Shown: in pieces, positions 1 through 64,000 of the stretch
Position numbering within the stretch: position 1 is the stretch's first letter
How the letters are laid out: each line of letters starts with the position of its first letter
Source of the DNA: Escherichia coli
Lineage (GTDB): Bacteria; Pseudomonadota; Gammaproteobacteria; Enterobacterales; Enterobacteriaceae
Assembly (NCBI RefSeq): GCF_024298765.1
Contig: NZ_CP101210.1
Reading direction: 5' to 3' (one strand)
DNA length: 64,000 nucleotides
Made by a program: the position numbers and the translations under genes
Notes under the pieces: model-generated
Database searches by the model: none
What the model was told of the DNA's origin: nothing
Seen by the model: the letters and a program-made list of their open reading frames with translations, nothing else

Positions 1-208
1 GGATAATTTTAAAATAACCCCACTCTTCAGCATGGACGCCGAACAACTGCAGGAGCTGACCGCCCCAACGGGTAAATTCACCTGTGACAGCCCAAAAGGT
101 GCCAGTGATGCCAAAATAGTAAGTGGAGAGAATACCCGCCGCGATGACCGCGGGGATGGGCGCCCAGAATTTAATCAACCAGGCGTGTTTGAATTGCTGC
201 CATGACAT
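1..208 (-). CDS. yedE: YedE-like inner membrane transporter, N-terminal part (gene continues beyond window start)
   Basis: Reverse-strand translation from ATG at 206-208 reads MSWQQFKHAWLIKFWAPIPAVIAAGILSTYYFGITG..., a hydrophobic N-terminus matching the K-12 gene divergent from yedD. Confidence 0.55.
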   Translation of the reverse strand, partial: MSWQQFKHAWLIKFWAPIPAVIAAGILSTYYFGITGTFWAVTGEFTRWGGQLLQLFGVHAEEWGYFKII

Positions 209-391
209 GAATGTAGCCTCTGAACTCAGAAGGTTTGAAACAAGAGTCGCGAATCATACACCATGCAAATTTATTTTCGGGGTAATAATTCACAAAAATA
301 ATGGTTAGATCAAATTTCTCTCTGAACCTGGAAAGGCTGGCGACATCAGGGCTTTAATGCCACAATCCTCTTTTCTTCTCATGCAGGACGA

Positions 392-808
392 ATGATGAAA
401 AAACTCGCAATTGCAGGTGCGCTCATGTTGCTGGCGGGCTGTGCCGAAGTCGAAAACTATAACAATGTCGTGAAAACCCCCGCGCCGGACTGGCTGGCGG
501 GCTACTGGCAGACCAAAGGGCCGCAACGTGCGCTGGTCAGTCCGGAAGCGATAGGCAGCCTGATTGTCACTAAAGAGGGCGATACCCTCGATTGCCGTCA
601 GTGGCAGCGGGTGATTGCCGTGCCGGGTAAATTGACATTGATGTCTGATGATCTCACTAACGTTACCGTAAAACGTGAGCTGTACGAGGTTGAGCGTGAC
701 GGTAACACCATTGAGTACGATGGTATGACGATGGAGCGTGTGGATCGCCCGACGGCAGAGTGTGCCGCCGCGCTGGATAAAGCGCCGTTACCGACGCCAC
801 TGCCGTAA
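392..808 (+). CDS. yedD: Lipoprotein YedD
   Basis: 138-aa ORF with lipobox MMKKLAIAGALMLLAGC; position between yedE and amyA as in K-12. Confidence 0.8.
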   Translation: MMKKLAIAGALMLLAGCAEVENYNNVVKTPAPDWLAGYWQTKGPQRALVSPEAIGSLIVTKEGDTLDCRQWQRVIAVPGKLTLMSDDLTNVTVKRELYEVERDGNTIEYDGMTMERVDRPTAECAAALDKAPLPTPLP

Positions 809-841
809 TGAAATCTCCCCGGCTTGCCGCCGGGGATGAAT

Positions 842-2329
842 TTAAATCACCTCTTCGATAACCCACACGCTGACGCTGCCGCCGTTGCAAAAGAAGGTCG
901 CTTCGCCGTTTTCTTCGGTCACTACGCTCTCTTGCCGGTTCCCCAGAAAATCACGCCAGGTTTTATTGCCGTAATTCTCTCCCAGATGAATGGTTTTTTC
1001 GCCATCATCCCCGTTCGACATGACCACCACGCAGCCGGGATATTCGTCGGTGCCACTGCGGCTAAAGGCAATGCAGTTCGGATGGTCGAAAAATAACGTC
1101 TGTACACCGTGGGCGAAACGCTGACGGGCGAGAATTAACTCATCAAGCTGTTCGATTATTGGCATATCTATCGGATAGGTTTGCCCGTCACCACCGACAT
1201 CTTCGTAATGTGCACCGTAGAGGTCCGGATAGAACACCGAAGGAACGCCATTTTCCCGCAACAAAATTAAGGCATACGCCAGCGGTTTAAACCACGGTTC
1301 GACCGGTGCTTCGAGGGCTTGCAACGGTTGGGTGTCGTGGTTGGCAACGAGGGTTACGGCGTGAAAAGGATCGGCTTCCACCAGCGTCCCAGTGAAGATC
1401 TGCGTCATGTCGTAGTCGCGACCCATGCGCGATGCTTCATGGAATTTCATCTGCAGCGGCGCATCAAACAGCATGGTTTTGCCTTCCACCTGATCAATAT
1501 ACGTTTGCAGTTTATCGACTTCATGCGACCAGTATTCAGCCACAATAAACAGCGGCTTTGGCGCAACTTCCTGTACGTGTTCGATCCACTCTTTATAAAA
1601 CCATGCCGGAATATGTTTGACCGCATCAAGACGAAAGCCGTCGCATTGCGTTTGTTCCATCACCCAGCGCGCCCAGTATTTAATCTCTTCCGTCACGGCA
1701 TGATTGCGAAAATCGATATTCTCACCCATCAGATAATCGAAATTACCGAGTTCATCATCAACCTGATCGTTCCAGCCTTCTCCGGTATAGTCGTTAACAA
1801 TTTTAAAAATGCCATCTTCATCAGGGTTTTCGATATGGTCGATACCGCTAAAACATTTGAAATCCCAGATAAACTGCGAGTATTGCCCGGCACGCGCGGG
1901 GAAGGTGTAACGCGTCCAGCCTTCGCACTCAATGATTTCTTCGTCAATTTGCGTACGGTCATCAGCATTTACACGTTGCACGCGAATAGCTTCTTTTTCA
2001 TCCGCGCCCATTTTGTGGTTGACTACCACGTCCAGCAGCACCGCAATGTCATTACGTTTCAGGGCGTCAATGGCGGCCAGCAGTTGTGCTTTATCGCCAT
2101 ATTTAGTAGGGATGCTGCCTTTCTGATCAAACTCGCCTAAATCAAATAAATCATAGGAGTCGTAGCCGACCGAGTACCCGCCCGATGCGCCTTTATAGGC
2201 GGGCGGCAACCAGACCATATTGATACCAATATCATTAAAACCGTCGGCGCGCTCGGCCAGTTCAGGCCAGAGCTTACCGCCTTCCGGGTAATACCAGTGA
2301 AAACATTGTAACAGCGTGGGATTACGCAT
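842..2329 (-). CDS. amyA: Cytoplasmic alpha-amylase
   Basis: 495-aa ORF with glycoside hydrolase family 13 motifs ([15 protein letters not shown]); next to fliT as in K-12. Confidence 0.9.
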
Positions 2330-2406
2330 TCTTCGACTCCATTCAAGGGGAACATTAGAAGCGTAGCCGTAATCAGATTATTCGCGAGCCATTGGCTCTT
2401 TAAGAT

Positions 2407-2772
2407 TCAAAAGAGGTTATCCTGCGGAGCCAGCACAAAGCCACCCTGATCGCCATAGGCACTTAACACCGATTTTTGCACCGATGACTGACCGACCAGT
2501 TTCGCCAGTTCATCCATCCGAATCTGTAATAACTGCTTTACCTTGCTTTCGTTGTCGAGAATCAGGCGCAGCATCGGGCGGAGCTGCTCCTGCATCGTGG
2601 TGGACGGGGCAACCTCTTCAGTCAGGTGTGCGATCTCCTGCACCGCATTCACATACGCCATTTCGCTGGCGATGAGTTCGTCCCATTGTTCTTCTGTCGC
2701 CAGGCGTAACATGAGCTGACTTTTTTCGACGAGTTGTTGCCAGGCGAAATACAAATGCGGTGCATTGTTCAT
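2407..2772 (-). CDS. fliT: Flagellar export chaperone and anti-FlhDC factor FliT
   Basis: 121-aa ORF directly downstream of fliS in the fliDST operon. Confidence 0.85.
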
Positions 2773-3182
2773 CAGTCTGGGTCCTGAATCAAAGAAGGGG
2801 AGAGTAAAGACTCTTTCCAGGCATCGGCAATATTGCGCATTAATGCTTCCACTTCTTCGACTGCGGAGACATCGTTGCGTAAATTGGCTTGCAGCAAGCG
2901 CCTGACCATATAGCTATAAAGAGCAATCAAGTTTTGGGTTAGTTCGTCTTTGCTCTCTTCATCAAGACTCACCCGCAGCCCGTTCTCAATGATGTTGATC
3001 GCTTTTGACAAAGAGACGCCTTTGCCTTGCTGATTGTTGTCCTGCATAAACAGGCGCGCTCTAACCAGTGCGCTCAGCACTCCATCAAATAGCATGGTGA
3101 CCAGCTGTTGCTGGCTGGCGCTCATTACGGCGCTTTCGACGCCAATTTGTGCATAGGCCTGGGTGCCTTTTGCCGCGTACAT
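2772..3182 (-). CDS. fliS: Flagellin-specific chaperone FliS
   Basis: 136-aa ORF, fliDST operon context. Confidence 0.9.
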
Positions 3183-3197
3183 AGTCTCTCCTGAAGA

Positions 3198-4613
3198 TTA
3201 TTTCGAGTTGCTATTTGAGGTGTCGAACTGCTGTGTCAGATAGCTACTAGTGGAGTTCAGCGAGTTCATTAACACATCTAATTGGGTGAACTGGGCTTTA
3301 TAGCGCGTCATTAAGGTATCGATACGTTCACTGGCTGCGTTGTACTGGTCGGTCAAATTATTCAGCGTTTTGCTGACGCCATCTTTTGCTGCCTGGATTA
3401 TCCCGGTGGAAGAGAGCCAACTGGTCAGGTTGTTACTAATGCCGGTGGTTACCCCAGTACTTTTGCCGTCACCTATAAACATTTCACCGATACCAGCGGC
3501 ATCATTTTTTAGCGCCGTTTGCAGTTTGTCGGTCGCGATTTCCAGCTTGCCGGTACTGGCATCGCTGGTAATGCCAATCTGTGCCAGCGTTTTATAGTTT
3601 GAACTGCTGTGAGTATTGGCGAGCAAGGTTTTAAGCTGAGTCTGGATGGTACGCAGTGTGGAGTCACCGAGTAATGCGCCATTACTGGAGTCCTGACTTT
3701 CAGCTCCGGCATCGACAGCGGTGTATTTGGTTAAGCTGCTGAATGTATCCTGCAATGTGTTATAGGCATCCACCCACGCTTTAACCGCATTTTCAGCTTT
3801 GGATGTGTCTTTACTGATGGTCAGTGTCTGATTACCGGTGGTGACGTCATTCAGGTTGAGGGTGATATCTTCCAGTGAGTCGCTGATAGTGTTACTGCTG
3901 TTTTCAATCTCAACGTTATTGACTGTCAGTTTGGCGTTTTGCGCGGTGACGCTTTCAATCATGCCATTGCTGCTATCACCCGGCGTTCCGTTGTAACCCA
4001 TAAAACTTTCCAGGGCGCTGTCGCCGCTGACGCTAAGTTTCATAGCGTTATTGCTGCCCGTATCGTTAGCGGTGATGGACAGACGATATTCGCCGTTTCC
4101 CACATTGATGATACTGGCGCTGACACCAGCTTTGGCGTTGTTAATGGCATCGCGAATGCCGGAAAGTGACGAGTTACCCGCGCTGATATCAATCGTGACC
4201 GGATCTTTACCGCCGCCTTGTTGGATGGTCAGTACGCTATCGCTGGTGGCGATGGCGGCTTTACTGTCTTTTTGACTATTTTTTGTTGTCAGCGTCTGTG
4301 CCTGCGCCAGTTGGCTAACGCTAATGGTGTATTTCCCAGCAATCGCGCTGCCCGTGGTGGTGGCGCTGAAAGCCGATGAACTGCTGGTGGTTGAGGTGGC
4401 GGTAAATAAATCGGCTTTATTCAGTGCTGTGTTGGCTGTCTGGAAACTCTCTAGTGCACTTTTCAGCGTCCCGTAGGCGCTCAGTTTCGCGGTGTAAGAG
4501 CTTTGCTGTTTTGATATCGGCGTCAGGGTAGATTTTTCTGCCGCCTCCAGACTGTCAAGGATGCTGCTTAAGTCCAGCCCCGACCCAACCCCAAGCGTTG
4601 AAATACTAGCCAT
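3198..4613 (-). CDS. fliD: Flagellar filament capping protein FliD
   Basis: 471-aa ORF, Ser/Thr-rich, conserved N- and C-termini, divergent from fliC. Confidence 0.9.
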   Translation of the reverse strand: MASISTLGVGSGLDLSSILDSLEAAEKSTLTPISKQQSSYTAKLSAYGTLKSALESFQTANTALNKADLFTATSTTSSSSAFSATTTGSAIAGKYTISVSQLAQAQTLTTKNSQKDSKAAIATSDSVLTIQQGGGKDPVTIDISAGNSSLSGIRDAINNAKAGVSASIINVGNGEYRLSITANDTGSNNAMKLSVSGDSALESFMGYNGTPGDSSNGMIESVTAQNAKLTVNNVEIENSSNTISDSLEDITLNLNDVTTGNQTLTISKDTSKAENAVKAWVDAYNTLQDTFSSLTKYTAVDAGAESQDSSNGALLGDSTLRTIQTQLKTLLANTHSSSNYKTLAQIGITSDASTGKLEIATDKLQTALKNDAAGIGEMFIGDGKSTGVTTGISNNLTSWLSSTGIIQAAKDGVSKTLNNLTDQYNAASERIDTLMTRYKAQFTQLDVLMNSLNSTSSYLTQQFDTSNSNSK

Positions 4614-4657
4614 ATAGTTTCCTTAATCATGCGACGTGTATAGAACGAATACCGGGG

Positions 4658-4684
4658 TTATCGGCGTAAGCGGGGTAAAGTTTA
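4658..4684 (-). promoter_or_regulatory. Sigma-28 (FliA) class III promoter for fliDST
   Basis: On the minus strand TAAA-N15-GCCGATAA, matching the sigma-28 consensus, upstream of fliD. Confidence 0.5.
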
Positions 4685-4757
4685 CGATTTATTTTTTGCC
4701 TTAATGGCACGAACAGCAACGAGGAAGGGGAGTATTTCGACCGCTAGAAAAAAATTC

Positions 4758-4784
4758 TAAAGGTTGTGAGTGACCAGACGATAA
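4758..4784 (+). promoter_or_regulatory. Sigma-28 (FliA) class III promoter for fliC
   Basis: TAAA (4758-4761), 15-nt spacer, GACGATAA (4777-4784), about 75 bp upstream of the fliC ATG. Confidence 0.5.
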
Positions 4785-4860
4785 CAGGGTTGACGGCGAC
4801 GAAGCCGAAGGGTGGAAGCCCAATACTTAAACCGTAGACTTGAAAACAGGAAAATGAATT

Positions 4861-5910
4861 ATGGCACAAGTCATTAATACCAACAGCCTCTCGCTGATCA
4901 CTCAGAACAACATCAACAAAAACCAGTCTGCGCTGTCGACTTCTATCGAGCGCCTCTCTTCTGGTCTGCGTATTAACAGCGCTAAAGATGACGCCGCGGG
5001 CCAGGCGATTGCTAACCGCTTTACTTCTAACATCAAAGGTCTGACTCAGGCCGCACGTAACGCCAACGACGGTATTTCTCTGGCGCAGACGGCTGAAGGC
5101 GCGCTGTCAGAGATTAACAACAACTTGCAGCGTATTCGTGAACTGACCGTTCAGGCCTCTACCGGCACGAACTCTGATTCCGACCTGTCTTCTATTCAGG
5201 ACGAAATCAAATCCCGTCTTGATGAAATTGACCGTGTATCTGGTCAGACCCAGTTCAACGGTGTGAACGTGCTGTCGAAAAACGATTCGATGAAGATTCA
5301 GATTGGTGCCAATGATAACCAGACGATCAGCATTGGCTTGCAACAAATCGACAGTACCACTTTGAATCTGAAAGGATTTACCGTGTCCGGCATGGCGGAT
5401 TTCAGCGCGGCGAAACTGACGGCTGCTGATGGTACAGCAATTGCTGCTGCGGATGTCAAGGATGCTGGGGGTAAACAAGTCAATTTACTGTCTTACACTG
5501 ACACCGCGTCTAACAGTACTAAATATGCGGTCGTTGATTCTGCAACCGGTAAATACATGGAAGCCACTGTAGTCATTACCGGTACGGCGGCGGCGGTAAC
5601 TGTTGGTGCAGCGGAAGTGGCGGGAGCCGCTACAGCCGATCCGTTAAAAGCACTGGATGCCGCAATCGCTAAAGTCGACAAATTCCGCTCCTCCCTCGGT
5701 GCCGTTCAAAACCGTCTGGATTCTGCGGTCACCAACCTGAACAACACCACCACCAACCTGTCTGAAGCGCAGTCCCGTATTCAGGACGCCGACTATGCGA
5801 CCGAAGTGTCCAACATGTCGAAAGCGCAGATTATCCAGCAGGCGGGCAACTCCGTGCTGTCTAAAGCCAACCAGGTACCGCAGCAAGTTCTGTCTCTGTT
5901 ACAAGGCTAA
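4861..5910 (+). CDS. fliC: Flagellin (short central variable domain, 349 aa)
   Basis: Conserved flagellin N-terminus (MAQVINTNSLSLITQNNINKNQSALSTSIERLSSGLRINSAKDDAAGQAIANRFT) and C-terminus (NRLDSAVTNL...QVPQQVLSLLQG). Confidence 0.9.
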   Translation: MAQVINTNSLSLITQNNINKNQSALSTSIERLSSGLRINSAKDDAAGQAIANRFTSNIKGLTQAARNANDGISLAQTAEGALSEINNNLQRIRELTVQASTGTNSDSDLSSIQDEIKSRLDEIDRVSGQTQFNGVNVLSKNDSMKIQIGANDNQTISIGLQQIDSTTLNLKGFTVSGMADFSAAKLTAADGTAIAAADVKDAGGKQVNLLSYTDTASNSTKYAVVDSATGKYMEATVVITGTAAAVTVGAAEVAGAATADPLKALDAAIAKVDKFRSSLGAVQNRLDSAVTNLNNTTTNLSEAQSRIQDADYATEVSNMSKAQIIQQAGNSVLSKANQVPQQVLSLLQG

Positions 5911-5928
5911 TGGCCTTAACCTGCCTGA

Positions 5929-5951
5929 CCCCGCTACCGGCGGGGTTTTTT
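5929..5951 (+). terminator. Rho-independent terminator after fliC
   Basis: GC stem CCCCGC / GCGGGG followed by a T-run (ccccgctaccggcggggtttttt). Confidence 0.6.
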
Positions 5952-6073
5952 CTGCCCGCAATTTACCGGTAACCCCCAAATAACCCCTCATTTCACCCAC
6001 TAATCGTCCGATTAAAAACCCTGCAGAAACGGATAATCATGCCGATAACTCATATAACGCAGGGCTGTTTATC

Positions 6074-6793
6074 GTGAATTCACTCTATACCGCTGAAGGT
6101 GTAATGGATAAACACTCGCTGTGGCAGCGTTATGTCCCGCTGGTGCGTCACGAAGCATTGCGCCTGCAGGTTCGACTGCCCGCGAGCGTGGAACTTGACG
6201 ATCTGCTACAGGCGGGCGGCATTGGGTTACTTAATGCCGTCGAACGCTATGACGCCCTACAAGGAACGGCATTTACAACTTACGCAGTGCAGCGTATCCG
6301 TGGCGCTATGCTGGATGAACTTCGCAGCCGTGACTGGGTGCCGCGCAGCGTGCGACGCAACGCGCGTGAAGTGGCACAGGCAATAGGGCAACTGGAGCAG
6401 GAACTTGGCCGCAACGCCACGGAAACTGAGGTAGCGGAACGTTTAGGGATCGATATTGCCGATTATCGCCAAATGTTGCTCGACACCAATAACAGCCAGC
6501 TCTTCTCCTACGATGAGTGGCGCGAAGAGCACGGCGATAGCATCGAACTGGTTACTGATGATCATCAGCGAGAAAACCCGCTACAACAACTGCTGGACAG
6601 TAATCTGCGTCAGCGGGTGATGGAAGCCATCGAAACGTTGCCGGAGCGCGAAAAACTGGTATTAACCCTCTATTACCAGGAAGAGCTGAATCTCAAAGAG
6701 ATTGGCGCGGTGCTGGAGGTCGGGGAATCGCGGGTCAGTCAGTTACACAGCCAGGCTATTAAACGGTTACGCACTAAACTGGGTAAGTTATAA
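6074..6793 (+). CDS. fliA: Flagellar sigma factor sigma-28
   Basis: 239-aa sigma-70-family protein with GTG start, region 2 and region 4 HTH, fliAZ operon context. Confidence 0.9.
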   Translation: MNSLYTAEGVMDKHSLWQRYVPLVRHEALRLQVRLPASVELDDLLQAGGIGLLNAVERYDALQGTAFTTYAVQRIRGAMLDELRSRDWVPRSVRRNAREVAQAIGQLEQELGRNATETEVAERLGIDIADYRQMLLDTNNSQLFSYDEWREEHGDSIELVTDDHQRENPLQQLLDSNLRQRVMEAIETLPEREKLVLTLYYQEELNLKEIGAVLEVGESRVSQLHSQAIKRLRTKLGKL

Positions 6794-6838
6794 CGTCAGT
6801 AAATGCCGCACTTTAACTTTGACTACCAGGAGTTCTTA

Positions 6839-7390
6839 ATGATGGTGCAGCACCTGAAAAGACGGCCATTAAGCCGCTATCTTAAAGACTTTAAACACAG
6901 CCAGACTCATTGCGCGCATTGCCGTAAATTACTCGATCGCATTACCCTCGTTCGCGACGGCAAAATAGTGAATAAAATCGAGATTTCCCGCCTGGACGCG
7001 CTGCTTGATGAAAATGGCTGGCAAACGGAACAAAAATCATGGGCGGCATTGTGCCGATTTTGCGGTGATTTACATTGCAAAACGCAGAGTGATTTTTTCG
7101 ATATTATCGGCTTTAAGCAATTTCTTTTTGAGCAAACTGAAATGAGCCCAGGTACGGTGCGTGAATATGTCGTTCGTTTGCGCCGTTTGGGGAATCATCT
7201 ACACGAGCAAAATATTTCCCTCGATCCGCTGCAGGACGGTTTCCTTGATGAAATCCTCGCCCCGTGGCTGCCCACCACCAGCACCAACAATTACCGCATC
7301 GCATTACGGAAGTATCAACACTATCAGCGTCAAACGTGTACCGGACTTGTGCAGAAATCCTCCAGCCTGCCTGCTTCTGATATATATTAA
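6839..7390 (+). CDS. fliZ: Regulator FliZ
   Basis: ORF 6803-7390; the internal Met (MMVQHLKRRP...) gives the 183-aa K-12 length; downstream of fliA. Confidence 0.75.
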   Translation: MMVQHLKRRPLSRYLKDFKHSQTHCAHCRKLLDRITLVRDGKIVNKIEISRLDALLDENGWQTEQKSWAALCRFCGDLHCKTQSDFFDIIGFKQFLFEQTEMSPGTVREYVVRLRRLGNHLHEQNISLDPLQDGFLDEILAPWLPTTSTNNYRIALRKYQHYQRQTCTGLVQKSSSLPASDIY

Positions 7391-7477
7391 ATAAGAATAA
7401 GATGTAGCGGAGTTGTTTTTGTGTTTACAAACAATGGCTCTACACTGCAAACAGACATAACAACATTCGGGGTAAAT

Positions 7478-9369
<1,892 letters not shown>

Positions 9370-9383
9370 CTCCGGGAACGCTC

Positions 9384-10052
9384 ATGCAAGAAAGTATACA
9401 ACTGGTTATTGATTCCTTGCCGTTCCTGCTGAAAGGGGCTGGGTATACGCTGCAACTCAGTATCGGCGGCATGTTTTTTGGCTTACTGCTCGGGTTTATT
9501 CTCGCGCTGATGCGCCTGTCGCCAATCTGGCCCGTGCGCTGGCTGGCGCGTTTTTATATCTCTATTTTTCGTGGTACACCGCTCATCGCACAACTGTTTA
9601 TGATCTATTACGGCCTGCCGCAGTTTGGTATCGAATTAGATCCCATTCCGTCAGCAATGATTGGTCTGTCGCTCAACACTGCCGCCTATGCTGCCGAAAC
9701 GCTGCGCGCCGCCATTTCTTCTATTGATAAAGGTCAGTGGGAAGCAGCTGCCAGTATTGGTATGACGCCATGGCAGACTATGCGTCGCGCGATTTTGCCA
9801 CAGGCGGCGCGGGTGGCGTTGCCGCCGCTGTCGAACAGCTTTATCAGCCTGGTAAAAGATACGTCGCTGGCCGCGACAATTCAGGTGCCGGAGCTGTTCC
9901 GTCAGGCGCAGTTGATTACCTCGCGCACGCTGGAGGTGTTCACCATGTACCTGGCGGCTTCGCTCATCTACTGGATCATGGCGACAGTATTATCGACGTT
10001 GCAGAACCATTTTGAGAATCAACTTAATCGCCAGGAGAGAGAACCAAAATGA
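9384..10052 (+). CDS. tcyL: Cystine ABC transporter permease
   Basis: 222-aa polar amino-acid ABC permease with multiple TM segments; operon with tcyN. Confidence 0.85.
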   Translation: MQESIQLVIDSLPFLLKGAGYTLQLSIGGMFFGLLLGFILALMRLSPIWPVRWLARFYISIFRGTPLIAQLFMIYYGLPQFGIELDPIPSAMIGLSLNTAAYAAETLRAAISSIDKGQWEAAASIGMTPWQTMRRAILPQAARVALPPLSNSFISLVKDTSLAATIQVPELFRQAQLITSRTLEVFTMYLAASLIYWIMATVLSTLQNHFENQLNRQEREPK

Positions 10053-10801
10053 GTGCCATTGAAGTTAAGAACCTGGTGAAAAAATTTCACGGTCAGACGG
10101 TGCTGCACGGTATCGACCTTGAGGTAAAGCCTGGCGAAGTGGTGGCAATTATCGGTCCGAGTGGTTCCGGCAAAACCACGTTGCTACGCAGCATAAATCT
10201 GCTGGAACAACCGGAAGCGGGAACTATCACCGTTGGCGATATCACTATTGATACTGCACGTTCATTAAGTCAGCAAAAATCGCTGATTCGCCAGTTGCGT
10301 CAGCACGTCGGGTTTGTCTTCCAGAACTTTAATTTGTTTCCGCATCGTACGGTGCTGGAAAACATTATTGAAGGGCCGGTGATCGTCAAAGGCGAACCGA
10401 AAGAAGAGGCCACGGCGCGCGCTCGCGAGCTGTTGGCGAAAGTTGGGCTGGCCGGTAAAGAAACCAGCTATCCACGTCGTTTGTCTGGCGGTCAACAGCA
10501 ACGTGTTGCGATTGCACGTGCGCTGGCAATGCGTCCTGAGGTGATTTTGTTTGACGAGCCAACGTCGGCGCTGGATCCAGAGCTGGTGGGCGAAGTCCTG
10601 AACACCATCCGTCAGCTGGCGCAGGAAAAGCGCACGATGGTGATTGTGACGCACGAAATGAGCTTTGCCCGGGATGTTGCGGACCGGGCGATTTTTATGG
10701 ACCAGGGGCGGATAGTCGAGCAGGGGGCAGCAAAAGCGTTATTTGCCGATCCCCAGCAGCCTCGCACCCGCCAGTTCCTCGAGAAGTTTCTGCTGCAATA
10801 A
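10049..10801 (+). CDS. tcyN: Cystine ABC transporter ATP-binding protein
   Basis: Walker A GPSGSGKTT, ABC signature LSGGQQQRVAIARAL, Walker B ILFDEPTSALD. Confidence 0.9.
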   Translation: MSAIEVKNLVKKFHGQTVLHGIDLEVKPGEVVAIIGPSGSGKTTLLRSINLLEQPEAGTITVGDITIDTARSLSQQKSLIRQLRQHVGFVFQNFNLFPHRTVLENIIEGPVIVKGEPKEEATARARELLAKVGLAGKETSYPRRLSGGQQQRVAIARALAMRPEVILFDEPTSALDPELVGEVLNTIRQLAQEKRTMVIVTHEMSFARDVADRAIFMDQGRIVEQGAAKALFADPQQPRTRQFLEKFLLQ

Positions 10802-11030
10802 TAAGAAAAAATCAGCCCCGACGATTCACCTGTCGGGGCGGGACGCCATTTCAAGCGTGATAAAACAGCTTAACAAATCAGCATAACTCATTAATAACAT
10901 AAGAGAATGCGATGGCTTGCAAAAGTAATTCATTGCCTGAATAATATAAATTATATATAAATCTTATTTATGTGATAGTTTGAATTATCATTATAAATGA
11001 TACTCACTCTCAGGGGCGTTGCGGTTTACT

Positions 11031-11753
11031 ATGCAGGATACGGATTTTTTCAGCTGGCGTCGCACGATGCTGTTGCGTTTTCAGAGGATGGAGGCCGCAG
11101 AAGAGGTCTACCATGAAATAGAGCTTCAGGCTCAGCAGCTAGAGTACGATTACTATTCGTTATGTGTTCGCCACCCGGTACCATTCACGCGACCTAAAGT
11201 GGCTTTCTACACCAATTACCCTGAGGCGTGGGTTAGTTATTATCAGGCAAAAAACTTTCTCGCAATTGATCCGGTGCTGAACCCTGAAAACTTTAGTCAG
11301 GGCCATTTAATGTGGAATGATGACTTATTCAGCGAAGCACAGCCGTTATGGGAAGCCGCGCGCGCACATGGTTTACGCCGCGGTGTCACTCAGTATTTAA
11401 TGCTGCCAAACCGGGCGCTGGGCTTTTTGTCCTTTTCCCGTAGCAGCGCGCGCGAAATACCCATTCTTAGTGATGAACTGCAATTAAAAATGCAGTTACT
11501 GGTGCGCGAAAGTCTGATGGCTCTGATGCGTTTAAATGATGAAATAGTGATGACGCCAGAGATGAATTTCAGCAAGCGCGAAAAAGAAATTTTGAAATGG
11601 ACGGCGGAAGGGAAGACATCAGCAGAGATAGCGATGATTTTGTCAATCTCTGAGAATACGGTCAATTTCCATCAGAAAAACATGCAGAAAAAAATCAATG
11701 CACCGAATAAGACCCAGGTTGCCTGTTACGCGGCCGCTACTGGCTTAATTTGA
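11031..11753 (+). CDS. sdiA: LuxR-family quorum-sensing regulator SdiA
   Basis: Autoinducer-binding domain plus C-terminal LuxR HTH; MQDTDFFSWRRTML start gives 240 aa. Confidence 0.9.
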   Translation: MQDTDFFSWRRTMLLRFQRMEAAEEVYHEIELQAQQLEYDYYSLCVRHPVPFTRPKVAFYTNYPEAWVSYYQAKNFLAIDPVLNPENFSQGHLMWNDDLFSEAQPLWEAARAHGLRRGVTQYLMLPNRALGFLSFSRSSAREIPILSDELQLKMQLLVRESLMALMRLNDEIVMTPEMNFSKREKEILKWTAEGKTSAEIAMILSISENTVNFHQKNMQKKINAPNKTQVACYAAATGLI

Positions 11754-11819
11754 TCTCTTTTCTTTCTGCGTGCCAGATGCAAAAACCGGCTGAAAGGCAC
11801 GCTATCAGCCGGTTTTATA

Positions 11820-12044
11820 TTACTGACGGTAGGCTTGTTTAATTTGCTTAACCGTTTTGGAAAATACTGCAGCCTGGGTTTCGTCTTCGATCAGCGCAAG
11901 CTGTTTTTCCATCTTTAACATCACGCGGCCCGCGTCAGCTTGTCCCATCGCCTGCAGCATCAGCGTCAGCATCGCTTTCAGGCAGGAGACTTCATTTGCC
12001 AGTTCTTGATTATTCTCGGCAGTAGAAAAATCAGGCGTACTCAT
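11820..12044 (-). CDS. yecF: Small protein YecF
   Basis: 74-aa ORF in the conserved position between sdiA and uvrY. Confidence 0.65.
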
Positions 12045-12502
12045 TTATTTTCCTCGTCATGTTGCAATGAAAATTTGCGGTGAAAAATGTTAAGGCGGCG
12101 GAGTATACCATAAGCTTTGCTAAAAATAGCAGTGGTTGTTTTTTGAGCGTATCGTCAACGGTGCTATTAAATGCGTTAATATAATGACCAATAAATATTT
12201 TTATCATGAATGTTTTTTGCCCGTATTGTTCGGGTTAATTAATGTTACATATTCAGCGGGCTGATTTTCATTTTTGCTGAATAAAGGTAATTTTTGTCAC
12301 ATTTCGTCGCAGGGCTTACTGTGAAACGATCCGGTAAGCCGTTGGTGACGGGCGTGACCATAACTGTGGACAATCGAATTGACAAAAACGAGAGAAAAAT
12401 CGAATACCCACCATTTTTAACGTTTCAAAGTTGCAATAAAAACCGCTAATATACGAATGACTAACTATCAGTAGCGTTATCCCTATTTCTGGAGATATTC
12501 CT

Positions 12503-13159
12503 TTGATCAACGTTCTACTTGTTGATGACCACGAACTGGTGCGCGCAGGGATACGACGCATTCTGGAAGATATAAAGGGTATAAAAGTCGTCGGTGAGGC
12601 ATCGTGCGGTGAAGACGCCGTTAAGTGGTGCCGGACAAATGCCGTTGACGTGGTGCTAATGGACATGAGTATGCCGGGCATTGGCGGTCTTGAGGCGACG
12701 CGTAAAATCGCGCGTTCCACAGCTGATGTCAAAATCATCATGCTTACCGTCCATACAGAAAACCCTTTACCAGCGAAAGTCATGCAGGCCGGTGCTGCGG
12801 GCTACCTCAGCAAAGGCGCGGCTCCGCAGGAAGTCGTGAGTGCGATTCGTTCTGTCTATTCAGGGCAGCGTTACATTGCTTCTGACATCGCTCAACAAAT
12901 GGCGTTAAGCCAGATCGAACCAGAAAAAACAGAAAGCCCATTTGCCAGTTTGTCTGAACGTGAATTGCAGATTATGCTGATGATCACCAAGGGCCAGAAG
13001 GTCAATGAGATCTCAGAACAGCTCAATCTCAGTCCGAAAACGGTGAACAGCTACCGCTATCGTATGTTCAGTAAACTAAACATTCATGGCGATGTTGAGC
13101 TGACTCACCTGGCAATTCGCCATGGTCTGTGTAATGCGGAGACATTATCAAGTCAGTGA
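12503..13159 (+). CDS. uvrY: Response regulator UvrY (BarA partner)
   Basis: Receiver domain ([12 protein letters not shown]...D) plus LuxR-type HTH; TTG start; overlaps uvrC. Confidence 0.9.
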
Positions 13160-14988
13160 GTGATCAGTTTGACGCAAAAGCGTTTTTAAAAACCGTAACC
13201 AGCCAGCCAGGCGTTTATCGCATGTACGATGCTGGTGGTACGGTTATCTATGTCGGCAAAGCGAAAGACCTGAAAAAACGGCTTTCCAGCTATTTCCGTA
13301 GCAACCTCGCTTCGCGCAAAACCGAAGCGCTGGTCGCCCAGATCCAGCAAATTGATGTAACGGTTACTCATACAGAAACCGAAGCGCTGTTGCTGGAACA
13401 CAACTACATCAAACTCTATCAGCCGCGTTACAACGTTTTGCTACGCGATGATAAATCTTATCCCTTTATCTTCCTGAGTGGCGATACCCATCCGCGTCTG
13501 GCGATGCATCGTGGTGCGAAGCATGCTAAAGGTGAATATTTCGGCCCGTTCCCGAATGGCTATGCCGTACGTGAAACACTGGCGCTACTGCAAAAGATAT
13601 TCCCCATTCGCCAGTGCGAAAATAGTGTTTATCGCAATCGCTCGCGTCCGTGTCTGCAATATCAGATAGGGCGCTGTCTGGGACCGTGCGTTGAAGGACT
13701 GGTGAGTGAAGAAGAATACGCTCAGCAGGTCGAGTATGTGCGCCTGTTTTTGTCTGGCAAAGATGATCAGGTGCTTACGCAACTCATTAGTCGTATGGAA
13801 ACTGCCAGCCAGAATCTGGAGTTTGAAGAAGCGGCACGTATTCGCGACCAAATTCAGGCGGTGCGACGCGTCACCGAAAAACAGTTTGTGTCCAATACCG
13901 GCGACGACCTCGACGTTATTGGTGTGGCGTTCGATGCGGGCATGGCTTGTGTCCACGTATTGTTCATTCGTCAGGGTAAAGTGCTCGGCAGCCGCAGCTA
14001 TTTCCCGAAAGTGCCTGGCGGTACGGAACTGAGCGAGGTGGTGGAAACCTTCGTAGGTCAGTTCTATTTACAAGGCAGCCAGATGCGCACCTTACCGGGT
14101 GAGATCCTGCTCGATTTTAATCTTAGCGATAAAACGCTGCTCGCCGATTCCCTTTCAGAACTGGCGGGACGCAAGATTAATGTTCAAACCAAACCTCGCG
14201 GCGATCGGGCGCGTTATCTGAAACTCGCGCGCACCAATGCGGCGACGGCATTAACCAGCAAACTTTCGCAGCAATCTACCGTTCACCAGCGACTGACCGC
14301 GCTTGCCAGCGTGTTGAAATTGCCGGAAGTGAAGCGGATGGAATGCTTTGACATCAGCCATACCATGGGGGAACAAACCGTCGCTTCCTGTGTGGTGTTT
14401 GATGCTAACGGCCCGCTGCGTGCGGAGTATCGACGCTATAACATTACTGGCATCACGCCGGGCGATGATTATGCGGCGATGAATCAGGTGCTGCGTCGGC
14501 GTTATGGTAAAGCCATCGACGAGAGTAAGATCCCGGATGTGATCCTTATCGACGGCGGCAAAGGCCAACTTGCGCAGGCGAAAAATGTTTTCGCCGAACT
14601 GGATGTCTCATGGGATAAAAATCATCCGCTGCTACTAGGCGTTGCCAAAGGAGCAGATCGTAAGGCTGGGCTGGAAACGCTGTTCTTTGAGCCGGAAGGT
14701 GAGGGATTCAGTTTGCCGCCAGATTCTCCCGCACTGCATGTTATCCAGCATATTCGCGATGAATCACACGATCACGCGATTGGCGGGCACCGTAAAAAAC
14801 GGGCGAAGGTCAAAAATACCAGTTCCCTGGAAACCATTGAAGGCGTCGGGCCAAAACGTCGGCAAATGTTGTTGAAATATATGGGCGGTTTGCAAGGTTT
14901 ACGTAACGCCAGCGTCGAGGAAATTGCAAAAGTGCCGGGTATTTCGCAAGGTCTGGCAGAAAAGATCTTCTGGTCGTTGAAACATTGA
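13156..14988 (+). CDS. uvrC: Excinuclease ABC subunit C
   Basis: 610-aa ORF with GIY-YIG N-terminus ([24 protein letters not shown]) and C-terminal HhH. Confidence 0.9.
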
Positions 14989-15044
14989 TGTCTCTGTAGC
15001 AACATAGGGGTAATCTTACTGACAACAGATAGTTACCCGTCATT

Positions 15045-15593
15045 ATGCAATTTAATATCCCTACGTTGCTTACACTGTTCCGTGTCATCCTTATCCCATT
15101 CTTTGTATTGGTCTTTTATCTGCCTGTCACCTGGTCGCCGTTTGCCGCCGCGCTCATTTTCTGCGTCGCGGCGGTGACTGACTGGTTCGATGGTTTTCTG
15201 GCACGCCGCTGGAACCAGAGTACCCGGTTTGGTGCTTTCCTTGACCCTGTAGCAGATAAAGTTCTCGTGGCTATCGCCATGGTGCTGGTAACCGAGCATT
15301 ATCACAGCTGGTGGGTGACCTTACCGGCAGCAACGATGATCGCCCGTGAAATTATTATTTCTGCGTTACGCGAATGGATGGCGGAGTTGGGTAAACGCAG
15401 TAGCGTGGCTGTCTCCTGGATTGGGAAAGTGAAAACCACTGCCCAGATGGTGGCGCTGGCCTGGCTGCTGTGGCGTCCGAACATTTGGGTTGAGTACGCC
15501 GGTATTGCACTTTTCTTTGTGGCTGCGGTACTGACTCTGTGGTCAATGTTGCAATATTTGAGCGCTGCGCGTGCAGATTTGCTTGATCAGTGA
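15045..15593 (+). CDS. pgsA: CDP-diacylglycerol-glycerol-3-phosphate 3-phosphatidyltransferase
   Basis: 182-aa membrane protein with CDP-alcohol phosphotransferase motif (DG...AR...G...LD...DK). Confidence 0.9.
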
Positions 15594-15744
15594 TCGTTTC
15601 GGCGCAATTTTCAGCAAACGATCAAAAGTGGTGAAAAATATCGTTGACTCATCGCGCCAGGTAAGTAGAATGCAACGCATCGAACGGCGGCACTGATTGC
15701 CAGACGATAATAAAATCAAGTGATTAACTGATTGCTTGATGAAT

Positions 15745-15820
<76 letters not shown>

Positions 15821-15874
15821 GTTTAAAAGACATCGGCGTCAAGCGGATGTCTGGCTGAAAGGCCTGAAGAATTT

Positions 15875-15948
15875 GGCGCGTTAACAAAGCGGTTATGTAG
15901 CGGATTGCAAATCCGTCTAGTCCGGTTCGACTCCGGAACGCGCCTCCA
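15875..15948 (+). tRNA. cysT: tRNA-Cys (GCA)
   Basis: 74-nt sequence ggcgcgttaacaaagcggtt...cgcctcca; anticodon loop attGCAaat. Confidence 0.9.
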
Positions 15949-15960
15949 CTTTCTTCCCGA

Positions 15961-16047
15961 GCCCGGATGGTGGAATCGGTAGACACAAGGGATTTAAAAT
16001 CCCTCGGCGTTCGCGCTGTGCGGGTTCAAGTCCCGCTCCGGGTACCA
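15961..16047 (+). tRNA. leuZ: tRNA-Leu, long variable arm; integration target of the prophage
   Basis: 87-nt sequence gcccggatggtggaatcggtagac...tccgggtacca; its 3' half is duplicated at 53405-53459. Confidence 0.9.
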
Positions 16048-16116
16048 TGGGAAAGATAAGAATAAAATCAAAGCAATAAGCAGTGTCGTGAAACCACCTT
16101 CGGGTGGTTTTTTTGT
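15993..16116 (+). repeat. attL: 124-bp direct repeat (3' half of leuZ plus downstream terminator)
   Basis: Identical by eye to 53405-53528; includes the leuZ terminator hairpin gaaaccaccttcgggtggttttttt. Confidence 0.85.
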
Positions 16117-16588
16117 ATTTGTATTTTGAGCAATGGCGGTAGAGTGGCGGTGGTGTGGCGATATGCAGAAACAATAATGGTGGTGCACGTGCTGTTTAAG
16201 CTCTAAGGATGAAGCAGAATTCTCCTGCAGCTCCTCCGTATTTCGCATAGTGAACCAAGACTTCGGTTAAACAAAATTTTTCTGGGATTTTTCCACTCGA
16301 CTTCATTTTTCCTCCAGTCATCCACCAAAGGTACCTGCGCTAATCTATCTTTTTTAATCTGACAACATCCTGAGAAAAGGCAAATTCGTCAGATTTACTG
16401 TTTTTTCTGCTGCTTCGAATGCCGATGTCTGCAGTACTGATAAGAGCTCTATCTCTTTGATATAGATCTTTTTTTTGATGAATTGCTCGACATATTATCG
16501 TTATGACACCTTCTTGTTAAAGGTGTTGTACTCCACATCTCGATTTTATGATGTGGGTTATGATTGGTTAGTAATAGAGTGTATCGGT

Positions 16589-16870
16589 ATGCGATGTGGT
16601 TTATTAATGGCAATATGCTTTTGTTTGGTATCTTTTAGTGGGTATGCAGCAACAGGAAAGTCTGATGTTCAGATCAAGAAAGAAATAATTAAAGAATCCA
16701 TTGAATCATATCCAGGCAATTGTGCGTGTCCTTATAATCATGCAAGGAATGGTAGTAGGTGTGGTGGACGCAGTGCATATAGCCGTACTGGAGGGTATGA
16801 TGTGGTATGTTATGAGAGTGATGTTACTGATGAAATGATCCGGCAATGGAAGCAGGAGAATGCTGATTAA
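16589..16870 (+). CDS. Hypothetical secreted cysteine-rich small protein (prophage moron)
   Basis: Signal peptide MRCGLLMAICFCLVSFSGYA followed by a Cys-rich mature region (GNCACPYNH...RCGG...VVCYESD); AT-rich. ORF finder extends it to 16475. Confidence 0.4.
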   Translation: MRCGLLMAICFCLVSFSGYAATGKSDVQIKKEIIKESIESYPGNCACPYNHARNGSRCGGRSAYSRTGGYDVVCYESDVTDEMIRQWKQENAD

Positions 16871-17061
16871 TTACTTTTGACTGGTTTGTTTTGCGAGCAT
16901 TATGTGTGTTGTTAACGGTACCCTAGCTAAGTGAGAGTTCCAAAATAAAACCCGCAGTTTTTACGCTGCGGGTTTTATTGTTTCTGTCGATGGGATAGGG
17001 TGCCACTTCGGCCAGCCTTGGCAACCGATTGACGGGGGATTACTCCCCCGTCGCGGTTTCC

Positions 17062-17202
17062 TTACTGCTTACACTGTAAGAACGCCGCAAACTCCGCTCC
17101 CCAGAAGCTCATCCGTATTTCACACAGCGAACCGTGCAGCATCCAGATGATGAGGATTACCGTCACGCAGAACGTGATGGCCGTAAGCGATTTTTGCGAC
17201 AT
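17062..17202 (-). CDS. Hok/Gef-family type I toxin-like small membrane peptide
   Basis: 46-aa translation MSQKSLTAITFCVTVILIIWMLHGSLCEIRMSFWGAEFAAFLQCKQ: TM helix followed by SLCEIR and E(F/V)AAF, the Hok family pattern. Confidence 0.55.
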   Translation of the reverse strand: MSQKSLTAITFCVTVILIIWMLHGSLCEIRMSFWGAEFAAFLQCKQ

Positions 17203-17383
17203 AGCGCTTGCTCCTTTTTAGGGGAGGCGCTAACCTATCACTTGCTAAGGTTAGATGGTTAGGGCCTCGGTTAAACAGAGATGTTTTCCGGGGCCTTTCC
17301 ACATCTGGCCTTCGGGCATACCCTCCGACCATCAGCCGAAAGGCACCCGCGCGTAATCTATCGTTTTTTTGTTGCTTCGGCAA
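17120..17383 (-). CDS. Mok-like overlapping reading frame (translational coupling frame for the hok-like gene)
   Basis: 87-aa ORF overlapping the hok-like gene in another frame, as in hok/mok/sok loci. Confidence 0.3.
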   Translation of the reverse strand: MPKQQKNDRLRAGAFRLMVGGYARRPDVERPRKTSLFNRGPNHLTLASDRLAPPLKRSKRYVAKIAYGHHVLRDGNPHHLDAARFAV

Positions 17384-17392
17384 TTCTGCTCG

Positions 17393-17653
17393 TTAATTCT
17401 GAGGTAAAGGCAAACTCATCTGATTGTTTCCCCTGTGTGACGTTGGCAGTTCATGCCACGGGATACCTTCTGAAGATCGAACGCCTGAGGTGTGTTTCGA
17501 TGTGAATTTATGGAAAGCTTCCAGTGTTGAGAAGCATACGCCGCATTCCAGGTTGTTACACTGGTAATACTTTTGTCGGACGGTGTTTGAATCATTTTCC
17601 GGACGACTTGTGCGGATACGGGCAGATGCGCCACAAAGCGGACAACGGAACAT
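17393..17653 (-). CDS. ogr: Ogr/Delta-family zinc-finger late-gene transcription activator
   Basis: MFRCPLCGASARIRTSRP...YYQCNNLECGVCFSTLE: Cys4 pattern and N-terminus resemble P2 Ogr. Confidence 0.8.
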   Translation of the reverse strand: MFRCPLCGASARIRTSRPENDSNTVRQKYYQCNNLECGVCFSTLEAFHKFTSKHTSGVRSSEGIPWHELPTSHRGNNQMSLPLPQN

Positions 17654-17896
17654 AGCAACCTCCCTTTAGGTGGTGCTATTCTAAACTTCATCAATGCAGA
17701 TTCCAACTCCTTCCCACTTTAAGCGAAGGATGGTGATAAAGTCAGAATATGTTAGATGAAGTCTAAACGGGCGATAAGTTTTCCAATATTTGAATAACAA
17801 CGTGGCAGGATTTTTGTTTATCAATTATCTTACACTTTTAAGTGTAATAAATTTGTTAGTGATGACAATATTGTGAGAGGAGATTATCAATTGAAG

Positions 17897-19360
17897 ATGG
17901 CAAAAAATAACAATGATAAAATGCGGGCAAAGTATAGGCCGTTCATAAATATATGGGAACATCTTCCTTCTGAGTTCAATGAACTCATCAAGACGTTAAT
18001 GGTGCTGATACGGCAAGGGGAAAATGTGGGAGCTCAGCAAAGGGAGCTTGATTCCATCGAAAACTTCAAACACCTGTTAAGTGGATGGAAGCGGGCGCAA
18101 AGGATCATAGCTGATGAACTCATTATCAGGCTTTCTCAAATCAAGGATCTGGAGTTAGAAAAGAATTGTGCCCATTCAAAAAAGGACTATGAAACAAAGA
18201 AGAAGTGTATACGCAATATTGAAAGGACTAGACTAGAAATTAGGATTTTACGTAGGTGCATTGATTCAATTGTATGGGCGATATTCCGCAATGAACACTC
18301 GTCTATAAGACGGTTACCTATAAATAGAAATACTGACAATCTGACAATATTTAATATACATGATTCAATGGTGGTAGCAGATGAAATCAATGCTGATCCG
18401 ATGGCTATAGCTGTTATCACTGATATTACTACGTTTGTACATACTGGTGATTTACTTGCGTTAATACCTCAGCAAGGCATAACTTTAATTGAAATAAAAA
18501 GTGGTAAGAAAAATATAGAGTTTTCAAAGGCGGCTATGTTCTCAGTGCAAAGTAAATGTCTTCATTTTGATGAGATTTATAGAAAAGACCTTGATAAAAA
18601 TGACTTGAAACACTATGACAGAGCTAAGCGTCAACTTAAAAGAGCTCAAAATGTGATAGATGTCATTGAAACTGGTAAGGGATTTGATAACTTTTTTCAG
18701 TCTCAAGTAACAATTCATGACAGAGATTTTTGTCCCGATTTTTATACAGATAAGATTATTGAGCTTTGGTATGAGATATATAACGGTAAAACTTGGGCGA
18801 TTACTGACATTAATGATTGTTTATTCCTTGGGGCATATATTAATTCTAATATGGGTTTTTGCGGTTTTAATGGATGGATGGAGGTATCTAGAATATCGGG
18901 GAGAGTGTTTAATATTCTTGATAGCTTTTCAGATGCTTTATCACGTCCATTTTTTAGTTTGAACCTACCTGATAAATTGCTTCTGGATATCATTAATGGC
19001 AATCTAATTGTTGTGCTGTGTTTCGATCATCGTCGTTTCGTAGAAAGAGCAAATAAAAAATACCCCGGGATTTATGAGTTATTGGACTTTCCATCTCCGA
19101 AGATTAATCCTATGAGTATGCTTTCCATCAATGGGAAGGGGGTAGTTTCTAGTGTTGATGGACAGAGTGTTTTTATTGGAAATGGTTACGAAACACGGAT
19201 TATTTTTGATCAGCAATATCCAGATAGTCTGATTAAGTGGTCATACCATATGAGTGATCTCAAAAAAAATATTGATAAAAAAAAGCGTAAAATGAAAAAG
19301 GAAACGCAAAGAAAAATAAAAGAGAAAAGAAAACGTAGCAGAAAACAATGCTTAAACTAA
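17897..19360 (+). CDS. Hypothetical 487-aa protein, AT-rich orphan moron between ogr and gpD (candidate accessory or defence gene)
   Basis: Long ORF in a very AT-rich island; RBS GAGAGGA upstream of ATG 17897 (ORF finder starts at GTG 17873); possible PD-(D/E)xK-like motif GD...EIK; Lys/Arg-rich C-terminus. Confidence 0.55.
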   Translation: MAKNNNDKMRAKYRPFINIWEHLPSEFNELIKTLMVLIRQGENVGAQQRELDSIENFKHLLSGWKRAQRIIADELIIRLSQIKDLELEKNCAHSKKDYETKKKCIRNIERTRLEIRILRRCIDSIVWAIFRNEHSSIRRLPINRNTDNLTIFNIHDSMVVADEINADPMAIAVITDITTFVHTGDLLALIPQQGITLIEIKSGKKNIEFSKAAMFSVQSKCLHFDEIYRKDLDKNDLKHYDRAKRQLKRAQNVIDVIETGKGFDNFFQSQVTIHDRDFCPDFYTDKIIELWYEIYNGKTWAITDINDCLFLGAYINSNMGFCGFNGWMEVSRISGRVFNILDSFSDALSRPFFSLNLPDKLLLDIINGNLIVVLCFDHRRFVERANKKYPGIYELLDFPSPKINPMSMLSINGKGVVSSVDGQSVFIGNGYETRIIFDQQYPDSLIKWSYHMSDLKKNIDKKKRKMKKETQRKIKEKRKRSRKQCLN

Positions 19361-19490
19361 CACATCTAATGCTTTAATTTGCTTTACTGTTACAATGTCC
19401 GCTTACTGGTACAGGGCGGACTGCCATATTAGATTTGGTTCTATCTCGTAAGAGTGGCCGTTCAGGTCTGCACTAATACATCTGAATGGT

Positions 19491-20600
19491 TCACTCTGTT
19501 TCTGCTATCCATTCCGGGATTTTTGCTTCAAGCTCAAGCTGAGTGGTAAAGCCGCTGTTATCAATGGTGTGCTCGGCTTTTGCAATAATCCAGTCCTGAT
19601 TATCAATCTCGCTTTTAAATCCTGTTACCGTGCCATGCATTTCGGGGAAGAGTTCTGCGCGTCCGCGTGCCAGTGTGATGGAGAATGATGCGGCTCCGCG
19701 TTGTAGTTGTTGCCACTTTGCCGCCGCTGCGCGTCTTGCTGCCTGCTCGTTCTGATAAGTCTTGCGTAACACAAACACATTGCCTTCCGCGCCTTCCATA
19801 TAATCACCTTCACGGCTGCTGCTTTTCTCTTTTTTCGGTTTTGGCGGTTTGCGGCGTTTCACGCTGACTTTTTTCTTTTTCCCGTAATTAAGATCAAGCC
19901 AGTAAGCGCGTACCCCCGTATACGCCTCGCGGTCAGCAATGCGGAACTGATGGCGATCGCCGCTGCTGCGTGTGATGGCGAACGATGGCAACGGCTGGCC
20001 CTGTGCGTTCACGCCACCGCCGGGCATGATGAATAACAGATTACCGCTTTTTACCGTGGTGATTGCGCCCAGCATTTCCGCCATGCGCGTAAGGAAGGAC
20101 ATGTCACTTTCTTCGGTCTGGTCGGCGTGGTCGATTTCGATATGCATCAGCATTTCGCTGATTTGCGGTTTCAGACCGTACCGATGAGCGATGGCGGATA
20201 CCACACGCTCAACGGTCACATCATGCCAGGACACCTCACGTTTAACGTTAAATTCATCCCGAAAATCTGCGCTTCTGGCTGAAACAGTCAGCCTGTCCGG
20301 CGGTCCTTCGTGTGCGATTTCATCGACAATGTAAGAGCCTTTTTCTGTCAGCGGTTCGCCTTTCCAGCCAATGAGAACCGTCAGGCGCGCGCCCCGTGGC
20401 GGTAGCCGCAACTGACCATCCGCATCATCCAGCGTGATGGTGAGCTGGTCTGCCTCAAATCCCCGGTTGTCGGTCAGCGACAGGCTCATCAGGCGCTCTG
20501 CCACGCCGGACAGCGTTTTACCCTCCGCGAGAATATCAAAATCCGGCATTTTTACGGGGTCTGTGCCCTGACTGAGCAATTGCATGGTGGTGTCGGTCAT
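19491..20600 (-). CDS. Tail protein gpD (P2 D homologue)
   Basis: Start at MTDTTMQLL with a GGGAGGG RBS; the ORF finder extends it to 20732. Confidence 0.8.
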   Translation of the reverse strand: MTDTTMQLLSQGTDPVKMPDFDILAEGKTLSGVAERLMSLSLTDNRGFEADQLTITLDDADGQLRLPPRGARLTVLIGWKGEPLTEKGSYIVDEIAHEGPPDRLTVSARSADFRDEFNVKREVSWHDVTVERVVSAIAHRYGLKPQISEMLMHIEIDHADQTEESDMSFLTRMAEMLGAITTVKSGNLLFIMPGGGVNAQGQPLPSFAITRSSGDRHQFRIADREAYTGVRAYWLDLNYGKKKKVSVKRRKPPKPKKEKSSSREGDYMEGAEGNVFVLRKTYQNEQAARRAAAAKWQQLQRGAASFSITLARGRAELFPEMHGTVTGFKSEIDNQDWIIAKAEHTIDNSGFTTQLELEAKIPEWIAETE

Positions 20601-20757
20601 CTGTTCCCTCCCTGTGCGGCATGGTCGCATGTGCGTGCGGCGGGGGTTACTGCTTTTTGTTGTCGCCGGGTCGGGAGAACGGCGCAGGGGTGAGATTACG
20701 CGCGTGGTGGGTGATGATTGTTGCCGAATCATTTAACGGATACAAGGGGCTGAAGCT

Positions 20758-21942
20758 ATGAGTGAAACTCGTTTTCATGGTGCCCGTGTTACGGAAAATA
20801 CCGACCTGGTAACAGCGATTAACGATGTTGATTCCAGCGTTATCGGTATCGTGGCAACGGCGGATGATGCGGACGCGAAGCTGTTCCCGCTGAACAAGCC
20901 CACACTGCTGACCCGCGTCAATGACGTGCTGGGAAAATGCGGGACAACGGGGACGCTTTATCGTGCGCTTAAGGCCATCGCAGACCAGGTGAGCACAAAG
21001 GTGATCGTCGTTCGCGTGGCTGAACACAAAGAAGAAGACGGAAAGACGCAGGATCAACTGGTTATCGGTGGTTCTGAGGATGACGGCAGCTATACGGGGA
21101 TGTATGCGCTGCTTGTTGCAGAGCAGGATGAAAGCATCGGATACCGTCCGCGTATTCTGGCCGCGCCGGAGCTGGACACGGAGGCGGTAACAAAATCCCT
21201 GTGCGTGATTGCGGGTAAACTGCGCGCGTTTGTGTATGCCTCATGTCACGGCTGTAACACGATGGCTGAGGCGATTACCTACCGCCAGAAATTCAACGAA
21301 CGTGAGGTGATGCTTTTATGGCCGGACTTCATCGCCTACAACCCGAAAAGTGGCAAAAACGAAACGTTCCCCGCGCCTGCCTATGCGTGCGGCCTTCGTG
21401 CGTACATTGACCATGAGCAGGGCTGGCACAAATCGCTGTCCAACGTTCCTGTTAAAAATGTGCTGGGAATGTCCAGGCATGTGTTCTGGTCGTTGCAGGC
21501 CGAAGACAGTGATGCCAACAGCCTCAACAACAAAGAAATCACGACCATTATTCGTCGCAACGGGTTCCGCTTCTGGGGCAACCGCACACCGGAAACGAAC
21601 GCCTACATCTTTGAGGTGTATACCCGAACCGCACAGGTGCTGGCTGATTCAATTGCGGAAGCGCAGTTTGAAACCATCGACAGTCCACTGACGCCTGCGA
21701 ACGTGAAGGATGTTATCAGTGCCATCAGGGCAAAACTGGATTCACTGGTTACTGCCGGGAAACTGATTGGCGCGGAGTGCTGGTATGACGTGGTGGATAA
21801 CAGCACCACGGATTTACGTCAGGGGCGTGTGCGTATTCGCTACAAATATACGCCTGTTCCGCCACTGGAAGACATGGAGCTTTACCAGACGTTTACTGAT
21901 GAATACTTTGAACCTGCATTTGCGGTGCTGGGAGGTGCCTGA
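20758..21942 (+). CDS. Contractile tail sheath protein (P2 FI homologue)
   Basis: 394 aa with conserved sheath motifs (RILAAPELDT, WPDF, IRRNGFRFWGNRT, YTPVPPLE). Confidence 0.9.
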   Translation: MSETRFHGARVTENTDLVTAINDVDSSVIGIVATADDADAKLFPLNKPTLLTRVNDVLGKCGTTGTLYRALKAIADQVSTKVIVVRVAEHKEEDGKTQDQLVIGGSEDDGSYTGMYALLVAEQDESIGYRPRILAAPELDTEAVTKSLCVIAGKLRAFVYASCHGCNTMAEAITYRQKFNEREVMLLWPDFIAYNPKSGKNETFPAPAYACGLRAYIDHEQGWHKSLSNVPVKNVLGMSRHVFWSLQAEDSDANSLNNKEITTIIRRNGFRFWGNRTPETNAYIFEVYTRTAQVLADSIAEAQFETIDSPLTPANVKDVISAIRAKLDSLVTAGKLIGAECWYDVVDNSTTDLRQGRVRIRYKYTPVPPLEDMELYQTFTDEYFEPAFAVLGGA

Positions 21943-22454
21943 TGGCTGTGCCAAAACATCTTCGCTTTTTTACGCTGTTTGTGGATGGTGAAAACGAAGT
22001 GGGTAAGGTGACGTCCGTCACTCTGCCTAAGCTGACGCGCAAAACCGACAGCTACCGGGGGGGTGGCATGATGGGTGCGGTAAGTATTGATCTCGGTCTG
22101 GACGACTCCGCGCTTGATGCGAGCTTTGTCATGGGGGGCGCAGTTCGTGAGCTGTTCCTGAAGTATGGCGGCACGATTGACGGCACGCTACTGCGTTTTG
22201 CGGGTGAATACTACACCGATGCAGAAAGCGACCTGTATGAAGTCGAAATGCGCGGACGTGTGACGGAAATTGATATGGGGGAAGCCAAACAGGGCGAAGC
22301 CACATCACACACTTACGCCATTAAAAACACCTACTACAAGCTGAGTGTTAACGATCGCCCGTTGTGGGAGATTGATCTGCTGAACTTCATTTACCGGAAG
22401 GACGGCAAGGACATTGTGCCCGATCGCATCCGTTCCGCGCTTGGGCTTGGCTGA
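21942..22454 (+). CDS. Tail tube protein (P2 FII homologue)
   Basis: 170 aa immediately after the sheath gene with an ATGA overlap. Confidence 0.85.
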   Translation: MAVPKHLRFFTLFVDGENEVGKVTSVTLPKLTRKTDSYRGGGMMGAVSIDLGLDDSALDASFVMGGAVRELFLKYGGTIDGTLLRFAGEYYTDAESDLYEVEMRGRVTEIDMGEAKQGEATSHTYAIKNTYYKLSVNDRPLWEIDLLNFIYRKDGKDIVPDRIRSALGLG

Positions 22455-22508
22455 TAAGTAATATGCAGGCGGCGCAGTGCGTCGCCTCTGACTGAAAGGA
22501 GTTTCCTG

Positions 22509-22874
22509 ATGAAAGAGACGAAAAACATCGATACCGAAAACACGGTAGTTACTGACACTGTGAAAGAAACCAGTGAGCGTGGCGTAAAACTTACCCAACC
22601 AATTGAGCGAGGCGGCGAAAAAATCACGTATGTGGATATCACCGGGGCTATTGAGCAGGCTGGATCTCTGCGAGATTTGTCGCTGTCTGATGTGCTGAAT
22701 CTGAAAGCGGAATCCATGTTTACGCTGCTGTCACGCGTGACATCACCGCGACTGGATGAAGTGACGATCAAAAAAATGGCATCCCGTGACTTTATTCAGT
22801 TATGTGTGGTTGCCGTAAATTTTTTGAGCGGTGCGGACTCTGGCGGGAAGAACGAACAGGCGACGGAAGCCTGA
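22509..22874 (+). CDS. Tail assembly chaperone gpE
   Basis: Small ORF between tube and tape measure containing the T6G slippery site. Confidence 0.7.
   Translation: MKETKNIDTENTVVTDTVKETSERGVKLTQPIERGGEKITYVDITGAIEQAGSLRDLSLSDVLNLKAESMFTLLSRVTSPRLDEVTIKKMASRDFIQLCVVAVNFLSGADSGGKNEQATEA
22820..22826 (+). other. Programmed -1 ribosomal frameshift slippery heptamer TTTTTTG (E to E+E')
   Basis: TTTTTTG inside gpE; the -1 frame continues as FFERCGLW... to 23038. Confidence 0.5.
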
Positions 22875-32664: not shown

Positions 32665-33015
32665 TTACTCCCTTAGCGTGATGGTTAATTCAACATTCTG
32701 CATGGTCTGCATGACAGTGCCCGACAGCGTCACCCCGGCGCGGCCTCCTGCCTTCCAGACAACGTCGATGGCATCCAGGGCAATGCGGGGTTCCCATCGT
32801 GTCAGCGCAATCACGGCAGCACTCATGCATTGCAGACGCGTGGTGTTATTCATGGGTTCGTCAATCAAATCAGGCACAAGGCTGCCATATTCCCGTCGCA
32901 TAACCCGGCTTGCCAGCGGGGTGGTCAGGATGTCCCTGACTGACTGTTTCAGGTGCTCCATATCGTTCAGGTTTCCCGTCCCGTCCGGATTCATTCCTGT
33001 GTAGCGGGTTGTCAC
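32665..33015 (-). CDS. Baseplate protein gpW
   Basis: 116 aa in the V-W-J-I-H order. Confidence 0.85.
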   Translation of the reverse strand: MTTRYTGMNPDGTGNLNDMEHLKQSVRDILTTPLASRVMRREYGSLVPDLIDEPMNNTTRLQCMSAAVIALTRWEPRIALDAIDVVWKAGGRAGVTLSGTVMQTMQNVELTITLRE

Positions 33016-33593
33016 TGCGGGCCTCCTGTCGAATCGCTGCCGCCTTTCACGCCACCGTGTTTATGCGTATGCACTGTGATGCCGTTTGAGGTGAAATCGC
33101 CGCCGCTGTGCGTGATATTGCCGCTCATCTTTCCCCCTTTTGTGACGTCAAGCGTCGCTGTTCTCAGAAGGTCTGTGCATTCCACGACGGGCGCGTCCAG
33201 TGTCACGCTGACGGATGCCTGCAGGGTGGCTGTTTTCATGCCGCTGGCGCTCAGCGCGCCTGCGTCCGCGTCGTAGCGGAACACCGCGCCGTCCGGCGCG
33301 CTGACCACGATTTCTTTCAGGCTTTTGCCGGGGGGCGGACTGGCATCACTCCACAGGCTGCCAATTATCATGGCGGTTTCCGGGTTGCCGCCAATGCAGG
33401 CAATTACCACCTGTTCGCCGGGTGATGGCGGCAGCCACACATTGAAGGCTCCCGCGCGCGTGGTGTTCCAGCGCAGCCAGCCTGTTTCCAGTCCGCCGCT
33501 GCGAACGCGCACGCGCCAGGACTTCTCATCAACTTCAGAGATGATCCCGGTACGGATGATATTGCTCAGCAGTCGCATGAGTTCTGCGCTCAC
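33012..33593 (-). CDS. Baseplate spike/assembly protein gpV
   Basis: 193 aa upstream of W. Confidence 0.8.
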   Translation of the reverse strand: MSAELMRLLSNIIRTGIISEVDEKSWRVRVRSGGLETGWLRWNTTRAGAFNVWLPPSPGEQVVIACIGGNPETAMIIGSLWSDASPPPGKSLKEIVVSAPDGAVFRYDADAGALSASGMKTATLQASVSVTLDAPVVECTDLLRTATLDVTKGGKMSGNITHSGGDFTSNGITVHTHKHGGVKGGSDSTGGPQ

Positions 33594-34234
33594 CGTACAG
33601 CCTCCGCAATCCGACCCAGCACCGTGTTATAAATCAGGCGCTCATCTGCCTGGCTGATACCCAGCAGCTCACGTACCGGGTAATCGGTGAAAATGCCCGG
33701 CGCAACCTGATCGCGCTCACCGAACTGATGAACGCGTGCAATACGTGCGGCCACGCCGCTGTAACCCACCGTCACACCGGAAGCATCTGCACGGGCTTTC
33801 AGGTAGCGGGCGGTGCGCAGTTTTACGAACATGGGGACGCGCTTTGTGCTGTCCTGGTTGATGCGCCGGGTGCGTATTTCCAGAAAACGGTCGATGTCAT
33901 CCCGGTAAAACGTGCGGATATTGTTTTTATCCTCATCCCACCCGGTAATGGTTCGCCCGTATTTCCCCGTGTCGTGATGCCAGTTTTTCAGCGTGCGTGC
34001 TTCGTTATTCCAGATAAAGCGAATGCGCTCCTGTATCCGGGTTACGCGGCGTCTGCGAGGTGTCCACGCGGTCCCGTCCGGCGCTTTCTGTGACCGGATA
34101 CGTGCCTGCTGGGCGCGGCGTAAATCCTGTGCCAGCTTTCTGGCGATGTTATTGATGACCTGCTGATTCAGGCTGTCGCGGATGGCCTCAAAGGTTTCAT
34201 CCACACGGGTGAATGCCTTATCCATCGCTTTCAC
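33590..34234 (-). CDS. Tail completion protein gpS
   Basis: ORF after R; start uncertain (the ORF is longer than P2 S). Confidence 0.7.
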   Translation of the reverse strand: MKAMDKAFTRVDETFEAIRDSLNQQVINNIARKLAQDLRRAQQARIRSQKAPDGTAWTPRRRRVTRIQERIRFIWNNEARTLKNWHHDTGKYGRTITGWDEDKNNIRTFYRDDIDRFLEIRTRRINQDSTKRVPMFVKLRTARYLKARADASGVTVGYSGVAARIARVHQFGERDQVAPGIFTDYPVRELLGISQADERLIYNTVLGRIAEAVR

Positions 34235-34685
34235 CCCACGTCACATCCTGGAATACATGCGACCAGTCGCCTTCGGAAGAGGGCAGACGGGGTTTTGGCT
34301 CTGGCAGGTGTTCTGCCTGCGGTGTACCCTGACTGCTGCGCGTAATGCGAACGCGTTCCCGCAGGGGGAGCGTAAACAGGAGATCGGCGCTGTCATCGTC
34401 ATTGATAACGGCGGAAAATTTGATGTCCTGATTACGCTCCGGATTGAGCAACAACTGTGGCTGATTTTCGGATAACCACGCCAGTAGCGGCAGCGTGAGG
34501 TCGTCCAGCTCCCCGGCGTAATCCATGACAAACATCACCATCTGATAGCGGTAAACAAACGAGGGCGTTTCTCCGGTCGTTTCAATGTTGCCGCTCTCCA
34601 CGAAAATGGTGAATTTTTCCGGGTTGGCCTGACACCATCGGCATGAACGGGTCATGGCTTCACGCAGGGAATCAGTTTTCAGCAT
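34218..34685 (-). CDS. Tail completion protein gpR
   Basis: 155 aa, same length as P2 R. Confidence 0.8.
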   Translation of the reverse strand: MLKTDSLREAMTRSCRWCQANPEKFTIFVESGNIETTGETPSFVYRYQMVMFVMDYAGELDDLTLPLLAWLSENQPQLLLNPERNQDIKFSAVINDDDSADLLFTLPLRERVRITRSSQGTPQAEHLPEPKPRLPSSEGDWSHVFQDVTWGESDG

Positions 34686-34962
34686 GGTTGTTGTCCTCGT
34701 TGTTCAGTCGTTGCAGCCTGCGCTGTTCCAGTAATTCAATGGCCCGTTTATCCGCGTTACAGGTTTCCAGTGCATCCAGAAGGCGGTCGCCCCATATACC
34801 GAGATTTCCCCATGTGGGAGTGTCAGGGAAGGGGGGAGGCGTTACCGGTATGGTCAGCGTCTGCGGTATAAGCCGGACTGACGGCGCTGGCCGTGGCGCG
34901 TTCTGCGTGCCTGCGCAGCCTGTCAGTAAAACGAGCGTCAGGCAAAGCGTGGGCGCATTCAT
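34672..34962 (-). CDS. Rz1-like outer-membrane lipoprotein spanin (LysC-like)
   Basis: Lipobox LTLVLLTGC, Pro-rich mature part, embedded out of frame in the Rz-like gene. Confidence 0.5.
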   Translation of the reverse strand: MNAPTLCLTLVLLTGCAGTQNAPRPAPSVRLIPQTLTIPVTPPPFPDTPTWGNLGIWGDRLLDALETCNADKRAIELLEQRRLQRLNNEDNNHAEN

Positions 34963-35230
34963 CTTTTGCAATATCGTTGCGTAGCTGTTCACGTCTTGCC
35001 TCTCCGTCCTGATTGCGTTGCTGATTTTCCACGCGGAGTTGCGCCAGCACCTGCTGCATATCCTGTACCCCGGCGCTAATGATATTCAGGGTGTCGGCGG
35101 TACGTTTCAGGGTGCTGGCCTGCGCTTCGTTTCTGGCGTTCTCCCGGCCCAGCGACCATGACAGACGCATGGATGTTCCCCATGCGGCAATCAGAAGGAA
35201 AGCGACACCCAGCGTGGGCCAGAGCTTCAT
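34823..35230 (-). CDS. Rz-like inner-membrane spanin (LysB-like)
   Basis: N-terminal TM MKLWPTLGVAFLLIAAWG then a coiled-coil-like region; start chosen at the internal Met. Confidence 0.5.
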   Translation of the reverse strand: MKLWPTLGVAFLLIAAWGTSMRLSWSLGRENARNEAQASTLKRTADTLNIISAGVQDMQQVLAQLRVENQQRNQDGEARREQLRNDIAKDECAHALPDARFTDRLRRHAERATASAVSPAYTADADHTGNASPLP

Positions 35231-35619
35231 GCCGGATAGACTCCGTGTGGTAACTGAAAATGCGGTCCGTCTTTCAGGGTCTTCCAGTCGCCGCCCCATT
35301 CCACCGGAATATTCAGCTCCCGGCTGGCCTGTCTGAATGCTGCTGCGATTTTTTCGTACAGCGGCCATTCCCATGACACCTGGCTGCCGATATAAGCCAC
35401 AACATCCACGGCATGTCCCGTAAGGTGGCGGCTGTTCATGGTCTGGCTCTTACCTGTGGCCACAAGTTGCTTCTGGCGGTAACGGCTGCGCAACCCTTCG
35501 GTGATACCAAAATCCACTTCCGAAATTTCCAGTGCCCGTCGGGTCACTTTCACCAGATCAGGATTTACGCCCTGCAAATTCTTTTCGCTCCGGCTGCTGA
35601 ATTTAAATGTGTTGCTCAT
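35227..35619 (-). CDS. Endolysin, peptidase M15 (VanY/L-Ala-D-Glu peptidase-like)
   Basis: 130 aa with Zn-binding-like motif SRHLTGHAVDV...W; sits in the lysis cassette after the holin. Confidence 0.65.
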   Translation of the reverse strand: MSNTFKFSSRSEKNLQGVNPDLVKVTRRALEISEVDFGITEGLRSRYRQKQLVATGKSQTMNSRHLTGHAVDVVAYIGSQVSWEWPLYEKIAAAFRQASRELNIPVEWGGDWKTLKDGPHFQLPHGVYPA

Positions 35620-35939
35620 TCGTCCTTCTCCTTCCCCCTGCGATTAAAGGCCGCAATAACCTTGTCGCGTGCTTTCTCTGCGCCCATAAAACCGATTGAT
35701 GCGCCGATAAACGTCACGGCATCTTCAGGAAACCCGAAGAAGCGCAACGACCCGGCCACGGCCATGGCAAGAACGCCGCACGCCAGCGATCCCGTTACGG
35801 TCTGAACCAGTGTTCGTCCGTCATAAAGACTCATCAGCGCGGAAATGCTGACTGCCGCGCCTACTGCATACACCGTTGGCAGGTGGTCAAAGAGCCACGC
35901 AATAACCTGCTCTGTGATCCCTGTTTGAATGGTGCTCAC
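35616..35939 (-). CDS. Holin (P2 Y position)
   Basis: 107 aa with 2-3 TM helices and a charged C-terminus (RRGKEKDE); GTG start overlapping the gpX stop. Confidence 0.55.
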   Translation of the reverse strand: MSTIQTGITEQVIAWLFDHLPTVYAVGAAVSISALMSLYDGRTLVQTVTGSLACGVLAMAVAGSLRFFGFPEDAVTFIGASIGFMGAEKARDKVIAAFNRRGKEKDE

Positions 35940-35941
35940 TG

Positions 35942-36148
35942 CTACTCCCCCCACAACTGAATCATTTCTCGTTTCTTCTTCTCCGGCTCCGGCATCTCCA
36001 CGTCCTGCCCGGCGTCCAGAAATACCTGCTGACAGAGTCCGGGGTTGGCATCCAGCACCTTTTCGGTGACGCCCTGCGTCGTGCCGTAGTACCGGAAACA
36101 GAGCGAATCCACGGTGTCGCCTTCCAGTGCCTTCACTTTCATCAGCAC
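35942..36148 (-). CDS. Tail protein gpX
   Basis: 68 aa, the size and position of P2 X (67 aa). Confidence 0.7.
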   Translation of the reverse strand: MLMKVKALEGDTVDSLCFRYYGTTQGVTEKVLDANPGLCQQVFLDAGQDVEMPEPEKKKREMIQLWGE

Positions 36149-36645
36149 AACTCCGCAAAAATTCGCGGGCGGCGCAGAATGTCAGAGATGGCCCAGCTCA
36201 CATCGCGCCACAAATCCGATGTCTGTATATCCAGTGCGTCCGCCCGGCGGTCGCCCTTATCCGTTGTGTCCGCATCGCGGTAACGCTCCAGAATCAGGGC
36301 GCGTGTGGCGGTATAAACGGCATTGCGCCAGTGCCAGAGATTGACGCTTTCTCCGTTAATTACGGGTGCCGGAACATCGGCCAGCGTCTGATGGCCAGCC
36401 GCCTGCTGTTCCTGCTGCCATGCTTCCAGCTCGCGGGTAACGTGAGCCACCGCCCCGGTGGCGGTATGCAGCAGGCGGGAGGTGGTCACGCGCCCCGGCA
36501 GTCGTACCGCCAGACGCAGCTCACGCAGCACAATATCCGGCCAGAATGCACCCGCTGAAATACGGGTATCACCATCATCGGTATCGGTGATGTCGTCCTC
36601 TGCGGGTCCGGGGTTGGTTCTGGCAACCATACTCATGGGGTTCAC
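36142..36645 (-). CDS. Head completion/stabilisation protein gpL
   Basis: 167 aa after the M gene. Confidence 0.8.
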   Translation of the reverse strand: MNPMSMVARTNPGPAEDDITDTDDGDTRISAGAFWPDIVLRELRLAVRLPGRVTTSRLLHTATGAVAHVTRELEAWQQEQQAAGHQTLADVPAPVINGESVNLWHWRNAVYTATRALILERYRDADTTDKGDRRADALDIQTSDLWRDVSWAISDILRRPRIFAELC

Positions 36646-36737
36646 TCCTGAAAAAATCGGGCGGTGGGTGCGCGGTGTAAACGGTCACGGAGTCAAACCG
36701 GAACACCGCGCACGCCGCCCGCTGACGGGGTCAGTCG

Positions 36738-37538
36738 TTAACCGCGCTTCGCCTTCTGCGTCGCGGTGGTTTTTCGTGTTGCAGGCTTCCGCGTTGTCTT
36801 TTTACTTTTGCTGCTTTCGTTCTGCGCCTGTGGTGTGCTGGCATCTTCTGGTGCGGCTGCGGAATCGGCTTTTTTCAGAGCGCGGGAAAGGGTTGCAATC
36901 TCGCGTTTCACACCTGCGTTCGGGTTCAGGTGCATCGCTTCGCGCAGCAGCTTCAGTGATGAGGCCATGCTGTCCGCATCGCTCAGGCTACGGCGGGCAA
37001 AGGCGCACGCCTTGCATAATTTGGCTCGCACTTCGTCCGGCATATCCTGGTTGGCGACAATTTCCCAAAGTGTGTCCAGTGGTTCGATAAAGGCGGACAA
37101 ATCCGCGTCGGCATCCGTCCCGGCCTGCGTCAGTACCGGGTTGCAGATTTCTTCGGTCAGTACCGTGGCAGCAGTACGGCCAAAGTTATCCGGCATGATG
37201 AGGTTGTGACGGACCACATACGCACCAATACGCAGCGCAAGCGGAAGATCGCCGCAGTCAATTGCCCACACCATCAGCGTGGCAATCACTTCATCCTGCT
37301 GCCCGCCGTCAGCCTCCAGCGTTCCCTCAATCCAGCCGGAAAAGTCCGGCAACAACTCTTTTTTGATGGCGGCTTTCGCGCTTCTGGCCTGTACCCCCTT
37401 AAGTCGGGCCTGTGCCAGACGCAGACGATACAGCACCTCTTCATGCGCGGTACGCGCGGCGTGGTCCACGCCTTCATTCGCCCGGCCTGCGCGCTGTGCC
37501 ATCACGTTCTGCCAGTGTTGCTGTGCAGGAGTAATCAT
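36738..37538 (-). CDS. Terminase small (endonuclease) subunit gpM
   Basis: 266 aa after the capsid gene N. Confidence 0.8.
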   Translation of the reverse strand: MITPAQQHWQNVMAQRAGRANEGVDHAARTAHEEVLYRLRLAQARLKGVQARSAKAAIKKELLPDFSGWIEGTLEADGGQQDEVIATLMVWAIDCGDLPLALRIGAYVVRHNLIMPDNFGRTAATVLTEEICNPVLTQAGTDADADLSAFIEPLDTLWEIVANQDMPDEVRAKLCKACAFARRSLSDADSMASSLKLLREAMHLNPNAGVKREIATLSRALKKADSAAAPEDASTPQAQNESSKSKKTTRKPATRKTTATQKAKRG

Positions 37539-37583
37539 TTTTTCTCTCCGTTACAGGCGGGCATGATGCCCGCCGTGAGTTGA

Positions 37584-38636
37584 TTAGCTGTCGGCGAACT
37601 TCAGGCCAGTGACCATCGCGCACTTGCCATAGTCTTCAACGACATAAGCGTCATTGATGGACTGGTAGGTGGCGATGCGGTTGTATTCCGGCTCGTCTTT
37701 CATCAGGCGACGCATTGTTCCTTTCTGCCAGTAAATCGACAGGTTATTGAACGAGGTGATCAGCATCGTTGAATCCGGGAAGAACGGCGCAAGGAATACA
37801 TCCAGCCCGCCAATGGCGCGCGATGACAGGATGAGCTGTCCGGCAAGTAATTCCGCATTGGGATTCTGGCCGCTGATGCTGTTCAGCACGGGCAGACGCA
37901 GCGAGTTAAACAGGTTGCGCCCCATAATCACCACGAGGTCGTCAGCTTCCTTGTGCCATTCATCCAGCAGGGATGAGCGCGCGTCCTGTACCAGTGCATC
38001 AGCGTTCGCATACTTACCCGCGTGCGCCACGGTGTTGTCCATGTTGCGGGAGGTCAGCGTCACGTCATTCATTACGCGCTCGCTGGCGTCGGTTCTGATG
38101 TGCTCCAGCCATCCCACGTTAACGTCCTGAAGCAGCTTGTTGGTGCTGAAGTTGGACTCATCTGCGTGAGACGTGCCGTTGAAACCGATCATGATGCGGT
38201 CAAGCGCCACCTGCCGGGCAATCTGTGTGCTGACGCGTGACTGAAAATCAGGGTGTGCCGCCCAGGCATCAAGCTGCGGATACGAAATAAACGTGTCGTA
38301 GTTCACCTGTTCGCACTGATATTTGCGGTTTTTCAGATCAACCACGTTATTCGGGTTACGGCGTTTTGTGCCGTCATAACTGGTATTCGTGCGCGCAATC
38401 GGCCCGGTGGTGTCCAGGAGGATTTTTTCGCCTTTCTGGTCGGTCACACCGAACACGTTAATTTTTTTTGTAAATTCAGTGCTCTCCTTTACTGCGTTTT
38501 CAAAACGCTGCTGCACCGAGGGTTCCACGGTAAATCGCGATACCAGTGCAGATACCGGGATGTTGTTAAGCGACGCCTGCTGCGCCATATAGCAACCCAG
38601 CTTGTTGCGGGTAATATCTGACATCACCAGATTCAT
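37584..38636 (-). CDS. Major capsid protein gpN
   Basis: 350 aa after the scaffold gene. Confidence 0.9.
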   Translation of the reverse strand: MNLVMSDITRNKLGCYMAQQASLNNIPVSALVSRFTVEPSVQQRFENAVKESTEFTKKINVFGVTDQKGEKILLDTTGPIARTNTSYDGTKRRNPNNVVDLKNRKYQCEQVNYDTFISYPQLDAWAAHPDFQSRVSTQIARQVALDRIMIGFNGTSHADESNFSTNKLLQDVNVGWLEHIRTDASERVMNDVTLTSRNMDNTVAHAGKYANADALVQDARSSLLDEWHKEADDLVVIMGRNLFNSLRLPVLNSISGQNPNAELLAGQLILSSRAIGGLDVFLAPFFPDSTMLITSFNNLSIYWQKGTMRRLMKDEPEYNRIATYQSINDAYVVEDYGKCAMVTGLKFADS

Positions 38637-38659
38637 AAAAAATTTGCTCCTTTGTCTTA

Positions 38660-39496
38660 TCAGAAGTCAGCCAGTTGATCGGAGGCTGCGCCCGTTGCGG
38701 TGAACCGGTTCTGCGGATCGCCGTCCTGCGTGCGCAGTTTTTCCTTCAGTGCTGTCAGCTCTGTGGTCAGTAAAGTGATTTTCTGGCTGTCCTGCTGATG
38801 GCGGGTTTCCAGCGCATTAAAACGGTCGATAATGTCGGCCTGTGACGTTGCGACACCTTCCACCGCTTCCTGAATACGGGAGAAACTGGCGTCATCCGCT
38901 TTGCGGCCACGGCCAATAATCCCCATAACGCGGTTAAACCACTGGGTGCCTTCTTCCTGACGTTGTTCGGTGAGTTCGATAAGTTCTGACTCCATAGCGG
39001 CGGTAAACATCGCCACGTCTCCCTGCTGACAGTTGAATGTCATCAGTTGCATACGTTGTTGTGCCGCAAAGGCCAGACGTTCCGTGCCCAGGCTGGCGGG
39101 GGTGTCGGTCATTGCCAGCCCGCGCAGGTAAGGGCCTCCCGTGATGGTTGACTGTGGTTCCAGCTCAATACTGGAGTAAATTTTTTTACCATCGTTAAGC
39201 AGGGACATCATGCGAGCGGTCGGCTCAATTTCGGCATACAGTGCCGTGCGACCTGCCAGCGGGCCATCGGTTATGTCTTCGGTGCTCAACCCCACAACAT
39301 CGCCCATAGCGGAAAACTCGCTACCGGGGAGTGGTGACAAGATGTGCTCAATATTCACACGTGCACCATAAACGGACGGGTTATAACTGGTGGCGGCAGC
39401 TTTCAGCATGTCGCCGTTGATTTCGCGCCCGTCTGCCGTTACACCGGAGACAGCCACGCGAAACTTTTTGCGGGATGTCTTTTTTTCATTAGCCAT
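38660..39496 (-). CDS. Capsid scaffolding protein gpO
   Basis: Start chosen at MANEKKTSRKKFRVA; divergent from the P-Q genes. Confidence 0.8.
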   Translation of the reverse strand: MANEKKTSRKKFRVAVSGVTADGREINGDMLKAAATSYNPSVYGARVNIEHILSPLPGSEFSAMGDVVGLSTEDITDGPLAGRTALYAEIEPTARMMSLLNDGKKIYSSIELEPQSTITGGPYLRGLAMTDTPASLGTERLAFAAQQRMQLMTFNCQQGDVAMFTAAMESELIELTEQRQEEGTQWFNRVMGIIGRGRKADDASFSRIQEAVEGVATSQADIIDRFNALETRHQQDSQKITLLTTELTALKEKLRTQDGDPQNRFTATGAASDQLADF

Positions 39497-39650
39497 AGTT
39501 TTTGCCCCTCTGACTGGTTCTTCAGTCATGATGGCAAAGCGTAACAGGCTGATACAAAGGGCTTTTGTTGTAAGAAAACAGTCAGAACAGGGGGTTAAGG
39601 AGAACGGTTTCGCGCGCGGGTAATCTTCCTGTAATTACTCAGGGGGAGCA

Positions 39651-41402
39651 ATGATTCAGGACGCTTTTGTGCGCCAGCGTGCGCGACAACTTTACTGGCA
39701 GGGTTATCCGCCCGCAGAAATATCACGTCTGATGGGAATAAACCCGAACACGATTTATGCGTGGAAAAAACGCGACCAGTGGGATGAAACGCCACCCGTG
39801 CAGCGTGTCACGCAATCCATTGATGCGCGCCTCATCCAGCTTACTGAAAAACAGAATAAAACAGGCGGTGACTTCAAGGAAATAGACCTGCTGACACGGC
39901 AGCTTAAAAAGCTGCATGATGGCCAGCCGGATGTGATTGCCGCAGGAAAGAAAGGCCGGGCGAAAAAACTCAAAAATCATTTCACGCCGGAACAGATTGC
40001 CGCACTGCGGGAAAAAATCATCAGCAGGCTGGAGTGGCATCAGCGGGGCTGGTTTGACTCCCTGACCCTTTGCAGGGAAGCCGGGATACGTAACAGGATG
40101 ATCCTGAAATCCCGACAGATTGGGGCGACCTGGTATTTTGCACAGGAAGCACTGCTGATGGCGCTGCGTGACGATGTGGTGCAACCTTATCAGCGTAACC
40201 AGATTTTTTTGTCTGCGTCGCGTCGTCAGGCGTTCCAGTTTAAAAGCATTATTCAGAAGGCCGCGGCTGAAGTTGATGTGGAGCTGAAAGGGGGCGATAA
40301 AATCATCCTCTCCAACGGCGCAGAGCTGCATTTTCTCGGCACTTCTGCTGCGTCGGCACAGTCCTATACGGGCAATTTTTATTTTGATGAATTCTTCTGG
40401 GTCAGTCGCTTTGCTGAACTGCGCAAGGTGGCTGGCGCTATGGCAACCCTCAGCGGACTGCGGCGCACCTACTTCTCCACGCCATCCACCGAAACGCACG
40501 AGGCATACGCCTACTGGAACGGCGACCGCTGGAACGAGAAAAAGGCCACGCATAAACGCCAGCGTTTTTCTGTGGACTGGAAAACGCTGCATAACGGGCT
40601 TATCTGCCCTGACCGGACGTGGCGGCAAATTGTCACGCTGGAAGATGTGGTTAATCACGGCTGGAAACACACCGATATTGATGAAATTCGTGATGAAAAC
40701 ACCGAAGACGAGTTCCTCAATCTCTATATGTGTGAGTTTGTCCGCGAAGGGGAATCGGCATTTAACCTGAATATCCTGATTGGCTGTGGTGTTGACGGAT
40801 ACGACGACTGGAAAGACTGGAAACCTTTTGCTCCCCGCCCGATGGGGAATCGCCCGGTATGGATTGGGTATGACGCAAATGGCAGCAGTGGCAACGGCGA
40901 CAGCGGCGCTGTGTCCGTGGTGGTTCCTCCGGCTGTTCCTGGTGGCCGTTTTCGAACGGTGGAGACGCGACGCGTTCAGGGGCTGGAGTTTGAAGAACAG
41001 GCCAGAGTCATTGAAGAGTTCACGTGTCGCTACAACGTGGAACACATCGGCATTGATGTGACGGGCGGGAACGGGGAGGCTGTTTATCAGATAGTGAAAC
41101 GGTTTTTCCCTGCCGCTATTCCGTACACCTTCACGCTGTCATCAAAACGGTCGCTGGTACTGAAAATGCTGCAAATAATGCGTGCAGGGCGGTGGGAATA
41201 CGATCGCGCCGAACGCGAGCTGGTCGCGGCCTTTAACGCCGTGCGTAAGGTGAAAACACCGGGCGGCTTTATCACTTACGAAACGGACCGCGCGAGGGGG
41301 ATCAGCCACGGCGACCTTGCGTGGGCAACCATGCTTGCTGTCATTAACGAACCAATTGGCGGCGAAGGAGAAAACGAGCGTTTCACGGTTATGGAGTTCT
41401 GA
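39651..41402 (+). CDS. Terminase large (ATPase) subunit gpP
   Basis: 583 aa with conserved N-terminus RARQLYWQGYPPAEISRLMG. Confidence 0.9.
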   Translation: MIQDAFVRQRARQLYWQGYPPAEISRLMGINPNTIYAWKKRDQWDETPPVQRVTQSIDARLIQLTEKQNKTGGDFKEIDLLTRQLKKLHDGQPDVIAAGKKGRAKKLKNHFTPEQIAALREKIISRLEWHQRGWFDSLTLCREAGIRNRMILKSRQIGATWYFAQEALLMALRDDVVQPYQRNQIFLSASRRQAFQFKSIIQKAAAEVDVELKGGDKIILSNGAELHFLGTSAASAQSYTGNFYFDEFFWVSRFAELRKVAGAMATLSGLRRTYFSTPSTETHEAYAYWNGDRWNEKKATHKRQRFSVDWKTLHNGLICPDRTWRQIVTLEDVVNHGWKHTDIDEIRDENTEDEFLNLYMCEFVREGESAFNLNILIGCGVDGYDDWKDWKPFAPRPMGNRPVWIGYDANGSSGNGDSGAVSVVVPPAVPGGRFRTVETRRVQGLEFEEQARVIEEFTCRYNVEHIGIDVTGGNGEAVYQIVKRFFPAAIPYTFTLSSKRSLVLKMLQIMRAGRWEYDRAERELVAAFNAVRKVKTPGGFITYETDRARGISHGDLAWATMLAVINEPIGGEGENERFTVMEF

Positions 41403-42448
41403 TGAGCAGAAAAAATAAAAAAGTGCGCATGAGTTCACGCATTGATCTCGCTGATGCGCTCAGGAAAGAATCATCGCTCAGTGCATTCACATTTGATGGT
41501 CCTTATCGCCTGACCGGGCATGACCTGCTGGACAATATGTACTGTGCTGATAACGGGCGGTGGTATGAAACCCCGGTGGACTGGTACGGTCTGGCAAGAG
41601 CCGCCCGGCAAACGTCCTGGCATCAGTCTGCGCTTTACTTTAAGCGCAATGTATTACTCGGTTGCTACATCCCGCACCCGCTGCTTTCCCGGCAGGATTT
41701 CTCGGCGCTGGCGCTGGACTGGTTTGTGTTCGGTAACGCATTCCTTGAGCTTCGGAGCAATATGCTCGGCGAACCGCTTAAATTACGGCACGCCCTGGCG
41801 AAATACATGCGACGCGGAAGCGATCTTGAATCATGGTGGTATGTGCAGGATGGCAAGGACGCGTTCCAGTTTCGCCCTGGCAAAGTGTGCCACCTGATGA
41901 ATCCGGATATTAACCAGGAAATCTACGGCATGCCGGAATATCTTGGCGCATTACTCTCGGCCAGCCTTTCTCATTCGGCGGACATGTTCAGAAAACTGTA
42001 CTACGACAACGGATCCCACGCCGGGTGCATCATCTACATCGGTGCAGCGCAGGTAAACCGCGAAAGCATGGACTCCCTGAAAGAAACGTTACAGGGTGCG
42101 CGTGGTGGTGGTGCATTTAAAAACGTGCTCATTCATGCGCCCAACGGGGGCAAAGAAGGGGTGCAAATTTTGCCGTTCCAGCAGATCACCGCAAAAGATG
42201 AGTTCATGAATGTTAAGGCGGCATCCCGTGATGATGTGCTGGCTGCGCACCGCGTTCCGCCGCAACTGATGGGGGCGATGCCGGGCGAAAAAAGTGCGTT
42301 TGGTGATGTGGAGAAGGCCGCGCGGGTTTACGCAATTAACGAGCTGATGCCCGTCATGGAGGCCATGAAGCACATCAATGACTGGCTTGGCGAAGAGGTG
42401 ATCCGCTTTAACCCTTACGCACTGTTAGACACCCAGCCCACATCCTGA
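41402..42448 (+). CDS. Portal protein gpQ
   Basis: 348 aa overlapping the P stop (ATGA), as in the P2 P-Q operon. Confidence 0.9.
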   Translation: MSRKNKKVRMSSRIDLADALRKESSLSAFTFDGPYRLTGHDLLDNMYCADNGRWYETPVDWYGLARAARQTSWHQSALYFKRNVLLGCYIPHPLLSRQDFSALALDWFVFGNAFLELRSNMLGEPLKLRHALAKYMRRGSDLESWWYVQDGKDAFQFRPGKVCHLMNPDINQEIYGMPEYLGALLSASLSHSADMFRKLYYDNGSHAGCIIYIGAAQVNRESMDSLKETLQGARGGGAFKNVLIHAPNGGKEGVQILPFQQITAKDEFMNVKAASRDDVLAAHRVPPQLMGAMPGEKSAFGDVEKAARVYAINELMPVMEAMKHINDWLGEEVIRFNPYALLDTQPTS

Positions 42449-42870
42449 CGCGCTTCGCTTGTCTGCTGCTTCGCCGGGGCATAAAAAATTTATGCCCCGA
42501 CTCTCCAGCTCCTGTATCAGTCAGATAATTTCACGACGCTTTCCTGCTGATTGCCATCATCGACAGTCAGACTCTTACGCAATCCCACCGCGTTGACTGC
42601 ATGTTCTCGCCGTCTCAGTGCGATTTTGACGGCCTTACCTTTCACCCCATCAAATCAAAAGCCCTCACGTCTTTTTCACGCTCAGCGTGAGAAATACAGC
42701 CATTCTGTTGTGTCGCTGCGACATCGTTCAGGGGATGCTATTTACCCCCTGAAACGCGGGCTGTTCCCCCGTCACCTGCGCGCAGAAAAAATGCGTTTTT
42801 TTGTGCACGCACGGATCCTTGACGGATCCAGCCACCATGCGGGCCGGAAGGGCAAAAAGTCGTTCAAAAA

Positions 42871-42909
42871 AATTGTGCAAATTTGTGCACTATTGTGCAT
42901 TTGTATAGT
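42871..42909 (+). promoter_or_regulatory. Iterated TTGTGCA repeats and candidate -10 (TATAGT) upstream of the cargo operon
   Basis: aaTTGTGCAaatTTGTGCActaTTGTGCAtttgTATAGTg: three copies at about 10-11 bp spacing followed by a -10-like hexamer. Confidence 0.4.
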
Positions 42910-42978
42910 GAAAAAAATATAGCAGAAAGTATACTTAGCGCCTTGTGGGCTACGTTAACTTTGCAGGAACATTTGGAA

Positions 42979-44358
42979 ATGAAAAAAATCAATAAAGAAG
43001 ATTCTAAAAGAACCTTTTTACGTGGATGGTTGCGATTTCTTCGTAGCGTTGAGAGAGCTAAGAAAAAAAAGCCTGCGCAAGAGAAAAATGGTAGTCTTCG
43101 TTTTTCCGATGAAACAACTCCTGTCCAAAACCAAGTCGCTACGTTCATTGAAAATATATCGATTATAAAAGAGTATGACTCATCAATTCTTCGTCGTGAC
43201 GCAGAGAAGATATTAATACCTAAATATTTTGACTTATATGACAATCCAGAGAAATCTCTGCTATTTATTAGTGCAGCCACAAAATTAATTGCAAGAGGTA
43301 AATGGAAATCATATATTTTTGATTACAAGAAAAACAAAAAACACTGTCTTGGTCTTGAGTGTCTATTAGGTGTTGCTCTTACAGCAGCAAGGCAAAGTAA
43401 TATAAATTTCAAAGATACGATGATTCAGATTAATGGTATCTACCCTAAAGATGAACAGTATCTTGAAATTATCAGGGATGTCGGGCTTGTAAAAGAGATT
43501 AGTAATGCTGCACCAGGTAAAGTTCTGGACTCTACTGAAGCATCGAAAAAAGCGAATCCGAAGAAACGAATCTTCTCTGCTGATAGTATCGGAAAGGAGA
43601 ATGCTTCTGCCTTTGCCCATGACAGAAAAAATGTCACTGCTGAAAAATTTACCGCATACATAAACGAATGCTTAAATGATCATAATTTAAAACTTGTACA
43701 TGAGGCAGAAAAGCATTTAACTTCCTGCATGGGGGAACTCCTTGATAATGCGGAGCGGCATTGTGGGTTAGAGCAACGCCCACGCTGGTATTTGAGAGGT
43801 TTTGTTAATAATAACGTACGAAACCCCATATGTGAGTTGGCTGTTTTCAATTTTGGGAAAACTATCAGCGAAACTTTTGATAATTTACCTGAGGATCATT
43901 TTTCATTAAGTCAACAAGTTAATCCATACATAAATAAGCATATTAAGAAAAAGGGTATGTTTAAGGAAGGATTAACAACAGTAGCGGCCTTGCAAGGGCG
44001 GGTGAGTTGTAAAAACGAGAAAGAAACTGACAGTTCTGGCACCGGAACAATTGAATTATTGAAGTTATTTCAAGATATGCATGATAATCTTAAAAAAATG
44101 GGAAGAGATATTAAAGGTGGGATAAAAATGACTTTAATATCTGGTAGTACTCATATTAACTTTGATGGATCATATAAATTAAAGCAAAGGTTGGTTAATG
44201 ACGAGGAAAGTGACATTTTTACTTACCCTTTTAATGATGTAGGGCTTGAATCTGAACCGGATCGCAACTATCTTAAGCGTATGAAGGATGCTCGATTTCC
44301 TGGAGTTATGATCAATATTCGTTTTCCTCTACCAGAAAACGCCACCCAGCGAACTTGA
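42979..44358 (+). CDS. Hypothetical protein with C-terminal GHKL-type (histidine kinase/SpoIIAB-like) ATPase domain; candidate defence gene A
   Basis: N-box-like ELLDNAERH, G-box-like DSSGTGTIELL, terminal GG...G...FPLP typical of HATPase_c; AT-rich; RBS AGGAAC before ATG 42979 (ORF finder starts at 42883). Confidence 0.55.
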   Translation: MKKINKEDSKRTFLRGWLRFLRSVERAKKKKPAQEKNGSLRFSDETTPVQNQVATFIENISIIKEYDSSILRRDAEKILIPKYFDLYDNPEKSLLFISAATKLIARGKWKSYIFDYKKNKKHCLGLECLLGVALTAARQSNINFKDTMIQINGIYPKDEQYLEIIRDVGLVKEISNAAPGKVLDSTEASKKANPKKRIFSADSIGKENASAFAHDRKNVTAEKFTAYINECLNDHNLKLVHEAEKHLTSCMGELLDNAERHCGLEQRPRWYLRGFVNNNVRNPICELAVFNFGKTISETFDNLPEDHFSLSQQVNPYINKHIKKKGMFKEGLTTVAALQGRVSCKNEKETDSSGTGTIELLKLFQDMHDNLKKMGRDIKGGIKMTLISGSTHINFDGSYKLKQRLVNDEESDIFTYPFNDVGLESEPDRNYLKRMKDARFPGVMINIRFPLPENATQRT

Positions 44359-44368
44359 GGACAGGTAC

Positions 44369-44713
44369 ATGAAAATGGCTGACATCACCATAGATTTCAA
44401 TAAGTTAGTAAAAGATAGTAACAAGAAACTTTTTGCTGGACGTTCTAATGGGCGCCAGGCCTATGATTACTTTAATATAGGGAAATTTTGCACAACCAGT
44501 AATGATAGATTATATCTATTGATCCCCAAGGGAATTGTTGTATCAAGCTCATACTTTCTAGGTATGCTTGAAACGGTTTTGCCGAAATTTTCTTCGCCTA
44601 GCGAATTTTATAGTCGCACTGTACTTGATGGTCGTGAATATAAAGAAGGTATGCTTTCTGAATTAGATAGAGCTGTAAGGAGAGGCTTACATAAAAATGT
44701 TCCCTTCTTTTAA
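44369..44713 (+). CDS. Small protein, possibly STAS/anti-sigma-antagonist-like; candidate defence gene B
   Basis: 114 aa immediately after the ATPase gene; IVVSSSYFLGMLE resembles the STAS core; very tentative. Confidence 0.4.
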   Translation: MKMADITIDFNKLVKDSNKKLFAGRSNGRQAYDYFNIGKFCTTSNDRLYLLIPKGIVVSSSYFLGMLETVLPKFSSPSEFYSRTVLDGREYKEGMLSELDRAVRRGLHKNVPFF

Positions 44714-45506
44714 AAATATTTTTCAAATCAAAATGACAGCGCTGTCTGTCATTTTTTTTATATTCCCCGCAGCTTGCTCTGTGACAGATTTTTCCAATAA
44801 AGAAAACATTGAATGTAATGAGTCACTTTATCCAAACACGCCTTTTTATATTTCCGATTCAGGACTTAGTGGTATATCATCACCGTTTTTGTTATCCGGA
44901 AACCCGAATGATGGCTTGATGTTTTGTGAAAAGGCAAACGACACCTTTCATAAGTTATCTCTGGCAAGGGATAACAAAAAAGATTTATTTACTAATTATT
45001 TCAAAGATGTTCCAAATTCCTATGATATATATAATATTGTAAAGGTTCCGGAAAATGGTCCAGAGTGGATTTCTATTGGCATCTCTTTATTTGCTTTAGT
45101 TTCATCCTTTGTTATTCCTTGTGTTCAACATAGAAAAGAACGTAAAGAAGCTATTAATGAAGGGTATTGGGTAAGAGAAGTAATTATGCCTAAAATTAAT
45201 GGGTTGGCATTCGATGTTGTGCAAAGTTTTAAAAACTCCATGGCATTATCAGAAGAGGAGTTTCTTAGTGTATTCAGTAATACTCTTTTACCAAAACTAG
45301 GAGAGTTACGGGATTCATTATATTTGTTTAATAGTTTTCCAGAATTAAATGCAGATATTGAAAATCTAGAAAGTATTTGTGACTCCTTGGAGGAAGAAGT
45401 TTCCAATCATATAGACTCGCCTAATGAAATAAGAATTTCTGATATATCAATGTTTCATTCCAAATTAATACAGAAATTAATTTTACTTCATAAGAAGATA
45501 GGTTGA
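44697..45506 (+). CDS. Membrane-anchored protein; candidate defence gene C (possible effector)
   Basis: Overlaps gene B by 17 nt; hydrophobic N-terminus (MTALSVIFFIFPAACS) and a central TM helix (WISIGISLFALVSSFVIPCV). Confidence 0.45.
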   Translation: MFPSFKNIFQIKMTALSVIFFIFPAACSVTDFSNKENIECNESLYPNTPFYISDSGLSGISSPFLLSGNPNDGLMFCEKANDTFHKLSLARDNKKDLFTNYFKDVPNSYDIYNIVKVPENGPEWISIGISLFALVSSFVIPCVQHRKERKEAINEGYWVREVIMPKINGLAFDVVQSFKNSMALSEEEFLSVFSNTLLPKLGELRDSLYLFNSFPELNADIENLESICDSLEEEVSNHIDSPNEIRISDISMFHSKLIQKLILLHKKIG

Positions 45507-45551
45507 TTTTCAAGGCCTCCTTATTCCTAGGGCGGCCTTAGCTCTATATTT

Positions 45552-48317
45552 CTATCGTGTTCGATGCAATAAACTGATTTTTTTGCGAGCATGTTTAGTG
45601 GTTTCACTGATTCTCTGTGCGTGCTCTGCGTCGCGGATGGCGCGCAGCATGTCAGAAAGTACGGTAACGGGTGTTTTCATGGTGTTCTGGTCTTGCTGAA
45701 GTGTGGATGCCAGGCGTGCGGCGGCTTCAGGGTCTGATGCCTCTAGTTGTTCCAGATAGCTGGCGACCGGGTTATGGCGGATCTCCGTGCTGCTTACGCC
45801 GTGATTACGACTCAGGCGTTGCCAGAGCTGCGTGATTCGGCTGTCCGGGCGGGTATCCTGTTTGCGTACAATTTCAAATCCCTGCGGTGCAATGATGCTG
45901 CCGCCAACGTACAGACTGCCGCCTCGTAACAGGTGCTGCATCTGCTGTTCACCGATATGCAGGCCGAGAGATTCAGCAGACTCCCGCCATTCTTTAGCGA
46001 GTAACTCGTGGTTATCAGGCAAAGGCTGTGGCTGTTTGCGGCTCTGTGTCCAGTTCTGCATTTCATCACTGCTGTTTTTTGCCTGTTTGTCACGCAGCGA
46101 ACGCATCAGTGCCCGGCGTTCGTGCCGTTTCAGTGAGCGCATCCATTCATTCACGTCAACGCCTTCAGGAAGCCGCGGCCACGGTGCTGGCCGTTCTTCC
46201 GGCTGTTCTGTCCCGTTGTTGTCCGTTTCCTGTACACGGGGACAGTTATTGCCACGAGTCCAAGGGGCGGCAGGGCCGCCCTGAAGGTCAAAACCATTTT
46301 CGCGGGCGCTGTCTTCCGTTTCCGGTTTACGTCTTACCAGTTTCCAGTTATCCGGATGCGTGCACACACGGGAGGATTCCCCGATGAGTGGTGACCAGAT
46401 CCCGTAAATCTGTACGCTCTGTTCGCCGTAATCATTCAGCTCATCTGCGAGGTCGTAGGCGGTGCGAATCAGGTAGTCTTTGCGTGGAACAAGTACGCCG
46501 CCCTGTTTTTCAATGTAGGTGGCAAAACACCCGGCATCGGCGGCAGCGAGTACCGCATCCATTGCGTCATCTTTCAGTCGTTGCGGGCCTTCCGGGTTGC
46601 GTGCCATCTGGCTGGCAAGGCGGCGCAGTTCACGCCACACCTGACGGGAGGGGATGCCAAAGAACTGGAACTGGCGGACCCGATGAAGGCGCGCCCAGCC
46701 GATGGCGCGCTCCACACTCTCGGCCATTGATTTTCCGGTTTCGTGGTCAACGCGTGGCTTGCCCGTTTTCGGGTCGATGCCATCCACGGCGCGGCTGTCC
46801 AGGTTCTTTCCGATGTAGGTCGCGATATAGCTGGTTGGTGTGCCTTTTGAGCCGTCGACATACTCCGCCTTAAAGCGCGGAGTAATATCATTGCCCAGCT
46901 CGTGGCGGTCTTCCTGAATGGCAATATCGCGGGTGATGGCCACGATGCTGTCGATTTCTTCCGGATGAGCAAAGACCATCATATGCCAGTGCACGGTGCC
47001 GTCATGGTGAGGCTCCACCGTGCGGATGCCATACCAGCGAAGACCGTCGCGGTTCAGTTTTTTGCGGACCGCCGCAAAAAACGTGTTAACCAGGTAATCG
47101 CTGGAGTCGCGCATGGTGGCCCCGTTCCATTTGGGATTCGGATGACCGTTCTCTGTTGTGGCGTGGTATTTTGACGGGCAGGTGACAGTCAGAAACACCG
47201 CTTTGTCGCCACGGGCTTCGGCCAGAAGTTCCAGCCCCTTCATGGTGGCCATCATTTCTGCCTTACGGTGAACCGGGTTACTTACTCCCGCGTAATACAC
47301 CGTCTCGAGATCAATCGTGAACCCGTCTTCGTTTTCCAGCATGAAACTTTTCAGGAAATCGCGTGTTTTCTCGCGCTGTGCGCGAAACTCGCTTAACGCG
47401 TCCTGGCTCAAATAGGGCGATGTTTTTCTGGAAACCAGACAGGCGGCGCGGAGTTGTTCTTCTCTCCACTCGCAACGTAACAGCCACAGTTTGCGTTTCC
47501 ACCATTCCGCACAGGTCAGGCGAAGGATTGCGCCCGGCAGCAGTTCTGTGTCCGGTTCGTTCCTCCGGTCTTTGTCTGTTGTCAGTGCGTCATAATGCGG
47601 AGGCATGGCGTGCAAGTGTAACGCCATGCGGGCCAGCATCTGATACGCCTTCAGCGTTACATCCATGGTCAGCTCGCCATCGGTCGCGCCAAAACCATCG
47701 CAGAGTTTTTCGAAGGTGCTGCTGAACATCGCCGCCGTCATGGTGGCCAGCGTCTGTATCTGGTGTTTGTTGAGTTGCGGCAGGTAAAGCAAATCGTCCA
47801 GGCGTTCACGTCCGGCAAGGGACCGATAACCCGGTGTCAGCCAACGGCTGTCGGTGCGGTCCAGACGTACGAATATTTTGCGCAGGGTTCCGCGCGCGTA
47901 GCGTTCAGCCTGCCAGCTCTTTTTGCCTTTCTGACGATCGGATTCCTGTTTTTTGCGCAGGAAAGAGAGGTGGCGGCTCAGAGGTTCACGCAGATAAACG
48001 GGAAGCACCTTCAGTGTGGCAAAAGCACGGGCCACCGGGTCTTGTTCTGTTGCCTGACGCTTGCTGATGATGCTTTGTGCCAGCTTTTCACGCTGTCCGG
48101 CTTCCTCAAGGGATGCCATGAGTTTTTTACCCACGGTGGATTGTGCGAAAAAGGCTTCCTCCTTCGCTTCCTGTTCTTTCCGGGCCTTTTTGTCCGCCTC
48201 AAGGTAGTAACGGATGGCGCGTTGCAGCTCGGTTTCAGTTTCCTGCCTGCGCTCCGTAAATCTGTCCGGATCAATGGCTGGCCGTGGTTCATTCCAGCTC
48301 CATGCAAACTCACTCAT
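45552..48317 (-). CDS. Replication initiation protein gpA (rolling-circle endonuclease), with extended C-terminus
   Basis: About 921 aa; start MSEFAWSWNEPRP overlaps the upstream ORF stop (ATGA); longer than the ~760 aa I recall for P2 A. Confidence 0.8.
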   Translation of the reverse strand: MSEFAWSWNEPRPAIDPDRFTERRQETETELQRAIRYYLEADKKARKEQEAKEEAFFAQSTVGKKLMASLEEAGQREKLAQSIISKRQATEQDPVARAFATLKVLPVYLREPLSRHLSFLRKKQESDRQKGKKSWQAERYARGTLRKIFVRLDRTDSRWLTPGYRSLAGRERLDDLLYLPQLNKHQIQTLATMTAAMFSSTFEKLCDGFGATDGELTMDVTLKAYQMLARMALHLHAMPPHYDALTTDKDRRNEPDTELLPGAILRLTCAEWWKRKLWLLRCEWREEQLRAACLVSRKTSPYLSQDALSEFRAQREKTRDFLKSFMLENEDGFTIDLETVYYAGVSNPVHRKAEMMATMKGLELLAEARGDKAVFLTVTCPSKYHATTENGHPNPKWNGATMRDSSDYLVNTFFAAVRKKLNRDGLRWYGIRTVEPHHDGTVHWHMMVFAHPEEIDSIVAITRDIAIQEDRHELGNDITPRFKAEYVDGSKGTPTSYIATYIGKNLDSRAVDGIDPKTGKPRVDHETGKSMAESVERAIGWARLHRVRQFQFFGIPSRQVWRELRRLASQMARNPEGPQRLKDDAMDAVLAAADAGCFATYIEKQGGVLVPRKDYLIRTAYDLADELNDYGEQSVQIYGIWSPLIGESSRVCTHPDNWKLVRRKPETEDSARENGFDLQGGPAAPWTRGNNCPRVQETDNNGTEQPEERPAPWPRLPEGVDVNEWMRSLKRHERRALMRSLRDKQAKNSSDEMQNWTQSRKQPQPLPDNHELLAKEWRESAESLGLHIGEQQMQHLLRGGSLYVGGSIIAPQGFEIVRKQDTRPDSRITQLWQRLSRNHGVSSTEIRHNPVASYLEQLEASDPEAAARLASTLQQDQNTMKTPVTVLSDMLRAIRDAEHAQRISETTKHARKKISLLHRTR

Positions 48318-48703
48318 GGCTGGTATCCCGTCACGCGCTGCCACTCCTGCGAGAAGAGGGTGGAAAGGCGGTTAAATTCAGCGGTGTATTCACTCAGCGA
48401 GGCACACCCGCCAGCAGTGTGATGCGCCAGCATTGCCGCAAATACGGAGGTCGGGGAGTCGTAATACGCCAGCAGTGATTCGCCATGCGGTGTCAGGCAG
48501 CGCAACGCCAGCCCGTGTGGTGTTAAGTCCACGCGGTAGCAGTCGTCTACTGTGAAATAAAGGGTGTCTGCATTCTCCGGTTTTGTAGTGCGTGCTCTGT
48601 TGTCACGACTACGGATGTAGAGATCAAATAATCCCTGAAGAACGGGAGCCAGACGGGTGTCCTGTGTGCGCACCCATCTTGTGAAGTCATGAGCGTCAAT
48701 CAT
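48314..48703 (-). CDS. Hypothetical early-region protein, translationally coupled to gpA
   Basis: 129-aa ORF whose stop overlaps the A start. Confidence 0.45.
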   Translation of the reverse strand: MIDAHDFTRWVRTQDTRLAPVLQGLFDLYIRSRDNRARTTKPENADTLYFTVDDCYRVDLTPHGLALRCLTPHGESLLAYYDSPTSVFAAMLAHHTAGGCASLSEYTAEFNRLSTLFSQEWQRVTGYQP

Positions 48704-48811
48704 GCTGCAATTCTCTCTACTAAGGATGTGCGAAGGCTTCCTGCCAAAAAACTCAGAAGCGGTCGGTTACAGGAATTGGCGTTCTACGAGTAGTTATTGC
48801 TGGCTTGAGGT

Positions 48812-49030
48812 TCATTTCTGTTTAATTCCGTGCATGCTGTAGAAGAAATCAAAAGTGCTATCTATGCGTATCATGAGCTCACGCTGTATCGCTTCTGGTG
48901 TTTCTGGTTCACCTGGCGAGCCAACTCCCGCGAAGAAATCACCGATCTCGCTTTTAATAAGTGCCTTTAGCGTTGCTGAGGAATTCAGGTGTGTGCGGTG
49001 ATGTTTGCGAGTGATTCTTCTCCTGCTCAT
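48812..49030 (-). CDS. Hypothetical small early protein
   Basis: 72-aa ORF in the early operon; overlaps the next ORF by 4 nt. Confidence 0.35.
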   Translation of the reverse strand: MSRRRITRKHHRTHLNSSATLKALIKSEIGDFFAGVGSPGEPETPEAIQRELMIRIDSTFDFFYSMHGIKQK

Positions 49031-49230
49031 TTGCGTGGATCCTGTACCTGTCGGATAAGATTCACCCGCGCCACATTAGTGGCGCAGAAGTAAGTACCGT
49101 CAGTGAGATAGATGTGGTGTGCATCCTTTTCTGAGCGGTGTTTGTCGATTGTGGTAATCAGGCGTTCGTCGACTTCGTATTCACGTCCTCTGGAAGTGAA
49201 ACGAACGACAGGAAAATGCTTAATTGCCAT
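49027..49230 (-). CDS. Hypothetical small early protein
   Basis: 67-aa ORF in the early operon. Confidence 0.35.
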   Translation of the reverse strand: MAIKHFPVVRFTSRGREYEVDERLITTIDKHRSEKDAHHIYLTDGTYFCATNVARVNLIRQVQDPRK

Positions 49231-49427
49231 TACACCTCCTGGGCGTGTGCGAATACCTCCGCGAATGCGGATTGTTTTTACATTTTCTTATTTAACCTAG
49301 GGTTTTTATTTGCGCTGTTATTCGCCAGTGAAAAAGCGGTCAATCTTTTTTACTGAACGAATAATTCGCATAATCCCAATGGCGCAGACCACCGAAATAA
49401 TCAGAACAAGCCATGAGATAAATATAC

Positions 49428-49670
49428 TCATGCAATATTCCCCAGCTTATACGGTTCAATATGCTCCCCGCATTCTGCGGCACAGATCAGCTCGGAAAGT
49501 TCGTTAAGTGCATCCAGATCATCAGCGTAAAAAGCCACGTCATACAGACTCCGGATTGCCCTGGTTAATGAGTCACGGGCTGCACGTTCAGCATGAGTAC
49601 CTGATGCACTTAAGCGAAAATAAAAACGCTCAAGTGCTTTGTTTATGAGAGTCTTATATTCTTTGCCCAT
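49428..49670 (-). CDS. Hypothetical small early protein
   Basis: 80-aa ORF in the early operon. Confidence 0.35.
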   Translation of the reverse strand: MGKEYKTLINKALERFYFRLSASGTHAERAARDSLTRAIRSLYDVAFYADDLDALNELSELICAAECGEHIEPYKLGNIA

Positions 49671-49681
49671 CGCAACGCCCT

Positions 49682-49960
49682 TTAATCTGCTTTCTGAATT
49701 TCAGCTTCTGAATCCATGCAGATAATTTCGATATAGGGTTCATCGCCATTAACCTGACGAGCTTTTTCAGCTTCGTTAATTATTTCGCGAACGGTCTGGT
49801 ACGGAAGTTCTACTGTCAGGCGCGTACCGTTCAGATAAACGTAGGTAGCTGCATTTTTTCAGATGGAACTACTCCGTCAATAGCTGATGCGCGTAATAAC
49901 AGTTCACCGCGAAAATCAATAAAGCGGATAAATACACCTTGTGCATGGTCTTTAGTCATA
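49682..49960 (-). pseudogene. Small early gene (about 90 aa) interrupted by a frameshift at an A6 run
   Basis: MTKDHAQGVFIRFIDFRGELLLRASAIDGVVPSE... continues in another frame as ...TYVYLNGTRLTVELPYQTVREIINEAEKARQVNGDEPYIEIICMDSEAEIQKAD after the run at 49854-49859. Confidence 0.3.
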
Positions 49961-49969
49961 AAGCACCTG

Positions 49970-50320
49970 TTATAAATCAGCCTGTTTAATAAAACTTTGC
50001 CCGCGAAGCAAACGATCGACTGTGCGCAGTGCTTCGTACAATGTAAAATCCTGCCCGAACTGATTATCGCCGTTGCTTAATGCAAAAATGCGGTTTCCGG
50101 TAAACGGATTGCGTGAGCATCTGTGAACCACTATTCCAGCTTTCTCAATCAGCCAGGTGTGTTCGCCGATTTGTTTTACAGCGTGCCCATCTGGTGTTGC
50201 GTGCGTCTCGTTCAGGTTATAGCGATTGTTACTACGTGATGCACTGGTAGCGACGTGGTGTATATGGCGTTCTACGCCATTACGAAATTTGGAGTATGGA
50301 TTATTAGCGTGTTTTTTCAT
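49970..50320 (-). CDS. Hypothetical early protein
   Basis: 116-aa ORF in the early operon. Confidence 0.4.
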   Translation of the reverse strand: MKKHANNPYSKFRNGVERHIHHVATSASRSNNRYNLNETHATPDGHAVKQIGEHTWLIEKAGIVVHRCSRNPFTGNRIFALSNGDNQFGQDFTLYEALRTVDRLLRGQSFIKQADL

Positions 50321-50341
50321 GATGATGCTCTGTTCATTGTT

Positions 50342-50545
50342 TTAGCTGTTAGCCAAAGCGTCTTTTAACATCGCCACAAGGTTTACTTCAGGCTTTTCCA
50401 TTTTGGCACGTTTGGGGCGGATAATAATTCGACCGTCAGCCAACATCTTTTTGCATGTATTAAGAGGGATACCTGTTATCTCTGCATATTTCTGCAGGGA
50501 TACATAGGGGGCATTCACATTGATATTGATGGTTATACCTGACAT
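50342..50545 (-). CDS. Small HTH DNA-binding protein (Cox/Apl/excisionase-like)
   Basis: 67 aa with HTH-like YVSLQKYAEITGIPLNTCKKMLADGRI; second gene of the early operon. Confidence 0.4.
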   Translation of the reverse strand: MSGITININVNAPYVSLQKYAEITGIPLNTCKKMLADGRIIIRPKRAKMEKPEVNLVAMLKDALANS

Positions 50546-50561
50546 CCCACTAGCCTCCTGA

Positions 50562-50768
50562 TCAGGAAGATTTGTTTTGTTCTTTCTGGGTTAGCTCTAG
50601 GCCGCGAAGGAAGATCATGCGCGCCATGTTAGAGGATGAGCGTTGTTCTTTAGTTGCCATTTCATCAATGACGGCTCGCTCTTCGAGGGACAGCCGAAGT
50701 GCCAGTCTTGGACCTGTGGCGGTGTTACGCGGAATGCGTGATCTGGTATCGTGAAGAACTTGTTTCAT
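50562..50768 (-). CDS. Small early regulatory protein (first gene of the early operon)
   Basis: 68 aa, divergent from the repressor gene across a 75-bp switch region. Confidence 0.4.
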   Translation of the reverse strand: MKQVLHDTRSRIPRNTATGPRLALRLSLEERAVIDEMATKEQRSSSNMARMIFLRGLELTQKEQNKSS

Positions 50769-50810
50769 AGTGGTATATTGTGATCATCTAATAGCTCGTG
50801 AAATCATTTT

Positions 50811-50828
50811 GGTATCAAAAAAGATACC
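50811..50828. promoter_or_regulatory. Candidate operator palindrome GGTATC-N6-GATACC in the genetic switch region
   Basis: Perfect 6-bp inverted repeat with an A6 spacer between the divergent early and repressor genes. Confidence 0.35.
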
Positions 50829-50843
50829 TGTCAAGGTTTTTGT

Positions 50844-51248
50844 ATGAAAAATGATATTGGTCAGCGGTTGCGTGAGGAAAGGGAAAGATTGGGGCTTAGT
50901 CAAGTTGCTATGAGCGAAATTGGTGGAGTCAAAAAGCTAACTCAGCTTAGATATGAGAAAGGAGATAGCTTTCCTGATGCTGCGTATTTGGCAGCGCTGT
51001 CTCGTTTTGGCCTTGATGTTCAGTATGTTGTGTTGGGAATTCACTCACCTGAAACTTATAACGATGATGAGCAGGAGTTGATTACTCGCTTTCGAGCAGC
51101 TTCGTTAGATGTAAAAAACGCGGTGATCGGGGCTTTAAAAAGTGCGGGCAGTGAAAAGGAAACTCAGCCATCAGGGCGTGAGTTAAATATTTCTGGTGGT
51201 AATAACCGTATCGCTGGTCGTGACTATAACGAAACTAAGGGTAGGTGA
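50844..51248 (+). CDS. Immunity repressor (XRE-family HTH, C/CI-like)
   Basis: N-terminal HTH IGQRLREERERLGLSQVAMSEIGGVKKLTQLRYEKG; divergent from the early operon; same strand as int. Confidence 0.65.
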   Translation: MKNDIGQRLREERERLGLSQVAMSEIGGVKKLTQLRYEKGDSFPDAAYLAALSRFGLDVQYVVLGIHSPETYNDDEQELITRFRAASLDVKNAVIGALKSAGSEKETQPSGRELNISGGNNRIAGRDYNETKGR

Positions 51249-51263
51249 TAGTAGGGAGGTGAC

Positions 51264-51914
51264 ATGGCCGTCAACTCAAACGGTTCAAACAATCGCGTTG
51301 CTGGGCGTGATTTTCACGAAAAGAATATTCAGATAGAGCGATATGATGGTTCTCATACCGTCAATATCGCAATCCCTTCGAATAATGATGATGACGCTCG
51401 CCCTTTGCTTAAGGCACAGCGTAAGGAGCTAAATAGCTTGGTTGCTGCTATTGCAGAAGCTAGCAATACTGAAGCGTTTATTATTTGGCAAAAAGTACAT
51501 GCGGAGATTGGTGTAGCTGGTATTGATGATATGACAATAAATCAATATAAAACAGCGGAGAGTTTTCTGCATGCAATGCTTGAGCGATGTAAAGATCATG
51601 ATGCCTGTAAGACTCTTGTAAGTTTATTACTACGTAACAGTGAAGACTGTGGACTTCGACAAAAACTTCTGCGGTATTGCCATATCAATTTCGGTACAGG
51701 ACGTTTAAACGATCTTACTCGTTCTCAGTTACAGTCTGCATTGTCGTGGTTAGAGCAACAATCGGTATCAAGCCACACAGAGAATTCGACCTTACCAGAA
51801 GTCCGCCTTCGTGCTTCAGAATTAATCCGATTTTATCCAAAAGAAATAATATTCTTTATCTGCGTAGGGGTTTTGGTAGGCGGAGCCATTTCTAGGATGT
51901 TTTTTAATTTGTAA
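51264..51914 (+). CDS. Hypothetical C-terminally membrane-anchored protein (lysogeny-expressed cargo)
   Basis: 216 aa with C-terminal TM IIFFICVGVLVGGAISRMFF; its N-terminus repeats a motif from the repressor C-terminus. Confidence 0.5.
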   Translation: MAVNSNGSNNRVAGRDFHEKNIQIERYDGSHTVNIAIPSNNDDDARPLLKAQRKELNSLVAAIAEASNTEAFIIWQKVHAEIGVAGIDDMTINQYKTAESFLHAMLERCKDHDACKTLVSLLLRNSEDCGLRQKLLRYCHINFGTGRLNDLTRSQLQSALSWLEQQSVSSHTENSTLPEVRLRASELIRFYPKEIIFFICVGVLVGGAISRMFFNL

Positions 51915-51943
51915 TCTTACTTGAGCTAAATTGAGGCAATGAC

Positions 51944-52291
51944 ATGAAAGTAAAAAAGGTTCAACTATTAGTTGCTTTTTTATCTATGTTTTCTTTTTCC
52001 GCCGTCGCAATGCCTTTTAAAACTATTGAACGTGAGAGTTTCAATGGAGTATGGCCATTTAATACAGATGAGGTTCAATTGCAGTGTCTTGATGGTAATC
52101 CTTATGTGATGAATTTTGACGATAATAAGTTATATGCGCTTACAGGTTTGGCTCGAATAAAAGGTAAAACATTTGGTGCGTTACCGTTAGATAACAATAA
52201 TCCATTTTGGCTAGATAATGATGCCGCCCCTGGGTTAAAAAAGAATCTGGGGGACGTCACTAAGGCTGCATTTGATTTATGTGATAAGTAA
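51944..52291 (+). CDS. Hypothetical secreted/periplasmic protein (lysogeny-expressed cargo)
   Basis: 115 aa with signal peptide MKVKKVQLLVAFLSMFSFSAVA and two Cys. Confidence 0.5.
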   Translation: MKVKKVQLLVAFLSMFSFSAVAMPFKTIERESFNGVWPFNTDEVQLQCLDGNPYVMNFDDNKLYALTGLARIKGKTFGALPLDNNNPFWLDNDAAPGLKKNLGDVTKAAFDLCDK

Positions 52292-52296
52292 CAAAG

Positions 52297-53298
52297 ATGT
52301 CGGTTCGTAAGATTCCATCAGGTAAATGGCTTTGCGAATGTTATCCCTACGGAGCATCGGGAAAACGCATTCGTAAACAGTTTGCGACAAAAAGTGAGGC
52401 GCTCTCTTATGAGCGCCGTTTAATGAATAGTAGAGTTGGAGACGAGTTTCAAGATGGTTCTGGTCCTCGTCTTTCTGAGTTGATTGCTCGTTGGTTTGAG
52501 ATGTACGGCAAAACCTTGTCCTCTGGTGCAGAGCGCAAAGTCAAACTTGAGGCGATTTGTTCTAGGCTGGGAGATCCATTTGCTTCTCAGTTTGACAAAA
52601 ATATGTTTGCTACTTATCGGGAAAGAAGGCTATCAGGAGAATGGAATCCCAAGGGGAAGAAAAAACTTAGTGAAGCAACCGTTAATCGCGAGCAGTCATA
52701 TCTACATGCTGTTTTTGCCGAACTGAAGCGCCTTGGGGAGTGGTCTGGTGAAAACCCCCTGACTGGAATTCGCAAGTTTCGTGAGGAAGAAAAGGAGCTG
52801 GCGTTTCTGTATGTAGATGAGATTGAACGCCTTTTGATTGCGTGTGATGAGTCACGGAATAAAGATTTGGGGGTTGTTGTCCGTATTGGGCTTGCGACTG
52901 GTGCTCGGTGGAGTGAAGCAGAAGGATTAAAGCAATCTCAAGTACTGCCCGGTCGAATCACATTTGTTAAAACTAAAGGAAAGAAGAACCGCACTGTACC
53001 GATTTCACCTCAATTGCAGGCTATGCTTCCTAAAAAACGAGGAGCGCTATTTTCACCATGTTATGAGGCTTTTGACGCTGCAATTAAGAGAGCGAAGATA
53101 GAGCTCCCTGATGGGCAATTAACTCATGTGCTACGTCACACGTTTGCTAGTCATTTTATGATGCGGGGCGGAAATATTCTTGTGTTGCAAAAAATACTGG
53201 GGCATAGCGATATAAAAATGACTATGCGTTATGCGCATTTTGCTCCGGGTCATTTAGAGGCTGCTGTTGAATTAAACCCTTTTGACAATAGAGGGTAA
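52297..53298 (+). CDS. int: Tyrosine integrase (P2/186 family)
   Basis: 333 aa with catalytic motifs ...RHTFASHF... and HSDIKMTMRYAHF; next to attR. Confidence 0.9.
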   Translation: MSVRKIPSGKWLCECYPYGASGKRIRKQFATKSEALSYERRLMNSRVGDEFQDGSGPRLSELIARWFEMYGKTLSSGAERKVKLEAICSRLGDPFASQFDKNMFATYRERRLSGEWNPKGKKKLSEATVNREQSYLHAVFAELKRLGEWSGENPLTGIRKFREEEKELAFLYVDEIERLLIACDESRNKDLGVVVRIGLATGARWSEAEGLKQSQVLPGRITFVKTKGKKNRTVPISPQLQAMLPKKRGALFSPCYEAFDAAIKRAKIELPDGQLTHVLRHTFASHFMMRGGNILVLQKILGHSDIKMTMRYAHFAPGHLEAAVELNPFDNRG

Positions 53299-53404
53299 AA
53301 AGTGGCGATAAAAAGTGACAATAGATTCAAATGGCGTCGTATAGAGCTATTTGCAAAGTTAATAAAATCATAAGGTTATGATTTATAAATGGTGGTTGAT
53401 AGTT

Positions 53405-53528
53405 TTTAAAATCCCTCGGCGTTCGCGCTGTGCGGGTTCAAGTCCCGCTCCGGGTACCATGGGAAAGATAAGAATAAAATCAAAGCAATAAGCAGTGTCG
53501 TGAAACCACCTTCGGGTGGTTTTTTTGT
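53405..53528 (+). repeat. attR: 124-bp direct repeat (partial 3' leuZ copy plus terminator)
   Basis: Identical by eye to 15993-16116. Confidence 0.85.
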
Positions 53529-53654
53529 GCCTGCAACTTGTCGTTACACCCTCCTTAATTTTTAATCACCGGCAAAGCCACTCAAAAAGTATCTCTGATA
53601 CGGACCGGCATGTAAGATAGGTGCTGGCGAGTTGAGATCCACAAGGAAAAGCGT

Positions 53655-54320
53655 ATGAAAACGGGACCGTTAAACGAAAGTGAGTTGGAATGGCTGGACG
53701 ATATTCTGACCAAATACAACACTGACCACGCCATTCTTGATGTGGCGGAGCTGGACGGTTTATTGACGGCGGTGTTGAGTTCTCCGCAAGAGATTGAACC
53801 GGCACAGTGGCTGGTTGCCGTGTGGGGTGGGGCTGACTATGTGCCGCGCTGGGCGTCAGAGAAAGAGATGACGCGCTTTATGAACCTGGCTTTTCAACAT
53901 ATGGCCGATACCGCAGAGCGTCTGAACGAATTCCCGGAGCAGTTTGAGCCGTTATTCGGCTTGCGAGAAGTCGATGGCAGCGAGCTGACGATTGTTGAGG
54001 AGTGGTGCTTTGGCTATATGCGGGGCGTGGCACTTTCTGACTGGTCAACGTTGCCCGATTCGTTAAAACCAGCGCTGGGGGCGATTGCGCTGCACGGTAC
54101 TGAGGAAAACTTCGAGCGGGTTGAGAAGATGTCGCCAGAAGCGTTTGAAGAGAGCGTAGATGCCATTCGACTGGCGGCGCTTGATTTACATGCATACTGG
54201 ATGGCGCATCCGCAGGAAAAAGCTGTTCAGCAACCGATCAAAGCAGAAGAGAAACCGGGTCGTAACGATCCTTGCCCGTGCGGCAGTGGTAAGAAATTTA
54301 AGCAGTGCTGCCTGCATTAA
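53655..54320 (+). CDS. yecA: SEC-C motif protein YecA
   Basis: 221 aa ending in the metal-binding motif [20 protein letters not shown]. Confidence 0.85.
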
Positions 54321-54369
54321 GAGGTCAAATTGGGTGTCAGCGTTAATTCTGGCACCCAATAAGATCTAA

Positions 54370-55581
54370 TCACCCCACTTCTGGTAACAACCCTGCCGCA
54401 ATCAAAAATTGCACGCCAATCACAGCAATACCACAGAGAAACACCACCACCAGCGCCGGACGACCACCTTTGACCCGGTAACCCGCCTGAGGATTGTGCT
54501 TTCTGCTTTGCCAGGTCAACAGCGAAGGGATAATCAATGCCAGTACCGCCAGCGCCACACCGGCGTAACCCAGCGCCATCACAAATCCTCGTGGATAAAA
54601 CAGTGCAAACGCCAACGGCGGCAGAAAGGTAATTGCACCAGTTTGCAATCTTCCACCAACGGTATTTGAACGCTGAAACAAATCTGCCAGATAATCAAAT
54701 AAGCCTAACGCTACGCCGAGGAAGGACGTGGCGAGGGCTAAATCAGCAAATAAATGCACTGCCAGCTCAACATGCGGAGAGGCCACCATTTCGCGTAACG
54801 CCTGTAACAGCCCGTTTAATCCGGCATGATTAGCCAGCAATCCCATAAAGGTTGTTGAATCAATGCTGCCAAGGGTCGCCAGCTGCCAGAAAATATATGC
54901 CACCAGGGGGATCGCACTACCGATTATAAACACCCAGCGTAGCTTACGAATGTTGCCATCCATATAGCTGACAATACTCGGCACGCTACCGTGAAAACCA
55001 AACGACGTAAAAATCACCGGGATTGCAGACAGTGCCAGTCCCTGTTGCAACGGCAGGGTTAAAAGATTCACTTTGTGAATATGCGGTAGCAGCAATACCA
55101 GCATCACCACCAGAAAAATAATTTTGGCGCTGAACAGAAAACGGTTAAATAAATCGACCAGCGATGTCCCGACACAAACCACGCCACCGGCAACAAAAGT
55201 GAACAACAGCACGCCAGCGGTTGCCGACATTGAAATACCTGTCCAGTCGCTGATGCTGGAGGCCAACAATTCACCGGCACCGCTGATGTATGCCGCAGTC
55301 AGAGCATACATTAAGAACATCATACTGAAGCCCGTCAGCCACTGACCGTAGCGTCCCAGATAGCGTTTTGCCAGCGTGCCCAGACCGGTATCTGCCGGGA
55401 CATGCTGGTACACCTCCAGTAGTAATAGCGCCGTGTAGCACATCAACGCCCAAAGCCCAATCAACAAGATTAACGTGACGCTAAAACCAACACCTGCCGC
55501 AGCCAGCGGCATTGCCAGCATGCCTGCGCCAATTGTGGTTCCCGCCACGATAAAAACACTTCCCAGAGTTCTGTTTTTCAC
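54370..55581 (-). CDS. tyrP: Tyrosine-specific transport protein
   Basis: 403-aa polytopic membrane protein of the aromatic amino-acid permease family. Confidence 0.9.
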
Positions 55582-55771
55582 GCTTTCTTCTGTCCTGACG
55601 ATCTTTATGAGTGATATCTGCGGCGCAGGTTAAGGCATAACGGCTGATTCGTCAAACCGGCGTTACATATGGTGTAAATATAAATGTACAATAAAAAGCG
55701 TTCAGTTCTGCGCTGGCGCAAAGTCTTCATAAGCGGCAATCGCTACGCTAGGCTTTTTTTGAGGAGGAACG

Positions 55772-56011
55772 ATGGACTCTATTCACGGTCATGAAGTGTT
55801 AAATATGATGATTGAATCAGGCGAGCAATATACGCATGCCAGTCTGGAAGCAGCAATTAAAGCGCGTTTTGGTGAACAGGCACGTTTTCACACCTGCTCG
55901 GCAGAAGGGATGACAGCGGGAGAGCTGGTAGCGTTTCTGGCAGCAAAAGGCAAATTTATACCTTCGGAAGAAGGTTTTTCGACCGATCAGAGTAAGATTT
56001 GCCGTCACTGA
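55772..56011 (+). CDS. yecH: Small protein YecH
   Basis: 79-aa ORF between tyrP and ftnA. Confidence 0.65.
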   Translation: MDSIHGHEVLNMMIESGEQYTHASLEAAIKARFGEQARFHTCSAEGMTAGELVAFLAAKGKFIPSEEGFSTDQSKICRH

Positions 56012-56048
56012 TTTGAAACGGCGGCAGTAAACCTGCCGCCGGAGAACA

Positions 56049-56546
56049 TTAGTTTTGTGTGTCGAGGGTAGAGAGTTCTTTGTCGATAAAATACAAACCT
56101 TCGCCGCTTTTGCCTGCCAGACTTAATTTATCAATAATCGATTTGAACAGTTTCTCTTCTTCATGCTGCTCAGAAACATACCATTGCAGGAAATTAAATG
56201 TTGGGTAGTCCTGATTGGTCATTGCAGCATGAGCCAGTTCGTTAATTTTTTGCGTGATTAATTGTTCGTGTTTATAGGTTTCCTGGAATAATTCATCAAG
56301 TGAGGAATATTCAGCAAACGGAGATTCAACGGTATTAATACGCGGTAAGTTGCCGGTATCAGTCAGATAATCAAACAGACGCTGCATATGCGTCATCTCT
56401 TCCTGGGCGTGACGGCGCAGGAACGCGGCAGCACCTTCGAAGGTATGATAGCTGCACCAGGCGCTCATTTGCTGATAAAGCAGTGAAGAGTACAGTTCCA
56501 GGTTCATCTGCTCATTAAGTTTTTCAATCATTTCTGGTTTCAGCAT
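56049..56546 (-). CDS. ftnA: Ferritin
   Basis: Ferritin-like fold with ferroxidase-centre residues; start [13 protein letters not shown] gives 165 aa. Confidence 0.9.
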
Positions 56547-56717
56547 GATAGTGCTCCACAAAGGTTATATTTGTTGCTGTGGCGTCACTATAATTTGTTA
56601 TTTTATTATTTGCAAAAGGTAAAATATAAACTTCATTTATTAAAAATACGAATGGGAATAAAACGCATTACCGCTATTTATTTAATCAGCGAAGATCCCC
56701 CTCGCTGATTAAAACAT

Positions 56718-57041
56718 TTAGAGAAAGACAGGGAAGGCGGAATGATGGCACTGATATGACAAAGTGAATTCCGTATTCAAACATAAGGAACCCGCAAAGA
56801 GGCTACAGTTGCCTACTGGCTGACCAAAGGGGATAGCGTGGGTATAGCCTTCCTGCTGGCATGCGCGATCGGCGATCCCGCGACTGACATAACGATCGGT
56901 ATAGGCATGCTGCAAAAAAGCCTGGTCATAAACCAACCGTACAATACCTGTTGCCGCGTCAACTTCGCTCACATGGGCCTGGCGAGTAACCGTACACCCC
57001 GCCAGCGTTATTAATGAAAGAGTCAGAATCAGAAGTCTCAT
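56718..57041 (-). CDS. yecR: Lipoprotein YecR
   Basis: 107 aa with lipobox LTLSLITLAGC. Confidence 0.7.
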   Translation of the reverse strand: MRLLILTLSLITLAGCTVTRQAHVSEVDAATGIVRLVYDQAFLQHAYTDRYVSRGIADRACQQEGYTHAIPFGQPVGNCSLFAGSLCLNTEFTLSYQCHHSAFPVFL

Positions 57042-57303
57042 GGTCCAGCCAGAAGAGTAAAAGAAAGCACTATTTTACGCGTTACAGCGCTGCGACAATG
57101 GCCGGAAAAGACGCCTGGCAGGCGCTATTTCTCGCCATCTGTAGGTGTCAGAAATGGGGTAGCTGCTTTTTGATTATCATTTTTATAACATTAAAGGGGT
57201 ATTTATGTGATTTACATCACATAAAGATTGATTTTTGTGATGGTTGTCATATTATAAGCGCAAAGACAATAACACATGTATAACAAATGGTCGGAGTGCC
57301 GCG

Positions 57304-57390
57304 ATGAAACTGCGCAAAATCCTGAAAAGTATGTTCAATAACTATTGCAAGACGTTCAAAGACGTACCGCCAGGCAATATGTTCCGATAA
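57304..57390 (+). CDS. azuC: Small membrane-associated protein AzuC (28 aa)
   Basis: Translation MKLRKILKSMFNNYCKTFKDVPPGNMFR matches the known small protein. Confidence 0.6.
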   Translation: MKLRKILKSMFNNYCKTFKDVPPGNMFR

Positions 57391-57504
57391 CAAAAAACCT
57401 GCTCCGGCAGGTTTTTTTGTGTCCTGATGACGGTGGATGTGACTATCGCTGAAGATGTGAAGCCGCTACTATAACGGCTTTCAAAATGCTATCAGGAGTT
57501 TACG

Positions 57505-57756
57505 ATGTCCCAGCCGCTGAATGCCGATCAGGAACTGGTTTCTGATGTGGTTGCTTGCCAGTTGGTTATCAAACAAATTCTGGATGTTCTCGATGTGATC
57601 GCACCCGTTGAAGTTCGCGAAAAAATGTCCAGCCAGCTAAAGAATATCGACTTTACTAACCATCCCGCCGCCGCAGACCCGGTCACCATGCGGGCAATCC
57701 AAAAAGCCATCGCGTTGATTGAACTCAAGTTTACCCCACAGGGCGAATCCCATTAA
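57505..57756 (+). CDS. yecJ: Small protein YecJ
   Basis: 83-aa ORF next to ftnB. Confidence 0.65.
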
Positions 57757-57833
57757 AAAACCGCTGCTTCAAAAAAATGAGGCAGCGGTTTCTCAAAAAC
57801 TTCATCGGCGCAATGCATTAGCGCCGATGATGA

Positions 57834-58337
57834 TCAATGTAGCTGATGCGACACGACATTCAGAACATGTTGGTCGGTCTGCACAGGGCACATACCCGCA
57901 AGTTTCGCACTGCGCACTTCATCAAGAATGGTTTGCAGCAACAGGCCATCATGCTGCTGTTCTTTTTCCAGATCGCGCAGGAAATTGACGGTTGAATCAT
58001 CATTCAGTTCTTTCGCTTCATCGGCTAACTGTGCCAACGTACTAGAACGTTGCTCGTATTCTTCCATCGTTTTTTGGAACAGTTCTTCCAGAGAGTTCAG
58101 TTTTTCACCGGGAACATCAATGGCTTTAACGATGGGGGTAGCGCCGACACTCTTCATAAAGTTAAACATGCGCATCATTTGGGTCACATTACTCTGTGCC
58201 TGGGCGCGAAGGAAAGTGGCGGTGCCGTTCAGACTCTGTTCAGAACACCAGTTACTCAGGTGAAGGTAGAGATTGGATGCGTAAAACTCGCGGTTCATTT
58301 GAGAGTTGAGTTTGAGAAGCATTCCAGCGGTTGCCAT
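57834..58337 (-). CDS. ftnB: Ferritin-like protein FtnB
   Basis: 167-aa ferritin-like paralogue of ftnA. Confidence 0.85.
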
Positions 58338-59133
58338 ACCTAATATCCTTATATCCAGAAGTGGAGAGGTGCAAGATAAATCAAAACACCATAATTACTG
58401 TTTGCAGAATAATTCCTTTCTGCCGGTCCGAAATGTGATCGTGGAGTCAATTCTGACGATGATCTGAAATAAGAATAACGTCTGAACGGGTATAAGAAAA
58501 TGCTTAAATCATCAAGTTTATATATTTTTACATTTCATTGATGAAATCAATGTAACTGCAATGAATTTTAATGATAGTGCTTTTTGTATCTTGTTGATAT
58601 TAATCGATTAATTTGAATTCATGATGAAGTGATGGTTTTATAAAACGTTTTTTCATTTTTGCGAGATGGCTCTCATTATACGTGTTCTGTTAATTAATGA
58701 GCACAGTGATAATTAATGGCGAAATGAATGACGCACATTTTCCACATCTTTGAGTTGTGGTTATTACACCATTGCAAAAACTCAACGCCAGGTAATGCGG
58801 CCTATTGACTGGTTAAAAAGAAGACATCCCGCATGGGTACCAAAGACAACAAGGACTTCCAGGCTAATCTTATGGATTATTCTGCTGTGCACTCGATAAT
58901 TTGTCTGACAAATTCGCTTTTCCTTATGTCTTTTCCCGCTAAATTTATGCACGTTCTCACTGTAATTCTGCGATGTGATATTGCTCTCCTATGGAGAATT
59001 AATTTCTCGCTAAAACTATGTCAACACAGTCACTTATCTTTTAGTTAAAAGGTAATGCTTTGTTTTCCGATTAATTTAACGAATGTCATTCGTTTTTGCC
59101 CTACACAAAACGACACTAAAGCTGGAGAGAACC

Positions 59134-60123
59134 ATGCACAAATTTACTAAAGGCCTGGCAGCCATTGGTCTGGCAGCCGTTATGTCACAATCCGCTATGG
59201 CGGAGAACCTGAAGCTCGGTTTCCTGGTGAAGCAACCGGAAGAGCCGTGGTTCCAGACCGAATGGAAGTTTGCCGATAAAGCCGGGAAAGATTTAGGGTT
59301 TGAAGTTATTAAGATTGCCGTGCCGGATGGCGAAAAAACATTGAACGCTATCGACAGCCTGGCTGCCAGTGGCGCGAAAGGTTTCGTTATTTGTACTCCG
59401 GACCCGAAACTCGGCTCTGCCATCGTGGCGAAAGCGCGTGGCTACGATATGAAAGTCATTGCCGTGGATGACCAGTTTGTTAACGCCAAAGGTAAGCCAA
59501 TGGATACCGTTCCGCTGGTGATGATGGCTGCGACCAAAATTGGCGAACGTCAGGGCCAGGAACTGTATAAAGAGATGCAGAAACGTGGCTGGGATGTCAA
59601 AGAAAGCGCGGTGATGGCGATTACCGCCAACGAACTGGATACCGCCCGCCGCCGTACAACGGGTTCTATGGACGCACTGAAAGCTGCAGGATTCCCGGAA
59701 AAACAAATTTATCAGGTACCTACCAAATCTAACGACATCCCGGGGGCATTTGACGCTGCCAACTCAATGCTGGTTCAACATCCGGAAGTTAAACATTGGC
59801 TGATCGTCGGTATGAACGACAGCACCGTGCTGGGCGGCGTACGCGCGACGGAAGGTCAGGGCTTTAAAGCGGCCGATATCATCGGTATCGGTATTAACGG
59901 TGTGGATGCGGTGAGCGAACTGTCTAAGGCACAGGCAACCGGCTTCTACGGTTCCCTGCTGCCAAGCCCGGACGTACATGGTTATAAGTCCAGCGAAATG
60001 CTTTACAACTGGGTAGCAAAAGACGTTGAACCGCCAAAATTTACCGAAGTTACCGACGTGGTGCTGATCACGCGTGACAACTTTAAAGAAGAACTGGAGA
60101 AAAAAGGTTTAGGCGGTAAGTAA
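59134..60123 (+). CDS. araF: L-arabinose ABC transporter periplasmic binding protein
   Basis: Signal peptide MHKFTKGLAAIGLAAVMSQSAMA followed by a periplasmic binding domain. Confidence 0.9.
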   Translation: MHKFTKGLAAIGLAAVMSQSAMAENLKLGFLVKQPEEPWFQTEWKFADKAGKDLGFEVIKIAVPDGEKTLNAIDSLAASGAKGFVICTPDPKLGSAIVAKARGYDMKVIAVDDQFVNAKGKPMDTVPLVMMAATKIGERQGQELYKEMQKRGWDVKESAVMAITANELDTARRRTTGSMDALKAAGFPEKQIYQVPTKSNDIPGAFDAANSMLVQHPEVKHWLIVGMNDSTVLGGVRATEGQGFKAADIIGIGINGVDAVSELSKAQATGFYGSLLPSPDVHGYKSSEMLYNWVAKDVEPPKFTEVTDVVLITRDNFKEELEKKGLGGK

Positions 60124-60192
60124 TTTGCCGGAAAGATTCCCCTCTGCATGATGCAGAGGGGGTGTGAACGACCAGTGATTCACGGAGACGTT

Positions 60193-61707
60193 ATGCAACA
60201 GTCTACCCCGTATCTCTCATTTCGCGGCATCGGTAAAACGTTTCCCGGCGTTAAGGCGCTGACGGATATTAGTTTTGACTGCTATGCCGGTCAGGTTCAT
60301 GCGTTGATGGGTGAAAATGGCGCAGGAAAATCAACTCTCTTAAAAATCCTCAGCGGAAACTATGCGCCAACCACGGGTTCTGTAGTGATTAATGGGCAGG
60401 AAATGTCCTTTTCCGACACGACCGCAGCACTTAACGCGGGGGTGGCGATTATTTACCAGGAGCTGCATCTCGTGCCGGAAATGACCGTCGCGGAAAACAT
60501 CTATCTCGGCCAGCTGCCGCATAAAGGCGGCATTGTCAATCGCTCATTGCTGAATTATGAGGCGGGTTTACAACTTAAACATCTTGGTATGGATATTGAC
60601 CCGGACACGCCGCTGAAATATCTCTCCATTGGTCAGTGGCAGATGGTTGAAATTGCCAAAGCCCTGGCGCGTAATGCCAAAATTATCGCCTTTGATGAGC
60701 CAACCAGCTCCCTCTCTGCCCGTGAAATCGACAATCTTTTCCGCGTTATTCGTGAACTGCGAAAAGAGGGGCGGGTGATCTTATACGTTTCTCACCGTAT
60801 GGAAGAAATATTTGCCCTCAGCGATGCCATCACTGTCTTTAAAGATGGACGTTATGTCAAAACCTTTACCGATATGCAGCAGGTTGACCACGACGCCCTG
60901 GTGCAGGCGATGGTCGGGCGCGACATCGGCGATATCTACGGCTGGCAACCGCGTAGTTATGGCGAGGAGCGGCTGCGTCTTGATGCTGTGAAAGCACCAG
61001 GCGTACGTACGCCAATAAGTCTGGCGGTTCGCAGTGGTGAAATTGTCGGTCTGTTTGGTCTGGTCGGGGCAGGGCGTAGCGAATTAATGAAAGGCATGTT
61101 TGGCGGGACGCAAATCACCGCCGGTCAGGTTTATATCGACCAACAGCCGATCGATATTCGTAAACCGAGCCACGCCATTGCCGCAGGCATGATGCTCTGC
61201 CCGGAAGATCGCAAAGCGGAAGGCATTATTCCCGTGCACTCCGTTCGCGACAATATCAACATCAGTGCCAGACGTACACATGTGCTCGGCGGTTGTGTAA
61301 TCAACAACGGTTGGGAAGAAAACAATGCCGATCACCACATTCGTTCGCTCAACATCAAAACGCCGGGCGCTGATCAACTGATCATGAATCTCTCAGGCGG
61401 AAATCAGCAAAAAGCCATTCTGGGCCGCTGGTTATCGGAAGAGATGAAGGTCATTTTGCTGGATGAACCTACGCGCGGCATTGATGTTGGTGCTAAGCAC
61501 GAAATATATAACGTAATTTATGCGCTGGCGGCGCAGGGTGTGGCGGTGCTGTTTGCCTCCAGCGACTTACCTGAAGTCCTCGGCGTTGCCGACCGGATTG
61601 TGGTGATGCGGGAAGGCGAAATCGCCGGTGAATTGTTACACGAGCAGGCAGATGAGCGTCAGGCACTGAGCCTTGCGATGCCTAAAGTCAGCCAGGCAGT
61701 TGCCTGA
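60193..61707 (+). CDS. araG: L-arabinose ABC transporter ATP-binding protein (tandem ABC domains)
   Basis: Two Walker A motifs ([17 protein letters not shown]) and two ABC signatures ([15 protein letters not shown]); start [10 protein letters not shown]. Confidence 0.9.
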
Positions 61708-61721
61708 GTAAGGAGAGTATG

Positions 61722-64000
<2,279 letters not shown>

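Follow-up and report, generated by a model that had tools for sequence, protein, structure and literature searches.

A native short flagellin of the H4 type in a fliD-fliC cassette of Escherichia coli

The fliC locus and its expression signals

The window analysed here, a 64-kb stretch of E. coli DNA, carries amyA, fliT, fliS and fliD on the minus strand followed by fliC, fliA, fliZ, tcyJ and dcyD on the plus strand, a gene order that agrees with K-12 and with annotated genomes. The fliC reading frame runs on the plus strand from an ATG at 4861 to a TAA at 5908-5910 and spans 1050 nt, or 349 codons and the stop. These coordinates and the 349-aa length, both proposed in an initial annotation, were borne out by the ORF and by Pfam, which identified the N-terminal helical domain Flagellin_N (PF00669; residues 5-141, E 4.4e-47, 160 bits against a cut-off of 26.6) and the C-terminal helical domain Flagellin_C (PF00700; residues 262-347, E 3.3e-32, 111 bits against a cut-off of 23). 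Both domains, the fliDST/fliC/fliAZ locus and a class-3 promoter motif place the product in the FliC/FljB family of flagellins, and among proteins of solved structure it is closest to the filament flagellins of E. coli K-12, EPEC H6, EHEC H7 and Salmonella, with E-values down to 2e-134. The motif LQRIRELTVQ can be read at residues 89-98. Minus-strand ORFs within fliC (123, 80, 62 and 61 aa) are without support and were taken as chance ORFs.

We found putative expression signals around the gene by motif and consensus matching (Table 1). The promoter-like site upstream of fliC has two mismatches to the sigma-28 consensus TAAAGTTT-N11-GCCGATAA, and a second sigma-28 site precedes fliD on the opposite strand. 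K-12 shares both the locus and this promoter architecture: its two 8-base fliC elements are identical and lie at the equivalent position, despite an intergenic region that is only about 65% identical, and its fliD site, also at the equivalent position, differs by one base. The predicted terminator hairpin downstream of fliC is homologous to the terminator that ends the FliX/fliC transcript in K-12.

Table 1. Positions, strands and supporting evidence for features of the flagellar region and of the nearby prophage
Feature	Position in window	Strand	Evidence or remark
fliD, filament cap, 471 aa, divergent allele	3198..4613	-	Pfam FliD_N, Flagellin_IN, FliD_C
fliD putative sigma-28 promoter, TAAACTTT-N11-GCCGATAA	4658..4684	-	Consensus match, one mismatch; upstream of fliD
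fliC putative sigma-28 (FliA) class-3 promoter, TAAAGGTT-N11-GACGATAA	4758..4784	+	Consensus match; upstream of fliC
fliC, H4 allele, 349-aa flagellin	4861..5910, including stop	+	ORF; Pfam; nucleotide identity to annotated 'flagellin FliC' WP_000079759.1
Conserved N-terminal part, aa 1-175 (N-terminal segments of D0 and D1)	4861..5385	+	K-12 identity; AlphaFold2 helices
Central variable H-antigen-specific region, aa 176-257, predicted small β-domain	5386..5631	+	Not alignable with K-12; AlphaFold2
Conserved C-terminal part, aa 258-349 (C-terminal segments of D1 and D0)	5632..5907	+	Flagellin_C; K-12 identity
fliC putative intrinsic terminator	5927..5955	+	Terminator scan; 9-bp stem with 6 G-C pairs, 3-nt loop, T-run
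Prophage 487-aa low-GC ORF	17897-19357	+	Between ogr and gpD; 'hypothetical protein' WP_038820202.1 in 22AR0750
Prophage Hin/Gin/Cin-like DNA invertase	26369-26974	-	In prophage segment 26369-29135
Prophage alternative tail-fibre C-terminal ORF	27061-28044	+	Adjoins invertase
Prophage tail-fibre-assembly gene	28046-28573	+	Opposed to the next
Prophage tail-fibre-assembly gene	28602-29135	-	Opposed to the preceding
Prophage low-GC (35-37%) ORFs of 491, 114 and 269 aa	42883-45506	+	Between portal gene and replication gene A

Allele identity and the fliD-fliC cassette

The initial annotation had described conserved flagellin termini around a middle much shorter than that of the 498-aa K-12 protein, and BLASTP and Pfam agree with it. 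Compared with K-12 FliC (H48, 498 aa; PDB 8cxm; sequence from NC_000913.3), residues 1-175 are 90% identical, and near-complete identity resumes at about residue 258 and continues through the C-terminal end. Between these parts the window protein has about 82 aa (residues 176-257) and the K-12 protein about 230 aa, and the two centres do not align, which upholds the further claim that this H-antigen allele differs from that of K-12.

Typed through serotype-named genomes and the published gene length, the allele is H4, which is already known. The gene is 100% identical at the nucleotide level to fliC in 'Escherichia coli O104:H4' records (FDAARGOS_348 and FDAARGOS_349), in the ST131 strain JJ1886 and in strain 22AR0750, to which the window is most closely related. 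A record titled 'O25b:H4-ST131' matches the central region of the gene at 100%. WP_000079759.1 is the annotated FliC product in O104:H4, JJ1886 and 22AR0750. For fliC from six H4 strains, Beutin et al. (2005) reported a uniform 1050 bp (349 aa) and 97.6-100% identity, with an H4 flagellin of 36.3 kDa compared to 51.3 kDa and 498 aa for K-12 H48 (PMC548302). The gene studied here has exactly this length, its central identity falls within that nucleotide range, and comparison by way of serotype-named genomes detected no difference from E. coli fliC-H4 (U9-41, AB028472), which has the same length. The comparison with typed fliC alleles that the initial annotation had called for thus returns H4, given the complete identity to H4-named strains and the length equal to that of published fliC-H4.

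To place the allele among E. coli we used a reference set of 5426 complete genomes. Megablast found full-length matches to fliC in 760 of them, 740 at 99% identity or more. A low-stringency search with the central DNA alone (5374-5640) recovered exactly 760 genomes as well, 743 at 99% or above and 17 at 95-99%, and found no match between 65% and 95% in any of the 5426. Because 760 genomes match at 95% or more and none at intermediate identity, the centre is a discrete sequence form.

The flanking genes had also been called K-12-like, which holds for only part of them. Nucleotide identity to K-12, taken mostly from 150-nt bins, was mostly 95-100% in amyA, fliT and fliS, and 98.5% from 5929 to 16116, a stretch that begins at the fliC terminator, includes fliA and reaches leuZ. 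It was 65-78% in fliD, beginning at about 3183, and about 65% in the fliD-fliC intergenic region; the FliD proteins (471 aa here, 468 aa in K-12) are 79% identical. Within fliC, a 5' part at 83-88% and a 3' part at 87-94% enclose the non-alignable centre, and directly 3' of the stop codon 161 nt are present in K-12 only. The likeness to K-12 therefore covers amyA, fliT, fliS and the stretch from the terminator to leuZ, and fails for fliD, the intergenic region and the 3'UTR.

We observed the reverse pattern in comparisons with H4 strains. The window fliD is 99.86-100% identical to fliD of O104:H4, JJ1886 and 22AR0750, and the 2713 bp of fliD, intergenic region and fliC have two mismatches to O104:H4 and one to ST131 JJ1886. 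The outer flanks of both strains, from amyA to fliS and from tcyJ to sdiA, diverge from the window by 1.2-2%, with the fliA-fliZ segment intermediate at 0.3-1.2%. Since one or two mismatches inside stand against 1.2-2% divergence in the outer flanks, the simplest reading is that a 2.7-kb fliD-fliC cassette has been passed among E. coli lineages through homologous recombination. This reading agrees with a published account in which H-antigen forms cannot be aligned with one another and pass from lineage to lineage (PMC7018530), and on it the exchanged unit would be fliD and fliC together rather than fliC by itself. The fliD type of the window occurs in 1322 of the 5426 genomes, which exceeds the count with the H4 centre, and it is therefore common to some other H types.

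The 3' end of the gene departs from K-12 in a further respect. In K-12 the 195-nt FliX (b4827; NC_000913.3 2001912-2002106) is annotated as a fliC 3'UTR, sigma-28-dependent sRNA, and FliX-S, the short form that is active, contains a single REP (PMC10578931). The window has a fliC 3'UTR of about 45 nt from stop codon to terminator end (5911-5955). Absent from it are the 161 nt, most of FliX, in which two REP-like repeats can be read in K-12. The window thus lacks the REP-bearing 3'UTR, about 195 nt long, from which FliX and FliX-S are made, and an Rfam scan of 4400-6300 in evalue mode gave no match. The junction between the fliC end and the short UTR was found in only 1008 of the 5426 genomes. 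Judging from these comparisons, strains with the H4 cassette may lack FliX as described in K-12, which may matter when K-12 flagellar post-transcriptional regulation is extended to clinical lineages.

A short flagellin architecture shared across genera

We modelled the protein with AlphaFold2 from a 26-sequence alignment and obtained a confident D1 and central domain (block pLDDT mostly 79-93) with low values at the termini. Low confidence at flagellin termini is expected with D0 outside the filament. The model contains N-terminal helices at 4-40, 45-100 and 106-129 together with a β-hairpin, and C-terminal helices at 261-312 and 318-348. In a second model limited to residues 140-275, the centre forms a compact domain of four main β-strands with short bridges, and residues 180-249 reach a pLDDT of 92-97. 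Foldseek matched the whole model to flagellin filament structures. Among the top matches for the whole model, and the best match for the isolated H4 central fragment, was Salmonella Typhimurium FliC lacking D3 (PDB 9iwq, Δ204-292), which like the protein predicted here consists of D0, D1 and a single outer domain.

A whole-protein search returned many H4 variants together with full-length homologues that are 349-365 aa long and 73-89% identical. The sources of these short flagellins are 'Enterobacteriaceae bacterium FGI 57', Pluralibacter gergoviae, Pantoea species including Pantoea eucrina, and Enterobacter hormaechei/asburiae. Such FliC/FljB-family flagellins of other Enterobacterales can be aligned over their full length, centre included, with small insertions and 40-77% identity over residues 140-275, a span that takes in conserved flanks. 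The centre aligns throughout the 26-sequence alignment, with V207, L209, Y212, Y222, A223, G230 and V246 conserved.

Searches with the centre by itself yielded less. A 93-aa central query against 1.84 billion representatives recovered gene fragments, repeat proteins and one flagellin, P0003, that is truncated and frameshifted and has a related centre; of these, the compositionally biased T/A/V/G-rich tandem-repeat proteins P0004, P0006 and P0008 were rejected as homologues of the H4 centre. The same query against a 5.8-billion-protein index returned fragments only. The poor yield likely reflects clustering that hides H4 behind other flagellin representatives. As a separate observation, a 351-aa E. 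coli flagellin (P0047) has a mosaic centre, the first half of which resembles the P0003-type short flagellin while the second half is identical to H4, and this suggests recombination inside the central region.

A gene 149 aa shorter than that of K-12, with the difference wholly central, could be read as a longer E. coli allele that recently lost an internal segment and may be impaired in function, and a passage of PMC7018530 that cites Kuwajima 1988 describes engineered central deletions that leave functional flagellins. Against this stand the full-length short homologues of 349-365 aa in Pluralibacter, Pantoea and Enterobacter, whose alignable centres argue that the short form is no deletion product. 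The central DNA, moreover, has no relative at 65-95% identity in other E. coli fliC types, the centre is predicted to be a compact β-domain at high pLDDT (92-97), and published H4 genes are uniform in length at 1050 bp (PMC548302). We regard a truncation origin as effectively refuted. The short form is instead an established architecture found across genera and native to this allele, rather than a truncation of a long E. coli allele. Taken as a whole, the reading that the chromosomal fliC is of the H4 form, encodes a native short flagellin and sits in a recombining fliD-fliC cassette is contradicted by nothing we found, and we hold it to be very nearly certain.

Predicted function, flagellar type and a neighbouring prophage

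In flagellins the termini make up the coiled-coil D0/D1 core from which the filament is built, including the D1 face recognised by TLR5, and the centre is surface-exposed and defines the H antigen. By analogy with the family, the 349-aa fliC product (36 kDa) would leave the cell by the flagellar type III system and serve as the filament subunit. Residues 1-175 and 258-349 would form the helical D0/D1 core that polymerises into the filament and carries the TLR5-recognised surface, and the 82-aa centre would fold into a single small β-domain, lie at the surface of the filament and act as the H4 antigenic determinant. Transcription would start from the FliA (sigma-28) class-3 promoter and stop at the hairpin downstream of the gene. 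We infer filament assembly, a surface-exposed centre, antigenicity and motility from family knowledge and the literature, in which cloned fliC-H4 assembles into filaments, even alongside H48 flagellin in K-12 (PMC548302), and in which the H4 flagella of ST131 are comparable to H1 and H7 in their support of motility, adhesion and invasion, and elicit more IL-10 (PMC4637896).

Possession of fliC-H4 need not coincide with expression of the H4 antigen. Every H17-typed strain examined by Beutin et al. carried fliC-H4 (PMC548302), strains reported as H17 that carry fliC-H4 were shown to express the H4 antigen, and flnA, at a different locus, encodes the H17 flagellin under unilateral phase variation (PMC3378880). 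The source strain might likewise express another type encoded elsewhere, or might be non-motile. Against this, tblastn found no second flagellin gene within the 64-kb window, and fliC, its promoter, fliA, fliZ, fliD, fliS and fliT are all intact. We consider expression of a different antigen, or loss of motility, highly improbable in this strain, and either would leave the identity of the gene at 4861-5910 unchanged.

With fliC of the H4 form, the source strain can be assigned to flagellar type H4, which helps serotype prediction. Two lineages of medical importance, ST131 O25b:H4 and O104:H4, have this type; at 1.2-2% divergence, the outer flanks of the window match neither exactly. A length of 349 aa is standard for H4, so the original observation of a short flagellin is correct but ordinary. 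Modest additions to it are the exchange of fliD and fliC as one unit, a short architecture common to several genera, and the non-conservation of FliX in the cassette.

Farther downstream, the window contains a P2-like prophage (about 16117-52600) that is absent from K-12 and lies beside tRNA-Leu (leuZ), downstream of pgsA-glyW-cysT. Its closest relative, in 22AR0750, is 98-99.4% identical over the common parts. The prophage carries two low-GC cargo islands, and none of their four ORFs (491, 114, 269 and 487 aa) has a match in Pfam or PADLOC. The three ORFs at 42883-45506 occupy a position, between the portal gene and gene A, that we take to be a variable cargo (defence) hotspot of P2-like phages, and they are candidates for anti-phage or accessory cargo; at the same position the 22AR0750 prophage has ead/Ea22, ParM and partition genes. 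That prophage also has no counterpart to the segment 26339-30503, in which the DNA invertase and the tail-fibre genes lie (Table 1). Together, the invertase and the tail-fibre genes probably constitute an invertible host-range switch.

Follow-up and report, generated by a model that had tools for sequence, protein, structure and literature searches.

The closest characterised relative of the integrase analysed here is, by sequence comparison, that of bacteriophage HP1 of Haemophilus influenzae, which also belongs to the P2 family and targets the anticodon loop of tRNA-Leu(UAA). Biochemical work on HP1 by the Scocca laboratory reportedly placed a 7-bp overlap in this loop, delimited a minimal attB and established a requirement for IHF. 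In the HP1 attP (positions 251-694 of NC_001697), the long replacement block is bordered on both sides by co-oriented TGGCG repeats with an 11-bp spacing. Among the 186-type P2-like prophages, 186 resides in ileY and PhiKPN and PhiESP in tRNA-Met; in PhiKPN and PhiESP the tRNA is restored by segments of 110 and 50 nt, respectively, that attL and attR have in common (Nilsson et al., PMC3448106). Their arm-type repeats resemble tgccGCCActt, the reverse complement of aagTGGCggca (PMC3448106), although the tRNA targets differ from the one used here. Identity blocks at tRNA genes can reach ~250 bp, as described by the Williams group (PMC10111431), and such extended blocks carry replacement sequence (PMC10111431, PMC3448106). 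In Escherichia coli, prophages at leuZ have been described as Sp13 of strain Sakai (PMC8190617) and in O121:H19 (PMC8767318).

The window analysed here, a stretch of 64,000 nucleotides from E. coli, shares several features with HP1. The repeated block at leuZ begins at the identical TTTAAAATCCCTCG, and a long replacement block is again flanked on either side by co-oriented TGGCG repeats with 11-bp spacing. In both phages int is transcribed toward attP, so that it comes to lie at the end of the prophage opposite the intact tRNA gene. The HP1 block, however, covers ~181 nt through the whole of tRNA-Lys, whereas the present one stops at the operon terminator after 124 nt. The hosts differ, as do the structural genes (Hpunavirus in HP1, Xuanwuvirus or P88-like here) and the regulators (cI and cox in HP1; Arc-like, Cox-like and HTH repressor proteins here).

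The insertion site and the 124-nt repeat

The gene leuZ is the last of the glyW-cysT-leuZ operon. A predicted sigma-70-like promoter (15644-15671, plus strand; 10/12 matches in a consensus scan) lies upstream of the operon and is followed on the same strand by the host genes for tRNA-Gly(GCC) (15745-15820) and tRNA-Cys(GCA) (15875-15948), both called by ARAGORN and by the Rfam tRNA model. An intact tRNA-Leu(UAA) gene, leuZ, occupies 15961-16047 (plus strand; ARAGORN; Rfam 57.7 bits). The left flank thus reads pgsA, glyW, cysT, leuZ, and the right flank yecA, tyrP. According to the annotation of identical regions, yecA (53655-54320, plus strand) directly follows leuZ in prophage-free strains.

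Alignment of the two repeat copies, a check proposed in the initial annotation, showed them to be 100% identical over 124 nt (attL, 15993-16116; attR, 53405-53528; both plus strand), with 37,412 nt from start to start. An exact match of this length is too long to arise by chance within 64 kb, so the repeat is not random, and no other long direct repeat was found within 14000-56000. The block starts at 15993, exactly where the leuZ anticodon loop (TTTAAAA, 15993-15999) begins. It contains the last 55 nt of tRNA-Leu(UAA) and a further 69 nt, and it ends just beyond the rho-independent terminator of the tRNA operon (16090-16114, plus strand), a nine-pair hairpin (16090-16111) followed by a T run. 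The duplication had been described as comprising the 3′-terminal 55 nt of the tRNA together with its terminator, and the exact repeat, set against the ARAGORN gene and the hairpin inside it, bears this out. At attL, leuZ would be composed of the 5′ 32 nt of the host gene and of 3′ 55 nt brought in by the phage. The attR copy represents the displaced 3′ half of the host leuZ with its terminator and is no longer a tRNA gene: ARAGORN calls no tRNA there, and the copy scores 17 bits with the tRNA covariance model against a gathering score of 29. The view that an intact tRNA stands at attL and a partial, nonfunctional one at attR was therefore correct. These boundaries define the prophage to the base, as 16117-53404 plus one copy of the block; between the repeats lie 37.3 kb of P2-like DNA of the Xuanwuvirus/P88-like type.

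Gene content and state of the prophage

At the attL end, an ORF of 131 aa with a match to phrog_27544, function unassigned (16475-16870, plus strand), lies between the att site and hok. This cargo is variable, since G12 and CREC-591 match the junction queries at 100% yet carry other genes in its place. It is followed on the minus strand by a hok/sok-like locus (17062-17348), in which a Hok/Gef peptide (17062-17202; Pfam PF01848, E 3.7e-7, above the cut-off) adjoins a sok-like RNA match (17214-17348; Rfam RF01794, 42.7 bits, E 8e-8) that stays below the gathering score of 59; Rfam at the gathering threshold returned no sok/hok leader RNA. The ogr/Delta late-gene activator (17393-17653, minus strand; Pfam PF04606, E 4.8e-14) comes next. 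Between ogr and gpD, an ORF of 495 aa (17873-19360, plus strand) coincides with a dip to 35% GC.

The P2-type late-gene block (19491-42448) was delineated by megablast against P88-like phages (94-96%), by tblastn with annotated G12 proteins and by the Pfam GPD family. It comprises D, FI, FII, E, T, U, an invertase and tail-fibre cassette, H, I and J, then W, V, S, R, lysis genes, X, L, M, N, O, P and Q. A block of three cargo genes (491, 114 and 269 aa; 35-37% GC; 42883-45506, plus strand) takes the place of ParM or DUF3800 in relatives. Neither this block nor the 495-aa ORF matched any family in Pfam, PADLOC or PHROGs. The replication endonuclease of the P2 gene A type (45552-48344, minus strand) is 97.6% identical to the annotated G12 protein. 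The early operon starts (50342-50768, minus strand) with genes for a Cox-like excisionase/repressor (50342-50545; phrog_575, E 1.2e-27) and an Arc-like repressor (50562-50768; phrog_3431, E 1.9e-28). The lysogenic operon upstream of int (50844-52291, plus strand; Pfam and PHROG matches) encodes an HTH immunity repressor (50844-51248), a protein of 216 aa and a DUF2511 protein. The integrase gene (52297-53298) closes the attR end, and the positions given earlier for int, ogr and hok relative to the two att sites were thus accurate.

The P2-type set and order of late genes, together with the nucleotide similarity to P88-like genomes, place the prophage in Peduoviridae, genus Xuanwuvirus. Its late genes and replication region are 94-96% identical to those of P88, of PhiSM from Citrobacter rodentium and of "phage 520873". 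With P88 the similarity ends near 50270, the immunity and integration module being different, and PhiSM integrates at pdxB through a 17-bp core (PMC6456863). Among these three Xuanwuvirus relatives, 520873 alone shares the present integrase. This record, the best match in INPHARED, was rejected as a free phage: it is a prophage excerpt that still includes yecA, in which IS100 has inserted and int is split.

No contiguous attP was found in the INPHARED phage records, nor did a strict, exact attP pattern match in IMG/VR. A looser pattern retrieved two IMG/VR contigs (L014 and L015) on which int, the P arm, a single copy of the block, the P′ arm, hok and ogr follow one another. Both are close relatives from other strains, with 91-98% identity to the window across the aligned segments.

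These data bear on whether the prophage might be a fixed, defective and immobile remnant whose repeats only mark a past integration event. Because of a 1-nt frameshift in gene I, this copy may be unable to produce infectious particles, and many relatives at the same site have clearly decayed: strain 472 retains an IS-riddled copy of ~22 kb, 520873 is interrupted as described above, and p10A and ECKH-505 are chimeras. However, int, cox, the repressor gene, the replication gene and every other late gene checked have their full length and share 92-100% identity with their counterparts in intact relatives, the exceptions being the tail-fibre genes G and H, which are variable, and E, which diverges more (76%). 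Moreover, both repeats are perfect and close relatives occur as contiguous attP. A sequencing error could account for the frameshift, which would in any case leave excision unaffected. We regard a dead remnant as unlikely, though a serious contender, and consider that this copy may be able to excise.

Occupancy of leuZ across E. coli

The comparison with prophage-free strains, also proposed initially, covered 5426 complete E. coli genomes. The leuZ-yecA junction is uninterrupted in 3789 of them (~70%), K-12 MG1655 included, which confirms that the prophage splits a junction contiguous in K-12 and shows that the 37 kb are not core genome. In the remaining ~30% leuZ is interrupted; for the interrupted genomes sampled at intervals across the ranking, the break always falls at one base (query position 400/401). 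The present int adjoins yecA in 524 genomes, and the present P′ arm adjoins leuZ in 614. In O157:H7, O111:NM and strain 472 this integrase, at 98.6% DNA identity or as the very same protein (WP_001300279.1), likewise lies next to yecA and is accompanied by the same attR block of 124 nt; the IS-disrupted remnant of strain 472 carries other cargo than the full-length 37.3-kb prophage described here.

At least three kinds of element use leuZ: the P2-like phage, a 42.6-kb phage in AVS0343 and a defence island of ~34 kb, with integrases only 26-27% identical. The latter two, unrelated elements make blocks of 125 and ~133 nt with the same limits as the 124-nt block, and in all three the block begins exactly at the anticodon loop. 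Because the three carry the same segment from anticodon loop to terminator, the block may be more than a passive replacement sequence. A speculative extension is that the shared 124-133 nt serve as a common docking and recombination platform, which might lead to tandem accretion, to RecA-mediated exchange of element halves and to chimeras such as p10A and ECKH-505, in which a P2-like left end is joined to the right end of the island. Separately, and just as tentatively, the low-GC cargo genes (17873-19360 and 42883-45506) may be undescribed anti-phage genes.

Integrase and attachment-site architecture

The tyrosine integrase (333 aa; 52297-53298, plus strand; Pfam Int_N and Phage_integrase) ends 106 nt ahead of the attR block. 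It is 58.5% identical to HP1 Int over the full length. Its catalytic domain aligns with PDB 1AIH (E 4.6e-75), and the motifs RWSEA, HVLRHTFAS, LGHS and MRYAH are all kept, so that the catalytic Arg, His-X-X-Arg, His and Tyr residues are present. This homology assigns the enzyme to the HP1-type subfamily. The att sites point the same way at sequence level, since identity begins at the anticodon loop and predicted arm-type repeats flank the core.

The presumed core-type Int site is the anticodon stem-loop AGGGA-TTTAAAA-TCCCT (15988-16004, plus strand), within which attL/attR identity begins exactly at 15993. A motif search revealed three co-oriented predicted arm-type repeats, RTGGCGRT, in the P′ arm (16133-16162, plus strand), at 16133, 16144 and 16155 with 11-bp spacing; this arm is conserved in the attP of both IMG/VR contigs, and HP1 shows this motif at equal spacing directly beyond its own block. 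In the P arm (53302-53378, plus strand), the same search, by pattern only, predicts GTGGCGAT (53302-53309) and ATGGCGTC (53331-53338). The motif occurs 29 times in the 64 kb; the ~210 nt flanking the block hold four exact copies and one near-copy, while the search found none inside the 124-nt block. A consensus scan also located an IHF-like candidate site, AATCATAAGGTTA, in the P arm (53366-53378, plus strand), with one mismatch. Each IHF site found by such scans has one mismatch and none is perfect, so that a role for IHF is one that we infer.

The initial annotation had called the duplication unusually long. Set beside the ~181 nt of HP1, the 110 nt of PhiKPN, the published maximum of ~250 bp and the 125 and ~133 nt of the other leuZ elements, it is not. 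The same annotation had taken the 124 nt for the core. Could the whole block indeed be the functional crossover region, with exchange occurring anywhere in it by Int or RecA and the long identity being needed for recombination? A length of 124 bp is sufficient for RecA-mediated recombination. In the window as in G12 and other genomes, the two copies are 100% identical, which leaves no internal marker and would permit homologous exchange. On the other hand, the left boundary falls at the anticodon loop in three elements with integrases as distant as 26-27% identity, and in HP1 as well. Strain 472 shows two mismatches between attL and attR; both lie 3′ of the tRNA and represent changes in attL, the attR copy having kept the host sequence. 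For the island in JX21CE35 and EC24, the copies likewise differ 3′ of the tRNA, mostly in attL. These differences fit a crossover at the left edge, but as the tRNA part of the block is invariant, the natural SNPs place it no more precisely than left of block position 68. Finally, identity over just ~7 bp is enough for tyrosine integrases (PMC10111431). The left-edge boundary and the attL-side differences led us to reject the block as a long crossover core, which we consider very improbable. Since the HP1 attP shows the same anticodon-loop start and the same TGGCG layout, the crossover itself most likely takes place in the 7-nt anticodon loop, and the other 117 nt would be replacement sequence carried by the phage. 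The presumed strand-exchange region is the overlap 15993-15999, with exchange points deduced from the block boundary and the HP1 homologue.

The reading of the 37 kb as core genome, with the repeat as a local duplication unlinked to mobility, is refuted by the empty site in 3789 of 5426 genomes and runs counter to the complete P2-type phage genes and the attP contigs, no point in its favour having been found.

Proposed mechanism and meaning

We favour, at a probability of roughly 0.88, Campbell-type site-specific integration of a Xuanwuvirus/P88-like phage into leuZ by an HP1-type integrase, with exchange in the anticodon loop and the block as replacement sequence. The 3′ part of the tRNA is repeated at both ends and the whole tRNA present at one, the empty attB is common, and attP exists in relatives. 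The attP would span ~330 bp: two TGGCG arm sites directly after the int stop, the core, which forms the left end of the 124-nt block, then the remainder of that block and, just beyond it, three arm-type sites at 11-bp spacing. Int, probably with IHF, would pair attP with the leuZ anticodon stem-loop and exchange strands across its 7-nt loop. The 5′ 32 nt of the host leuZ would thereby be joined to the phage-borne 3′ 55 nt, spacer and terminator, a replacement expected to keep the tRNA gene whole and to block read-through from the operon into the prophage, while the host 3′ half and terminator would be displaced by 37.4 kb to a place beside int. Excision would be carried out by Int with the Cox-like protein. 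The block would measure 124 nt because the transcription unit ends that far from the anticodon loop.

A prophage at leuZ with its tRNA restored is an ordinary, already documented kind of phage integration, and current understanding is unchanged by these findings. Their value lies mainly in annotation, in prophage limits set to the base and an HP1-type enzyme assigned to the leuZ anticodon loop. About 30% of the complete E. coli genomes have an interruption here, which falls at one and the same base wherever an interrupted genome was examined, and at least three kinds of element make use of the site. As a general lesson, how long an att duplication at a tRNA gene turns out depends on how far the crossover lies from the end of the functional unit and is not a property of the recombinase.

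Identification of the repeat and of the occupied site

The prophage is bounded by a direct repeat of 124 nt (15993-16116 at attL and 53405-53528 at attR, hereafter the block), the two copies of which are 100% identical and start 37,412 nt apart. No other long direct repeat is present in the 14-56 kb part of the window. ARAGORN predicted tRNA-Gly(GCC), tRNA-Cys(GCA) and tRNA-Leu(UAA) within 15745-16047 and called no tRNA in the attR copy, which scored 17 bits with the tRNA covariance model (cut-off 29). Because the anticodon loop (TTTAAAA) of the tRNA-Leu gene leuZ starts at position 15993, the block spans the last 55 nt of this gene; the remaining 69 nt consist of a spacer, a terminator hairpin (16090-16111) and a T run. 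The flanking sequences are wholly unlike at the two ends, reading GGGA-block-ATTTGTATTT at attL and TAGTT-block-GCCTGCAACT at attR. The repeat and its coordinates are thus as described in the initial annotation, and its structural interpretation, a block holding part of leuZ with the terminator and a nonfunctional tRNA copy at attR, also proved right.

We then reconstructed the empty site by joining leuZ to yecA via one block. This query was matched end to end in 3789 of the 5426 complete E. coli genomes searched, while about 1,600 gave no contiguous match; in a sample of interrupted genomes spread across the ranking, the match always broke off at query position 400/401, corresponding to base 15992/15993. 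The two genes are contiguous in K-12 MG1655. The integrase adjoins yecA in 524 genomes, and the left arm of the phage adjoins leuZ in 614. Furthermore, two IMG/VR contigs, one of them from a metagenome, carry the integrase gene, the P arm (the arm-type repeats on the integrase side), a single block, the P′ arm on the opposite side, hok and ogr in one uninterrupted stretch. This stretch is the attP. The relatives that carry it are 91-98% identical to the window over the aligned segments; the block is identical to that of the window in one contig (L014) and has one extra T in the other (L015). Since the repeats are identical and the site is empty in most complete genomes, the sequence data indicate that the element is a mobile prophage and not core genome.

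Gene content of the prophage

The segment 16117-53404 is a P2-family prophage, 94-96% identical over most of its length to P88-like phages of the genus Xuanwuvirus (megablast). Using the annotated proteins of the near-identical prophage of strain G12 in tblastn searches, we recovered every tested P2 late gene together with the replication gene A and the regulatory genes. The proteins are full length and 92-100% identical, except for the variable tail-fibre proteins G and H, E (76%) and a frameshifted I. At the attL end, a Hok/Gef peptide (17062-17202, minus strand), a sok-like RNA match below threshold directly upstream of it (17214-17348, minus strand) and ogr (17393-17653, minus strand) were found. 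At the attR end, the lysogenic operon on the plus strand comprises an HTH repressor (50844-51248), a 216-aa ORF, a DUF2511 ORF and the integrase gene (52297-53298), whose stop codon lies 106 nt ahead of the block; an Arc-like repressor and a Cox-like excisionase (50342-50768, minus strand) are divergent from it.

The homologue of the P2 baseplate/tail gene I (31243-31772, minus strand) carries, as compared with G12 and CREC-591, a one-base deletion at 31428-31446 (CCGGGAACATTT to CCGGG-ACATTT) that breaks it into two frames, and the prophage may therefore be tail-defective, or else the deletion is a sequencing error. At the gpD position, PGAP annotates a short 801-nt "VgrG/Pvc8 family" gene and a partial ORF in G12 (L001 6630-7483) and CREC-591 (L017 3167-4020). 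The window has at this place a 413-aa ORF (19491-20732), the C-terminal 266 aa of which, the only part compared, are 99% identical to the annotated protein; PGAP may have picked a downstream start in the two relatives. A serine DNA invertase (201 aa; Resolvase, HTH_7) in 26369-28573 adjoins oppositely oriented tail-fibre and tail-fibre-assembly segments, an arrangement that probably acts as a Cin/Gin-type invertible switch of host range. A perfect 15-pair hairpin (AATAAAACCCGCAG...CTGCGGGTTTTATT) at 16944-16979 lies between a cargo ORF and hok and resembles a bidirectional terminator; several weak Rfam leader/sRNA matches to it are probably spurious.

Two regions of low GC content correspond to cargo genes. 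No match in Pfam, PADLOC or PHROG was obtained for a 495-aa ORF (17873-19360, plus strand; 35% GC) that lies between ogr and gpD. Relatives differ at this spot, with a different 465-aa ORF in G12 and nothing in CREC-591. The position matches a site at which P2-like phages are known to carry variable cargo, and the ORF may therefore be an anti-phage gene not yet described. The second cargo hotspot of P2, the interval separating the portal gene Q from the replication gene A, contains three genes of 491, 114 and 269 aa (42883-45506, plus strand; 35-37% GC) that take the place of the ParM/partition or DUF3800 genes of relatives. They gave no match in Pfam or PADLOC and are a candidate for an unknown defence system.

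The integration module is of the HP1 type

The integrase belongs to the tyrosine recombinases and has an Int_N as well as a catalytic domain. Among characterised enzymes, the integrases of the Haemophilus phages HP1, HP2 and S2 are closest to it (58.5-59% identity, full length), and its catalytic domain matches the crystal structure of HP1 integrase (1AIH; E 4.6e-75), with conservation of the segments RWSEA, HVLRHTFAS, LGHS and MRYAH. In the HP1 record, the annotated attP comes after int, and 161 nt past the int stop the sequence turns into TTTAAAATCCCTCG..., the anticodon loop and 3′ half of tRNA-Leu(UAA). The HP1 block continues with a spacer and a complete tRNA-Lys(UUU), giving about 181 nt in total, in agreement with the attP/attB identity of 182 bp reported for this phage. 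The two phages are thus alike in enzyme family, tRNA, position in the tRNA and gene orientation, and this common orientation explains why int lies far from the intact tRNA.

The layout of the putative arm sites is also shared. The motif RTGGCGRT occurs 29 times in the 64-kb window. Three co-oriented copies with 11-bp spacing (16133, 16144 and 16155), located 17 nt beyond the block, form the predicted P′ arm, while one exact copy (53302) and one near-copy (53331), within the 106 nt separating int from the block, form the predicted P arm; the motif search of the window found none inside the block. The HP1 block is preceded at 100-111 nt and followed at 12 nt by TGGCG pairs with 11-bp spacing. 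Arm repeats of this kind, written as the reverse complement tgccGCCActt, have been described for 186/HP1-type integrases (Nilsson et al., PMC3448106). IHF-like sites were found in the window only with one mismatch.

In HP1, strands are reported to be exchanged 7 bp apart in the anticodon loop, with the stem-loop alone sufficing as attB and with IHF being used (Hauser and Scocca; Hakimi and Scocca). From the match in integrase, tRNA site and arm layout, we propose that the attP would measure about 330 bp, with the anticodon stem-loop, where the block has its left edge, as the crossover core. Strands would be exchanged across the 7-nt anticodon loop, IHF would presumably participate, and the other 117 nt, from the core to the P′ arm, would be carried along as replacement sequence. 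The initial annotation had regarded all 124 nt as the core, which this best model does not bear out. Natural variation supports the direction of the model: in strain 472, a diverged, IS-riddled relative, two positions, each located 3′ of the tRNA, distinguish attL from attR, and it is attR that retains the standard host sequence, as expected if the attL copy arrived with the phage and the crossover occurred to its left. The tRNA part of the block never varies, so SNPs locate the crossover no more finely.

Neither the kind of integration system nor its site is new. Exchange of integration modules is an established feature of P88-like phages, and the similarity of the window prophage to P88 ends before the immunity and integration region. 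The P88-like PhiSM uses pdxB with a 17-bp core (PMC6456863), and leuZ is the published site of Sp13 in O157:H7 Sakai (PMC8190617) and of prophages in O121:H19 (PMC8767318). The same integrase is found beside yecA in O157:H7, O111:NM and strain 472. The only phage record with this integrase, "Escherichia phage 520873", is a decayed prophage taken out of a genome at the same site, with yecA still attached. We conclude that a P88-like phage with an integration module of the HP1 type occupies a known hot spot here.

The target gene sets the length of the block

The duplication had been considered unusually long, a view contradicted by the block of about 181 nt in HP1, by published lengths of 110 nt for the P2-like prophage PhiKPN (PMC3448106) and of up to about 250 bp at tRNA genes in general (PMC10111431), and by other leuZ occupants that make the same block. 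In strain AVS0343 (L016 350-43117), a 42.6-kb prophage flanked by an exact 125-nt repeat has its 338-aa integrase directly beside the intact tRNA; its genes include lambdoid-type head genes and a contractile tail. Strains JX21CE35 (L009 439-34701) and EC24 (L010 438-34111) carry a defence island of about 34 kb that has two integrases, of which the 399-aa Arm-DNA-bind_3 enzyme lies near the tRNA, and genes for type I R-M, M48 peptidase, DUF262/GmrSD-like proteins and either Hhe or a PD-(D/E)XK nuclease. Its block measures about 133 nt, and the changes in the attL copy, SNPs as well as a 2-nt deletion, are all located 3′ of the tRNA. The integrases of these two elements are only 26-27% identical to that of the window. 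In two chimeric remnants at leuZ, p10A (L012 29487-45435) and ECKH-505 (L013 1385-5871), IS elements connect a P2-like left end (the P′ arm, with hok and ogr as well in p10A) with the right end of the defence island, implying tandem occupancy followed by deletion.

All three blocks begin at the anticodon loop and finish within a few bases of the terminator; hence it is the target that fixes their length, which equals the stretch between the crossover and the end of the transcription unit. Besides leuZ, no E. coli tRNA gene is known to have the anticodon UAA, and an insertion failing to restore it would therefore be strongly selected against. The terminator held in the block would also shield the element from the promoter of the tRNA operon.

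Follow-up and report, generated by a model that had tools for sequence, protein, structure and literature searches.

At the left end of a prophage in an Escherichia coli chromosome, minus-strand DNA next to the attachment site resembles fragments of a hok-like toxin locus that lies intact about 1 kb further in. An initial annotation had read this stretch (16180-16450) as a decayed tandem copy of that locus, which raises the questions of whether the resemblance reflects descent, how a second copy came to be there and whether it retains any function. From our analyses we conclude that the stretch, referred to below as the relic, is very probably a non-functional, decayed paralogue of the HokW-like locus at 16995-17383, which yields neither toxin nor antitoxin and is carried by P88-like phages as passenger DNA.

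The leuZ prophage and its intact hok locus

The window, meaning the whole 64,000-nucleotide stretch that was analysed, is E. coli chromosome and includes uvrC, pgsA and the genes for tRNA-Gly, tRNA-Cys and tRNA-Leu(UAA) (leuZ), with tRNAs at 15745-16047. It contains a perfect 124-bp direct repeat (124/124 identical), one copy of which (15993-16116, plus strand) comprises the 3' part of leuZ and a terminator (16090-16111), the other lying at 53405-53528. The two copies mark attL and attR of a 37-kb P2-like, P88-like prophage; 124 bp is unusually long for an att identity segment. Over the stretch compared, namely the left end and tail (16942-25000), the prophage is 94-97% identical to P88 and other Xuanwuvirus (Peduoviridae) records. 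Homology to P88 starts at approximately 16942, at a hairpin terminator (16944-16979) which was recognised by a terminator scan and the P88 comparison and stands between a small gene and the intact hok mRNA. An integrase-sized ORF just inside attR (52297-53298) is read as int purely from its position. In RefSeq genomes with a reduced prophage, the gene after leuZ is yecA.

The relic occupies positions 1-270 bp inside attL, the interval flagged initially corresponding to 64-334 bp inside. Further in lies the small gene (16589-16870, plus strand), which encodes a cysteine-rich protein of 93 aa with a hydrophobic, signal-peptide-like N-terminus (WP_071589622.1); the product matches phrog_27544 at 1.6e-59 and no Pfam family above the cut-off. 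Beyond the intact hok locus is ogr (17393-17653, minus strand), encoding the zinc-finger late transcription activator (Pfam Ogr_Delta, 52.5 bits; RefSeq annotation). Between ogr and gene D, a 495-aa ORF (17873-19360, plus strand; a 465-aa hypothetical protein, WP_001107526.1, in the RefSeq version) has no match in Pfam, PADLOC or PHROG and is missing in related prophages that have gene D directly after ogr (L007, as well as L035 and L036). This ORF resembles an uncharacterised moron and could be a candidate defence gene.

The intact locus is transcribed from the minus strand (mRNA 16995-17348) and encodes a HokW-like protein of 46 aa (17202-17062). This ORF matches Pfam HOK_GEF with 30.1 bits (cut-off 22) and the PHROG 'MokW-like host killing' at 2.5e-23, and the protein shares 100% identity with P88 Hok and 76% with the HokW of Stx phages. 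Experiments have established HokW/SokW of the Stx phage Sp5 as a working type I toxin-antitoxin system, in which 71 nt of the 5' UTR are complementary to the Sok RNA (PMC8621323). An alignment with the Rfam sok model covers 17348-17214 at 42.7 bits, below the gathering score of 59 of that model, and predicts the 5' end of the hok mRNA at 17348, 7 nt downstream of the promoter. Direct reading together with this implied 5' end suggests that the promoter (17355-17383, minus strand) is formed by TTGCCG (17383-17378), a 17-nt spacer and TAGATT (17360-17355). Known elements of hok mRNAs are tac/fbi, ucb/dcb, mok and Sok, the tac/fbi 5'-3' closure being their defining trait (PMC9841398). The RNA 17348-16995 folds at an MFE of -157 kcal/mol (z -5.47) with 5'-3' closure; in the predicted fold its 5' end, GGGUGCCUUUCGG, pairs with CCGAAGUGGCACCC at the 3' end in a closure of the tac/fbi type. 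By analogy with R1 and HokW, the Sok promoter presumably has its -35 at 17208-17213 and its -10 at 17231-17236, and the promoter scan called no Sok promoter in the intact locus. The leader also contains a 22-codon ORF (MPEGQMWKGPGKHLCLTEALTI; 17251-17319, minus strand), which stops about 50 nt before the hok ATG and thus, unlike the canonical mok, does not overlap hok.

Homology to hok and anatomy of the relic

A nhmmer profile built from 19 intact hok loci was run on the 64-kb window. It returned two matches in the relic, colinear, on the same strand and with 1 nt between them, and these were the sole non-self matches in the 64 kb. The first (16395-16259, minus strand; model positions 16-178, E 5.2e-10) covers the ogr end, the hok promoter and the mRNA leader, and the second (16257-16188, minus strand; model positions 307-380, E 1.2e-5) the C-terminal coding part of hok. 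Local alignment of 16263-16356 with 17266-17368 gave 74/102 identities (72.5%) and a score of 52, compared with 19.5 ± 2.3 for shuffled sequences in one run and 14.5 ± 2.2 (z 16.8) in another. The C-terminal block has 29/36 identities with the intact copy (80.6%, z 10.4) and the ogr 3'-end block, 16367-16395 versus approximately 17402-17431, has 24/30 (80%, z 5.8), a level reached by 0/500 shuffles. The surviving blocks are, overall, about 72-80% identical to the neighbouring intact copy.

Although short single motifs in an AT-rich region (41-43% GC) would suit a chance resemblance of intergenic DNA to hok, the probability of that reading is practically nil. Three blocks stand colinearly in the right order and orientation, the nhmmer E-values are 5e-10 and 1e-5, no comparable match occurs elsewhere in the 64 kb and the observed scores lie beyond every shuffle; chance is refuted by the shuffle controls and the profile search. 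Significant colinear DNA homology over promoter, leader and coding part identifies the relic as hok by descent. A tblastn search for a remnant of the Ogr protein upstream of the relic gave chance-level matches only (best E 0.94), and the ogr-like block is therefore a likeness at the DNA level only.

The similarity claimed by the initial annotation is thus real and wider than was stated, the local alignment of 16180-16450 with the intact locus extending beyond short motifs with clear statistical support. The likeness of 16331-16440 to a supposed leader at 17345-17450 was correctly seen in so far as a 24-nt block (87.5%) and a 30-nt block (80%) can be aligned there, with indels between them, but they are not leader: 17345-17450 contains the hok promoter and the 3' end of ogr, the mRNA 5' end being predicted at 17348. 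The true leader homology, at 16259-16335, had not been listed. That the relic is a decayed second copy of the toxin locus holds for all three colinear blocks, but the term 'tandem' is loose, as the copies, although in the same orientation and about 1 kb apart, are separated by a 590-bp insert (16396-16985) with its own gene and terminator.

Read in the direction of the would-be transcript, the relic begins with the ogr 3'-end-like block (16395-16367, minus strand), which corresponds to the region upstream of hok in the intact copy and lies inside the first nhmmer match. Alignment and direct reading place a promoter vestige at 16365-16342 (minus strand), in which the -10 TAGATT (16347-16342) is kept and a -35-like TTGTCA (16365-16360) is separated from it by 12 nt, compared with 17 nt in the intact locus; the promoter scan called nothing at this vestige. 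From this spacing we infer that the relic is transcriptionally silent. The leader relic follows (16335-16259, minus strand), which takes in the tac/ucb region and the antisense counterpart of the Sok terminator hairpin, and its differences from the intact leader are AT-biased, 16 to 2. It includes a conserved Shine-Dalgarno-start codon pair (GGAGG at 16315-16311, ATG at 16306-16304; SD-ATG below), which is homologous to that of the 22-codon ORF in the intact leader (17251-17319).

The leader ends abruptly at an internal deletion (junction 16257-16259, minus strand), where nhmmer model positions 179-306 are missing; in variants of the L007 type the junction consists of GGCCCTA joined to GTTC. 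The deletion corresponds to about 120-128 bp of the intact locus, from 17262/17250 down to 17135/17133. This stretch holds the hok Shine-Dalgarno sequence, the ATG and codons 1-23, including the whole TM helix, and, if the Sok position is taken from R1 and HokW, presumably also the Sok promoter and the 5' part of Sok. What is left of the coding region (16257-16188, minus strand) corresponds to codons 24-46 and the beginning of the 3' UTR, as seen in the profile match, the alignment and the translations. It encodes GSLCEIRR, then a 4-nt indel shifts the frame, so that it reads GSLCEIRRSCRR; past the frameshift the original frame gives EFCFILRA and a stop, compared with EFAAFLQCKQ and a stop in the intact protein. 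The initial annotation had correctly noticed GSLCEIRR on the minus strand without a TM helix or an intact frame. The minus-strand ORF containing it (16328-16203) reads ...RSLGSLCEIRRSCRRILLHP, lacks a hydrophobic N-terminal part and has no match in Pfam or PHROGs. Downstream, AT-rich sequence runs into three RTGGCGRT repeats (16162-16133), followed by the att core.

Three features of a working hok locus are missing. The relic has no ORF of 46-52 aa with an N-terminal TM helix and the PF01848 (HOK_GEF) domain. The interval homologous to the presumed Sok promoter and the 5' part of Sok is lost, and with the Rfam sok model RF01794 nothing matches within 16100-16500, even at E≤1; a search of 15500-18500 with the Rfam families found nothing in the relic. 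Its would-be transcript has an MFE of -50.8 kcal/mol and no excess folding (z +0.13 versus -5.47 for the intact RNA), 111/200 shuffles folding as well, and therefore lacks the structured fold with tac/fbi closure of hok mRNAs (PMC9841398).

Variation among relatives and place in the phage genome

The relic was found in 645 of 5426 complete E. coli genomes (~12%), O157:H7-type strains included, and among the 40 matches listed no annotated feature lies under it. From E. coli genomes, IMG/VR contigs and one MAG we obtained 20 distinct variants of 346-349 nt. All 20 share the identical deletion, which implies that the deletion predates the divergence of the variants. An undeleted orthologue was sought in IMG/VR with the exact patterns TTTTAATCTGACAACATC and GGTANAGTGGCGNTGNTGTGGCGAT and in GTDB species genomes with GTGGCGNTGNTGTGGCGATATGC; none was found at the relic position in either collection, all true matches being deleted. 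Two IMG/VR pattern matches, L014 and L029, proved to be chance matches, and the sole match among the GTDB species-representative genomes was a contig of a 'Citrobacter sp.' MAG with the identical deleted relic.

Between variants, identity over the hok C-terminal and leader blocks of the relic ranges from 78-85% for the most distant class to 93-94% for the nearest. In that most distant class the intact hok CDS is 98-100%, its leader 91-92% and the small gene 95-96% identical, and the intergenic DNA between the small gene and hok (16871-17061) has diverged as much as the relic blocks (77-84%). The hok-derived core is thus among the most diverged segments of the region. The SD-ATG of the leader is present in 19/20 variants, and the ORF following it is 36 aa long in the window; L005 has 34 aa in a different frame and L007 has 13 aa, so that no coding constraint is visible. 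Compared with the intact locus, the consensus of the 20 variants scores higher (68) than every one of the variants by itself (45-65). Fast divergence, shifting frames, AT bias and a consensus nearer to the intact locus form the signature of a pseudogene.

Some variants and strains have been remodelled around or within the relic. An IS1 copy lies just after it, in place of the small gene, in L006; a segment with IS1 and tet(B) begins inside it, near window position 16304, in L004; and a 1.3-kb insertion at window positions 16381-16386 in L018 has a 6-bp overlap suggestive of a target duplication. In strain 97-3250 (L005, NZ_CP027599.1, 2429-4315) all that is left of the prophage between leuZ and yecA is a 2-kb stub, consisting of the relic, the small gene, intact hok and ogr; the retained hok/sok could help to stabilise this stub. 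The relic in many O157:H7 genomes has 92.9% identity, equal to that in strain 97-3250.

The length of the relic is stable at 346-349 nt although variants differ by up to 15%, and invariant runs occur, e.g. TTTCTGCATATCGCCACA adjoining the att arm and GGAGGAAAAATGAAGT in the leader. These observations could hint at constraint, but the variants represent 3-4 clades only, so that such runs are expected by chance. One conceivable source of constraint is that the hok fossil was co-opted as part of an attP arm, supplying spacing or protein-binding sites (Int, IHF or an excisionase) that integration or excision at leuZ would require, or that it acts as regulatory DNA upstream. Either role would explain why every variant keeps the deleted form at constant length. 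The relic lies 1-270 bp from the att core and travels with attP in the IMG/VR metagenome contig L035, and three tandem RTGGCGRT-like repeats read directly from the plus strand (ATGGCGGT, GTGGCGGT and GTGGCGAT; 16133-16162) abut its 3' end. On the other arm (53301-53345), in the same orientation, lies a related copy, AGTGGCGAT (53301-53309), and beyond it the degenerate AGTGACAAT and ATGGCGTCGT. The repeats are putative arm-type integrase sites of attP, but they lie outside the hok-homologous core except for its 3' fringe, while the core itself belongs to the region's most diverged parts between variants. Moreover, the RTGGCGRT count is inflated by coding sequence, most of the 18 matches in the window being inside genes. 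We therefore regard co-option as unlikely.

The contig L035 has the order int-attP-relic-small gene-hok-ogr. As int-attP is joined there directly to the relic, we take the relic to be part of the phage genome, apparently of its leuZ-specific attP flank, and not a chromosomal scar. A scar would be the last piece of an older P2-like prophage at leuZ, foreign to the present phage. In the prophage next to copA (L003), homology begins only at approximately 16383, which makes 16117-16382 specific to leuZ-site elements, and the stub of strain 97-3250 illustrates how little of a prophage may be left between leuZ and yecA. But the relic is located inside the 124-bp att repeats, no third att copy was found between it and the rest of the prophage, and L035 contains the junction expected of a phage genome, although a tandem double lysogen could mimic that junction. 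A scar thus appears highly unlikely.

P88 and L003 have the intact hok only, without the relic. The homology to L003 spans the small gene and its upstream region; the small gene is common to that prophage (84% DNA identity), in which a serine acetyltransferase gene separates it from hok.

For a relic that belongs to the phage, two origins fit. An ogr-3'-end/hok segment may have been duplicated long ago within one phage and later split by insertion of the small-gene cassette, or two P2-like phages may have been joined by illegitimate recombination, one contributing its int-attP-hok-ogr' end and the other its small gene-hok-ogr end. As the copies are only ~72-80% identical, a recent local duplication is unlikely, and recombination between two phages explains the data equally well as local duplication. 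Apart from orthologous relics, no hok relative at least 80% identical was found in E. coli genomes, and among phage records the nearest was a 75% match covering only the hok leader of Stx phages. This lack of a closer relative and the 72-80% identity do not discriminate between the two origins, since the relic evolves fast enough for either. Several of the Stx2a-converting phage records LC616032-LC616076 contain two separate Hok-like matches each, which indicates that several hok copies per phage genome are not unusual.

Decay and remaining function

A single deletion of about 120-128 bp took away the hok ribosome-binding site, start codon and TM helix along with the presumed Sok promoter and 5' recognition part, so that toxin and antitoxin would have been lost in a single step. 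Later damage comprises the 4-nt frameshift, the shortened promoter spacer, AT-biased substitutions and the loss of the 5'-3' closure of the RNA. The relic is probably kept only by its place between parts required by the phage, the att arm to one side of it and the small-gene/hok/ogr block to the other. Most likely it has no mechanism of action, and probably it gives no transcript.

Could it still encode something, either a short peptide from the SD-ATG or an RNA that cross-talks with the neighbouring hok and Sok? The persistence of the SD-ATG in 19/20 variants speaks for the former, but the ORF behind it has 36, 34 or 13 codons in frames that differ by variant, and nothing matches in Pfam, PHROG or Rfam. 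An RNA role is suggested by the leader, which is ~72% identical to the intact part antisense to the Sok 3' hairpin; the Sok-recognition region, however, falls within the deletion, the promoter spacer has only 12 nt and there is no excess structure. We consider any such residual function extremely unlikely. The EHEC small RNA Esr41 was also considered as the identity of the relic and ruled out, being encoded on SpLE1 (PMC5286369).

Decay of hok loci is common and well known. Inactivated chromosomal hok/sok loci, hokA-E of K-12, were reportedly described by Pedersen and Gerdes in 1999. The K-12 loci lost their function through IS insertions, point mutations or larger rearrangements, whereas the relic was killed by a single internal deletion of ~120-128 bp that took the toxin start, the TM helix and the presumed Sok promoter. 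A survey of Hok diversity found hok to be enriched in prophages and set degenerate CDS aside, 5.1% being too short and 2.6% having internal stops (bioRxiv 10.1101/2025.08.07.668861). The relic resembles the K-12 loci and these degenerate CDS in its lost function, its recognisable leader and coding pieces and its seat in a chromosome or prophage. Unlike those loci and CDS, it is too degraded for annotation with protein or Rfam models.

Further close counterparts are hokW/sokW of the Stx phages Sp5/933W and the 'MokW-like' gene of P88: the C-terminal vestige LCEIR...EF..FL is of the same short HokW-like type. In contrast to both, the relic has no ORF start, no TM helix and no Sok gene, and the fold of hok mRNAs is not seen in its RNA. 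Its leader, the only block matched, is ~75% identical to hokW of Stx phages; given this value and the ~72-80% identity to its neighbour, the relic was not copied recently from either. In P2-like phages the DNA between ogr and attP is variable, with gp53 in P88, a serine acetyltransferase gene in the copA-site prophage and the small cysteine-rich gene here, and it also houses the relic. Unlike the moron cassettes at this location, the relic is not a gene cassette but what is left of an earlier hok-ogr end; it suggests that the int-attP module was exchanged in the past or that an old duplication took place. It marks the junction between ogr and attP in P88-like phages as a place of such past events.

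The relic is thus an ordinary, unannotated hok pseudogene and not a new system, and it matters little beyond annotation. Counts of hok made with protein or Rfam models miss it, which is the correct outcome when functional loci are counted. A deletion that takes the toxin start and the antitoxin promoter together would be a safe death for a type I toxin-antitoxin locus.

Follow-up and report, generated by a model that had tools for sequence, protein, structure and literature searches.

An AT-rich cargo gene near the end of a P2-like prophage of Escherichia coli, with a product from a widespread, uncharacterised protein family

The ORF at 16589-16870, on the plus strand of the analysed window (64,000 nucleotides of the E. 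coli contig NZ_CP101210.1), is a genuine gene under purifying selection, and is variable prophage cargo (a moron), not a part of the phage core. Its product is a pre-protein for which export by Sec is directly supported by the layout of the N-terminus, and which belongs to a family of proteins named only as hypothetical. As to its role, the reading preferred here, held tentatively and at somewhat less than an even chance, is that the small pre-protein is non-essential cargo, giving rise to a periplasmic, disulfide-stapled module that would bind a conserved polymer of the envelope.

The gene and its place in the prophage

An earlier note had described a small AT-rich ORF located between att and a hok-like locus, and these points hold: the frame exists, with 93 aa read from an ATG, the GC content is 0.36-0.40 across 16200-16950 versus 0.50-0.57 on both sides (the tRNA/pgsA flank and the hok, ogr and tail genes), and both landmarks are found where expected (Table 1). 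RefSeq lists the 93-aa form as the hypothetical protein WP_071589622.1. A reading of 131 aa, from a TTG start at 16475, was rejected as a gene-caller extension of the same ORF, because the extension is not found in homologues outside E. coli and the signal peptide would be buried within it.

A word-index search returned 181 homologues of the 93-aa protein, with E-values from 1e-57 to 1e-21. Twelve distinct E. coli-type alleles were compared: against the window allele dN/dS ranges from 0.07 to 0.18, at dS values up to 0.2, and the variable sites fall at codon positions 1, 2 and 3 in the numbers 3, 4 and 19. The ORF is present in 623 of the 5426 complete E. coli genomes, and its frame is intact in at least 580, degraded prophages among them; carriers include EHEC O157:H7, O111 and O121, as well as commensal and animal isolates. 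All residues that are invariant in the family are kept in the aligned protein.

The part of the window that precedes the prophage contains fliC, fliA, tcy genes, sdiA, uvrY, uvrC and pgsA, followed by tRNA-Gly, tRNA-Cys and tRNA-Leu(taa) at 15745-16047, and the P2-like prophage lies directly after tRNA-Leu. On its ogr side the gene order is hok, ogr, an ORF of 495 aa, gpD, and then genes for the tail sheath and tube; capsid genes, the portal gene gpQ (41402-42448), the replication gene gpA (45552-48344) and the integrase gene are found farther along. The empty site was rebuilt in silico by deleting 16117-53528, and the resulting leuZ-yecA junction was searched in the 5426 E. coli genomes: 3792 of them show it without interruption and at 100% identity. 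The duplication of att and the empty site together delimit a P2-like element of 37.4 kb, with the gene about 470 bp inside its ogr-proximal end, and the same two findings led to the rejection of an islet in the chromosome outside the prophage. The gene had also been called attL-proximal; it is indeed next to a prophage end, but 'attL' applies in the orientation of the window only, this end being ogr-proximal in the P2 convention and opposite the integrase.

Table 1. Features of the prophage and of the gene under study (coordinates refer to the window)
Feature	Coordinates	Strand	Basis and remarks
tRNA-Leu(taa), leuZ, integration target	15961-16047	+	ARAGORN; RefSeq annotation of an identical locus
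Left att copy, 124-nt perfect direct repeat	15993-16116		Covers the 3' half of tRNA-Leu and its terminator
Degenerate hok/sok-like remnant, just upstream of the gene	16196-16420	-	Direct reading, no formal alignment
Gene under study	16589-16870	+	93-aa pre-protein, member of PHROG 27544
Predicted signal peptide, residues 1-20, MRCGLLMAICFCLVSFSGYA	16589-16648	+	n/h/c reading, Kyte-Doolittle scan
Mature domain, residues 21-93: two helices around a basic loop SYPGNCACPYNHARNGSRCGGRSAYSRTGGYDVVCY, predicted to be Cys-stapled	16649-16867	+	Alignments, AlphaFold2 model
Cys codons	16721-16723, 16727-16729, 16760-16762, 16808-16810	+	
G+C-rich hairpin with A- and T-runs, bidirectional terminator-like	16944-16979		74 nt past the stop codon of the gene
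hok/gef-family toxin gene, intact	17062-17202	-	phrog_251 'MokW-like host killing', E=2.5e-23; RefSeq Hok/Gef family
ogr/delta-like late-gene activator, marking the ogr end	17393-17653	-	phrog_603; RefSeq annotation
ORFs of the gpQ-gpA cassette	42883-44358, 44369-44713, 44697-45506	+	No Pfam or PADLOC hit
Phage integrase, opposite prophage end	52297-53298	+	Pfam Int_N E=5e-32, Phage_integrase E=2.5e-22
Right att copy, the same 124 nt; yecA comes next	53405-53528		Repeat search

From 16942 rightwards, in a stretch that takes in hok and ogr, the window shares 94% identity with phage P88 (Xuanwuvirus, Peduoviridae), and the pairwise alignment places the start of this homology precisely at the terminator hairpin. 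On the left side of it, the same att-to-hok slot of P88 holds an unrelated gene (gp53) for a DUF4177-like protein of 80 aa, on the same strand and with the same terminator. In Salmonella P2-like prophages a homologue of 67% identity occupies the equivalent slot, the gene order being pgsA, tRNAs, ORF, hok, hok, ogr, gpD, with both hok copies intact, and prophage predictions in IMG/VR carry the gene close to a contig end. None of 50,697 phage records was matched when the E. coli protein was searched by tblastn. In E. coli O157:H7 the gene is intact at the equivalent site of a decayed prophage, despite the loss of hok, ogr and part of gpD through IS30. At the locus of strain ATCC 43894 (L182, 9332-10875) the IS30 deletion spans hok, ogr and most of gpD of the P2-like prophage at leuZ, and the gene is intact 20 bp upstream.

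The proposal of a prophage-end moron is therefore borne out by a position inside an att-bounded element, a distinct, AT-rich base composition, a terminator-like hairpin downstream, and the replacement of the slot in P88 by an unrelated gene. The P2-family morons old/tin, at the gpA-gpQ hotspot, are comparable in lying in a locus that is variable between otherwise collinear P2-like phages, and show no sequence kinship with the gene; anti-phage activity is in evidence for old/tin and not for the gene, and the att-proximal slot differs from the gpA-gpQ hotspot, i.e. the cos-proximal hotspot of P2 which has been shown experimentally to hold antiviral systems (PMC9122126).

Within the hok/sok-like remnant, the ORF 16203-16328 holds the Hok motif GSLCEIR, and the segment 16260-16420 is similar to the leader of the hok locus at 17062-17400, which is intact. 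The gene thus has hok-type sequence on either side, degenerate upstream and intact downstream, and cargo of the att-hok slot may be shuffled by recombination between the hok copies. The protein itself did not match the Hok/Gef profile. Upstream of the gene, no sigma-70 consensus of at least 9/12 was found on the plus strand, and a loosened sigma-70 search was likewise unconvincing; the P2 late-promoter box TGT-N12-ACA (Ogr-type) was not found in this region, and no block in common emerged when the upstream regions of E. coli and Salmonella were aligned. The Shine-Dalgarno sequence is weak.

Export signal, mature domain and family

The pre-protein begins with a charged n-region (M1-R2), followed by a hydrophobic core from C3 to F16 (CGLLMAICFCLVSF; best 10-aa Kyte-Doolittle mean 3.16) and by the c-region S-G-Y-A, with small residues at -3 (G) and -1 (A): this is the arrangement of a Sec/SPase I pre-protein, with a predicted SPase I site after A20, between MRCGLLMAICFCLVSFSGYA and ATGKSD. 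Of the assessable homologues, 108 out of 113 have a signal-peptide-like N-terminus, as do 74 of the 76 taken from species genomes; the signal sequences themselves are not conserved, while the n/h/c layout is. The Sec signal peptide claimed at the outset is confirmed by this reading of the sequence and by the shared layout. A lipoprotein (SPase II) reading was rejected, since no lipobox [LVI][ASTVI][GAS]C is present in the N-terminus: A-I stands before C10 and C-F before C12, and most homologues have no Cys there.

The mature part contains 4 Cys in 73 residues (C45, C47, C58 and C74), invariant or nearly so throughout the family; the designation 'Cys-rich' is supported by this conservation, but modest in terms of number. 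The consensus of the mature domain is SD-x-QIK-x2-II-x-ESIASYPGNCPCPYN-x-ARNGSRCGGRSAYSR-x-GGY-x-P-x-CY-x2-DVT-x-EM. Its conserved loop has a basic character, with R53, R57, R61 and R66, and contains many Asn, Ser, Tyr and Gly residues, a chemistry which would suit an anionic or carbohydrate ligand. The AlphaFold2 model is confident (pLDDT 89.8, pTM 0.77) and has no structural neighbour in the PDB; a sequence profile search of the PDB gave nothing below E=0.76, and Foldseek against the BFVD viral structures no match at E<=0.001.

The earlier note could not assign a family. A full-length match is provided by PHROG 27544 (E=1.6e-59, 199 bits), residues 13-93 of the protein aligning with positions 1-81 of the 81-position profile, but the family is itself uncharacterised, and its label carries neither a function nor a mechanism. 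The single Pfam-A hit, to Sclerostin, scored 16.3 bits, below the cut-off of 27; scans against NCBIfam and PADLOC-DB v2 returned 0 hits and 0 families, and a literature search on the motifs and accessions of the family found no relevant paper. All members are named 'hypothetical protein' in the databases.

An exhaustive profile search collected 2267 clusters (50% identity) at E<=1e-3, of which 1413 at E<=1e-10. Column identity averages 59-67%, an unusually high value for a family that spans alpha-, beta-, gamma-, delta- and epsilon-proteobacteria as well as cyanobacterial and melainabacterial MAGs; the family is abundant in environmental taxa (Geobacter relatives, Sphingomonas, Janthinobacterium, cyanobacterial MAGs). 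It is not phage-specific, being found on chromosomes, plasmids and prophages. Chromosomal copies with genus-level synteny occur in Acinetobacter, Klebsiella (next to hiuH), Pectobacterium, Kosakonia and Phytobacter. In 9 Acinetobacter species, the member lies directly downstream of the sulfate-activation genes cysD-cysN and is co-oriented with them (L117, L125, L138, L143, L148, L153, L162, L163 and L175, at about 2075-5200 in each). The plasmid copies amount to 115 PLSDB records, including 35 from Xanthomonas and 30 from Pantoea. TAL-effector genes adjoin the family gene on Xanthomonas plasmids, and in a Cobetia plasmid of 4.7 kb it is one of two cargo genes. Other copies are located in islands or in MobA-type elements.

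When the neighbouring genes were clustered and 149 flanking genes of 77 species were assigned to Pfam families, no neighbour in the 77 loci proved to be conserved beyond the genus, which suggests that the protein acts alone. The linkage to cysD-cysN, and the Tlde1 and PLD-nuclease neighbours described below, were discarded as too sparse to serve as functional clues. In Geomonas, Geomesophilobacter, Sphingomonas and Sphingobium, another small secreted protein is encoded directly upstream on the same strand (L105 4220-4546; L112 4615-4896; L124 4624-4920; L168 1814-2137). This partner, with the motif YTRKDGTYV...NWSTKGNVNP-x-TGK-x-GT, has no Pfam match; together with the family member it may form a recurrent exported pair.

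Domain architectures were read from the best 150 of the 2267 family matches. Among these are 53 longer relatives, with a bacterial SH3 domain (SH3_3) in 18, PG_binding_1 in 3, PG_binding_2 in 1 and a staphylococcal-nuclease domain (SNase) in 3, and about 49 of the 53, as tallied from the listing, have a hydrophobic N-terminus; tandem duplications of the domain were found in P0121, P0122, P0127 and P0145. A domain which is extracytoplasmic, tied to peptidoglycan-binding modules and tolerant of multimerisation is more readily understood as a binding module than as an enzyme. Fusions are a minority of the members, and indicate co-localisation with wall-binding domains, not wall binding by the domain itself.

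Mini-versions of 53 aa, made up of a signal peptide and GRCQHDSDTAADGSRCGGRSADSRPGG, are annotated in phages as 'transmembrane anchored protein' (phrog_14503), a name which rests on the hydrophobic N-terminus alone. They surfaced with the family consensus as query and not with the E. coli protein, and match the family core with an hhalign probability of 97% (E=3.7e-11 over 36 columns). Like the protein under study, they join a signal peptide to the core motif C-x10-DGSRCGGRSAxSRPGG and are encoded by an accessory gene of temperate phages; unlike it, they have 2 Cys instead of 4 and lack both flanking helices. The equivalents of C45 and C58 are kept, while C47 and the C-terminal part bearing C74 are missing, and this joint loss points to C45-C58 and C47-C74 as the probable disulfides. 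Uetakevirus-type temperate phages have mini-versions with the motif C-x10-DGSRCGGRSADSRPGG in their ant/arc immunity region, examples being gp43 of Escherichia phage TL-2011b (L180 3453-3614) and a gene of Klebsiella phage BUCT711 (L181 2956-3114).

Excalibur (PF05901), YHYH and DUF3761 (PF12587) are domains of the same kind, with about 50 aa and Cys residues behind a signal peptide, and like the present family they stand alone or are fused to SNase, SH3b or PG-binding modules. P0160 and P0164 appear, on reading and not by HMM, to combine the domain with Excalibur-like and YHYH-like segments. There is however no sequence relationship with any of the three, with 0 Pfam hits above threshold, and kinship with DUF3761 was rejected at an hhalign probability of 0.8% against a DUF3761 protein. 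Since the loop is not acidic, Ca2+ binding of the Excalibur type is unlikely. Small exported proteins of lysogenic conversion, periplasmic or in the outer membrane and expressed by prophages from genes near the prophage end or in a moron slot, include Glo of Vibrio phage K139, Bor and Lom of lambda, and the Cor/Llp lipoproteins. The protein under study differs from them in having no lipobox, no beta-barrel and no similarity to annotated families, and its family by far exceeds these phage-specific proteins in conservation and spread.

Proposed role and alternative explanations

According to the preferred reading, the pre-protein would be exported by Sec and cleaved after Ala20, leaving a mature protein of 73 residues. 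In the periplasm this would fold as two amphipathic helices clamping a basic loop, rich in Gly, Pro, Asn, Ser, Arg and Tyr and stapled by the two predicted disulfides. Its ligand would be a conserved, probably anionic polymer of the envelope or the extracellular space, with peptidoglycan as first candidate and DNA as second: the column identity kept across proteobacterial classes argues for a universal ligand such as these, and not for a fast-evolving target of an arms race. The module would be neither an enzyme nor a specific inhibitor of another protein. In the lysogen, it might decorate or shield the polymer, and the candidate benefits are a more robust envelope, or a hindrance to incoming DNA or to enzymes that degrade the wall. 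Lysogenic conversion, which the earlier note had raised, is a putative role. That it represents a new disulfide-stapled extracytoplasmic fold, used by mobile elements to coat or mask peptidoglycan or periplasmic or extracellular DNA, is a doubtful further step.

A role in superinfection exclusion, or against phages or competitors in general, through a block of phage DNA or the neutralisation of a nuclease, a phage lysozyme, a T6SS peptidoglycan effector or another wall-degrading enzyme, which would be an immunity-type function typical of such morons, is judged unlikely. No PADLOC family was matched, no neighbour recurs across genera, and the high conservation and genus-level chromosomal synteny are unlike those of immunity proteins in an arms race; such a role would nevertheless agree with the prophage-end site, with carriage on plasmids and prophages, with the SNase fusions, with the mini-proteins in a phage immunity region, and with the presence of Thoeris two genes off in sibling P2-like prophages. 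Homologues of Tlde1-domain T6SS effectors are nearby in 2 of the 77 loci, and small PLD-type nucleases in another count of 2 of 77, but the Tlde1 neighbours are not directly adjacent and co-oriented in the manner of effector-immunity pairs. An immunity protein of the Tlde1/Tldi1 type was rejected, the Tlde1 gene being divergent in L122 and about 1 kb upstream, with a gap, in L155.

The four Cys could also be metal ligands instead of forming disulfides. A periplasmic metal-binding protein, whose CxC...C...C arrangement chelates Zn, Cu or another thiophilic metal for buffering or resistance, is considered rather improbable. It is suggested by the four invariant Cys, including a CxC pair near prolines, by the plasmids of Xanthomonas and Pantoea, by the co-occurrence of Excalibur, a small metal-binding domain, in the relative P0160, as read from its sequence, and by the SNase fusions, SNase requiring a divalent cation. 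After Sec export, however, Cys residues in the oxidising periplasm normally become disulfide-bonded, and the concerted loss of C47 and C74 in the 2-Cys mini-versions fits disulfides, not a four-ligand site; conserved His, Met or acidic clusters are absent from the family, and metal-resistance genes do not recur among the neighbours.

A decaying or silent passenger, conserved by hitch-hiking with the prophage and unexpressed in this strain, is quite improbable: the low dN/dS of the E. coli alleles, the frame kept open even in degraded prophages and the retention of every family-invariant residue all speak against it, although no promoter is recognisable, the ribosome binding site is weak, the AT-rich DNA is likely silenced by H-NS, and the ORF sits between the hok remnant and the hok gene in a region which is clearly rearranged.

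A secreted virulence or host-interaction factor, i.e. a lysogenic-conversion toxin or an adhesin-like protein for animal or plant hosts, is highly improbable, because a Sec signal alone leads only to the periplasm in Gram-negatives, the family abounds in environmental non-pathogens, E. coli carriers span commensal and animal isolates, and no Pfam toxin or adhesin family is resembled, notwithstanding the signal peptide on a prophage moron, the presence in EHEC serotypes and the TAL-effector genes beside the Xanthomonas plasmid copies.

Other cargo of the prophage and significance

Two further loci of the prophage were noted. Between ogr and gpD, the 495-aa ORF (17873-19360, plus strand) has 32-41% GC and no Pfam, PHROG or PADLOC match. 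The same ogr-gpD slot in sibling P2-like prophages holds the two Thoeris genes, ThsA (SIR2_2/STALD) and ThsB (TIR), at 2095-4010 of L176, which makes the 495-aa ORF a candidate single-gene anti-phage defence. Between gpQ and gpA, a cassette at 42551-45506 on the plus strand comprises ORFs of 491, 114 and 269 aa; it occupies the cos-proximal hotspot mentioned above, and is a possible undescribed defence system.

As a feature of the prophage, the gene at 16589-16870 is an ordinary AT-rich moron, and it is the uncharacterised domain family which deserves attention: about 2300 clusters, with about 60% identity across classes and an export signal in nearly all members, lie outside Pfam and NCBIfam. 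In E. coli it is prophage-borne in 11% of the complete genomes, EHEC included, and it is also found on plasmids of plant pathogens. If the doubtful further step of a new fold that coats or masks an envelope polymer is true, the gene would represent a new type of moron, modifying the envelope or blocking the entry of DNA, and its domain a new module for binding the wall or DNA, which fusion proteins across Proteobacteria reuse alongside SH3b, PG-binding and nuclease domains. Identification of the ligand would annotate thousands of hypothetical envelope proteins, and could explain the repeated uptake of the domain by mobile elements.

Follow-up and report, generated by a model that had tools for sequence, protein, structure and literature searches.

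The right end of a P2-like prophage in Escherichia coli very probably carries a complete and probably active hok/sok-type type I toxin-antitoxin cassette, where it forms accessory cargo of a P88-like element, with ogr on one side and the right attachment site on the other. The window analysed is a 64,000-nt stretch of contig NZ_CP101210.1 (assembly GCF_024298765.1), and all positions refer to it. Our model of the locus is based on toxin homology and on how far the RNA helices, sok promoter, and Sok hairpin are conserved and covary; from these we infer the transcript ends, processing, action of Sok, and biological role. The cassette is real but already known, and it is ordinary in that roughly one complete E. 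coli genome in five has it annotated (a PGAP “Hok/Gef family protein” adjoins ogr in ~1180 of 5426) and it has been catalogued. Its toxin gene and prophage landmarks are as follows.

15993–16116, plus strand: prophage junction repeat, comprising the 3′ part of tRNA-Leu leuZ and 3′ETS-leuZ (repeat search).
17062–17202, minus strand: CDS of the 46-aa hok toxin, a member of Hok cluster 72 in Escalera-Maurer et al. (ORF, Pfam, PHROG, PGAP, catalogue).
17393–17653, minus strand: ogr/Delta-like zinc-finger late activator at the right end of the P2-like prophage (NCBIfam PRK09678, E = 3.4e-11; phrog_603; PGAP).

The prophage is 37 kb long, P88-like (Xuanwuvirus), and integrated in the tRNA-Leu gene leuZ. 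Its P2-like character is indicated by the ~124-bp direct repeats of tRNA sequence that bound it (15993–16116 and 53405–53528), an integrase-sized ORF (52297–53298) beside the second repeat copy, the ogr gene, and the P2-family capsid, terminase, sheath, tube, and D genes annotated in a near-identical prophage. The cassette lies ~950 bp inside the prophage end with ogr directly upstream on the minus strand, and extra cargo flanks it on both sides (16589–16870 and 17873–19360). The first-pass annotation had placed the locus inside the prophage next to ogr and stated that K-12 lacks it at this position; both statements agree with our results, as K-12 runs from leuZ straight to yecA with no prophage between them.

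The 46-aa ORF, MSQKSLTAITFCVTVILIIWMLHGSLCEIRMSFWGAEFAAFLQCKQ, reads on the minus strand from 17202 to 17062. It combines a hydrophobic stretch (residues ~7–23) with SLCEIR (25–30) and EFAAF (37–41), the layout of transmembrane helix and motifs that had earlier been taken as a Hok/Gef pattern, and the family searches confirm that assignment. Pfam PF01848 (HOK_GEF) matches with E = 4.3e-7 over model positions 5–42 of 42, phrog_251 matches with E = 2.5e-23 over positions 2–49 of 50, and BLASTP against R1 Hok gives a significant alignment (39% identity over 31 aa, E = 2e-7). PGAP names the protein “Hok/Gef family protein” (WP_000078920.1); phrog_251 carries the name of MokW/HokW. All Hok residues with >80% conservation in the family logo (C16, T18, L30, C31, E32, and E41) have counterparts at a constant offset of −4 (C12, T14, L26, C27, E28, and E37), and C12, T14, L26, E28, and E37 are invariant in an alignment with Hok R1 and HokB/C/D/E. 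Matches to NCBIfam HokA (NF007290, E = 6e-9, 35.8 bits vs. a curated cut-off of 89) and to the NCBIfam Hok subfamily (NF007279, E = 3.5e-5, 23.6 bits vs. 73) score below the cut-offs, and the peptide is thus classed as a family member only, not as a HokA orthologue. Judged by homology, the ORF is a genuine Hok/Gef-family type I toxin gene, and among 72 distinct sequences with a locatable hok start it has its full or near-full length (46–48 aa) in 70.

An identical peptide appears as entry 1628 of Hok cluster 72 in the alignment of the 2026 Hok catalogue (bioRxiv 10.1101/2025.08.07.668861). The toxicity panel described in that preprint includes two cluster-72 constructs, 72_1621 and 72_1589, and reports 42 of 45 constructs as toxic; the three that it names as non-toxic are other constructs. 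Construct 72_1621 differs from the present peptide by V15A, and the toxicity reported for it is that of a variant expressed from a foreign promoter, not at the present locus (bioRxiv 10.1101/2025.08.07.668861). A literature search for hok in P2-like phages or P88 returned nothing specific.

The hok transcription unit on the minus strand has the following candidate elements, with mRNA positions counted from the predicted transcription start.

17355–17383, minus strand: hok promoter, −35 TTGCCG (17383–17378), 17-nt spacer, −10 TAGATT (17360–17355) (read from sequence).
16942–17348, minus strand: predicted full-length hok mRNA, ~407 nt, with 5′ end GGGUGCC at 17348 and 3′ end past the terminator (Rfam, fold).
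17334–17348, minus strand: tac-like 5′ element, +1 to +15, GGGUGCCUUUCGGCU, partner of fbi or, after 3′ trimming, of +49 to +59 (folds).
17290–17300, minus strand: ucb-like box, +49 to +59, GGAAAGGCCCC, alternative partner of tac (truncated-mRNA fold).
17265–17268, minus strand: GAGG, +81 to +84, homologue of the mok Shine-Dalgarno in R1, with no start codon after it (Rfam alignment).
17244–17263, minus strand: putative Sok target in the hok leader, +86 to +105 (hypervariability, folds).
17203–17230, minus strand: hok Shine-Dalgarno AAGGAG (17216–17211) in a local hairpin, GCGCCUCC...GGAGCAAGCGC, upstream of the AUG (fold).
17030–17053, minus strand: hairpin right after the hok stop codon, predicted to form the 3′ end of the processed mRNA and to protect it (folds).
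16998–17013, minus strand: fbi-like element, GGCCGAAGUGGCACCC, partner of the mRNA 5′ end (minimum-free-energy fold).
16942–16979, either strand: bidirectional intrinsic terminator, ending both the hok mRNA and the plus-strand gene 16589–16870 (scan, fold).

The hok promoter begins 9 nt past the ogr stop codon, and both of its hexamers and their spacing are kept in P2-like and lambdoid copies. A consensus promoter and terminator scan of the region passed over both the hok and the sok promoter, which agree with the consensus at 8 and 6 of 12 positions, respectively, and so fall short of the scan threshold of 9 of 12; conservation was therefore relied on instead. The predicted mRNA 5′ end (17348) is 7 nt downstream of the hok −10 hexamer. 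It coincides with the start of a match to Rfam RF01794 on the hok-sense strand (17348–17214), which covers the full model length at 42.7 bits (E ~ 1e-7), below the gathering threshold of 59. This model is named “sok” and represents the hok mRNA leader in sense orientation, as the control match to an R1-type plasmid locus (87.2 bits) shows; a reading of the match as a wrong-strand sok was rejected on that ground. Homology with the lambdoid copies covers 17369–16998.

The full-length hok mRNA is predicted to fold at −177.5 kcal/mol (z = −7.0) with its 5′ and 3′ ends paired, the tac and fbi elements forming 15 bp with one bulge between 17348–17334 and 17013–16998 in the minimum-free-energy structure. 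Across 66 distinct loci, 92.1% of cells in the alignment are paired; controls with slid partners give 38–44%. Double changes are seen in 28 pairs. The relatives were gathered by an exact 5′ pattern of 17 nt covering tac, so that covariation on the tac side is unobservable in this set. The tac/fbi helices are paired in 97.8% and 91.3% of cases, with the fbi side varying solely by wobble-compatible changes. In two relatives whose fbi region is cut in our alignment A1 (L010 and L011), a separate alignment of the copies revealed a 5′ deletion and a corresponding change in its 3′ partner.

When the 3′ end of the mRNA is truncated, the predicted fold switches to a tac/ucb stem; this helix is 99.2% paired in the 66 sequences but invariant, without covariation, and the alternative structure as a whole is 91% paired across relatives. 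The Sok target has the highest entropy in the leader (32 distinct 20-mers among the 66 sequences). The truncated fold puts it in a hairpin loop; in the full-length fold it is sequestered by long-range pairing with the 3′ UTR, a helix with five compensatory pairs. The hok Shine-Dalgarno stays paired in both predicted conformers; its hairpin helices are paired in 100% and 93% of the 66 sequences, with variants such as CCUCCCC/AAAGGAG vs. CUCUCC/AGGAGA in the alignment. The post-stop hairpin is 99.2% paired and carries compensatory changes in four of its nine pairs.

The plus strand of the same leader contains a candidate antisense gene.

17208–17236, plus strand: sok promoter, −35 TTGCTC (17208–17213), 17-nt spacer, −10 TAACCT (17231–17236) (read from sequence).
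17243–17300, plus strand: Sok-like RNA, ~58 nt, with predicted ends, comprising a 13-nt single-stranded 5′ tail, a hairpin (17261–17297), and then UUUCC (fold).

The sok promoter is weak by consensus, and its −35 hexamer shares bases with the complement of the hok Shine-Dalgarno. The arrangement of TTGnnn, 17–18 nt, and then TAACCT (65 loci) or TAATCT (one locus) nevertheless holds in all 66 distinct relatives; this conservation could also stem from the overlapping constraints of the hok Shine-Dalgarno and its hairpin. The RNA is predicted to fold at −24.5 kcal/mol (z = −3.5), and the base of its hairpin, GGCCUCGG/CCGGGGCC, is similar to the hairpin base of annotated sokC in K-12. The 32 variants in the region corresponding to the Sok 5′ end fit what would be expected of antisense specificity. 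A Sok-like antisense RNA on the plus strand had been anticipated at 17280–17400; the candidate promoter and RNA are on that strand but ~70 nt from that location. A similar adjustment applies to the extent of the locus, earlier given as 17062–17460. The module occupies 17383–16998, extended to 16942 by the terminator; the earlier interval contains the hok ORF and overlaps the 3′ end of ogr, but misses the 3′ UTR, the fbi element, and the terminator.

By homology with hok/sok of plasmid R1, we propose that the ~407-nt hok mRNA would start at 17348, and that pairing of its first 15 nt with fbi (17013–16998) would yield a closed fold that sequesters both the Sok target and the ribosome-binding site of hok. 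Slow 3′ trimming to the post-stop hairpin (17053–17030) would leave a processed form of ~320 nt and remove fbi, and the freed 5′ end would then pair with +49 to +59. This would release GAGGC (+81 to +85) to pair with GCCUC (+121 to +125), presenting the Sok target in the loop between them. A short, constitutive Sok RNA (~17243–17300) would bind the exposed target, and no Hok would be made. Should the supply of Sok stop, through loss of the element, a block in transcription, or prophage induction, the 46-aa Hok would be expected to enter the inner membrane and kill or lyse the cell.

The closest known relatives of the cassette are in phages. In phage P88 (Xuanwuvirus, Peduoviridae), the hok gene SF19_gp52 encodes an identical 46-aa peptide, and its cassette has the same location, flanked by ogr/D and the end of the phage. 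Along its full length the present cassette is 92–94% identical at the nucleotide level to the copies in P88 and other Peduoviridae, and 93.5% identical to that of P88 itself, with no essential difference. Among E. coli lysogens, 14EC001 matched the 471-bp cassette query at 100% identity, and EPEC E2348/69 is another lysogen with the cassette. More distant copies occur in Stx and other lambdoid phages, including the second hok locus of Sp5/VT2-Sakai (cluster 72_1589), which adjoins lom and tail-fibre genes. These are ~81% identical at the nucleotide level from 21 nt upstream of the transcript start to the end of fbi, and their Hok is also 46 aa long with the same ends, whereas the phage family, flanks, Sok-target sequence, and terminator differ.

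Likeness to R1 hok/mok/sok extends to the tac–fbi pairing, the alternative tac–ucb stem, a dcb-like GAGG/CCUC hairpin that displays the Sok target, the post-stop hairpin, and a predicted antisense RNA of ~60 nt with its −35 hexamer over the complement of the hok Shine-Dalgarno. The toxins are of one family (39% identity over the core), but R1 Hok has 52 aa and ends in ...AYESGK, while the present Hok has 46 aa and ends in ...AAFLQCKQ. The leader is also shorter here, with the hok AUG at +147 rather than at +169 as in the R1-type plasmid locus, and the element resides in a prophage instead of on a plasmid. The K-12 hokC/mokC/sokC locus is homologous in its Sok hairpin base and overall layout, but it is chromosomal, encodes a protein with 27% identity to the present Hok, and has an IS186 interruption nearby. 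A further prophage-borne system, hokW-sokW of Sp5, has been shown experimentally to work as a toxin and antitoxin and to take part in phage release, as described by Takada et al. (2021, PMC8621323). We rejected it as a studied homologue of the present locus, as the primers and sequence show hokW to be a different gene for a 51-aa gef/HokD-like peptide (MKQQKAM...YESEK; sequence 35_712) with 26% identity to the present Hok; results for hokW-sokW are therefore not simply transferable.

The hok leader is also crossed by a longer frame, which the first-pass annotation had proposed to be mok.

17120–17383, minus strand: 87-aa overlapping ORF (ORF list; judged not a conserved element).

This ORF exists, but its TTG start (17383–17381) is the first three bases of the hok −35 hexamer and precedes the predicted transcription start by 34 nt. 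In P88 and other relatives with an identical Hok, the frame is closed until +105 and lacks a start codon; a one-base difference in the Sok-target region of the present copy happens to open it. An ORF with a canonical start that crosses the hok Shine-Dalgarno is present in 26 of the 66 distinct relatives and absent in every frame from the other 40, and an AUG behind the conserved GAGG was found in 0 of 66 loci. The same test recovered mok in both positive controls, the R1-type plasmid locus, with an ATG 7–8 nt after GAGG, and K-12 hokC, whose annotated mok has an ATG 57 nt upstream in frame. None of the candidates tried here (the 87-aa ORF, ATG +17, ATG +45, GTG +47, and near-cognate codons 7 nt past GAGG) was conserved. 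Comparison of the relatives thus indicates that this hok subfamily, unlike R1, has no conserved mok leader ORF.

The locus might still work as a canonical hok/mok/sok system, with a mok ORF that starts at GTG 17302 (+47, behind GAAGG) or ATG 17332 (+17), is translated across the ribosome-binding site of hok, and is needed to make Hok as in R1, although we regard this as unlikely. The frame is open here from upstream of +1 to +229 and includes both in-transcript starts, and the internal GTG could give a 61-aa mok-like ORF in the present variant. Translation of R1 Hok requires that of mok up to the hok Shine-Dalgarno (PMC9841398), and a translating mok ribosome could open the predicted pairing at that site; some crossing ORF does occur in the 26 relatives noted above. 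The 40 relatives without one, however, include P88 and others with an identical Hok, single-base indels in the Sok-target region freely shift the mok frame, the start at +45 to +47 is inside the stable tac stem-loop, and the conserved GAGG is not followed by an AUG as it is in the R1-type and hokC loci. With no conserved mok, hok translation would probably be gated by RNA refolding itself and by Sok-triggered decay. As a tentative extension, the P2-like and lambdoid loci of cluster 72 may form a naturally mok-less branch, a possibility that we rate somewhat below even. GAGG would then be an RNA switch element only and not a ribosome-binding site; once released by the tac/ucb stem, it would capture CCUC, the anti-Shine-Dalgarno, and thereby uncover the hok ribosome-binding site directly, and Sok would act by duplex formation and decay rather than by blocking mok.

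Chromosomal hok copies are often inactive, and the cassette could be a decayed or silent relic of the kind seen at several K-12 chromosomal hok loci, with an intact ORF that is unexpressed or unregulated and passively carried by the prophage. The weak promoters by consensus (8/12 and 6/12), the lack of a conserved mok, and the scores under the curated family thresholds would suit such a relic. We consider it very unlikely, given that cluster-72 peptides are reported as toxic in the catalogue's panel, that hok is intact in nearly all distinct copies, and that P2-like and lambdoid phages at only 73–94% nucleotide identity retain both alternative RNA structures together with the sok promoter and hairpins, with compensatory changes. 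The diversification moreover centres on the Sok-target region, as would be expected if specificity were under selection. For a functional cassette of this kind, the most likely role is a benefit to the prophage, either through stabilisation (addiction) or through help with lysis on induction as for hokW-sokW; our data do not separate the two.

A different role for an active cassette would be defence of the lysogen against other phages through abortive infection or exclusion. P2-like prophages carry defence genes, and hok genes are ~four-fold enriched in prophages, both of which would be in keeping with such a role, as would the lowered plating of T4 reported for R1 hok/sok on a high-copy plasmid (as cited in PMC8621323). 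Yet hok genes are described as not enriched beside defence systems in the catalogue study (bioRxiv 10.1101/2025.08.07.668861), no PADLOC model matched Hok or the neighbouring cargo genes, and the sole prophage-borne hok/sok studied experimentally, hokW-sokW of Sp5, is reported to have promoted release of its own phage. Defence is accordingly an improbable role in our assessment, and stabilisation or lysis help is preferred.

The discovery value of the locus is small, as the gene is named by the NCBI pipeline, its Hok cluster is catalogued with representatives reported as toxic, and the phage genus is known. For annotation, the analysis supplies the true extent of the module (16942–17383, on both strands), places the predicted Sok RNA and both candidate promoters, and warns that the long overlapping frame should not be labelled mok. 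The locus is of interest to specialists in type I toxin-antitoxin systems as a member of a phage-borne subfamily with the whole R1-style RNA switch but without a conserved mok. If confirmed, this would mean that not every member of the hok family couples its translation to mok.

The position of the toxin locus was read from its surroundings. A group of three tRNA genes for Gly, Cys and Leu, known in K-12 as glyW-cysT-leuZ, extends to 16047. The DNA between two copies of a junction repeat forms a P2-like prophage of about 37 kb; E. coli O111:H8 has a copy that is 99.9% identical to it, in which P2-family genes for capsid, terminase, sheath, tube, D and ogr are annotated. K-12 has leuZ directly joined to yecA at the same site. 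Because the repeats bound a P2-like prophage, ogr adjoins the hok promoter and K-12 runs from leuZ into yecA, the first-pass annotation was correct in placing the locus inside a prophage, next to ogr, where K-12 lacks it. The repeat contains the 3' part of leuZ and the stretch annotated in K-12 as the 3'ETS-leuZ sRNA; it is unusually long and takes in that whole sRNA region, so that the lysogen carries the sequence of this sponge sRNA twice, at about 16048-16114 and 53460-53526.

Features of the hok cassette and its prophage (window coordinates)
15993-16116, second copy 53405-53528 adjoining an integrase-sized ORF: junction repeat, about 124 bp
16475-16870 (PGAP start about 16589), plus strand: gene for a small Cys-rich protein, between the attachment site and hok
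17202 to 17062, minus strand: hok ORF, 46 aa, MSQKSLTAITFCVTVILIIWMLHGSLCEIRMSFWGAEFAAFLQCKQ
17208-17213 and 17231-17236, plus strand: predicted sok promoter, -35 TTGCTC and -10 TAACCT, 17-nt spacer
17383-17378 and 17360-17355, minus strand: conserved hok promoter, -35 TTGCCG and -10 TAGATT, 17-nt spacer
17653 to 17393, minus strand: ogr, ending 9 nt ahead of the hok promoter
17873-19360, plus strand: orphan ORF, 495 aa, inside an AT-rich insertion between ogr and gpD
42883-44358 and 44697-45506, plus strand: a pair of ORFs (491 and 269 aa) separating the portal/terminase genes from the large replication gene

A Hok/Sok interpretation of the locus is supported by its sequence and by predicted RNA folds. 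The 46-aa ORF and an overlapping 87-aa frame (17383 to 17120) both lie on the minus strand as first claimed, and every sequence test confirmed Hok/Gef membership for the shorter one. It matches Pfam PF01848 over model positions 5-42 of 42 (E = 4.3e-7) and PHROG 251, "MokW-like host killing" (E = 2.5e-23), shares 39% identity with plasmid R1 Hok across the conserved core, and has all residues conserved in >80% of 1264 Hok peptides (C16, T18, L30, C31, E32 and E41) at a constant offset of -4. Scores against the NCBIfam HokA and Hok models (E = 6e-9 and 3.5e-5) are far under the curated cut-offs, which makes the peptide a family member and not a HokA orthologue.

The implied novelty of the locus did not hold up, as the element is of a known kind and the exact peptide is already catalogued (entry 1628, cluster 72, in the alignment of Escalera-Maurer et al., bioRxiv 10.1101/2025.08.07.668861). 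The toxicity panel of that study includes constructs 72_1621, one residue different from the window peptide, and 72_1589; only three constructs, all others, are named non-toxic. The same authors report four-fold enrichment of hok in prophages. Among 5426 complete E. coli genomes, about 1180 have a PGAP "Hok/Gef family protein" beside ogr, and 1750 genomes contain the cassette in some form. It also occurs, at 92-94% identity, in phage P88 and other Peduoviridae, where its annotation reads "MokW-like host killing". Stx and other lambdoid phages have a copy about 81% identical; the homology covers 16998-17369, exactly from the promoter to fbi, the 3' UTR partner of the mRNA 5' element tac. Some viral contigs have tandem cluster-72 cassettes 450-720 bp apart with differing Sok-target sequences (L086, 4318 and 5040; L103, 5545 and 6000).

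Cassette copies were aligned, 11 diverse ones first and then 66 distinct ones. Their mRNA 5' end, starting at 17348 (+1), reads GGGUGCCUUUCGGCUGA and is invariant among aligned copies; relatives were gathered with an exact 17-nt pattern at this end, so 5'-side variation was excluded by design. For the predicted full-length transcript (17348 to 16941, 408 nt) the fold energy is -177.5 kcal/mol (z = -7.0), and nucleotides +1 to +15 pair with GGCCGAAGUGGCACCC at 17013-16998, the equivalent of the R1 tac/fbi lock. In the predicted fold of an RNA truncated behind the stop-codon hairpin (17053-17030), the 5' end switches to +49 to +59 (tac/ucb, the alternative pairing); GAGGC (+81 to +85) is then joined to GCCUC (+121 to +125), with the Sok-complementary region in the loop. 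The hok Shine-Dalgarno sequence is paired in both predicted conformers; one possibility for the last activation step is that released GAGGC would compete for the CCUC anti-Shine-Dalgarno, directly freeing the ribosome-binding site.

Across the 66 sequences, 92.1% of cells in the full-length structure are paired, vs. 38-44% with partners slid, and 28 pairs have two-sided changes. Pairing reaches 97.8% and 91.3% in the tac/fbi helices and 99.2% in the post-stop hairpin, where four pairs are compensatory; five compensatory pairs occur in the long-range helix that joins the Sok-target region to the 3' UTR. For the truncated structure the figure is 91%, and 99.2% for its tac stem, which is invariant. 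Two relatives found by BLAST (L010, L011) have a one-base deletion at the 5' end and a correspondingly altered 3' element.

Rfam RF01794 matches the hok-sense strand from 17348, exactly the mRNA start, to 17214 (42.7 bits, E~1e-7; the gathering score of 59 is not reached), and on an R1-type plasmid control it covers the hok leader in sense orientation, ending at the hok AUG (87.2 bits). Although named "sok antitoxin (CssrC)", the model represents the hok mRNA leader (+1 to the hok AUG, sense) and not antisense Sok, so strand calls made from it need care; its sense-strand matches are 17214-17348 (minus) in the window and 182-353 (plus) in comparison sequence L134.

A Sok RNA is strongly predicted at about 17243-17300 (plus), with a 13-nt single-stranded tail, a -24.5 kcal/mol hairpin and then UUUCC; the site first proposed, 17280-17400, lies about 70 nt too far right. 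At its base the hairpin is similar to the one of annotated K-12 sokC, and, as in R1, the sok -35 overlaps the complement of the hok Shine-Dalgarno sequence. The promoter matches consensus weakly (6/12) and went unreported by a generic promoter scan; its pattern occurs in 66/66 distinct relatives. Within the leader, variation is highest in the Sok 5' region (32 different 20-mers among the 66), the pattern expected if every copy has private antisense specificity.

The proposal that the 87-aa frame is mok was not sustained. Its first codon, TTG, belongs to the -35 hexamer and precedes the transcript by 34 nt, so the frame is not translatable as such; within the transcript the window copy offers ATG (+17) and GTG (+47). 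The frame is not conserved among relatives: P88 and several other copies with an identical Hok differ by one base in the Sok-target region, which shuts the frame until +105 and leaves no start codon in it. In 40 of the 66 distinct relatives, no frame has an ATG/GTG/TTG ORF that begins inside the transcript and extends to the hok Shine-Dalgarno, and none of the 66 has a start codon 7-8 nt past the conserved GAGG (+81 to +84), the aligned counterpart of the R1 mok Shine-Dalgarno sequence. Applied to two controls, the script recovered the known mok start in the R1-type plasmid locus (ATG +112, after GAGG) and the annotated mokC in K-12 hokC (ATG -57). The authors of the Hok catalogue say that they were unable to predict Mok reliably (bioRxiv 10.1101/2025.08.07.668861). 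Given these absences, the closed frame in P88 and the working controls, the alignments indicate that mok is not a conserved component of this phage-borne Hok subfamily, and the window's 87-aa frame is open by chance, though possibly used in this copy.

The cassette has several neighbours. The small Cys-rich protein has a signal-peptide-like N-terminus (…NCACPYNHARNGSRCGGRSAYSRTGG…) and matches phrog_27544 (unknown function, E=3e-59); its gene shares a bidirectional terminator with hok and is absent in a related prophage (L007), where hok is about 360 nt from tRNA-Leu. The AT-rich insertion (17700-19480, 1.8 kb) has 33-39% GC vs. 50-55% in its flanks. Only 20 of the 5426 complete E. coli genomes contain it, with its 495-aa ORF, at 99% identity or above, and P88 does not have it. 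Pfam, PHROGs, PADLOC, NCBIfam and PDB sequences gave no match to the ORF, a possible accessory or defence gene, as yet uncharacterised. The 491- and 269-aa ORFs sit where P2 has its tin/old accessory hotspot; they have no PADLOC match and, among PHROGs, only a weak one to phrog_3364 (unknown function).

Candidate roles are addiction to the prophage, lysis help on induction and exclusion of other phages. We rank the first two jointly as most likely because of the R1 paradigm and the experimental study of hokW-sokW in Stx2 phage Sp5, a system that assists phage release (PMC8621323). As hokW is a different gene (51-aa, gef-like, 26% identical to the window Hok), that role is a lead and not evidence for this locus. 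Sp5 has a second, cluster-72 cassette beside lom (about 1486-1875 of the VT2-Sakai/Sp5 sequence L004, unannotated in the GenBank record), distinct from hokW-sokW and therefore left in place by hokW deletion studies. The one mildly new point is that a phage-borne Hok subfamily keeps a complete predicted R1-style RNA switch without a conserved mok.

Follow-up and report, generated by a model that had tools for sequence, protein, structure and literature searches.

The window, that is, the whole 64,000-nucleotide stretch of DNA analysed, is a piece of Escherichia coli chromosome in which uvrY-uvrC-pgsA is followed by genes for tRNA-Gly/Cys/Leu and then by a P2-family prophage, which spans to an integrase at ~53.3 kb; yecA/tyrP lie beyond. 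The prophage, at leuZ, is P88-like (Xuanwuvirus, Peduoviridae), and its ogr is 92-95% identical to that of phages P88, Chuche, 500465-2 and P88_4B11, all of the genus Xuanwuvirus. P88-like phages have D oriented divergently to the FI-FII-E-T-U block. Only 42 bp separate ogr from D in P88, Chuche and P88_4B11; the 1813-bp segment that lies between them here is thus an insertion relative to those phages. The features at the junction are:

17393-17653, minus strand: ogr, the late-gene activator and left core gene of the slot (ORF; in identical prophages the annotation reads ogr/Delta-like zinc finger protein)
17678-19490, no strand: inserted cargo cassette, 1813 bp, GC 0.352 (BLAST breakpoints against loci L013, L014 and L015; absent from reference Xuanwuvirus phages)
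17678-17706, minus strand: promoter-like site for ogr, TTGGAA-17 nt-TAGAAT (consensus scan)
17819-17858, no strand: imperfect inverted repeat, core TTACACTT/AAGTGTAA, with 19-nt arms 79% complementary, ~40-80 bp upstream of the start codon
17897-19360, plus strand: CDS of the 487-aa cargo protein, ATG 17897 to TAA 19360 (ORF)
19259-19357, plus strand: Lys/Arg-rich helical tail, residues 455-487
19277-19284, plus strand: A8 homopolymer, variable in length from genome to genome (comparison of loci)
19392-19490, no strand: right flank of the cassette with hairpin GTCCGC...GCGGAC at 19397-19421 (BLAST against locus L002, alignment)
19491-20600, minus strand: gpD (tail/late control D), right core gene of the slot (ORF; 95-97% identity to D of P88-like phages; start picked by analogy with phage Chuche)

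A first-pass annotation, made from the sequence alone, had singled out a 487-aa opposite-strand ORF in an AT-rich island between ogr and gpD, and it is present exactly as claimed; NCBI annotates the same CDS, as WP_038820202.1 in identical prophages, an accession for which a literature search found nothing. The AT-rich island is equally real, with an insert GC of 0.352 against 0.475-0.575 in the neighbouring phage genes, and comparison by codon position agrees: the ORF has GC 0.350 and GC3 0.322, and GC3 of the flanking genes is mostly 0.54-0.62, ogr (0.46) and H (0.49) being the exceptions. Such a composition (GC 0.35 versus ~0.48-0.58 in the neighbours) argues for a foreign origin. The alternative start codon TTG at 17891, 8 nt after GGAG (17879-17882), is better spaced from a Shine-Dalgarno sequence and reproduces the N-terminal length of the homologues, so the protein may be of 489 rather than 487 residues. 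A consensus scan of the plus strand upstream of the gene found no sigma-70 consensus promoter, and Rfam gave no match inside the cassette. The inverted repeat is a possible operator; it shows no conservation upstream of homologues located in other slots.

The junction is highly polymorphic. Among 5426 complete E. coli genomes, 1234 have this ogr/D pair; it is contiguous, that is, empty, in 728 of these, and ~40% are without an empty junction. The complete 487-aa gene occupies the slot in 16 of the 1234, in copies 99.5-99.9% identical, and an unrelated 340-aa hypothetical gene does so in 65. Two further genomes match just the 5' half of the 487-aa gene, and one copy examined, in a decayed prophage (L003), is cut by IS1. 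Other occupants sampled were a DUF2971 gene, a gene for a SEC-C-type 'YecA family' protein and a four-gene hxsDBCA cluster; in the five occupied junctions examined the cargo was different in each. The earlier proposal of an accessory gene inserted between ogr and gpD is upheld by the comparison of related prophages, and the slot is a variable one.

The cassettes nevertheless have ends in common. The hexamer (T/A/C)TCCAA lies exactly 17 nt from ATTCTA in 5/5 unrelated cassettes; read on the ogr strand this is the TTGGAA-17-TAGAAT promoter-like site, of which the -10 hexamer is backbone sequence and the -35 hexamer lies inside the left end of the insert. The empty-site phages have CTGCTA or CCGCTA in place of the (T/A/C)TCCAA hexamer. 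At the other end, the right flank (19392-19490) is ~92% common to our cassette and to that of the unrelated 340-aa gene. From these shared flanks—the hexamer on one side, the last ~100 bp with its hairpin on the other—the slot has the look of a bay whose borders are conserved and whose cargo is swapped by recombination. Short imperfect repeats of empty-site sequence are present at both ends of the insert. The segment 17678-19490 is best explained as a 'moron', a cassette with a single cargo gene that arrived by horizontal transfer and sits in a polymorphic ogr-gpD cargo bay. For P2, Rousset et al. (2022) describe the gpA-gpQ hotspot only (PMC9122126); a 2026 preprint gives further minor hotspots, and ogr is not named among them.

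The gene had been called an orphan, and in this the first-pass annotation was mistaken. A word-indexed search returned 34 clusters in Enterobacterales, Aeromonas and Pseudomonas, homologues among the close clusters showing 33-74% identity over >90% of their length, and an exhaustive HMMER search returned 470 representatives (50% identity clusters) at E <= 1e-3, 253 of them at <= 1e-10. Members occur in Klebsiella, Escherichia, Pantoea, Pseudomonas and many other phyla; they are mostly of 440-500 aa, a few with N-terminal extensions of ~200 aa, and the full length is conserved across the family. Foldseek added 160 AFDB50 matches in Proteobacteria, Bacteroidota, Firmicutes, Myxococcota and candidate phyla, almost all 'Uncharacterized', and the source names of the distant clusters are all 'hypothetical'. 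Eighteen viral contigs of IMG/VR encode the family, and tblastn against 50,697 phage records gave no match.

That the protein belongs to no recognisable named family has stood up well. Nothing significant was obtained with the query against the PADLOC, PHROGs, NCBIfam and Pfam profiles, nor did 10 distant members or the family HMM consensus match anything in PADLOC, NCBIfam or Pfam. Profile searches with 60 + 70 members yielded only weak matches to SduA_C by 2 of the 130, at E ~0.03, which could be due to chance. Searching PDB sequences with profiles A1-A4 produced low-complexity or chance matches only.

The protein was modelled with AlphaFold2 at full length (pLDDT 87.3, pTM 0.84) and as residues 128-458 (pLDDT 88.5). 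The predicted parts are:

residues 53-129 (18053-18283, plus strand): long antiparallel helical hairpin (AlphaFold2 model)
residues 150-260 (18344-18676, plus strand): alpha-beta-beta-beta-alpha core with the invariant residues (secondary structure; alignments A2 and A4)
residues 176-201 (18422-18499, plus strand): D-x8-D-x13-E-x-K motif, TDITTFVHTGDLLALIPQQGITLIEIK (alignments)
residues 261-452 (18677-19252, plus strand): conserved C-terminal alpha/beta domain (model pLDDT ~80-97)

Within this order, the hairpin is followed by a helix (151-165), strands at 171-174, 186-190 and 194-198, and a second helix (204-219); R242 and Q246 are on further predicted helices, after which the alpha/beta domain, with conserved residues G262, D264, G312, Y314, P351, G430 and P442, runs to ~450. 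Seven residues—D176, D185, E199, K201, G203, R242 and Q246—are invariant in both alignments, A2 (60 sequences) and A4 (70 sequences), and P442 is so in one of the two; the invariance holds down to ~20% identity. D185 comes just before the strand 186-190 and E199-x-K201 directly after the strand 194-198, in a predicted hairpin, and the placement so predicted for D185, E199 and K201 is that expected for a PD-(D/E)xK site. As a prediction, the secondary structure is compatible with the alpha-beta-beta-beta-alpha(-beta) core of the superfamily, in which D begins strand 2 and ExK is on strand 3. The conserved acidic...D...(D/E)xK residues of that superfamily are all represented (D176, D185, E199 and K201, plus Q246), in the same acidic-D-ExK-Q order as motifs I-IV of the Shedu/EndoMS nucleases (PMC10441436). 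A possible PD-(D/E)xK-like motif, GDLLALIPQQGITLIEIK, had been remarked on in the earlier reading; its D185, E199 and K201 proved invariant in the 130 homologues, but fold searches did not connect it with any solved nuclease. A fold search with the full model matched only the helical hairpin, a core-only model from which the hairpin was removed still found no solved nuclease, the C-terminal domain had no structural match, and Pfam gave no match to the PD-(D/E)xK clan for query or consensus. A remote structural relative, A0A1F9DCY9 (AFDB50, TM 0.71), is named as containing a Cap4-like endonuclease domain. On the strength of motif and model, we take the cargo protein to be a putative metal-dependent nuclease of PD-(D/E)xK type.

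Two other resemblances were considered. The N-terminal region was read as HEPN, one AFDB relative being so named; this was rejected, there being no Rx4-6H motif and no profile match. The G-D-hhhh-x4-G-hhhh-E-h-K pattern of the protein resembles the signature of NERD-type PD-(D/E)xK domains, which makes these a possible lead; Pfam gave no NERD match at E <= 10 for query or consensus.

The genomic surroundings of the family bear on its role. BLAST with marker genes placed it in at least six kinds of P2-like slot:

ogr-D: loci L026-29
U to tail fibre: locus L030, also L010-12 in Raoultella
after D: locus L031
V-S: loci L032 and L038, also L005 in Enterobacter
directly after int, between int and ogr: loci L033-37
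beside the portal gene Q (the old/tin hotspot): loci L039 and L041

In these P2 slots the gene is solitary, and its orientation is often opposite to that of the genes around it. Plasmids and chromosomal islands carry it too. Outside the coding sequence, the flanks show no conservation between homologues from other slots, and the gene therefore lacks transposon-like ends. At several loci outside P2-like phages the family gene is immediately preceded, on the same strand and with gaps of 18-90 bp, by a member of one of three unrelated families, which PADLOC confirmed as defence or candidate-defence genes:

AbiH (E 1e-26 to 5e-29): in a K. pneumoniae prophage and a second phage-like element
Abi_2 protein matching PD-T4-5, also AbiD (E 1e-31): in Pantoea plasmid-like contigs, with an 18-bp gap
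DUF3644 protein matching PDC-S19 (E 8e-71): in a Dickeya island that also has Fic and PDDEXK_4 genes

This association with defence genes and hotspots is a qualitative one. Location in hotspots is by itself no more than suggestive, the same slot also holding cargo without an evident defence role (for example the Hxs cluster); taken with the defence-gene neighbours, it makes a defence role likely. The first-pass suggestion of a nuclease-type abortive-infection protein is partly supported: as to defence by location and neighbours, and as to a nuclease by the invariant D, E and K residues, with no solved nuclease retrieved by the fold searches.

The reading we favour, at a probability of about 0.55, is that the cargo is a single-protein, nuclease-type anti-phage function expressed by the lysogen. 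The protein would be produced in the lysogen under its own signals, its gene lying insulated between late genes that run on the other strand, and would consist of the three predicted parts: the N-terminal helical hairpin, the central nuclease-type core and the conserved C-terminal alpha/beta domain. The non-catalytic domains could hold the nuclease silent until an infection cue is received, upon which the triggered enzyme would cut nucleic acid belonging either to the invader or, for an abortive response, to the cell itself.

One may ask whether there is a nuclease at all. The conserved D, E and K residues might belong to a new fold with another chemistry, or serve binding only, as could be argued from the lack of a significant match of two confident models to any solved PD-(D/E)xK enzyme and of any Pfam clan match. 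The spacing, strand placement and invariance of D...ExK, with the downstream Q, are nonetheless typical of PD-(D/E)xK, and the Cap4-like name of one remote relative speaks in the same sense; we regard the non-nuclease explanation as quite unlikely. The gene might also be accessory cargo that serves something other than defence, coding for a DNA repair or recombination nuclease, a regulator, or some other aid to prophage or host, and that simply shares recombination-prone slots with defence genes. Some homologues do lie near the DNA-damage genes umuDC or SRAP, no defence model matches the protein, and the ogr-D slot also receives hxsDBCA, the SEC-C-type protein and the DUF2971 protein, which are not known as defence. 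Against this stand the repeated same-strand adjacency, at 90 bp or less, to three unrelated defence or candidate-defence genes and the occupation of the classical old/tin hotspot as well, and we consider a non-defence role unlikely, if worth keeping in mind.

The same adjacency could be viewed differently, the family gene assisting an upstream Abi-type gene as its partner or accessory module and the E. coli copy being one half split off from such a pair, less active or active in another way, since subfamilies of 463-464 aa follow AbiH or Abi_2 (PD-T4-5/AbiD), and the Dickeya gene PDC-S19, so closely. But that the upstream families are unrelated to one another speaks for stacking in islands rather than a fixed pair, the gene stands alone in at least six P2 slots, and the lone E. 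coli version has remained intact, nearly identical in 16 genomes; such a partnership appears improbable. A selfish gene of the homing-endonuclease kind, cutting empty sites in related phages without benefit to the host, would account for a lone ORF with a nuclease-type motif at several intergenic phage positions, and for the short imperfect empty-site repeats at both ends. It fits poorly with the use of the same slot and boundaries by unrelated cargo, with flanks common to different cassettes yet not conserved between slots, with the presence of the family in plasmids and chromosomal islands, and with the conservation across phyla of three-part proteins of ~450 aa, and we hold it to be very improbable.

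An anti-phage nuclease carried as prophage cargo would have several parallels among known systems. Shedu (SduA; DUF4263/SduA_C) is likewise a single protein often found on mobile elements, with an acidic-D-ExK-Q core joined to non-catalytic domains thought to gate its activity (PMC10441436). It differs in that its nuclease is C-terminal, after a variable sensor, whereas here the core (150-260) is followed by a conserved domain of 200 aa; moreover, no DUF4263/SduA_C profile was assigned to query, consensus or distant members by Pfam, PADLOC or NCBIfam. Cap4 (Cap4_nuclease/DUF4297) of CBASS, after which A0A1F9DCY9 is named, is also a PD-(D/E)xK effector nuclease acting in defence; unlike Cap4, the family has no CD-NTase or SAVED partner at any locus examined, and the cargo protein matches neither Cap4 profile models nor anything in PADLOC. 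As to its carriage, the gene resembles old, tin and Z/fun of P2 and the cargo of P2 hotspots (PD-T4-5, DprA-PRTase), which are non-essential, AT-rich and swappable, in fixed slots (PMC9122126; 10.1101/2024.10.15.618418), and the family shares with old and tin the slot between gpA and gpQ. The protein is, however, unrelated in sequence to those of old, tin and fun (PHROG, Pfam, PADLOC; tblastn in the 50,697 phage records), and the ogr-D junction is not among the two classical hotspots.

Both prophage hotspot cargo and single-gene nuclease defence are of a kind already known; the family itself is absent from the libraries searched, and its predicted structure is without a solved relative. Should the gene prove protective, it would add to the defence catalogue a compact single-gene system missed by PADLOC 2.0, Pfam and NCBIfam. 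The finding also marks the ogr-D junction in P88-like phages as another site in which to look for new systems. The confidence of the predicted structure makes it a target for structural work on the gating of nuclease effectors. A bolder version, which we put forward only tentatively, is that the E. coli gene is the founder of an unrecognised, phylum-spanning family of anti-phage nucleases that act as single proteins (~470 clusters at 50% identity), with a fold that has no solved counterpart and a hairpin and C-terminal domain that sense infection by an undescribed mechanism; that its tail in E. coli is switched by slippage at the A8 tract; and that ogr-D is a bay reserved for cargo, in which every cassette brings its own -35 element for the ogr promoter.

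The highly basic C-terminal tail noted in the first-pass annotation does exist, with 18 K/R in the last 32 residues, but it is confined to the enterobacterial subfamily, and neither P0033 and P0034 nor the wider family has it. Within its coding sequence the homopolymer is A8 in the window and in L001, L026 and L027, A7 in L028, L044 and L045, and A6 in L029; A7 or A6 causes a frameshift with loss of the basic tail, the A7 form being annotated as the 465-aa protein WP_001107526.1. The span is 1 nt shorter in 7 of the 16 complete genomes. A tail that is lineage-specific and lost in 7/16 is unlikely to be essential. The variation in length of the A8 tract may reflect true slippage or homopolymer sequencing error.

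Flanks of the ogr-D cassettes, the cargo insertions lying between ogr and gpD, were compared between the window and four other loci, L002, L016, L017 and L018. The following features of the window, centred on the cargo gene (17897-19360, + strand, a 487-aa AT-rich ORF and candidate nuclease-type anti-phage gene), enter the comparison and what follows.

17654-17720 and 19392-19490: the two flanks of the cassette
17819-17858: imperfect inverted repeat with 19-nt arms and the core TTACACTT/AAGTGTAA, located upstream of the cargo gene
19277-19284: A8 tract, inside the region of the cargo gene that encodes the basic C-terminal tail
19491-20732: gpD region (- strand), open for 413 codons
20758-28573: FI-FII-E-T-U tail gene block and adjoining ORFs

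The five cassettes are unrelated, and all five carry (T/A/C)TCCAA at exactly 17 nt from ATTCTA; read on the ogr strand, the same conserved site is TTGGAA-17-TAGAAT. Phages with an empty site, in which ogr and D are 42 bp apart, have a different hexamer at that position. Since the hexamer is kept in five cassettes and is different in empty-site phages, the cargo insertions appear, from these alignments, to supply the -35 element of the predicted ogr promoter. The rightmost ~100 bp of the insert, hairpin included, is common to two cassettes. For the cargo gene itself, a consensus scan of the + strand upstream revealed no consensus sigma-70 promoter.

At the other end of the gene, the length of the adenine tract varies among genomes, the span being shorter in 7 of 16 complete E. 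coli genomes. Eight adenines yield the 487-aa protein and seven the 465-aa form that is annotated; with either A7 or A6 the frame shifts and the basic tail is lost. The variation could reflect phase variation or homopolymer sequencing error.

Certain copies of the family gene are broken or appear to be. In E. coli genome NZ_CM132249.1 (L003), IS1 interrupts the cargo gene after about 700 nt; of the remaining prophage nothing is left before yecA but ogr, hok and a restriction-endonuclease fragment. Two further genomes, H74 and H75, match the 5' half of the cassette only, and their copies may resemble the IS1-cut one. In one P2-like viral contig (L038, 7887-9463) the family gene occupies the V-S slot as two ORFs, likely a frameshift or a pseudogene.

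A distant family member, of about 25% identity, was seen at two loci (L052 and L053), alone and on the strand opposite to the surrounding phage replication module of PIF1 helicase, VRR_NUC, DEAD helicase and SSB. Because this member sits in a phage replication module, the moron-like habit is not confined to P2-like phages.

In the NCBI annotation of many identical prophages, gpD, next to the cassette, is cut down to a 266-aa 'VgrG/Pvc8 family' protein, accompanied by a small pseudogene; gpD is 366-369 aa long in phage records, and the truncated form is probably an annotation artefact. The FI-FII-E-T-U block lies on the strand opposite to D in the phage lineage of the window prophage. Beyond it come a 201-aa ORF (- strand), two ORFs (+ strand) and then the tail-fibre genes; this arrangement may represent an invertase with alternative fibre segments.

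Other AT-rich and edge genes of the prophage are as follows.

42551-45506: classical gpA-gpQ (old/tin) hotspot, containing AT-rich ORFs
42883-44358: hotspot ORF, 491 aa, GC 0.36
44697-45506: hotspot ORF, 269 aa, GC 0.32
third hotspot ORF, 123 aa
within 17062-17348: hok/gef-type toxin gene near the prophage end, immediately outside ogr, annotated in identical prophages
within 17062-17348: sok-like antisense RNA match, likewise near the prophage end and immediately outside ogr, 42.7 bits, under the gathering threshold
16475-16870: AT-rich ORF, 131 aa, GC 0.39, at the prophage edge between tRNA-Leu and hok

PADLOC returned no match for any of the three hotspot ORFs, nor for the 131-aa ORF. The latter product is Cys-rich with a hydrophobic stretch at its N-terminus, and is annotated in identical genomes as a shorter hypothetical protein.

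Follow-up and report, generated by a model that had tools for sequence, protein, structure and literature searches.

In phage P2 the lysis genes Y-K-lysA-lysB-lysC lie between X and R; the holin Y belongs to the Pfam family Phage_holin_3_2, and the endolysin K is a lysozyme of the lambda-R type (1am7, E=4.6e-44). Phage lambda carries the set S-R-Rz-Rz1, in which the dual start of S yields an antiholin, R is a transglycosylase and Rz1 is wholly embedded in Rz. Two architectures of spanin genes have been defined, 'overlapped' for P2 lysB/lysC and 'embedded' for lambda Rz/Rz1 (PMC6139136). The endolysins of phages RB49 (EndoRB49) and T5 are biochemically proven L-Ala-D-Glu endopeptidases with a conserved Trp, W114 in T5 and W109 in RB49 (PMC10487532). 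In the ChiX enzyme of Serratia marcescens, His68, Asp75 and His123 are the Zn2+ ligands, Arg47 is a substrate residue and the D120A variant is inactive (PMC5778951). ChiX is part of ChiWXYZ, a chromosomal rather than prophage-borne system that serves chitinase secretion, and in which the lipoprotein gene chiY precedes the transmembrane spanin gene chiZ (PMC4259817).

We found a lysis cassette at 34672-35939 of the analysed stretch of Escherichia coli DNA (64,000 nucleotides, hereafter the window), with four genes on the minus strand in the order holin, endolysin, LysB and LysC. Its limits, the LysC stop at 34672 and the holin start codon at 35939, are exactly those proposed by the first-pass annotation. 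The upstream neighbour is tail protein X (35942-36148, minus strand), a P2 gpX homologue (Pfam Phage_tail_X, 1.7e-20), and the downstream neighbour is tail completion protein R (34218-34685, minus strand), a P2 gpR homologue (Pfam P2_Phage_GpR, 4.6e-40). Homology to P2 is also seen in the flanking genes L, X, R and S, which share 38%, 48%, 40% and 26% identity with their counterparts, in line with the earlier description of the late region as otherwise P2-like. The holin stop and the endolysin ATG share an ATGA overlap, as do the endolysin stop and the LysB start; because of these stop/start overlaps, all four cassette genes are probably translationally coupled. Profile scores for the cassette proteins are far above chance level. 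A consensus scan of 33400-37700 returned zero promoter-like sites, and terminator-like sites were not above the level of shuffled sequence; this outcome is compatible with an unbroken late operon, but is uninformative.

The region 34200-36700 matches the Xuanwuvirus phages P88, 500465-2 and P884B11 at 97.6-99.1% identity, collinear over 2.5 kb. Nucleotide identity of the cassette is 97.6% to P88 and 99.1% to 500465-2, and a 1.6-kb comparison with P88 gave 98.3%. The two copies of a 124-bp direct repeat, 15993-16116 and 53405-53528, mark the limits of the host prophage, beside tRNA-Leu. From its sequence we classify the element as a Xuanwuvirus (P88-like) prophage, and we consider it highly probable that a P88-like (Xuanwuvirus, Peduoviridae) temperate phage has integrated at tRNA-Leu(taa) of an E. 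coli chromosome and that the locus, in the late operon between X and R, is its lysis cassette. The cassette is the usual four-gene lysis set of a P88-like, P2-related E. coli prophage, real and already known.

The endolysin gene (35227-35619, minus strand) encodes a single-domain protein of 130 aa. The first-pass annotation had read in it a VanY/L-Ala-D-Glu peptidase-like metal-binding motif rather than a lysozyme, with a Pfam search for Peptidase_M15 as the check set beforehand; this search matched Peptidase_M15_4 (E=8.1e-12, 46 bits, cut-off 25). The protein also matches PHROG 465 'endolysin' (E=8.4e-77), and its PDB relatives are ChiX (5opz, 3.4e-48), 23ri (2.9e-48), 8q2g (3.7e-46) and the T5 endolysin (2mxz, 8.7e-23). 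It is 63% identical to the RB49 endolysin, 62% to Serratia ChiX and 43% to a T5-like Lys. When aligned with these three enzymes, the metal motif S63-x-H65-x-x-G68-x-A70-x-D72 together with D117-G-P-H120 is invariant, and so are R44, H65, D72, W112, D117 and H120 individually. H65, D72 and H120 are the counterparts of the three ChiX ligands (His-x6-Asp ... His); D117, three residues before the last His, matches ChiX Asp120, R44 matches Arg47, and W112 matches the conserved Trp of the T5 and RB49 enzymes. Pfam, the PDB relatives and the invariant residues therefore all bear out the motif. The outcome named in advance as contrary to it, a lysozyme or glycosidase identity for 35227-35619, was rejected, as zero such families matched in Pfam, PHROGs, NCBIfam or the PDB; NCBIfam gave zero matches of any kind for the endolysin, LysB or LysC. 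By these sequence comparisons the protein is assigned to the MEROPS M15C/LAS-family zinc peptidases of the L-alanyl-D-glutamate endopeptidase type, and its 62-63% identity to ChiX and EndoRB49 predicts specificity for the L-Ala-D-Glu bond.

The N-terminus of the endolysin is MSNTFKFSSRSEKNLQG, and a hydropathy scan revealed no signal peptide, no signal-anchor-release (SAR) sequence and no membrane segment, the latter because the maximal 17-residue Kyte-Doolittle hydropathy is only 0.83. The enzyme is therefore a candidate for the canonical (holin-dependent, non-SAR) type. In the alignment, the T5-like Lys carries an 11-residue Ca2+-binding loop, inserted after the conserved Trp and before the catalytic Asp, that the endolysin lacks, as do the RB49 enzyme and ChiX. 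A place in the T5-type calcium-activated M15C subgroup was rejected for this reason; without the loop, the endolysin would be expected to work independently of calcium, as EndoRB49 does (PMC10487532).

The holin gene (35616-35939, minus strand; 107 aa) starts with GTG, preceded by the Shine-Dalgarno sequence GGGGGAG 5 nt upstream. Its product matches Pfam Phage_holin_3_1 over profile positions 5-99 of 99 (E=1.1e-19, 71 bits, cut-off 23.8) and the holin/anti-holin family PHROG 126 (1.1e-34), scores just below the cut-off of the NCBIfam equivalog TIGR01594 holin_lambda (54.0 bits, cut-off 55.05), and aligns to lambda S in BLASTP at 23% over 60 aa (E=1e-4). These matches point to membership in the lambda-S (class I) family. 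A crude hydropathy scan at the 1.4 level passed residues 20-39 and 43-70, with a weaker third segment at about 74-87 that falls in the stretch aligned to the C-terminal half of lambda S (residues 26-85); since the scan gave only two strong segments, it is the full-length Pfam alignment that speaks for a three-transmembrane topology. The gene has a single GTG start, with no Met-Lys-Met dual start of the antiholin type, and an in-frame GTG further upstream at 35954 would add only VGGVA, with no positive charge. As there is also no lysA, no antiholin is evident in the cassette.

LysB (34823-35230, minus strand; 135 aa) is the Rz-like partner, matching PHROG 214 'Rz-like spanin' at 1.3e-40. It matches PHROG 89, the P2 LysB family, only weakly (1.7e-4) and Pfam DUF2570 below the cut-off (21.5 bits, cut-off 26.6). 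Direct BLASTP against P2 LysB and lambda Rz gave nothing significant, only weak PHROG cross-hits being seen. The hydropathy scan marks residues 1-23 as a hydrophobic N-terminal transmembrane segment, beyond which lies a polar periplasmic domain with many charged residues and one Cys (C91). This predicted combination of transmembrane segment and periplasmic domain is that of an i-spanin.

LysC, the Rz1-like lipoprotein, lies on the minus strand at 34672-34992 or 34672-34962, depending on the start. The GTG at 34992 gives 106 aa and has the Shine-Dalgarno sequence GGAGAGG 6 nt upstream; the ATG at 34962 gives 96 aa. The protein matches Pfam LysC (9.4e-14, 51.5 bits, cut-off 27), PHROG 3001 and PHROG 456, and is 32% identical to P2 LysC (E=3e-5). 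Its lipobox, L-T-G-C with Ala at +2 (...LVLLTGC-AG...), fits the consensus [LVI][ASTVI][GAS]C (PMC6139136), and there is no Asp at +2; with this lipoprotein signal, LysC is a putative o-spanin. The gene is read in frame +1 with respect to lysB. Its first 140 nt (from the ATG) or 170 nt (from the GTG) lie inside lysB; another 151 nt follow the lysB stop, and the last 14 nt overlap gene R. The first-pass annotation had placed an Rz1-like gene out of frame and embedded in the Rz-like gene. The out-of-frame position holds, but the embedded (lambda Rz/Rz1) architecture is rejected, since more than half of lysC is outside lysB; the spanin genes have the overlapped architecture of P2 LysB/LysC.

With P2 the cassette shares the position between X and R, the overlapped spanins and a homologous LysC. 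The remaining genes differ. BLASTP revealed no similarity between the holin (Phage_holin_3_1) and P2 Y (Phage_holin_3_2), nor between the endolysin and P2 K, the latter a lysozyme, as the first-pass annotation had it, and the former an M15 peptidase of an unrelated family; Pfam and PHROG assignments differ likewise. The endolysin gene is followed directly by lysB, with no lysA, and the relation of LysB to its P2 namesake is marginal (PHROG cross-hits around 1e-4). Judged by these homologies, the cassette would not count as a P2 lysis module with Y, K and lysA. The module exchange suggested earlier for the endolysin therefore stands, but is wider than proposed: relative to P2, the holin and the endolysin are both non-homologous replacements, the antiholin LysA is gone, and the overlapped spanin pair is kept, its LysB faintly related. 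Such a cassette is textbook phage mosaicism, with unrelated but functionally equivalent holin and endolysin genes inside a conserved P2-type late operon.

The endolysin gene can also be exchanged among close relatives. In 38 E. coli genomes and in Citrobacter phage Shae_phiSM the M15 gene is replaced by that of a GH108 muramidase, which in the phage consists of the Pfam domains Glyco_hydro_108 and PG_binding_3. Alignment with Shae_phiSM delimits a swappable segment at 35208-35638: identity is 97% in each flank (546 and 603 columns) and 35% in the middle, and the junctions fall about 20 nt into the holin gene and about 25 nt into lysB. GH108 in the same slot between these 97%-identical flanks is direct evidence that the gene is swappable, and the M15/GH108 pair offers a clean natural comparison of endolysin types in one genetic background. 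The slot might be a discrete recombining cassette for two unrelated enzymes (M15 in 1007 genomes, GH108 in 38) whose polymorphism is not neutral mosaicism but maintained by selection, for instance via modified host peptidoglycan or inhibitors of endolysins, an idea that we regard as unlikely.

The exchange at this locus, together with the lack of relation to P2 K, could be taken to mean that this one prophage acquired its M15 endolysin in a recent and unusual event of its own. The distribution speaks otherwise: M15 is the majority form, found in 1007 genomes (at least 80% coverage) as compared with 38 that carry GH108, and of the 13 phage records covering at least 80% of the query, all but Shae_phiSM carry the M15 cassette at 97-99% identity. 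The composition of the M15 gene (GC 0.537, GC3 0.603) resembles that of its neighbours, and we saw no compositional sign of recent import in GC or GC3 of either the holin or the endolysin gene. A recent acquisition is therefore highly improbable, and the majority status of M15, the phage records and the composition indicate that the replacement relative to P2 is old, at the level of the genus; if either form is derived, it is GH108, the minority allele. Any suggestion, which the term 'module exchange' might carry, that the M15 cassette is peculiar to this prophage falls away, as it is standard in P88-like phages and present in 1007 of the 5426 complete E. coli genomes (at least 80% coverage), about one in five.

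The same GH108 replacement bears on whether the M15 protein is an endolysin at all. The matching Pfam model is titled 'D-alanyl-D-alanine carboxypeptidase' and homologues in some phage records bear that label, which would suit a VanY-type D-Ala-D-Ala carboxypeptidase or wall-remodelling enzyme with a moron or resistance function. Yet the slot is filled in relatives by another endolysin, the gene is flanked by those of the holin and the spanins, with ATGA overlaps, and the cassette has no second peptidoglycan hydrolase. Moreover, the nearest characterised relatives, at 62-63%, are biochemically proven L-Ala-D-Glu endopeptidases (ChiX, PMC5778951; EndoRB49, PMC10487532), and ChiX shows very little identity to genuine VanY (PMC4259817). 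We find a carboxypeptidase role exceedingly improbable. Defective P2-like prophages are numerous in E. coli, and the closest syntenic genome has a frameshift in replication gene A, so that the cassette might instead be a decaying, non-working remnant of a cryptic prophage. However, its four reading frames are intact and equal in length to those of the viable phage P88, both att repeats are present, and the replication gene in the window is a continuous ORF of 930 aa; decay thus appears very unlikely, and we retain the reading of a P88-like phage lysis cassette.

Based on the holin-endolysin-spanin pathway and on the characterised homologues, we propose the following mode of action for this cassette. 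The lambda-S-type holin would build up in the inner membrane and open large holes at a set time, through which the soluble, signal-less 130-aa zinc peptidase could exit. The endolysin would then cleave the stem peptides of the peptidoglycan at their L-Ala-D-Glu bond, with H65, D72 and H120 predicted to hold Zn2+, D117 to serve as catalytic acid/base, and R44 and W112 to assist substrate binding. Once released from the peptidoglycan mesh, the complex of LysB in the inner membrane and LysC as outer-membrane lipoprotein would disrupt the outer membrane.

The holin, endolysin and LysB coordinates agree with the P88 annotations, the holin also with PGAP, and the endolysin already bears the PGAP label "M15 family metallopeptidase". 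RefSeq already carries such labels. The relevance of the cassette beyond correct annotation is small. LysC is unannotated in the reference P88 record, and its PGAP starts are inconsistent (65 aa from ATA without the lipobox, or 89 aa from CTG); the full gene, from GTG 34992 or ATG 34962, is preferable in P88-like prophages. The P88 paper (PMC5285337) and a 2026 survey of P2-like viruses (PMC13100340) make no mention of the endolysin, holin or spanins, and our literature search found no paper on the endolysin of P88 as a P2-like prophage.

Among the systems described above, lambda shares with the cassette the Pfam family of the holin and the holin-endolysin-spanin logic, and its spanins have no significant similarity to those of the cassette. 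EndoRB49 and EndoT5 are, like the cassette endolysin, single-domain globular zinc M15C L,D-peptidases, about 130 aa long and sharing its motifs, but they come from unrelated lytic phages, unlike the host phage of the cassette. The same set of gene types occurs in ChiWXYZ, compared here by sequence for ChiX and by published description for ChiW, ChiY and ChiZ: it combines a single-start lambda-S-family (holin-3) protein ChiW, the signal-less M15 endopeptidase ChiX, 62% identical to the cassette endolysin with catalytic residues in common, and two spanins. The pairing of a single-start holin with an M15 peptidase, the gene types of ChiWX, might also serve lysogens in releasing protein without lysis, a possibility that we likewise regard as unlikely. 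The nearest systems are the Xuanwuvirus phages P88, 500465-2, Chuche, P884B11 and PhiR44_2, which carry the same four genes in the same order, at 97.6-99.1% nucleotide identity across 34200-36700, and from which the cassette has essentially no difference.

The lysis cassette at 34672-35939, read on the minus strand, consists of four closely packed genes, and its limits are exactly those drawn in the first-pass annotation, namely the lysC stop (34672) and the holin start (35939). The holin gene (35939 to 35616, 107 aa) begins with a GTG codon, with a GGGGGAG ribosome-binding site 5 bases upstream and the stop of tail gene X 2 bases upstream. The ATG of the endolysin gene (35619 to 35227, 130 aa) overlaps the holin stop (ATGA), and the start of the i-spanin gene lysB (35230 to 34823, 135 aa) overlaps the endolysin stop in the same manner. 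The o-spanin gene lysC starts within lysB in the +1 frame, either at an ATG (34962, 96 aa) or at a GTG (34992, 106 aa), and ends at 34672, 14 nt into the tail-completion gene R. The GTG appears the more likely start, because a GGAGAGG site lies 6 bases upstream of it and a lysine then falls in the signal peptide N-region.

The endolysin had been read as an M15-type peptidase, and it indeed matched Peptidase_M15_4 in Pfam (46 bits, cut-off 25, E=8.1e-12) and PHROG 465 'endolysin' (E=8.4e-77), and no lysozyme or glycosidase family. Its nearest relatives among solved structures were a 'Peptidase M15C domain-containing protein' (23ri, 2.9e-48), Serratia ChiX (5opz, 3.4e-48), a 'peptidoglycan L-alanyl-D-glutamate endopeptidase' (8q2g, 3.7e-46), the phage T5 endolysin (2mxz, 8.7e-23) and Listeria Ply500 (2vo9, 2.8e-7). 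In a multiple alignment the protein shows 63% identity with the RB49 endolysin, 62% with ChiX and 43% with a T5-like Lys, and R44, S63, H65, G68, A70, D72, W112, D117, G118 and H120 are invariant; these correspond one-to-one to experimentally defined residues of ChiX, T5 or RB49. In ChiX the zinc ligands are His68, Asp75 and His123, the catalytic residue is Asp120 (D120A is inactive), and Arg47 is also experimentally defined (PMC5778951); a conserved tryptophan, Trp114 in T5 and Trp109 in RB49, is required for catalysis (PMC10487532). Like RB49 and ChiX, the present endolysin lacks the 11-residue loop with which the T5 enzyme binds calcium, suggesting that it would be calcium-independent. Its N-terminus is not hydrophobic (highest 17-residue hydropathy 0.83), and by analogy with the standard pathway it would need the holin for access to the wall. 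The holin itself belongs to Phage_holin_3_1, the lambda S family (E=1.1e-19, full profile aligned), and to PHROG 126 (1.1e-34), and falls slightly below the TIGR01594 holin_lambda cut-off (54.0 bits against 55.05).

LysB matched PHROG 214 'Rz-like spanin' (1.3e-40), with DUF2570 under threshold (21.5 bits against 26.6), and has hydrophobic residues 1-23 at its N-terminus followed by a polar domain with many charged residues. LysC matched the Pfam LysC family (51.5 bits, cut-off 27). Its lipobox, L-T-G-C followed by Ala, fits both the consensus [LVI][ASTVI][GAS]C (PMC6139136) and outer-membrane sorting. Spanin genes occur in three architectures, embedded (lambda), overlapped and separated (T4) (PMC6139136). 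The Rz1-like gene had been described as embedded out of frame; it is out of frame, but the pair is overlapped rather than embedded, since lysC runs 151 nt past the lysB stop. Public annotation of this o-spanin is inconsistent across the prophage family: the P88 RefSeq record (locus L001, 1986-2124; window counterpart 34672-34992) leaves it unannotated, whereas PGAP starts it at an ATA codon in NZ_AP027206 (L004, 20001-20198; 65 aa), cutting off signal peptide and lipobox, and at a CTG in NZ_CP195454 (L005, 19344-19613; 89 aa). This is the known bias of gene callers against overlapped o-spanin genes (PMC6139136).

Over the 2.5 kb surrounding the cassette, nucleotide identity is 99.1% with Escherichia phage 500465-2, 98.4% with Xuanwuvirus P884B11 and 97.6% with phage P88, the type species of genus Xuanwuvirus, family Peduoviridae; those records annotate the endolysin gene as 'endolysin; Peptidase M15'. 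P88 is mitomycin-inducible and forms clear plaques, with a latent period of ~20 minutes (PMC5285337), so a phage carrying this cassette does lyse cells. The 1268-bp cassette was found in 1099 of 5426 complete E. coli genomes (1007 at a coverage of at least 80%), and PGAP labels its genes 'phage holin family protein', 'M15 family metallopeptidase', 'DUF2570 domain-containing protein' and 'Rz1-like lysis system protein LysC'. The cassette is very common, already known and already annotated; the initial observation is confirmed, and its interpretation was right in substance except for one term.

The prophage spans ~15993 to 53528 (roughly 37.5 kb), bordered by a perfect 124-bp direct repeat (15993-16116 and 53405-53528). 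The left copy overlaps tRNA-Leu(taa) at its 3' end; this tRNA belongs to a Gly-Cys-Leu cluster at 15745-16047. In a syntenic E. coli genome the site falls between pgsA and yecA, and in strain JNE082640 a related prophage whose lysis cassette is 99.9% identical occupies a different site, adjoining serS.

The portal gene and replication gene A are separated by three consecutive plus-strand ORFs (42883-44358, 44369-44713 and 44697-45506; 491, 114 and 269 aa), at a position that in P2-like phages is a hotspot of anti-phage defence cargo. Neither Pfam nor PADLOC gave a match to any of the three. The block is missing from the closest syntenic genome and is present at a coverage of at least 80% in only 22 of the 5426 genomes, always annotated 'hypothetical protein (x3)'. 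The tail-fibre region (26338-30504) differs from that of the closest genome and looks like an invertible host-range segment: a minus-strand serine recombinase/invertase (26369-26974; Resolvase and HTH_7) adjoins a fibre-type ORF with a Gp34_trimer domain (27061-28044), which lies beside a tail-fibre assembly gene (28046-28573), both on the strand opposite to the main fibre gene (29138-31240). At the left end of the prophage, 16930-17677 holds a putative Hok/Gef-family toxin gene and a putative ogr/Delta-type late activator gene, as suggested by a 93.5% match to the annotated L004 region.

By BLASTP of P2 late-region proteins against those of the window, P2 L, X, R and S have homologues in the prophage (38%, 48%, 40% and 26% identity), and the late operon around the cassette is of the conserved P2 type. 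P2 holin Y, which belongs to Phage_holin_3_2 and PHROG 175, and P2 endolysin K gave no significant match to their counterparts; K had been described as lysozyme-type, correctly, as its match to lambda lysozyme R (1am7, E=4.6e-44) shows. LysC is 32% identical to P2 LysC (E=3e-5, one Pfam family). The LysB proteins gave no significant BLASTP match, their only link being weak PHROG hits (~1e-4) in both directions, and no lysA gene lies between endolysin and lysB. Relative to P2, these comparisons indicate that non-homologous genes have taken the places of holin and endolysin, that the antiholin has been lost and that the spanins are homologous but diverged.

That the endolysin gene can be exchanged is shown directly by an alignment of the window with Citrobacter phage Shae_phiSM, also a Xuanwuvirus. 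This phage has the same holin and LysB, and a 181-aa GH108 + PG_binding_3 protein replaces the M15 enzyme between them; the two flanks (546 and 603 columns) align at 97% identity and the unrelated middle at 35%, with junctions at ~35638, ~20 nt before the holin stop, and ~35208, ~25 nt into lysB. In E. coli the full-length GH108 version occurs in 38 genomes and the M15 version in 1007, and the M15 gene resembles its neighbours in GC and GC3. The proposed module exchange is thus right in kind, yet M15 is the majority state in this lineage and the replacement relative to P2 is old.

The cassette also has a counterpart in the Serratia chiWXYZ operon, which combines ChiX with a holin of the holin-3 family that has a single start and with two spanin-like genes, and which its discoverers described as lysis-cassette-like and serving chitinase secretion (PMC4259817). 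The window cassette is a phage-borne counterpart of this operon; the endopeptidases are 62% identical, and beyond ChiX the comparison follows the published description, in which the spanin gene order differs, the lipoprotein gene coming first in Serratia.
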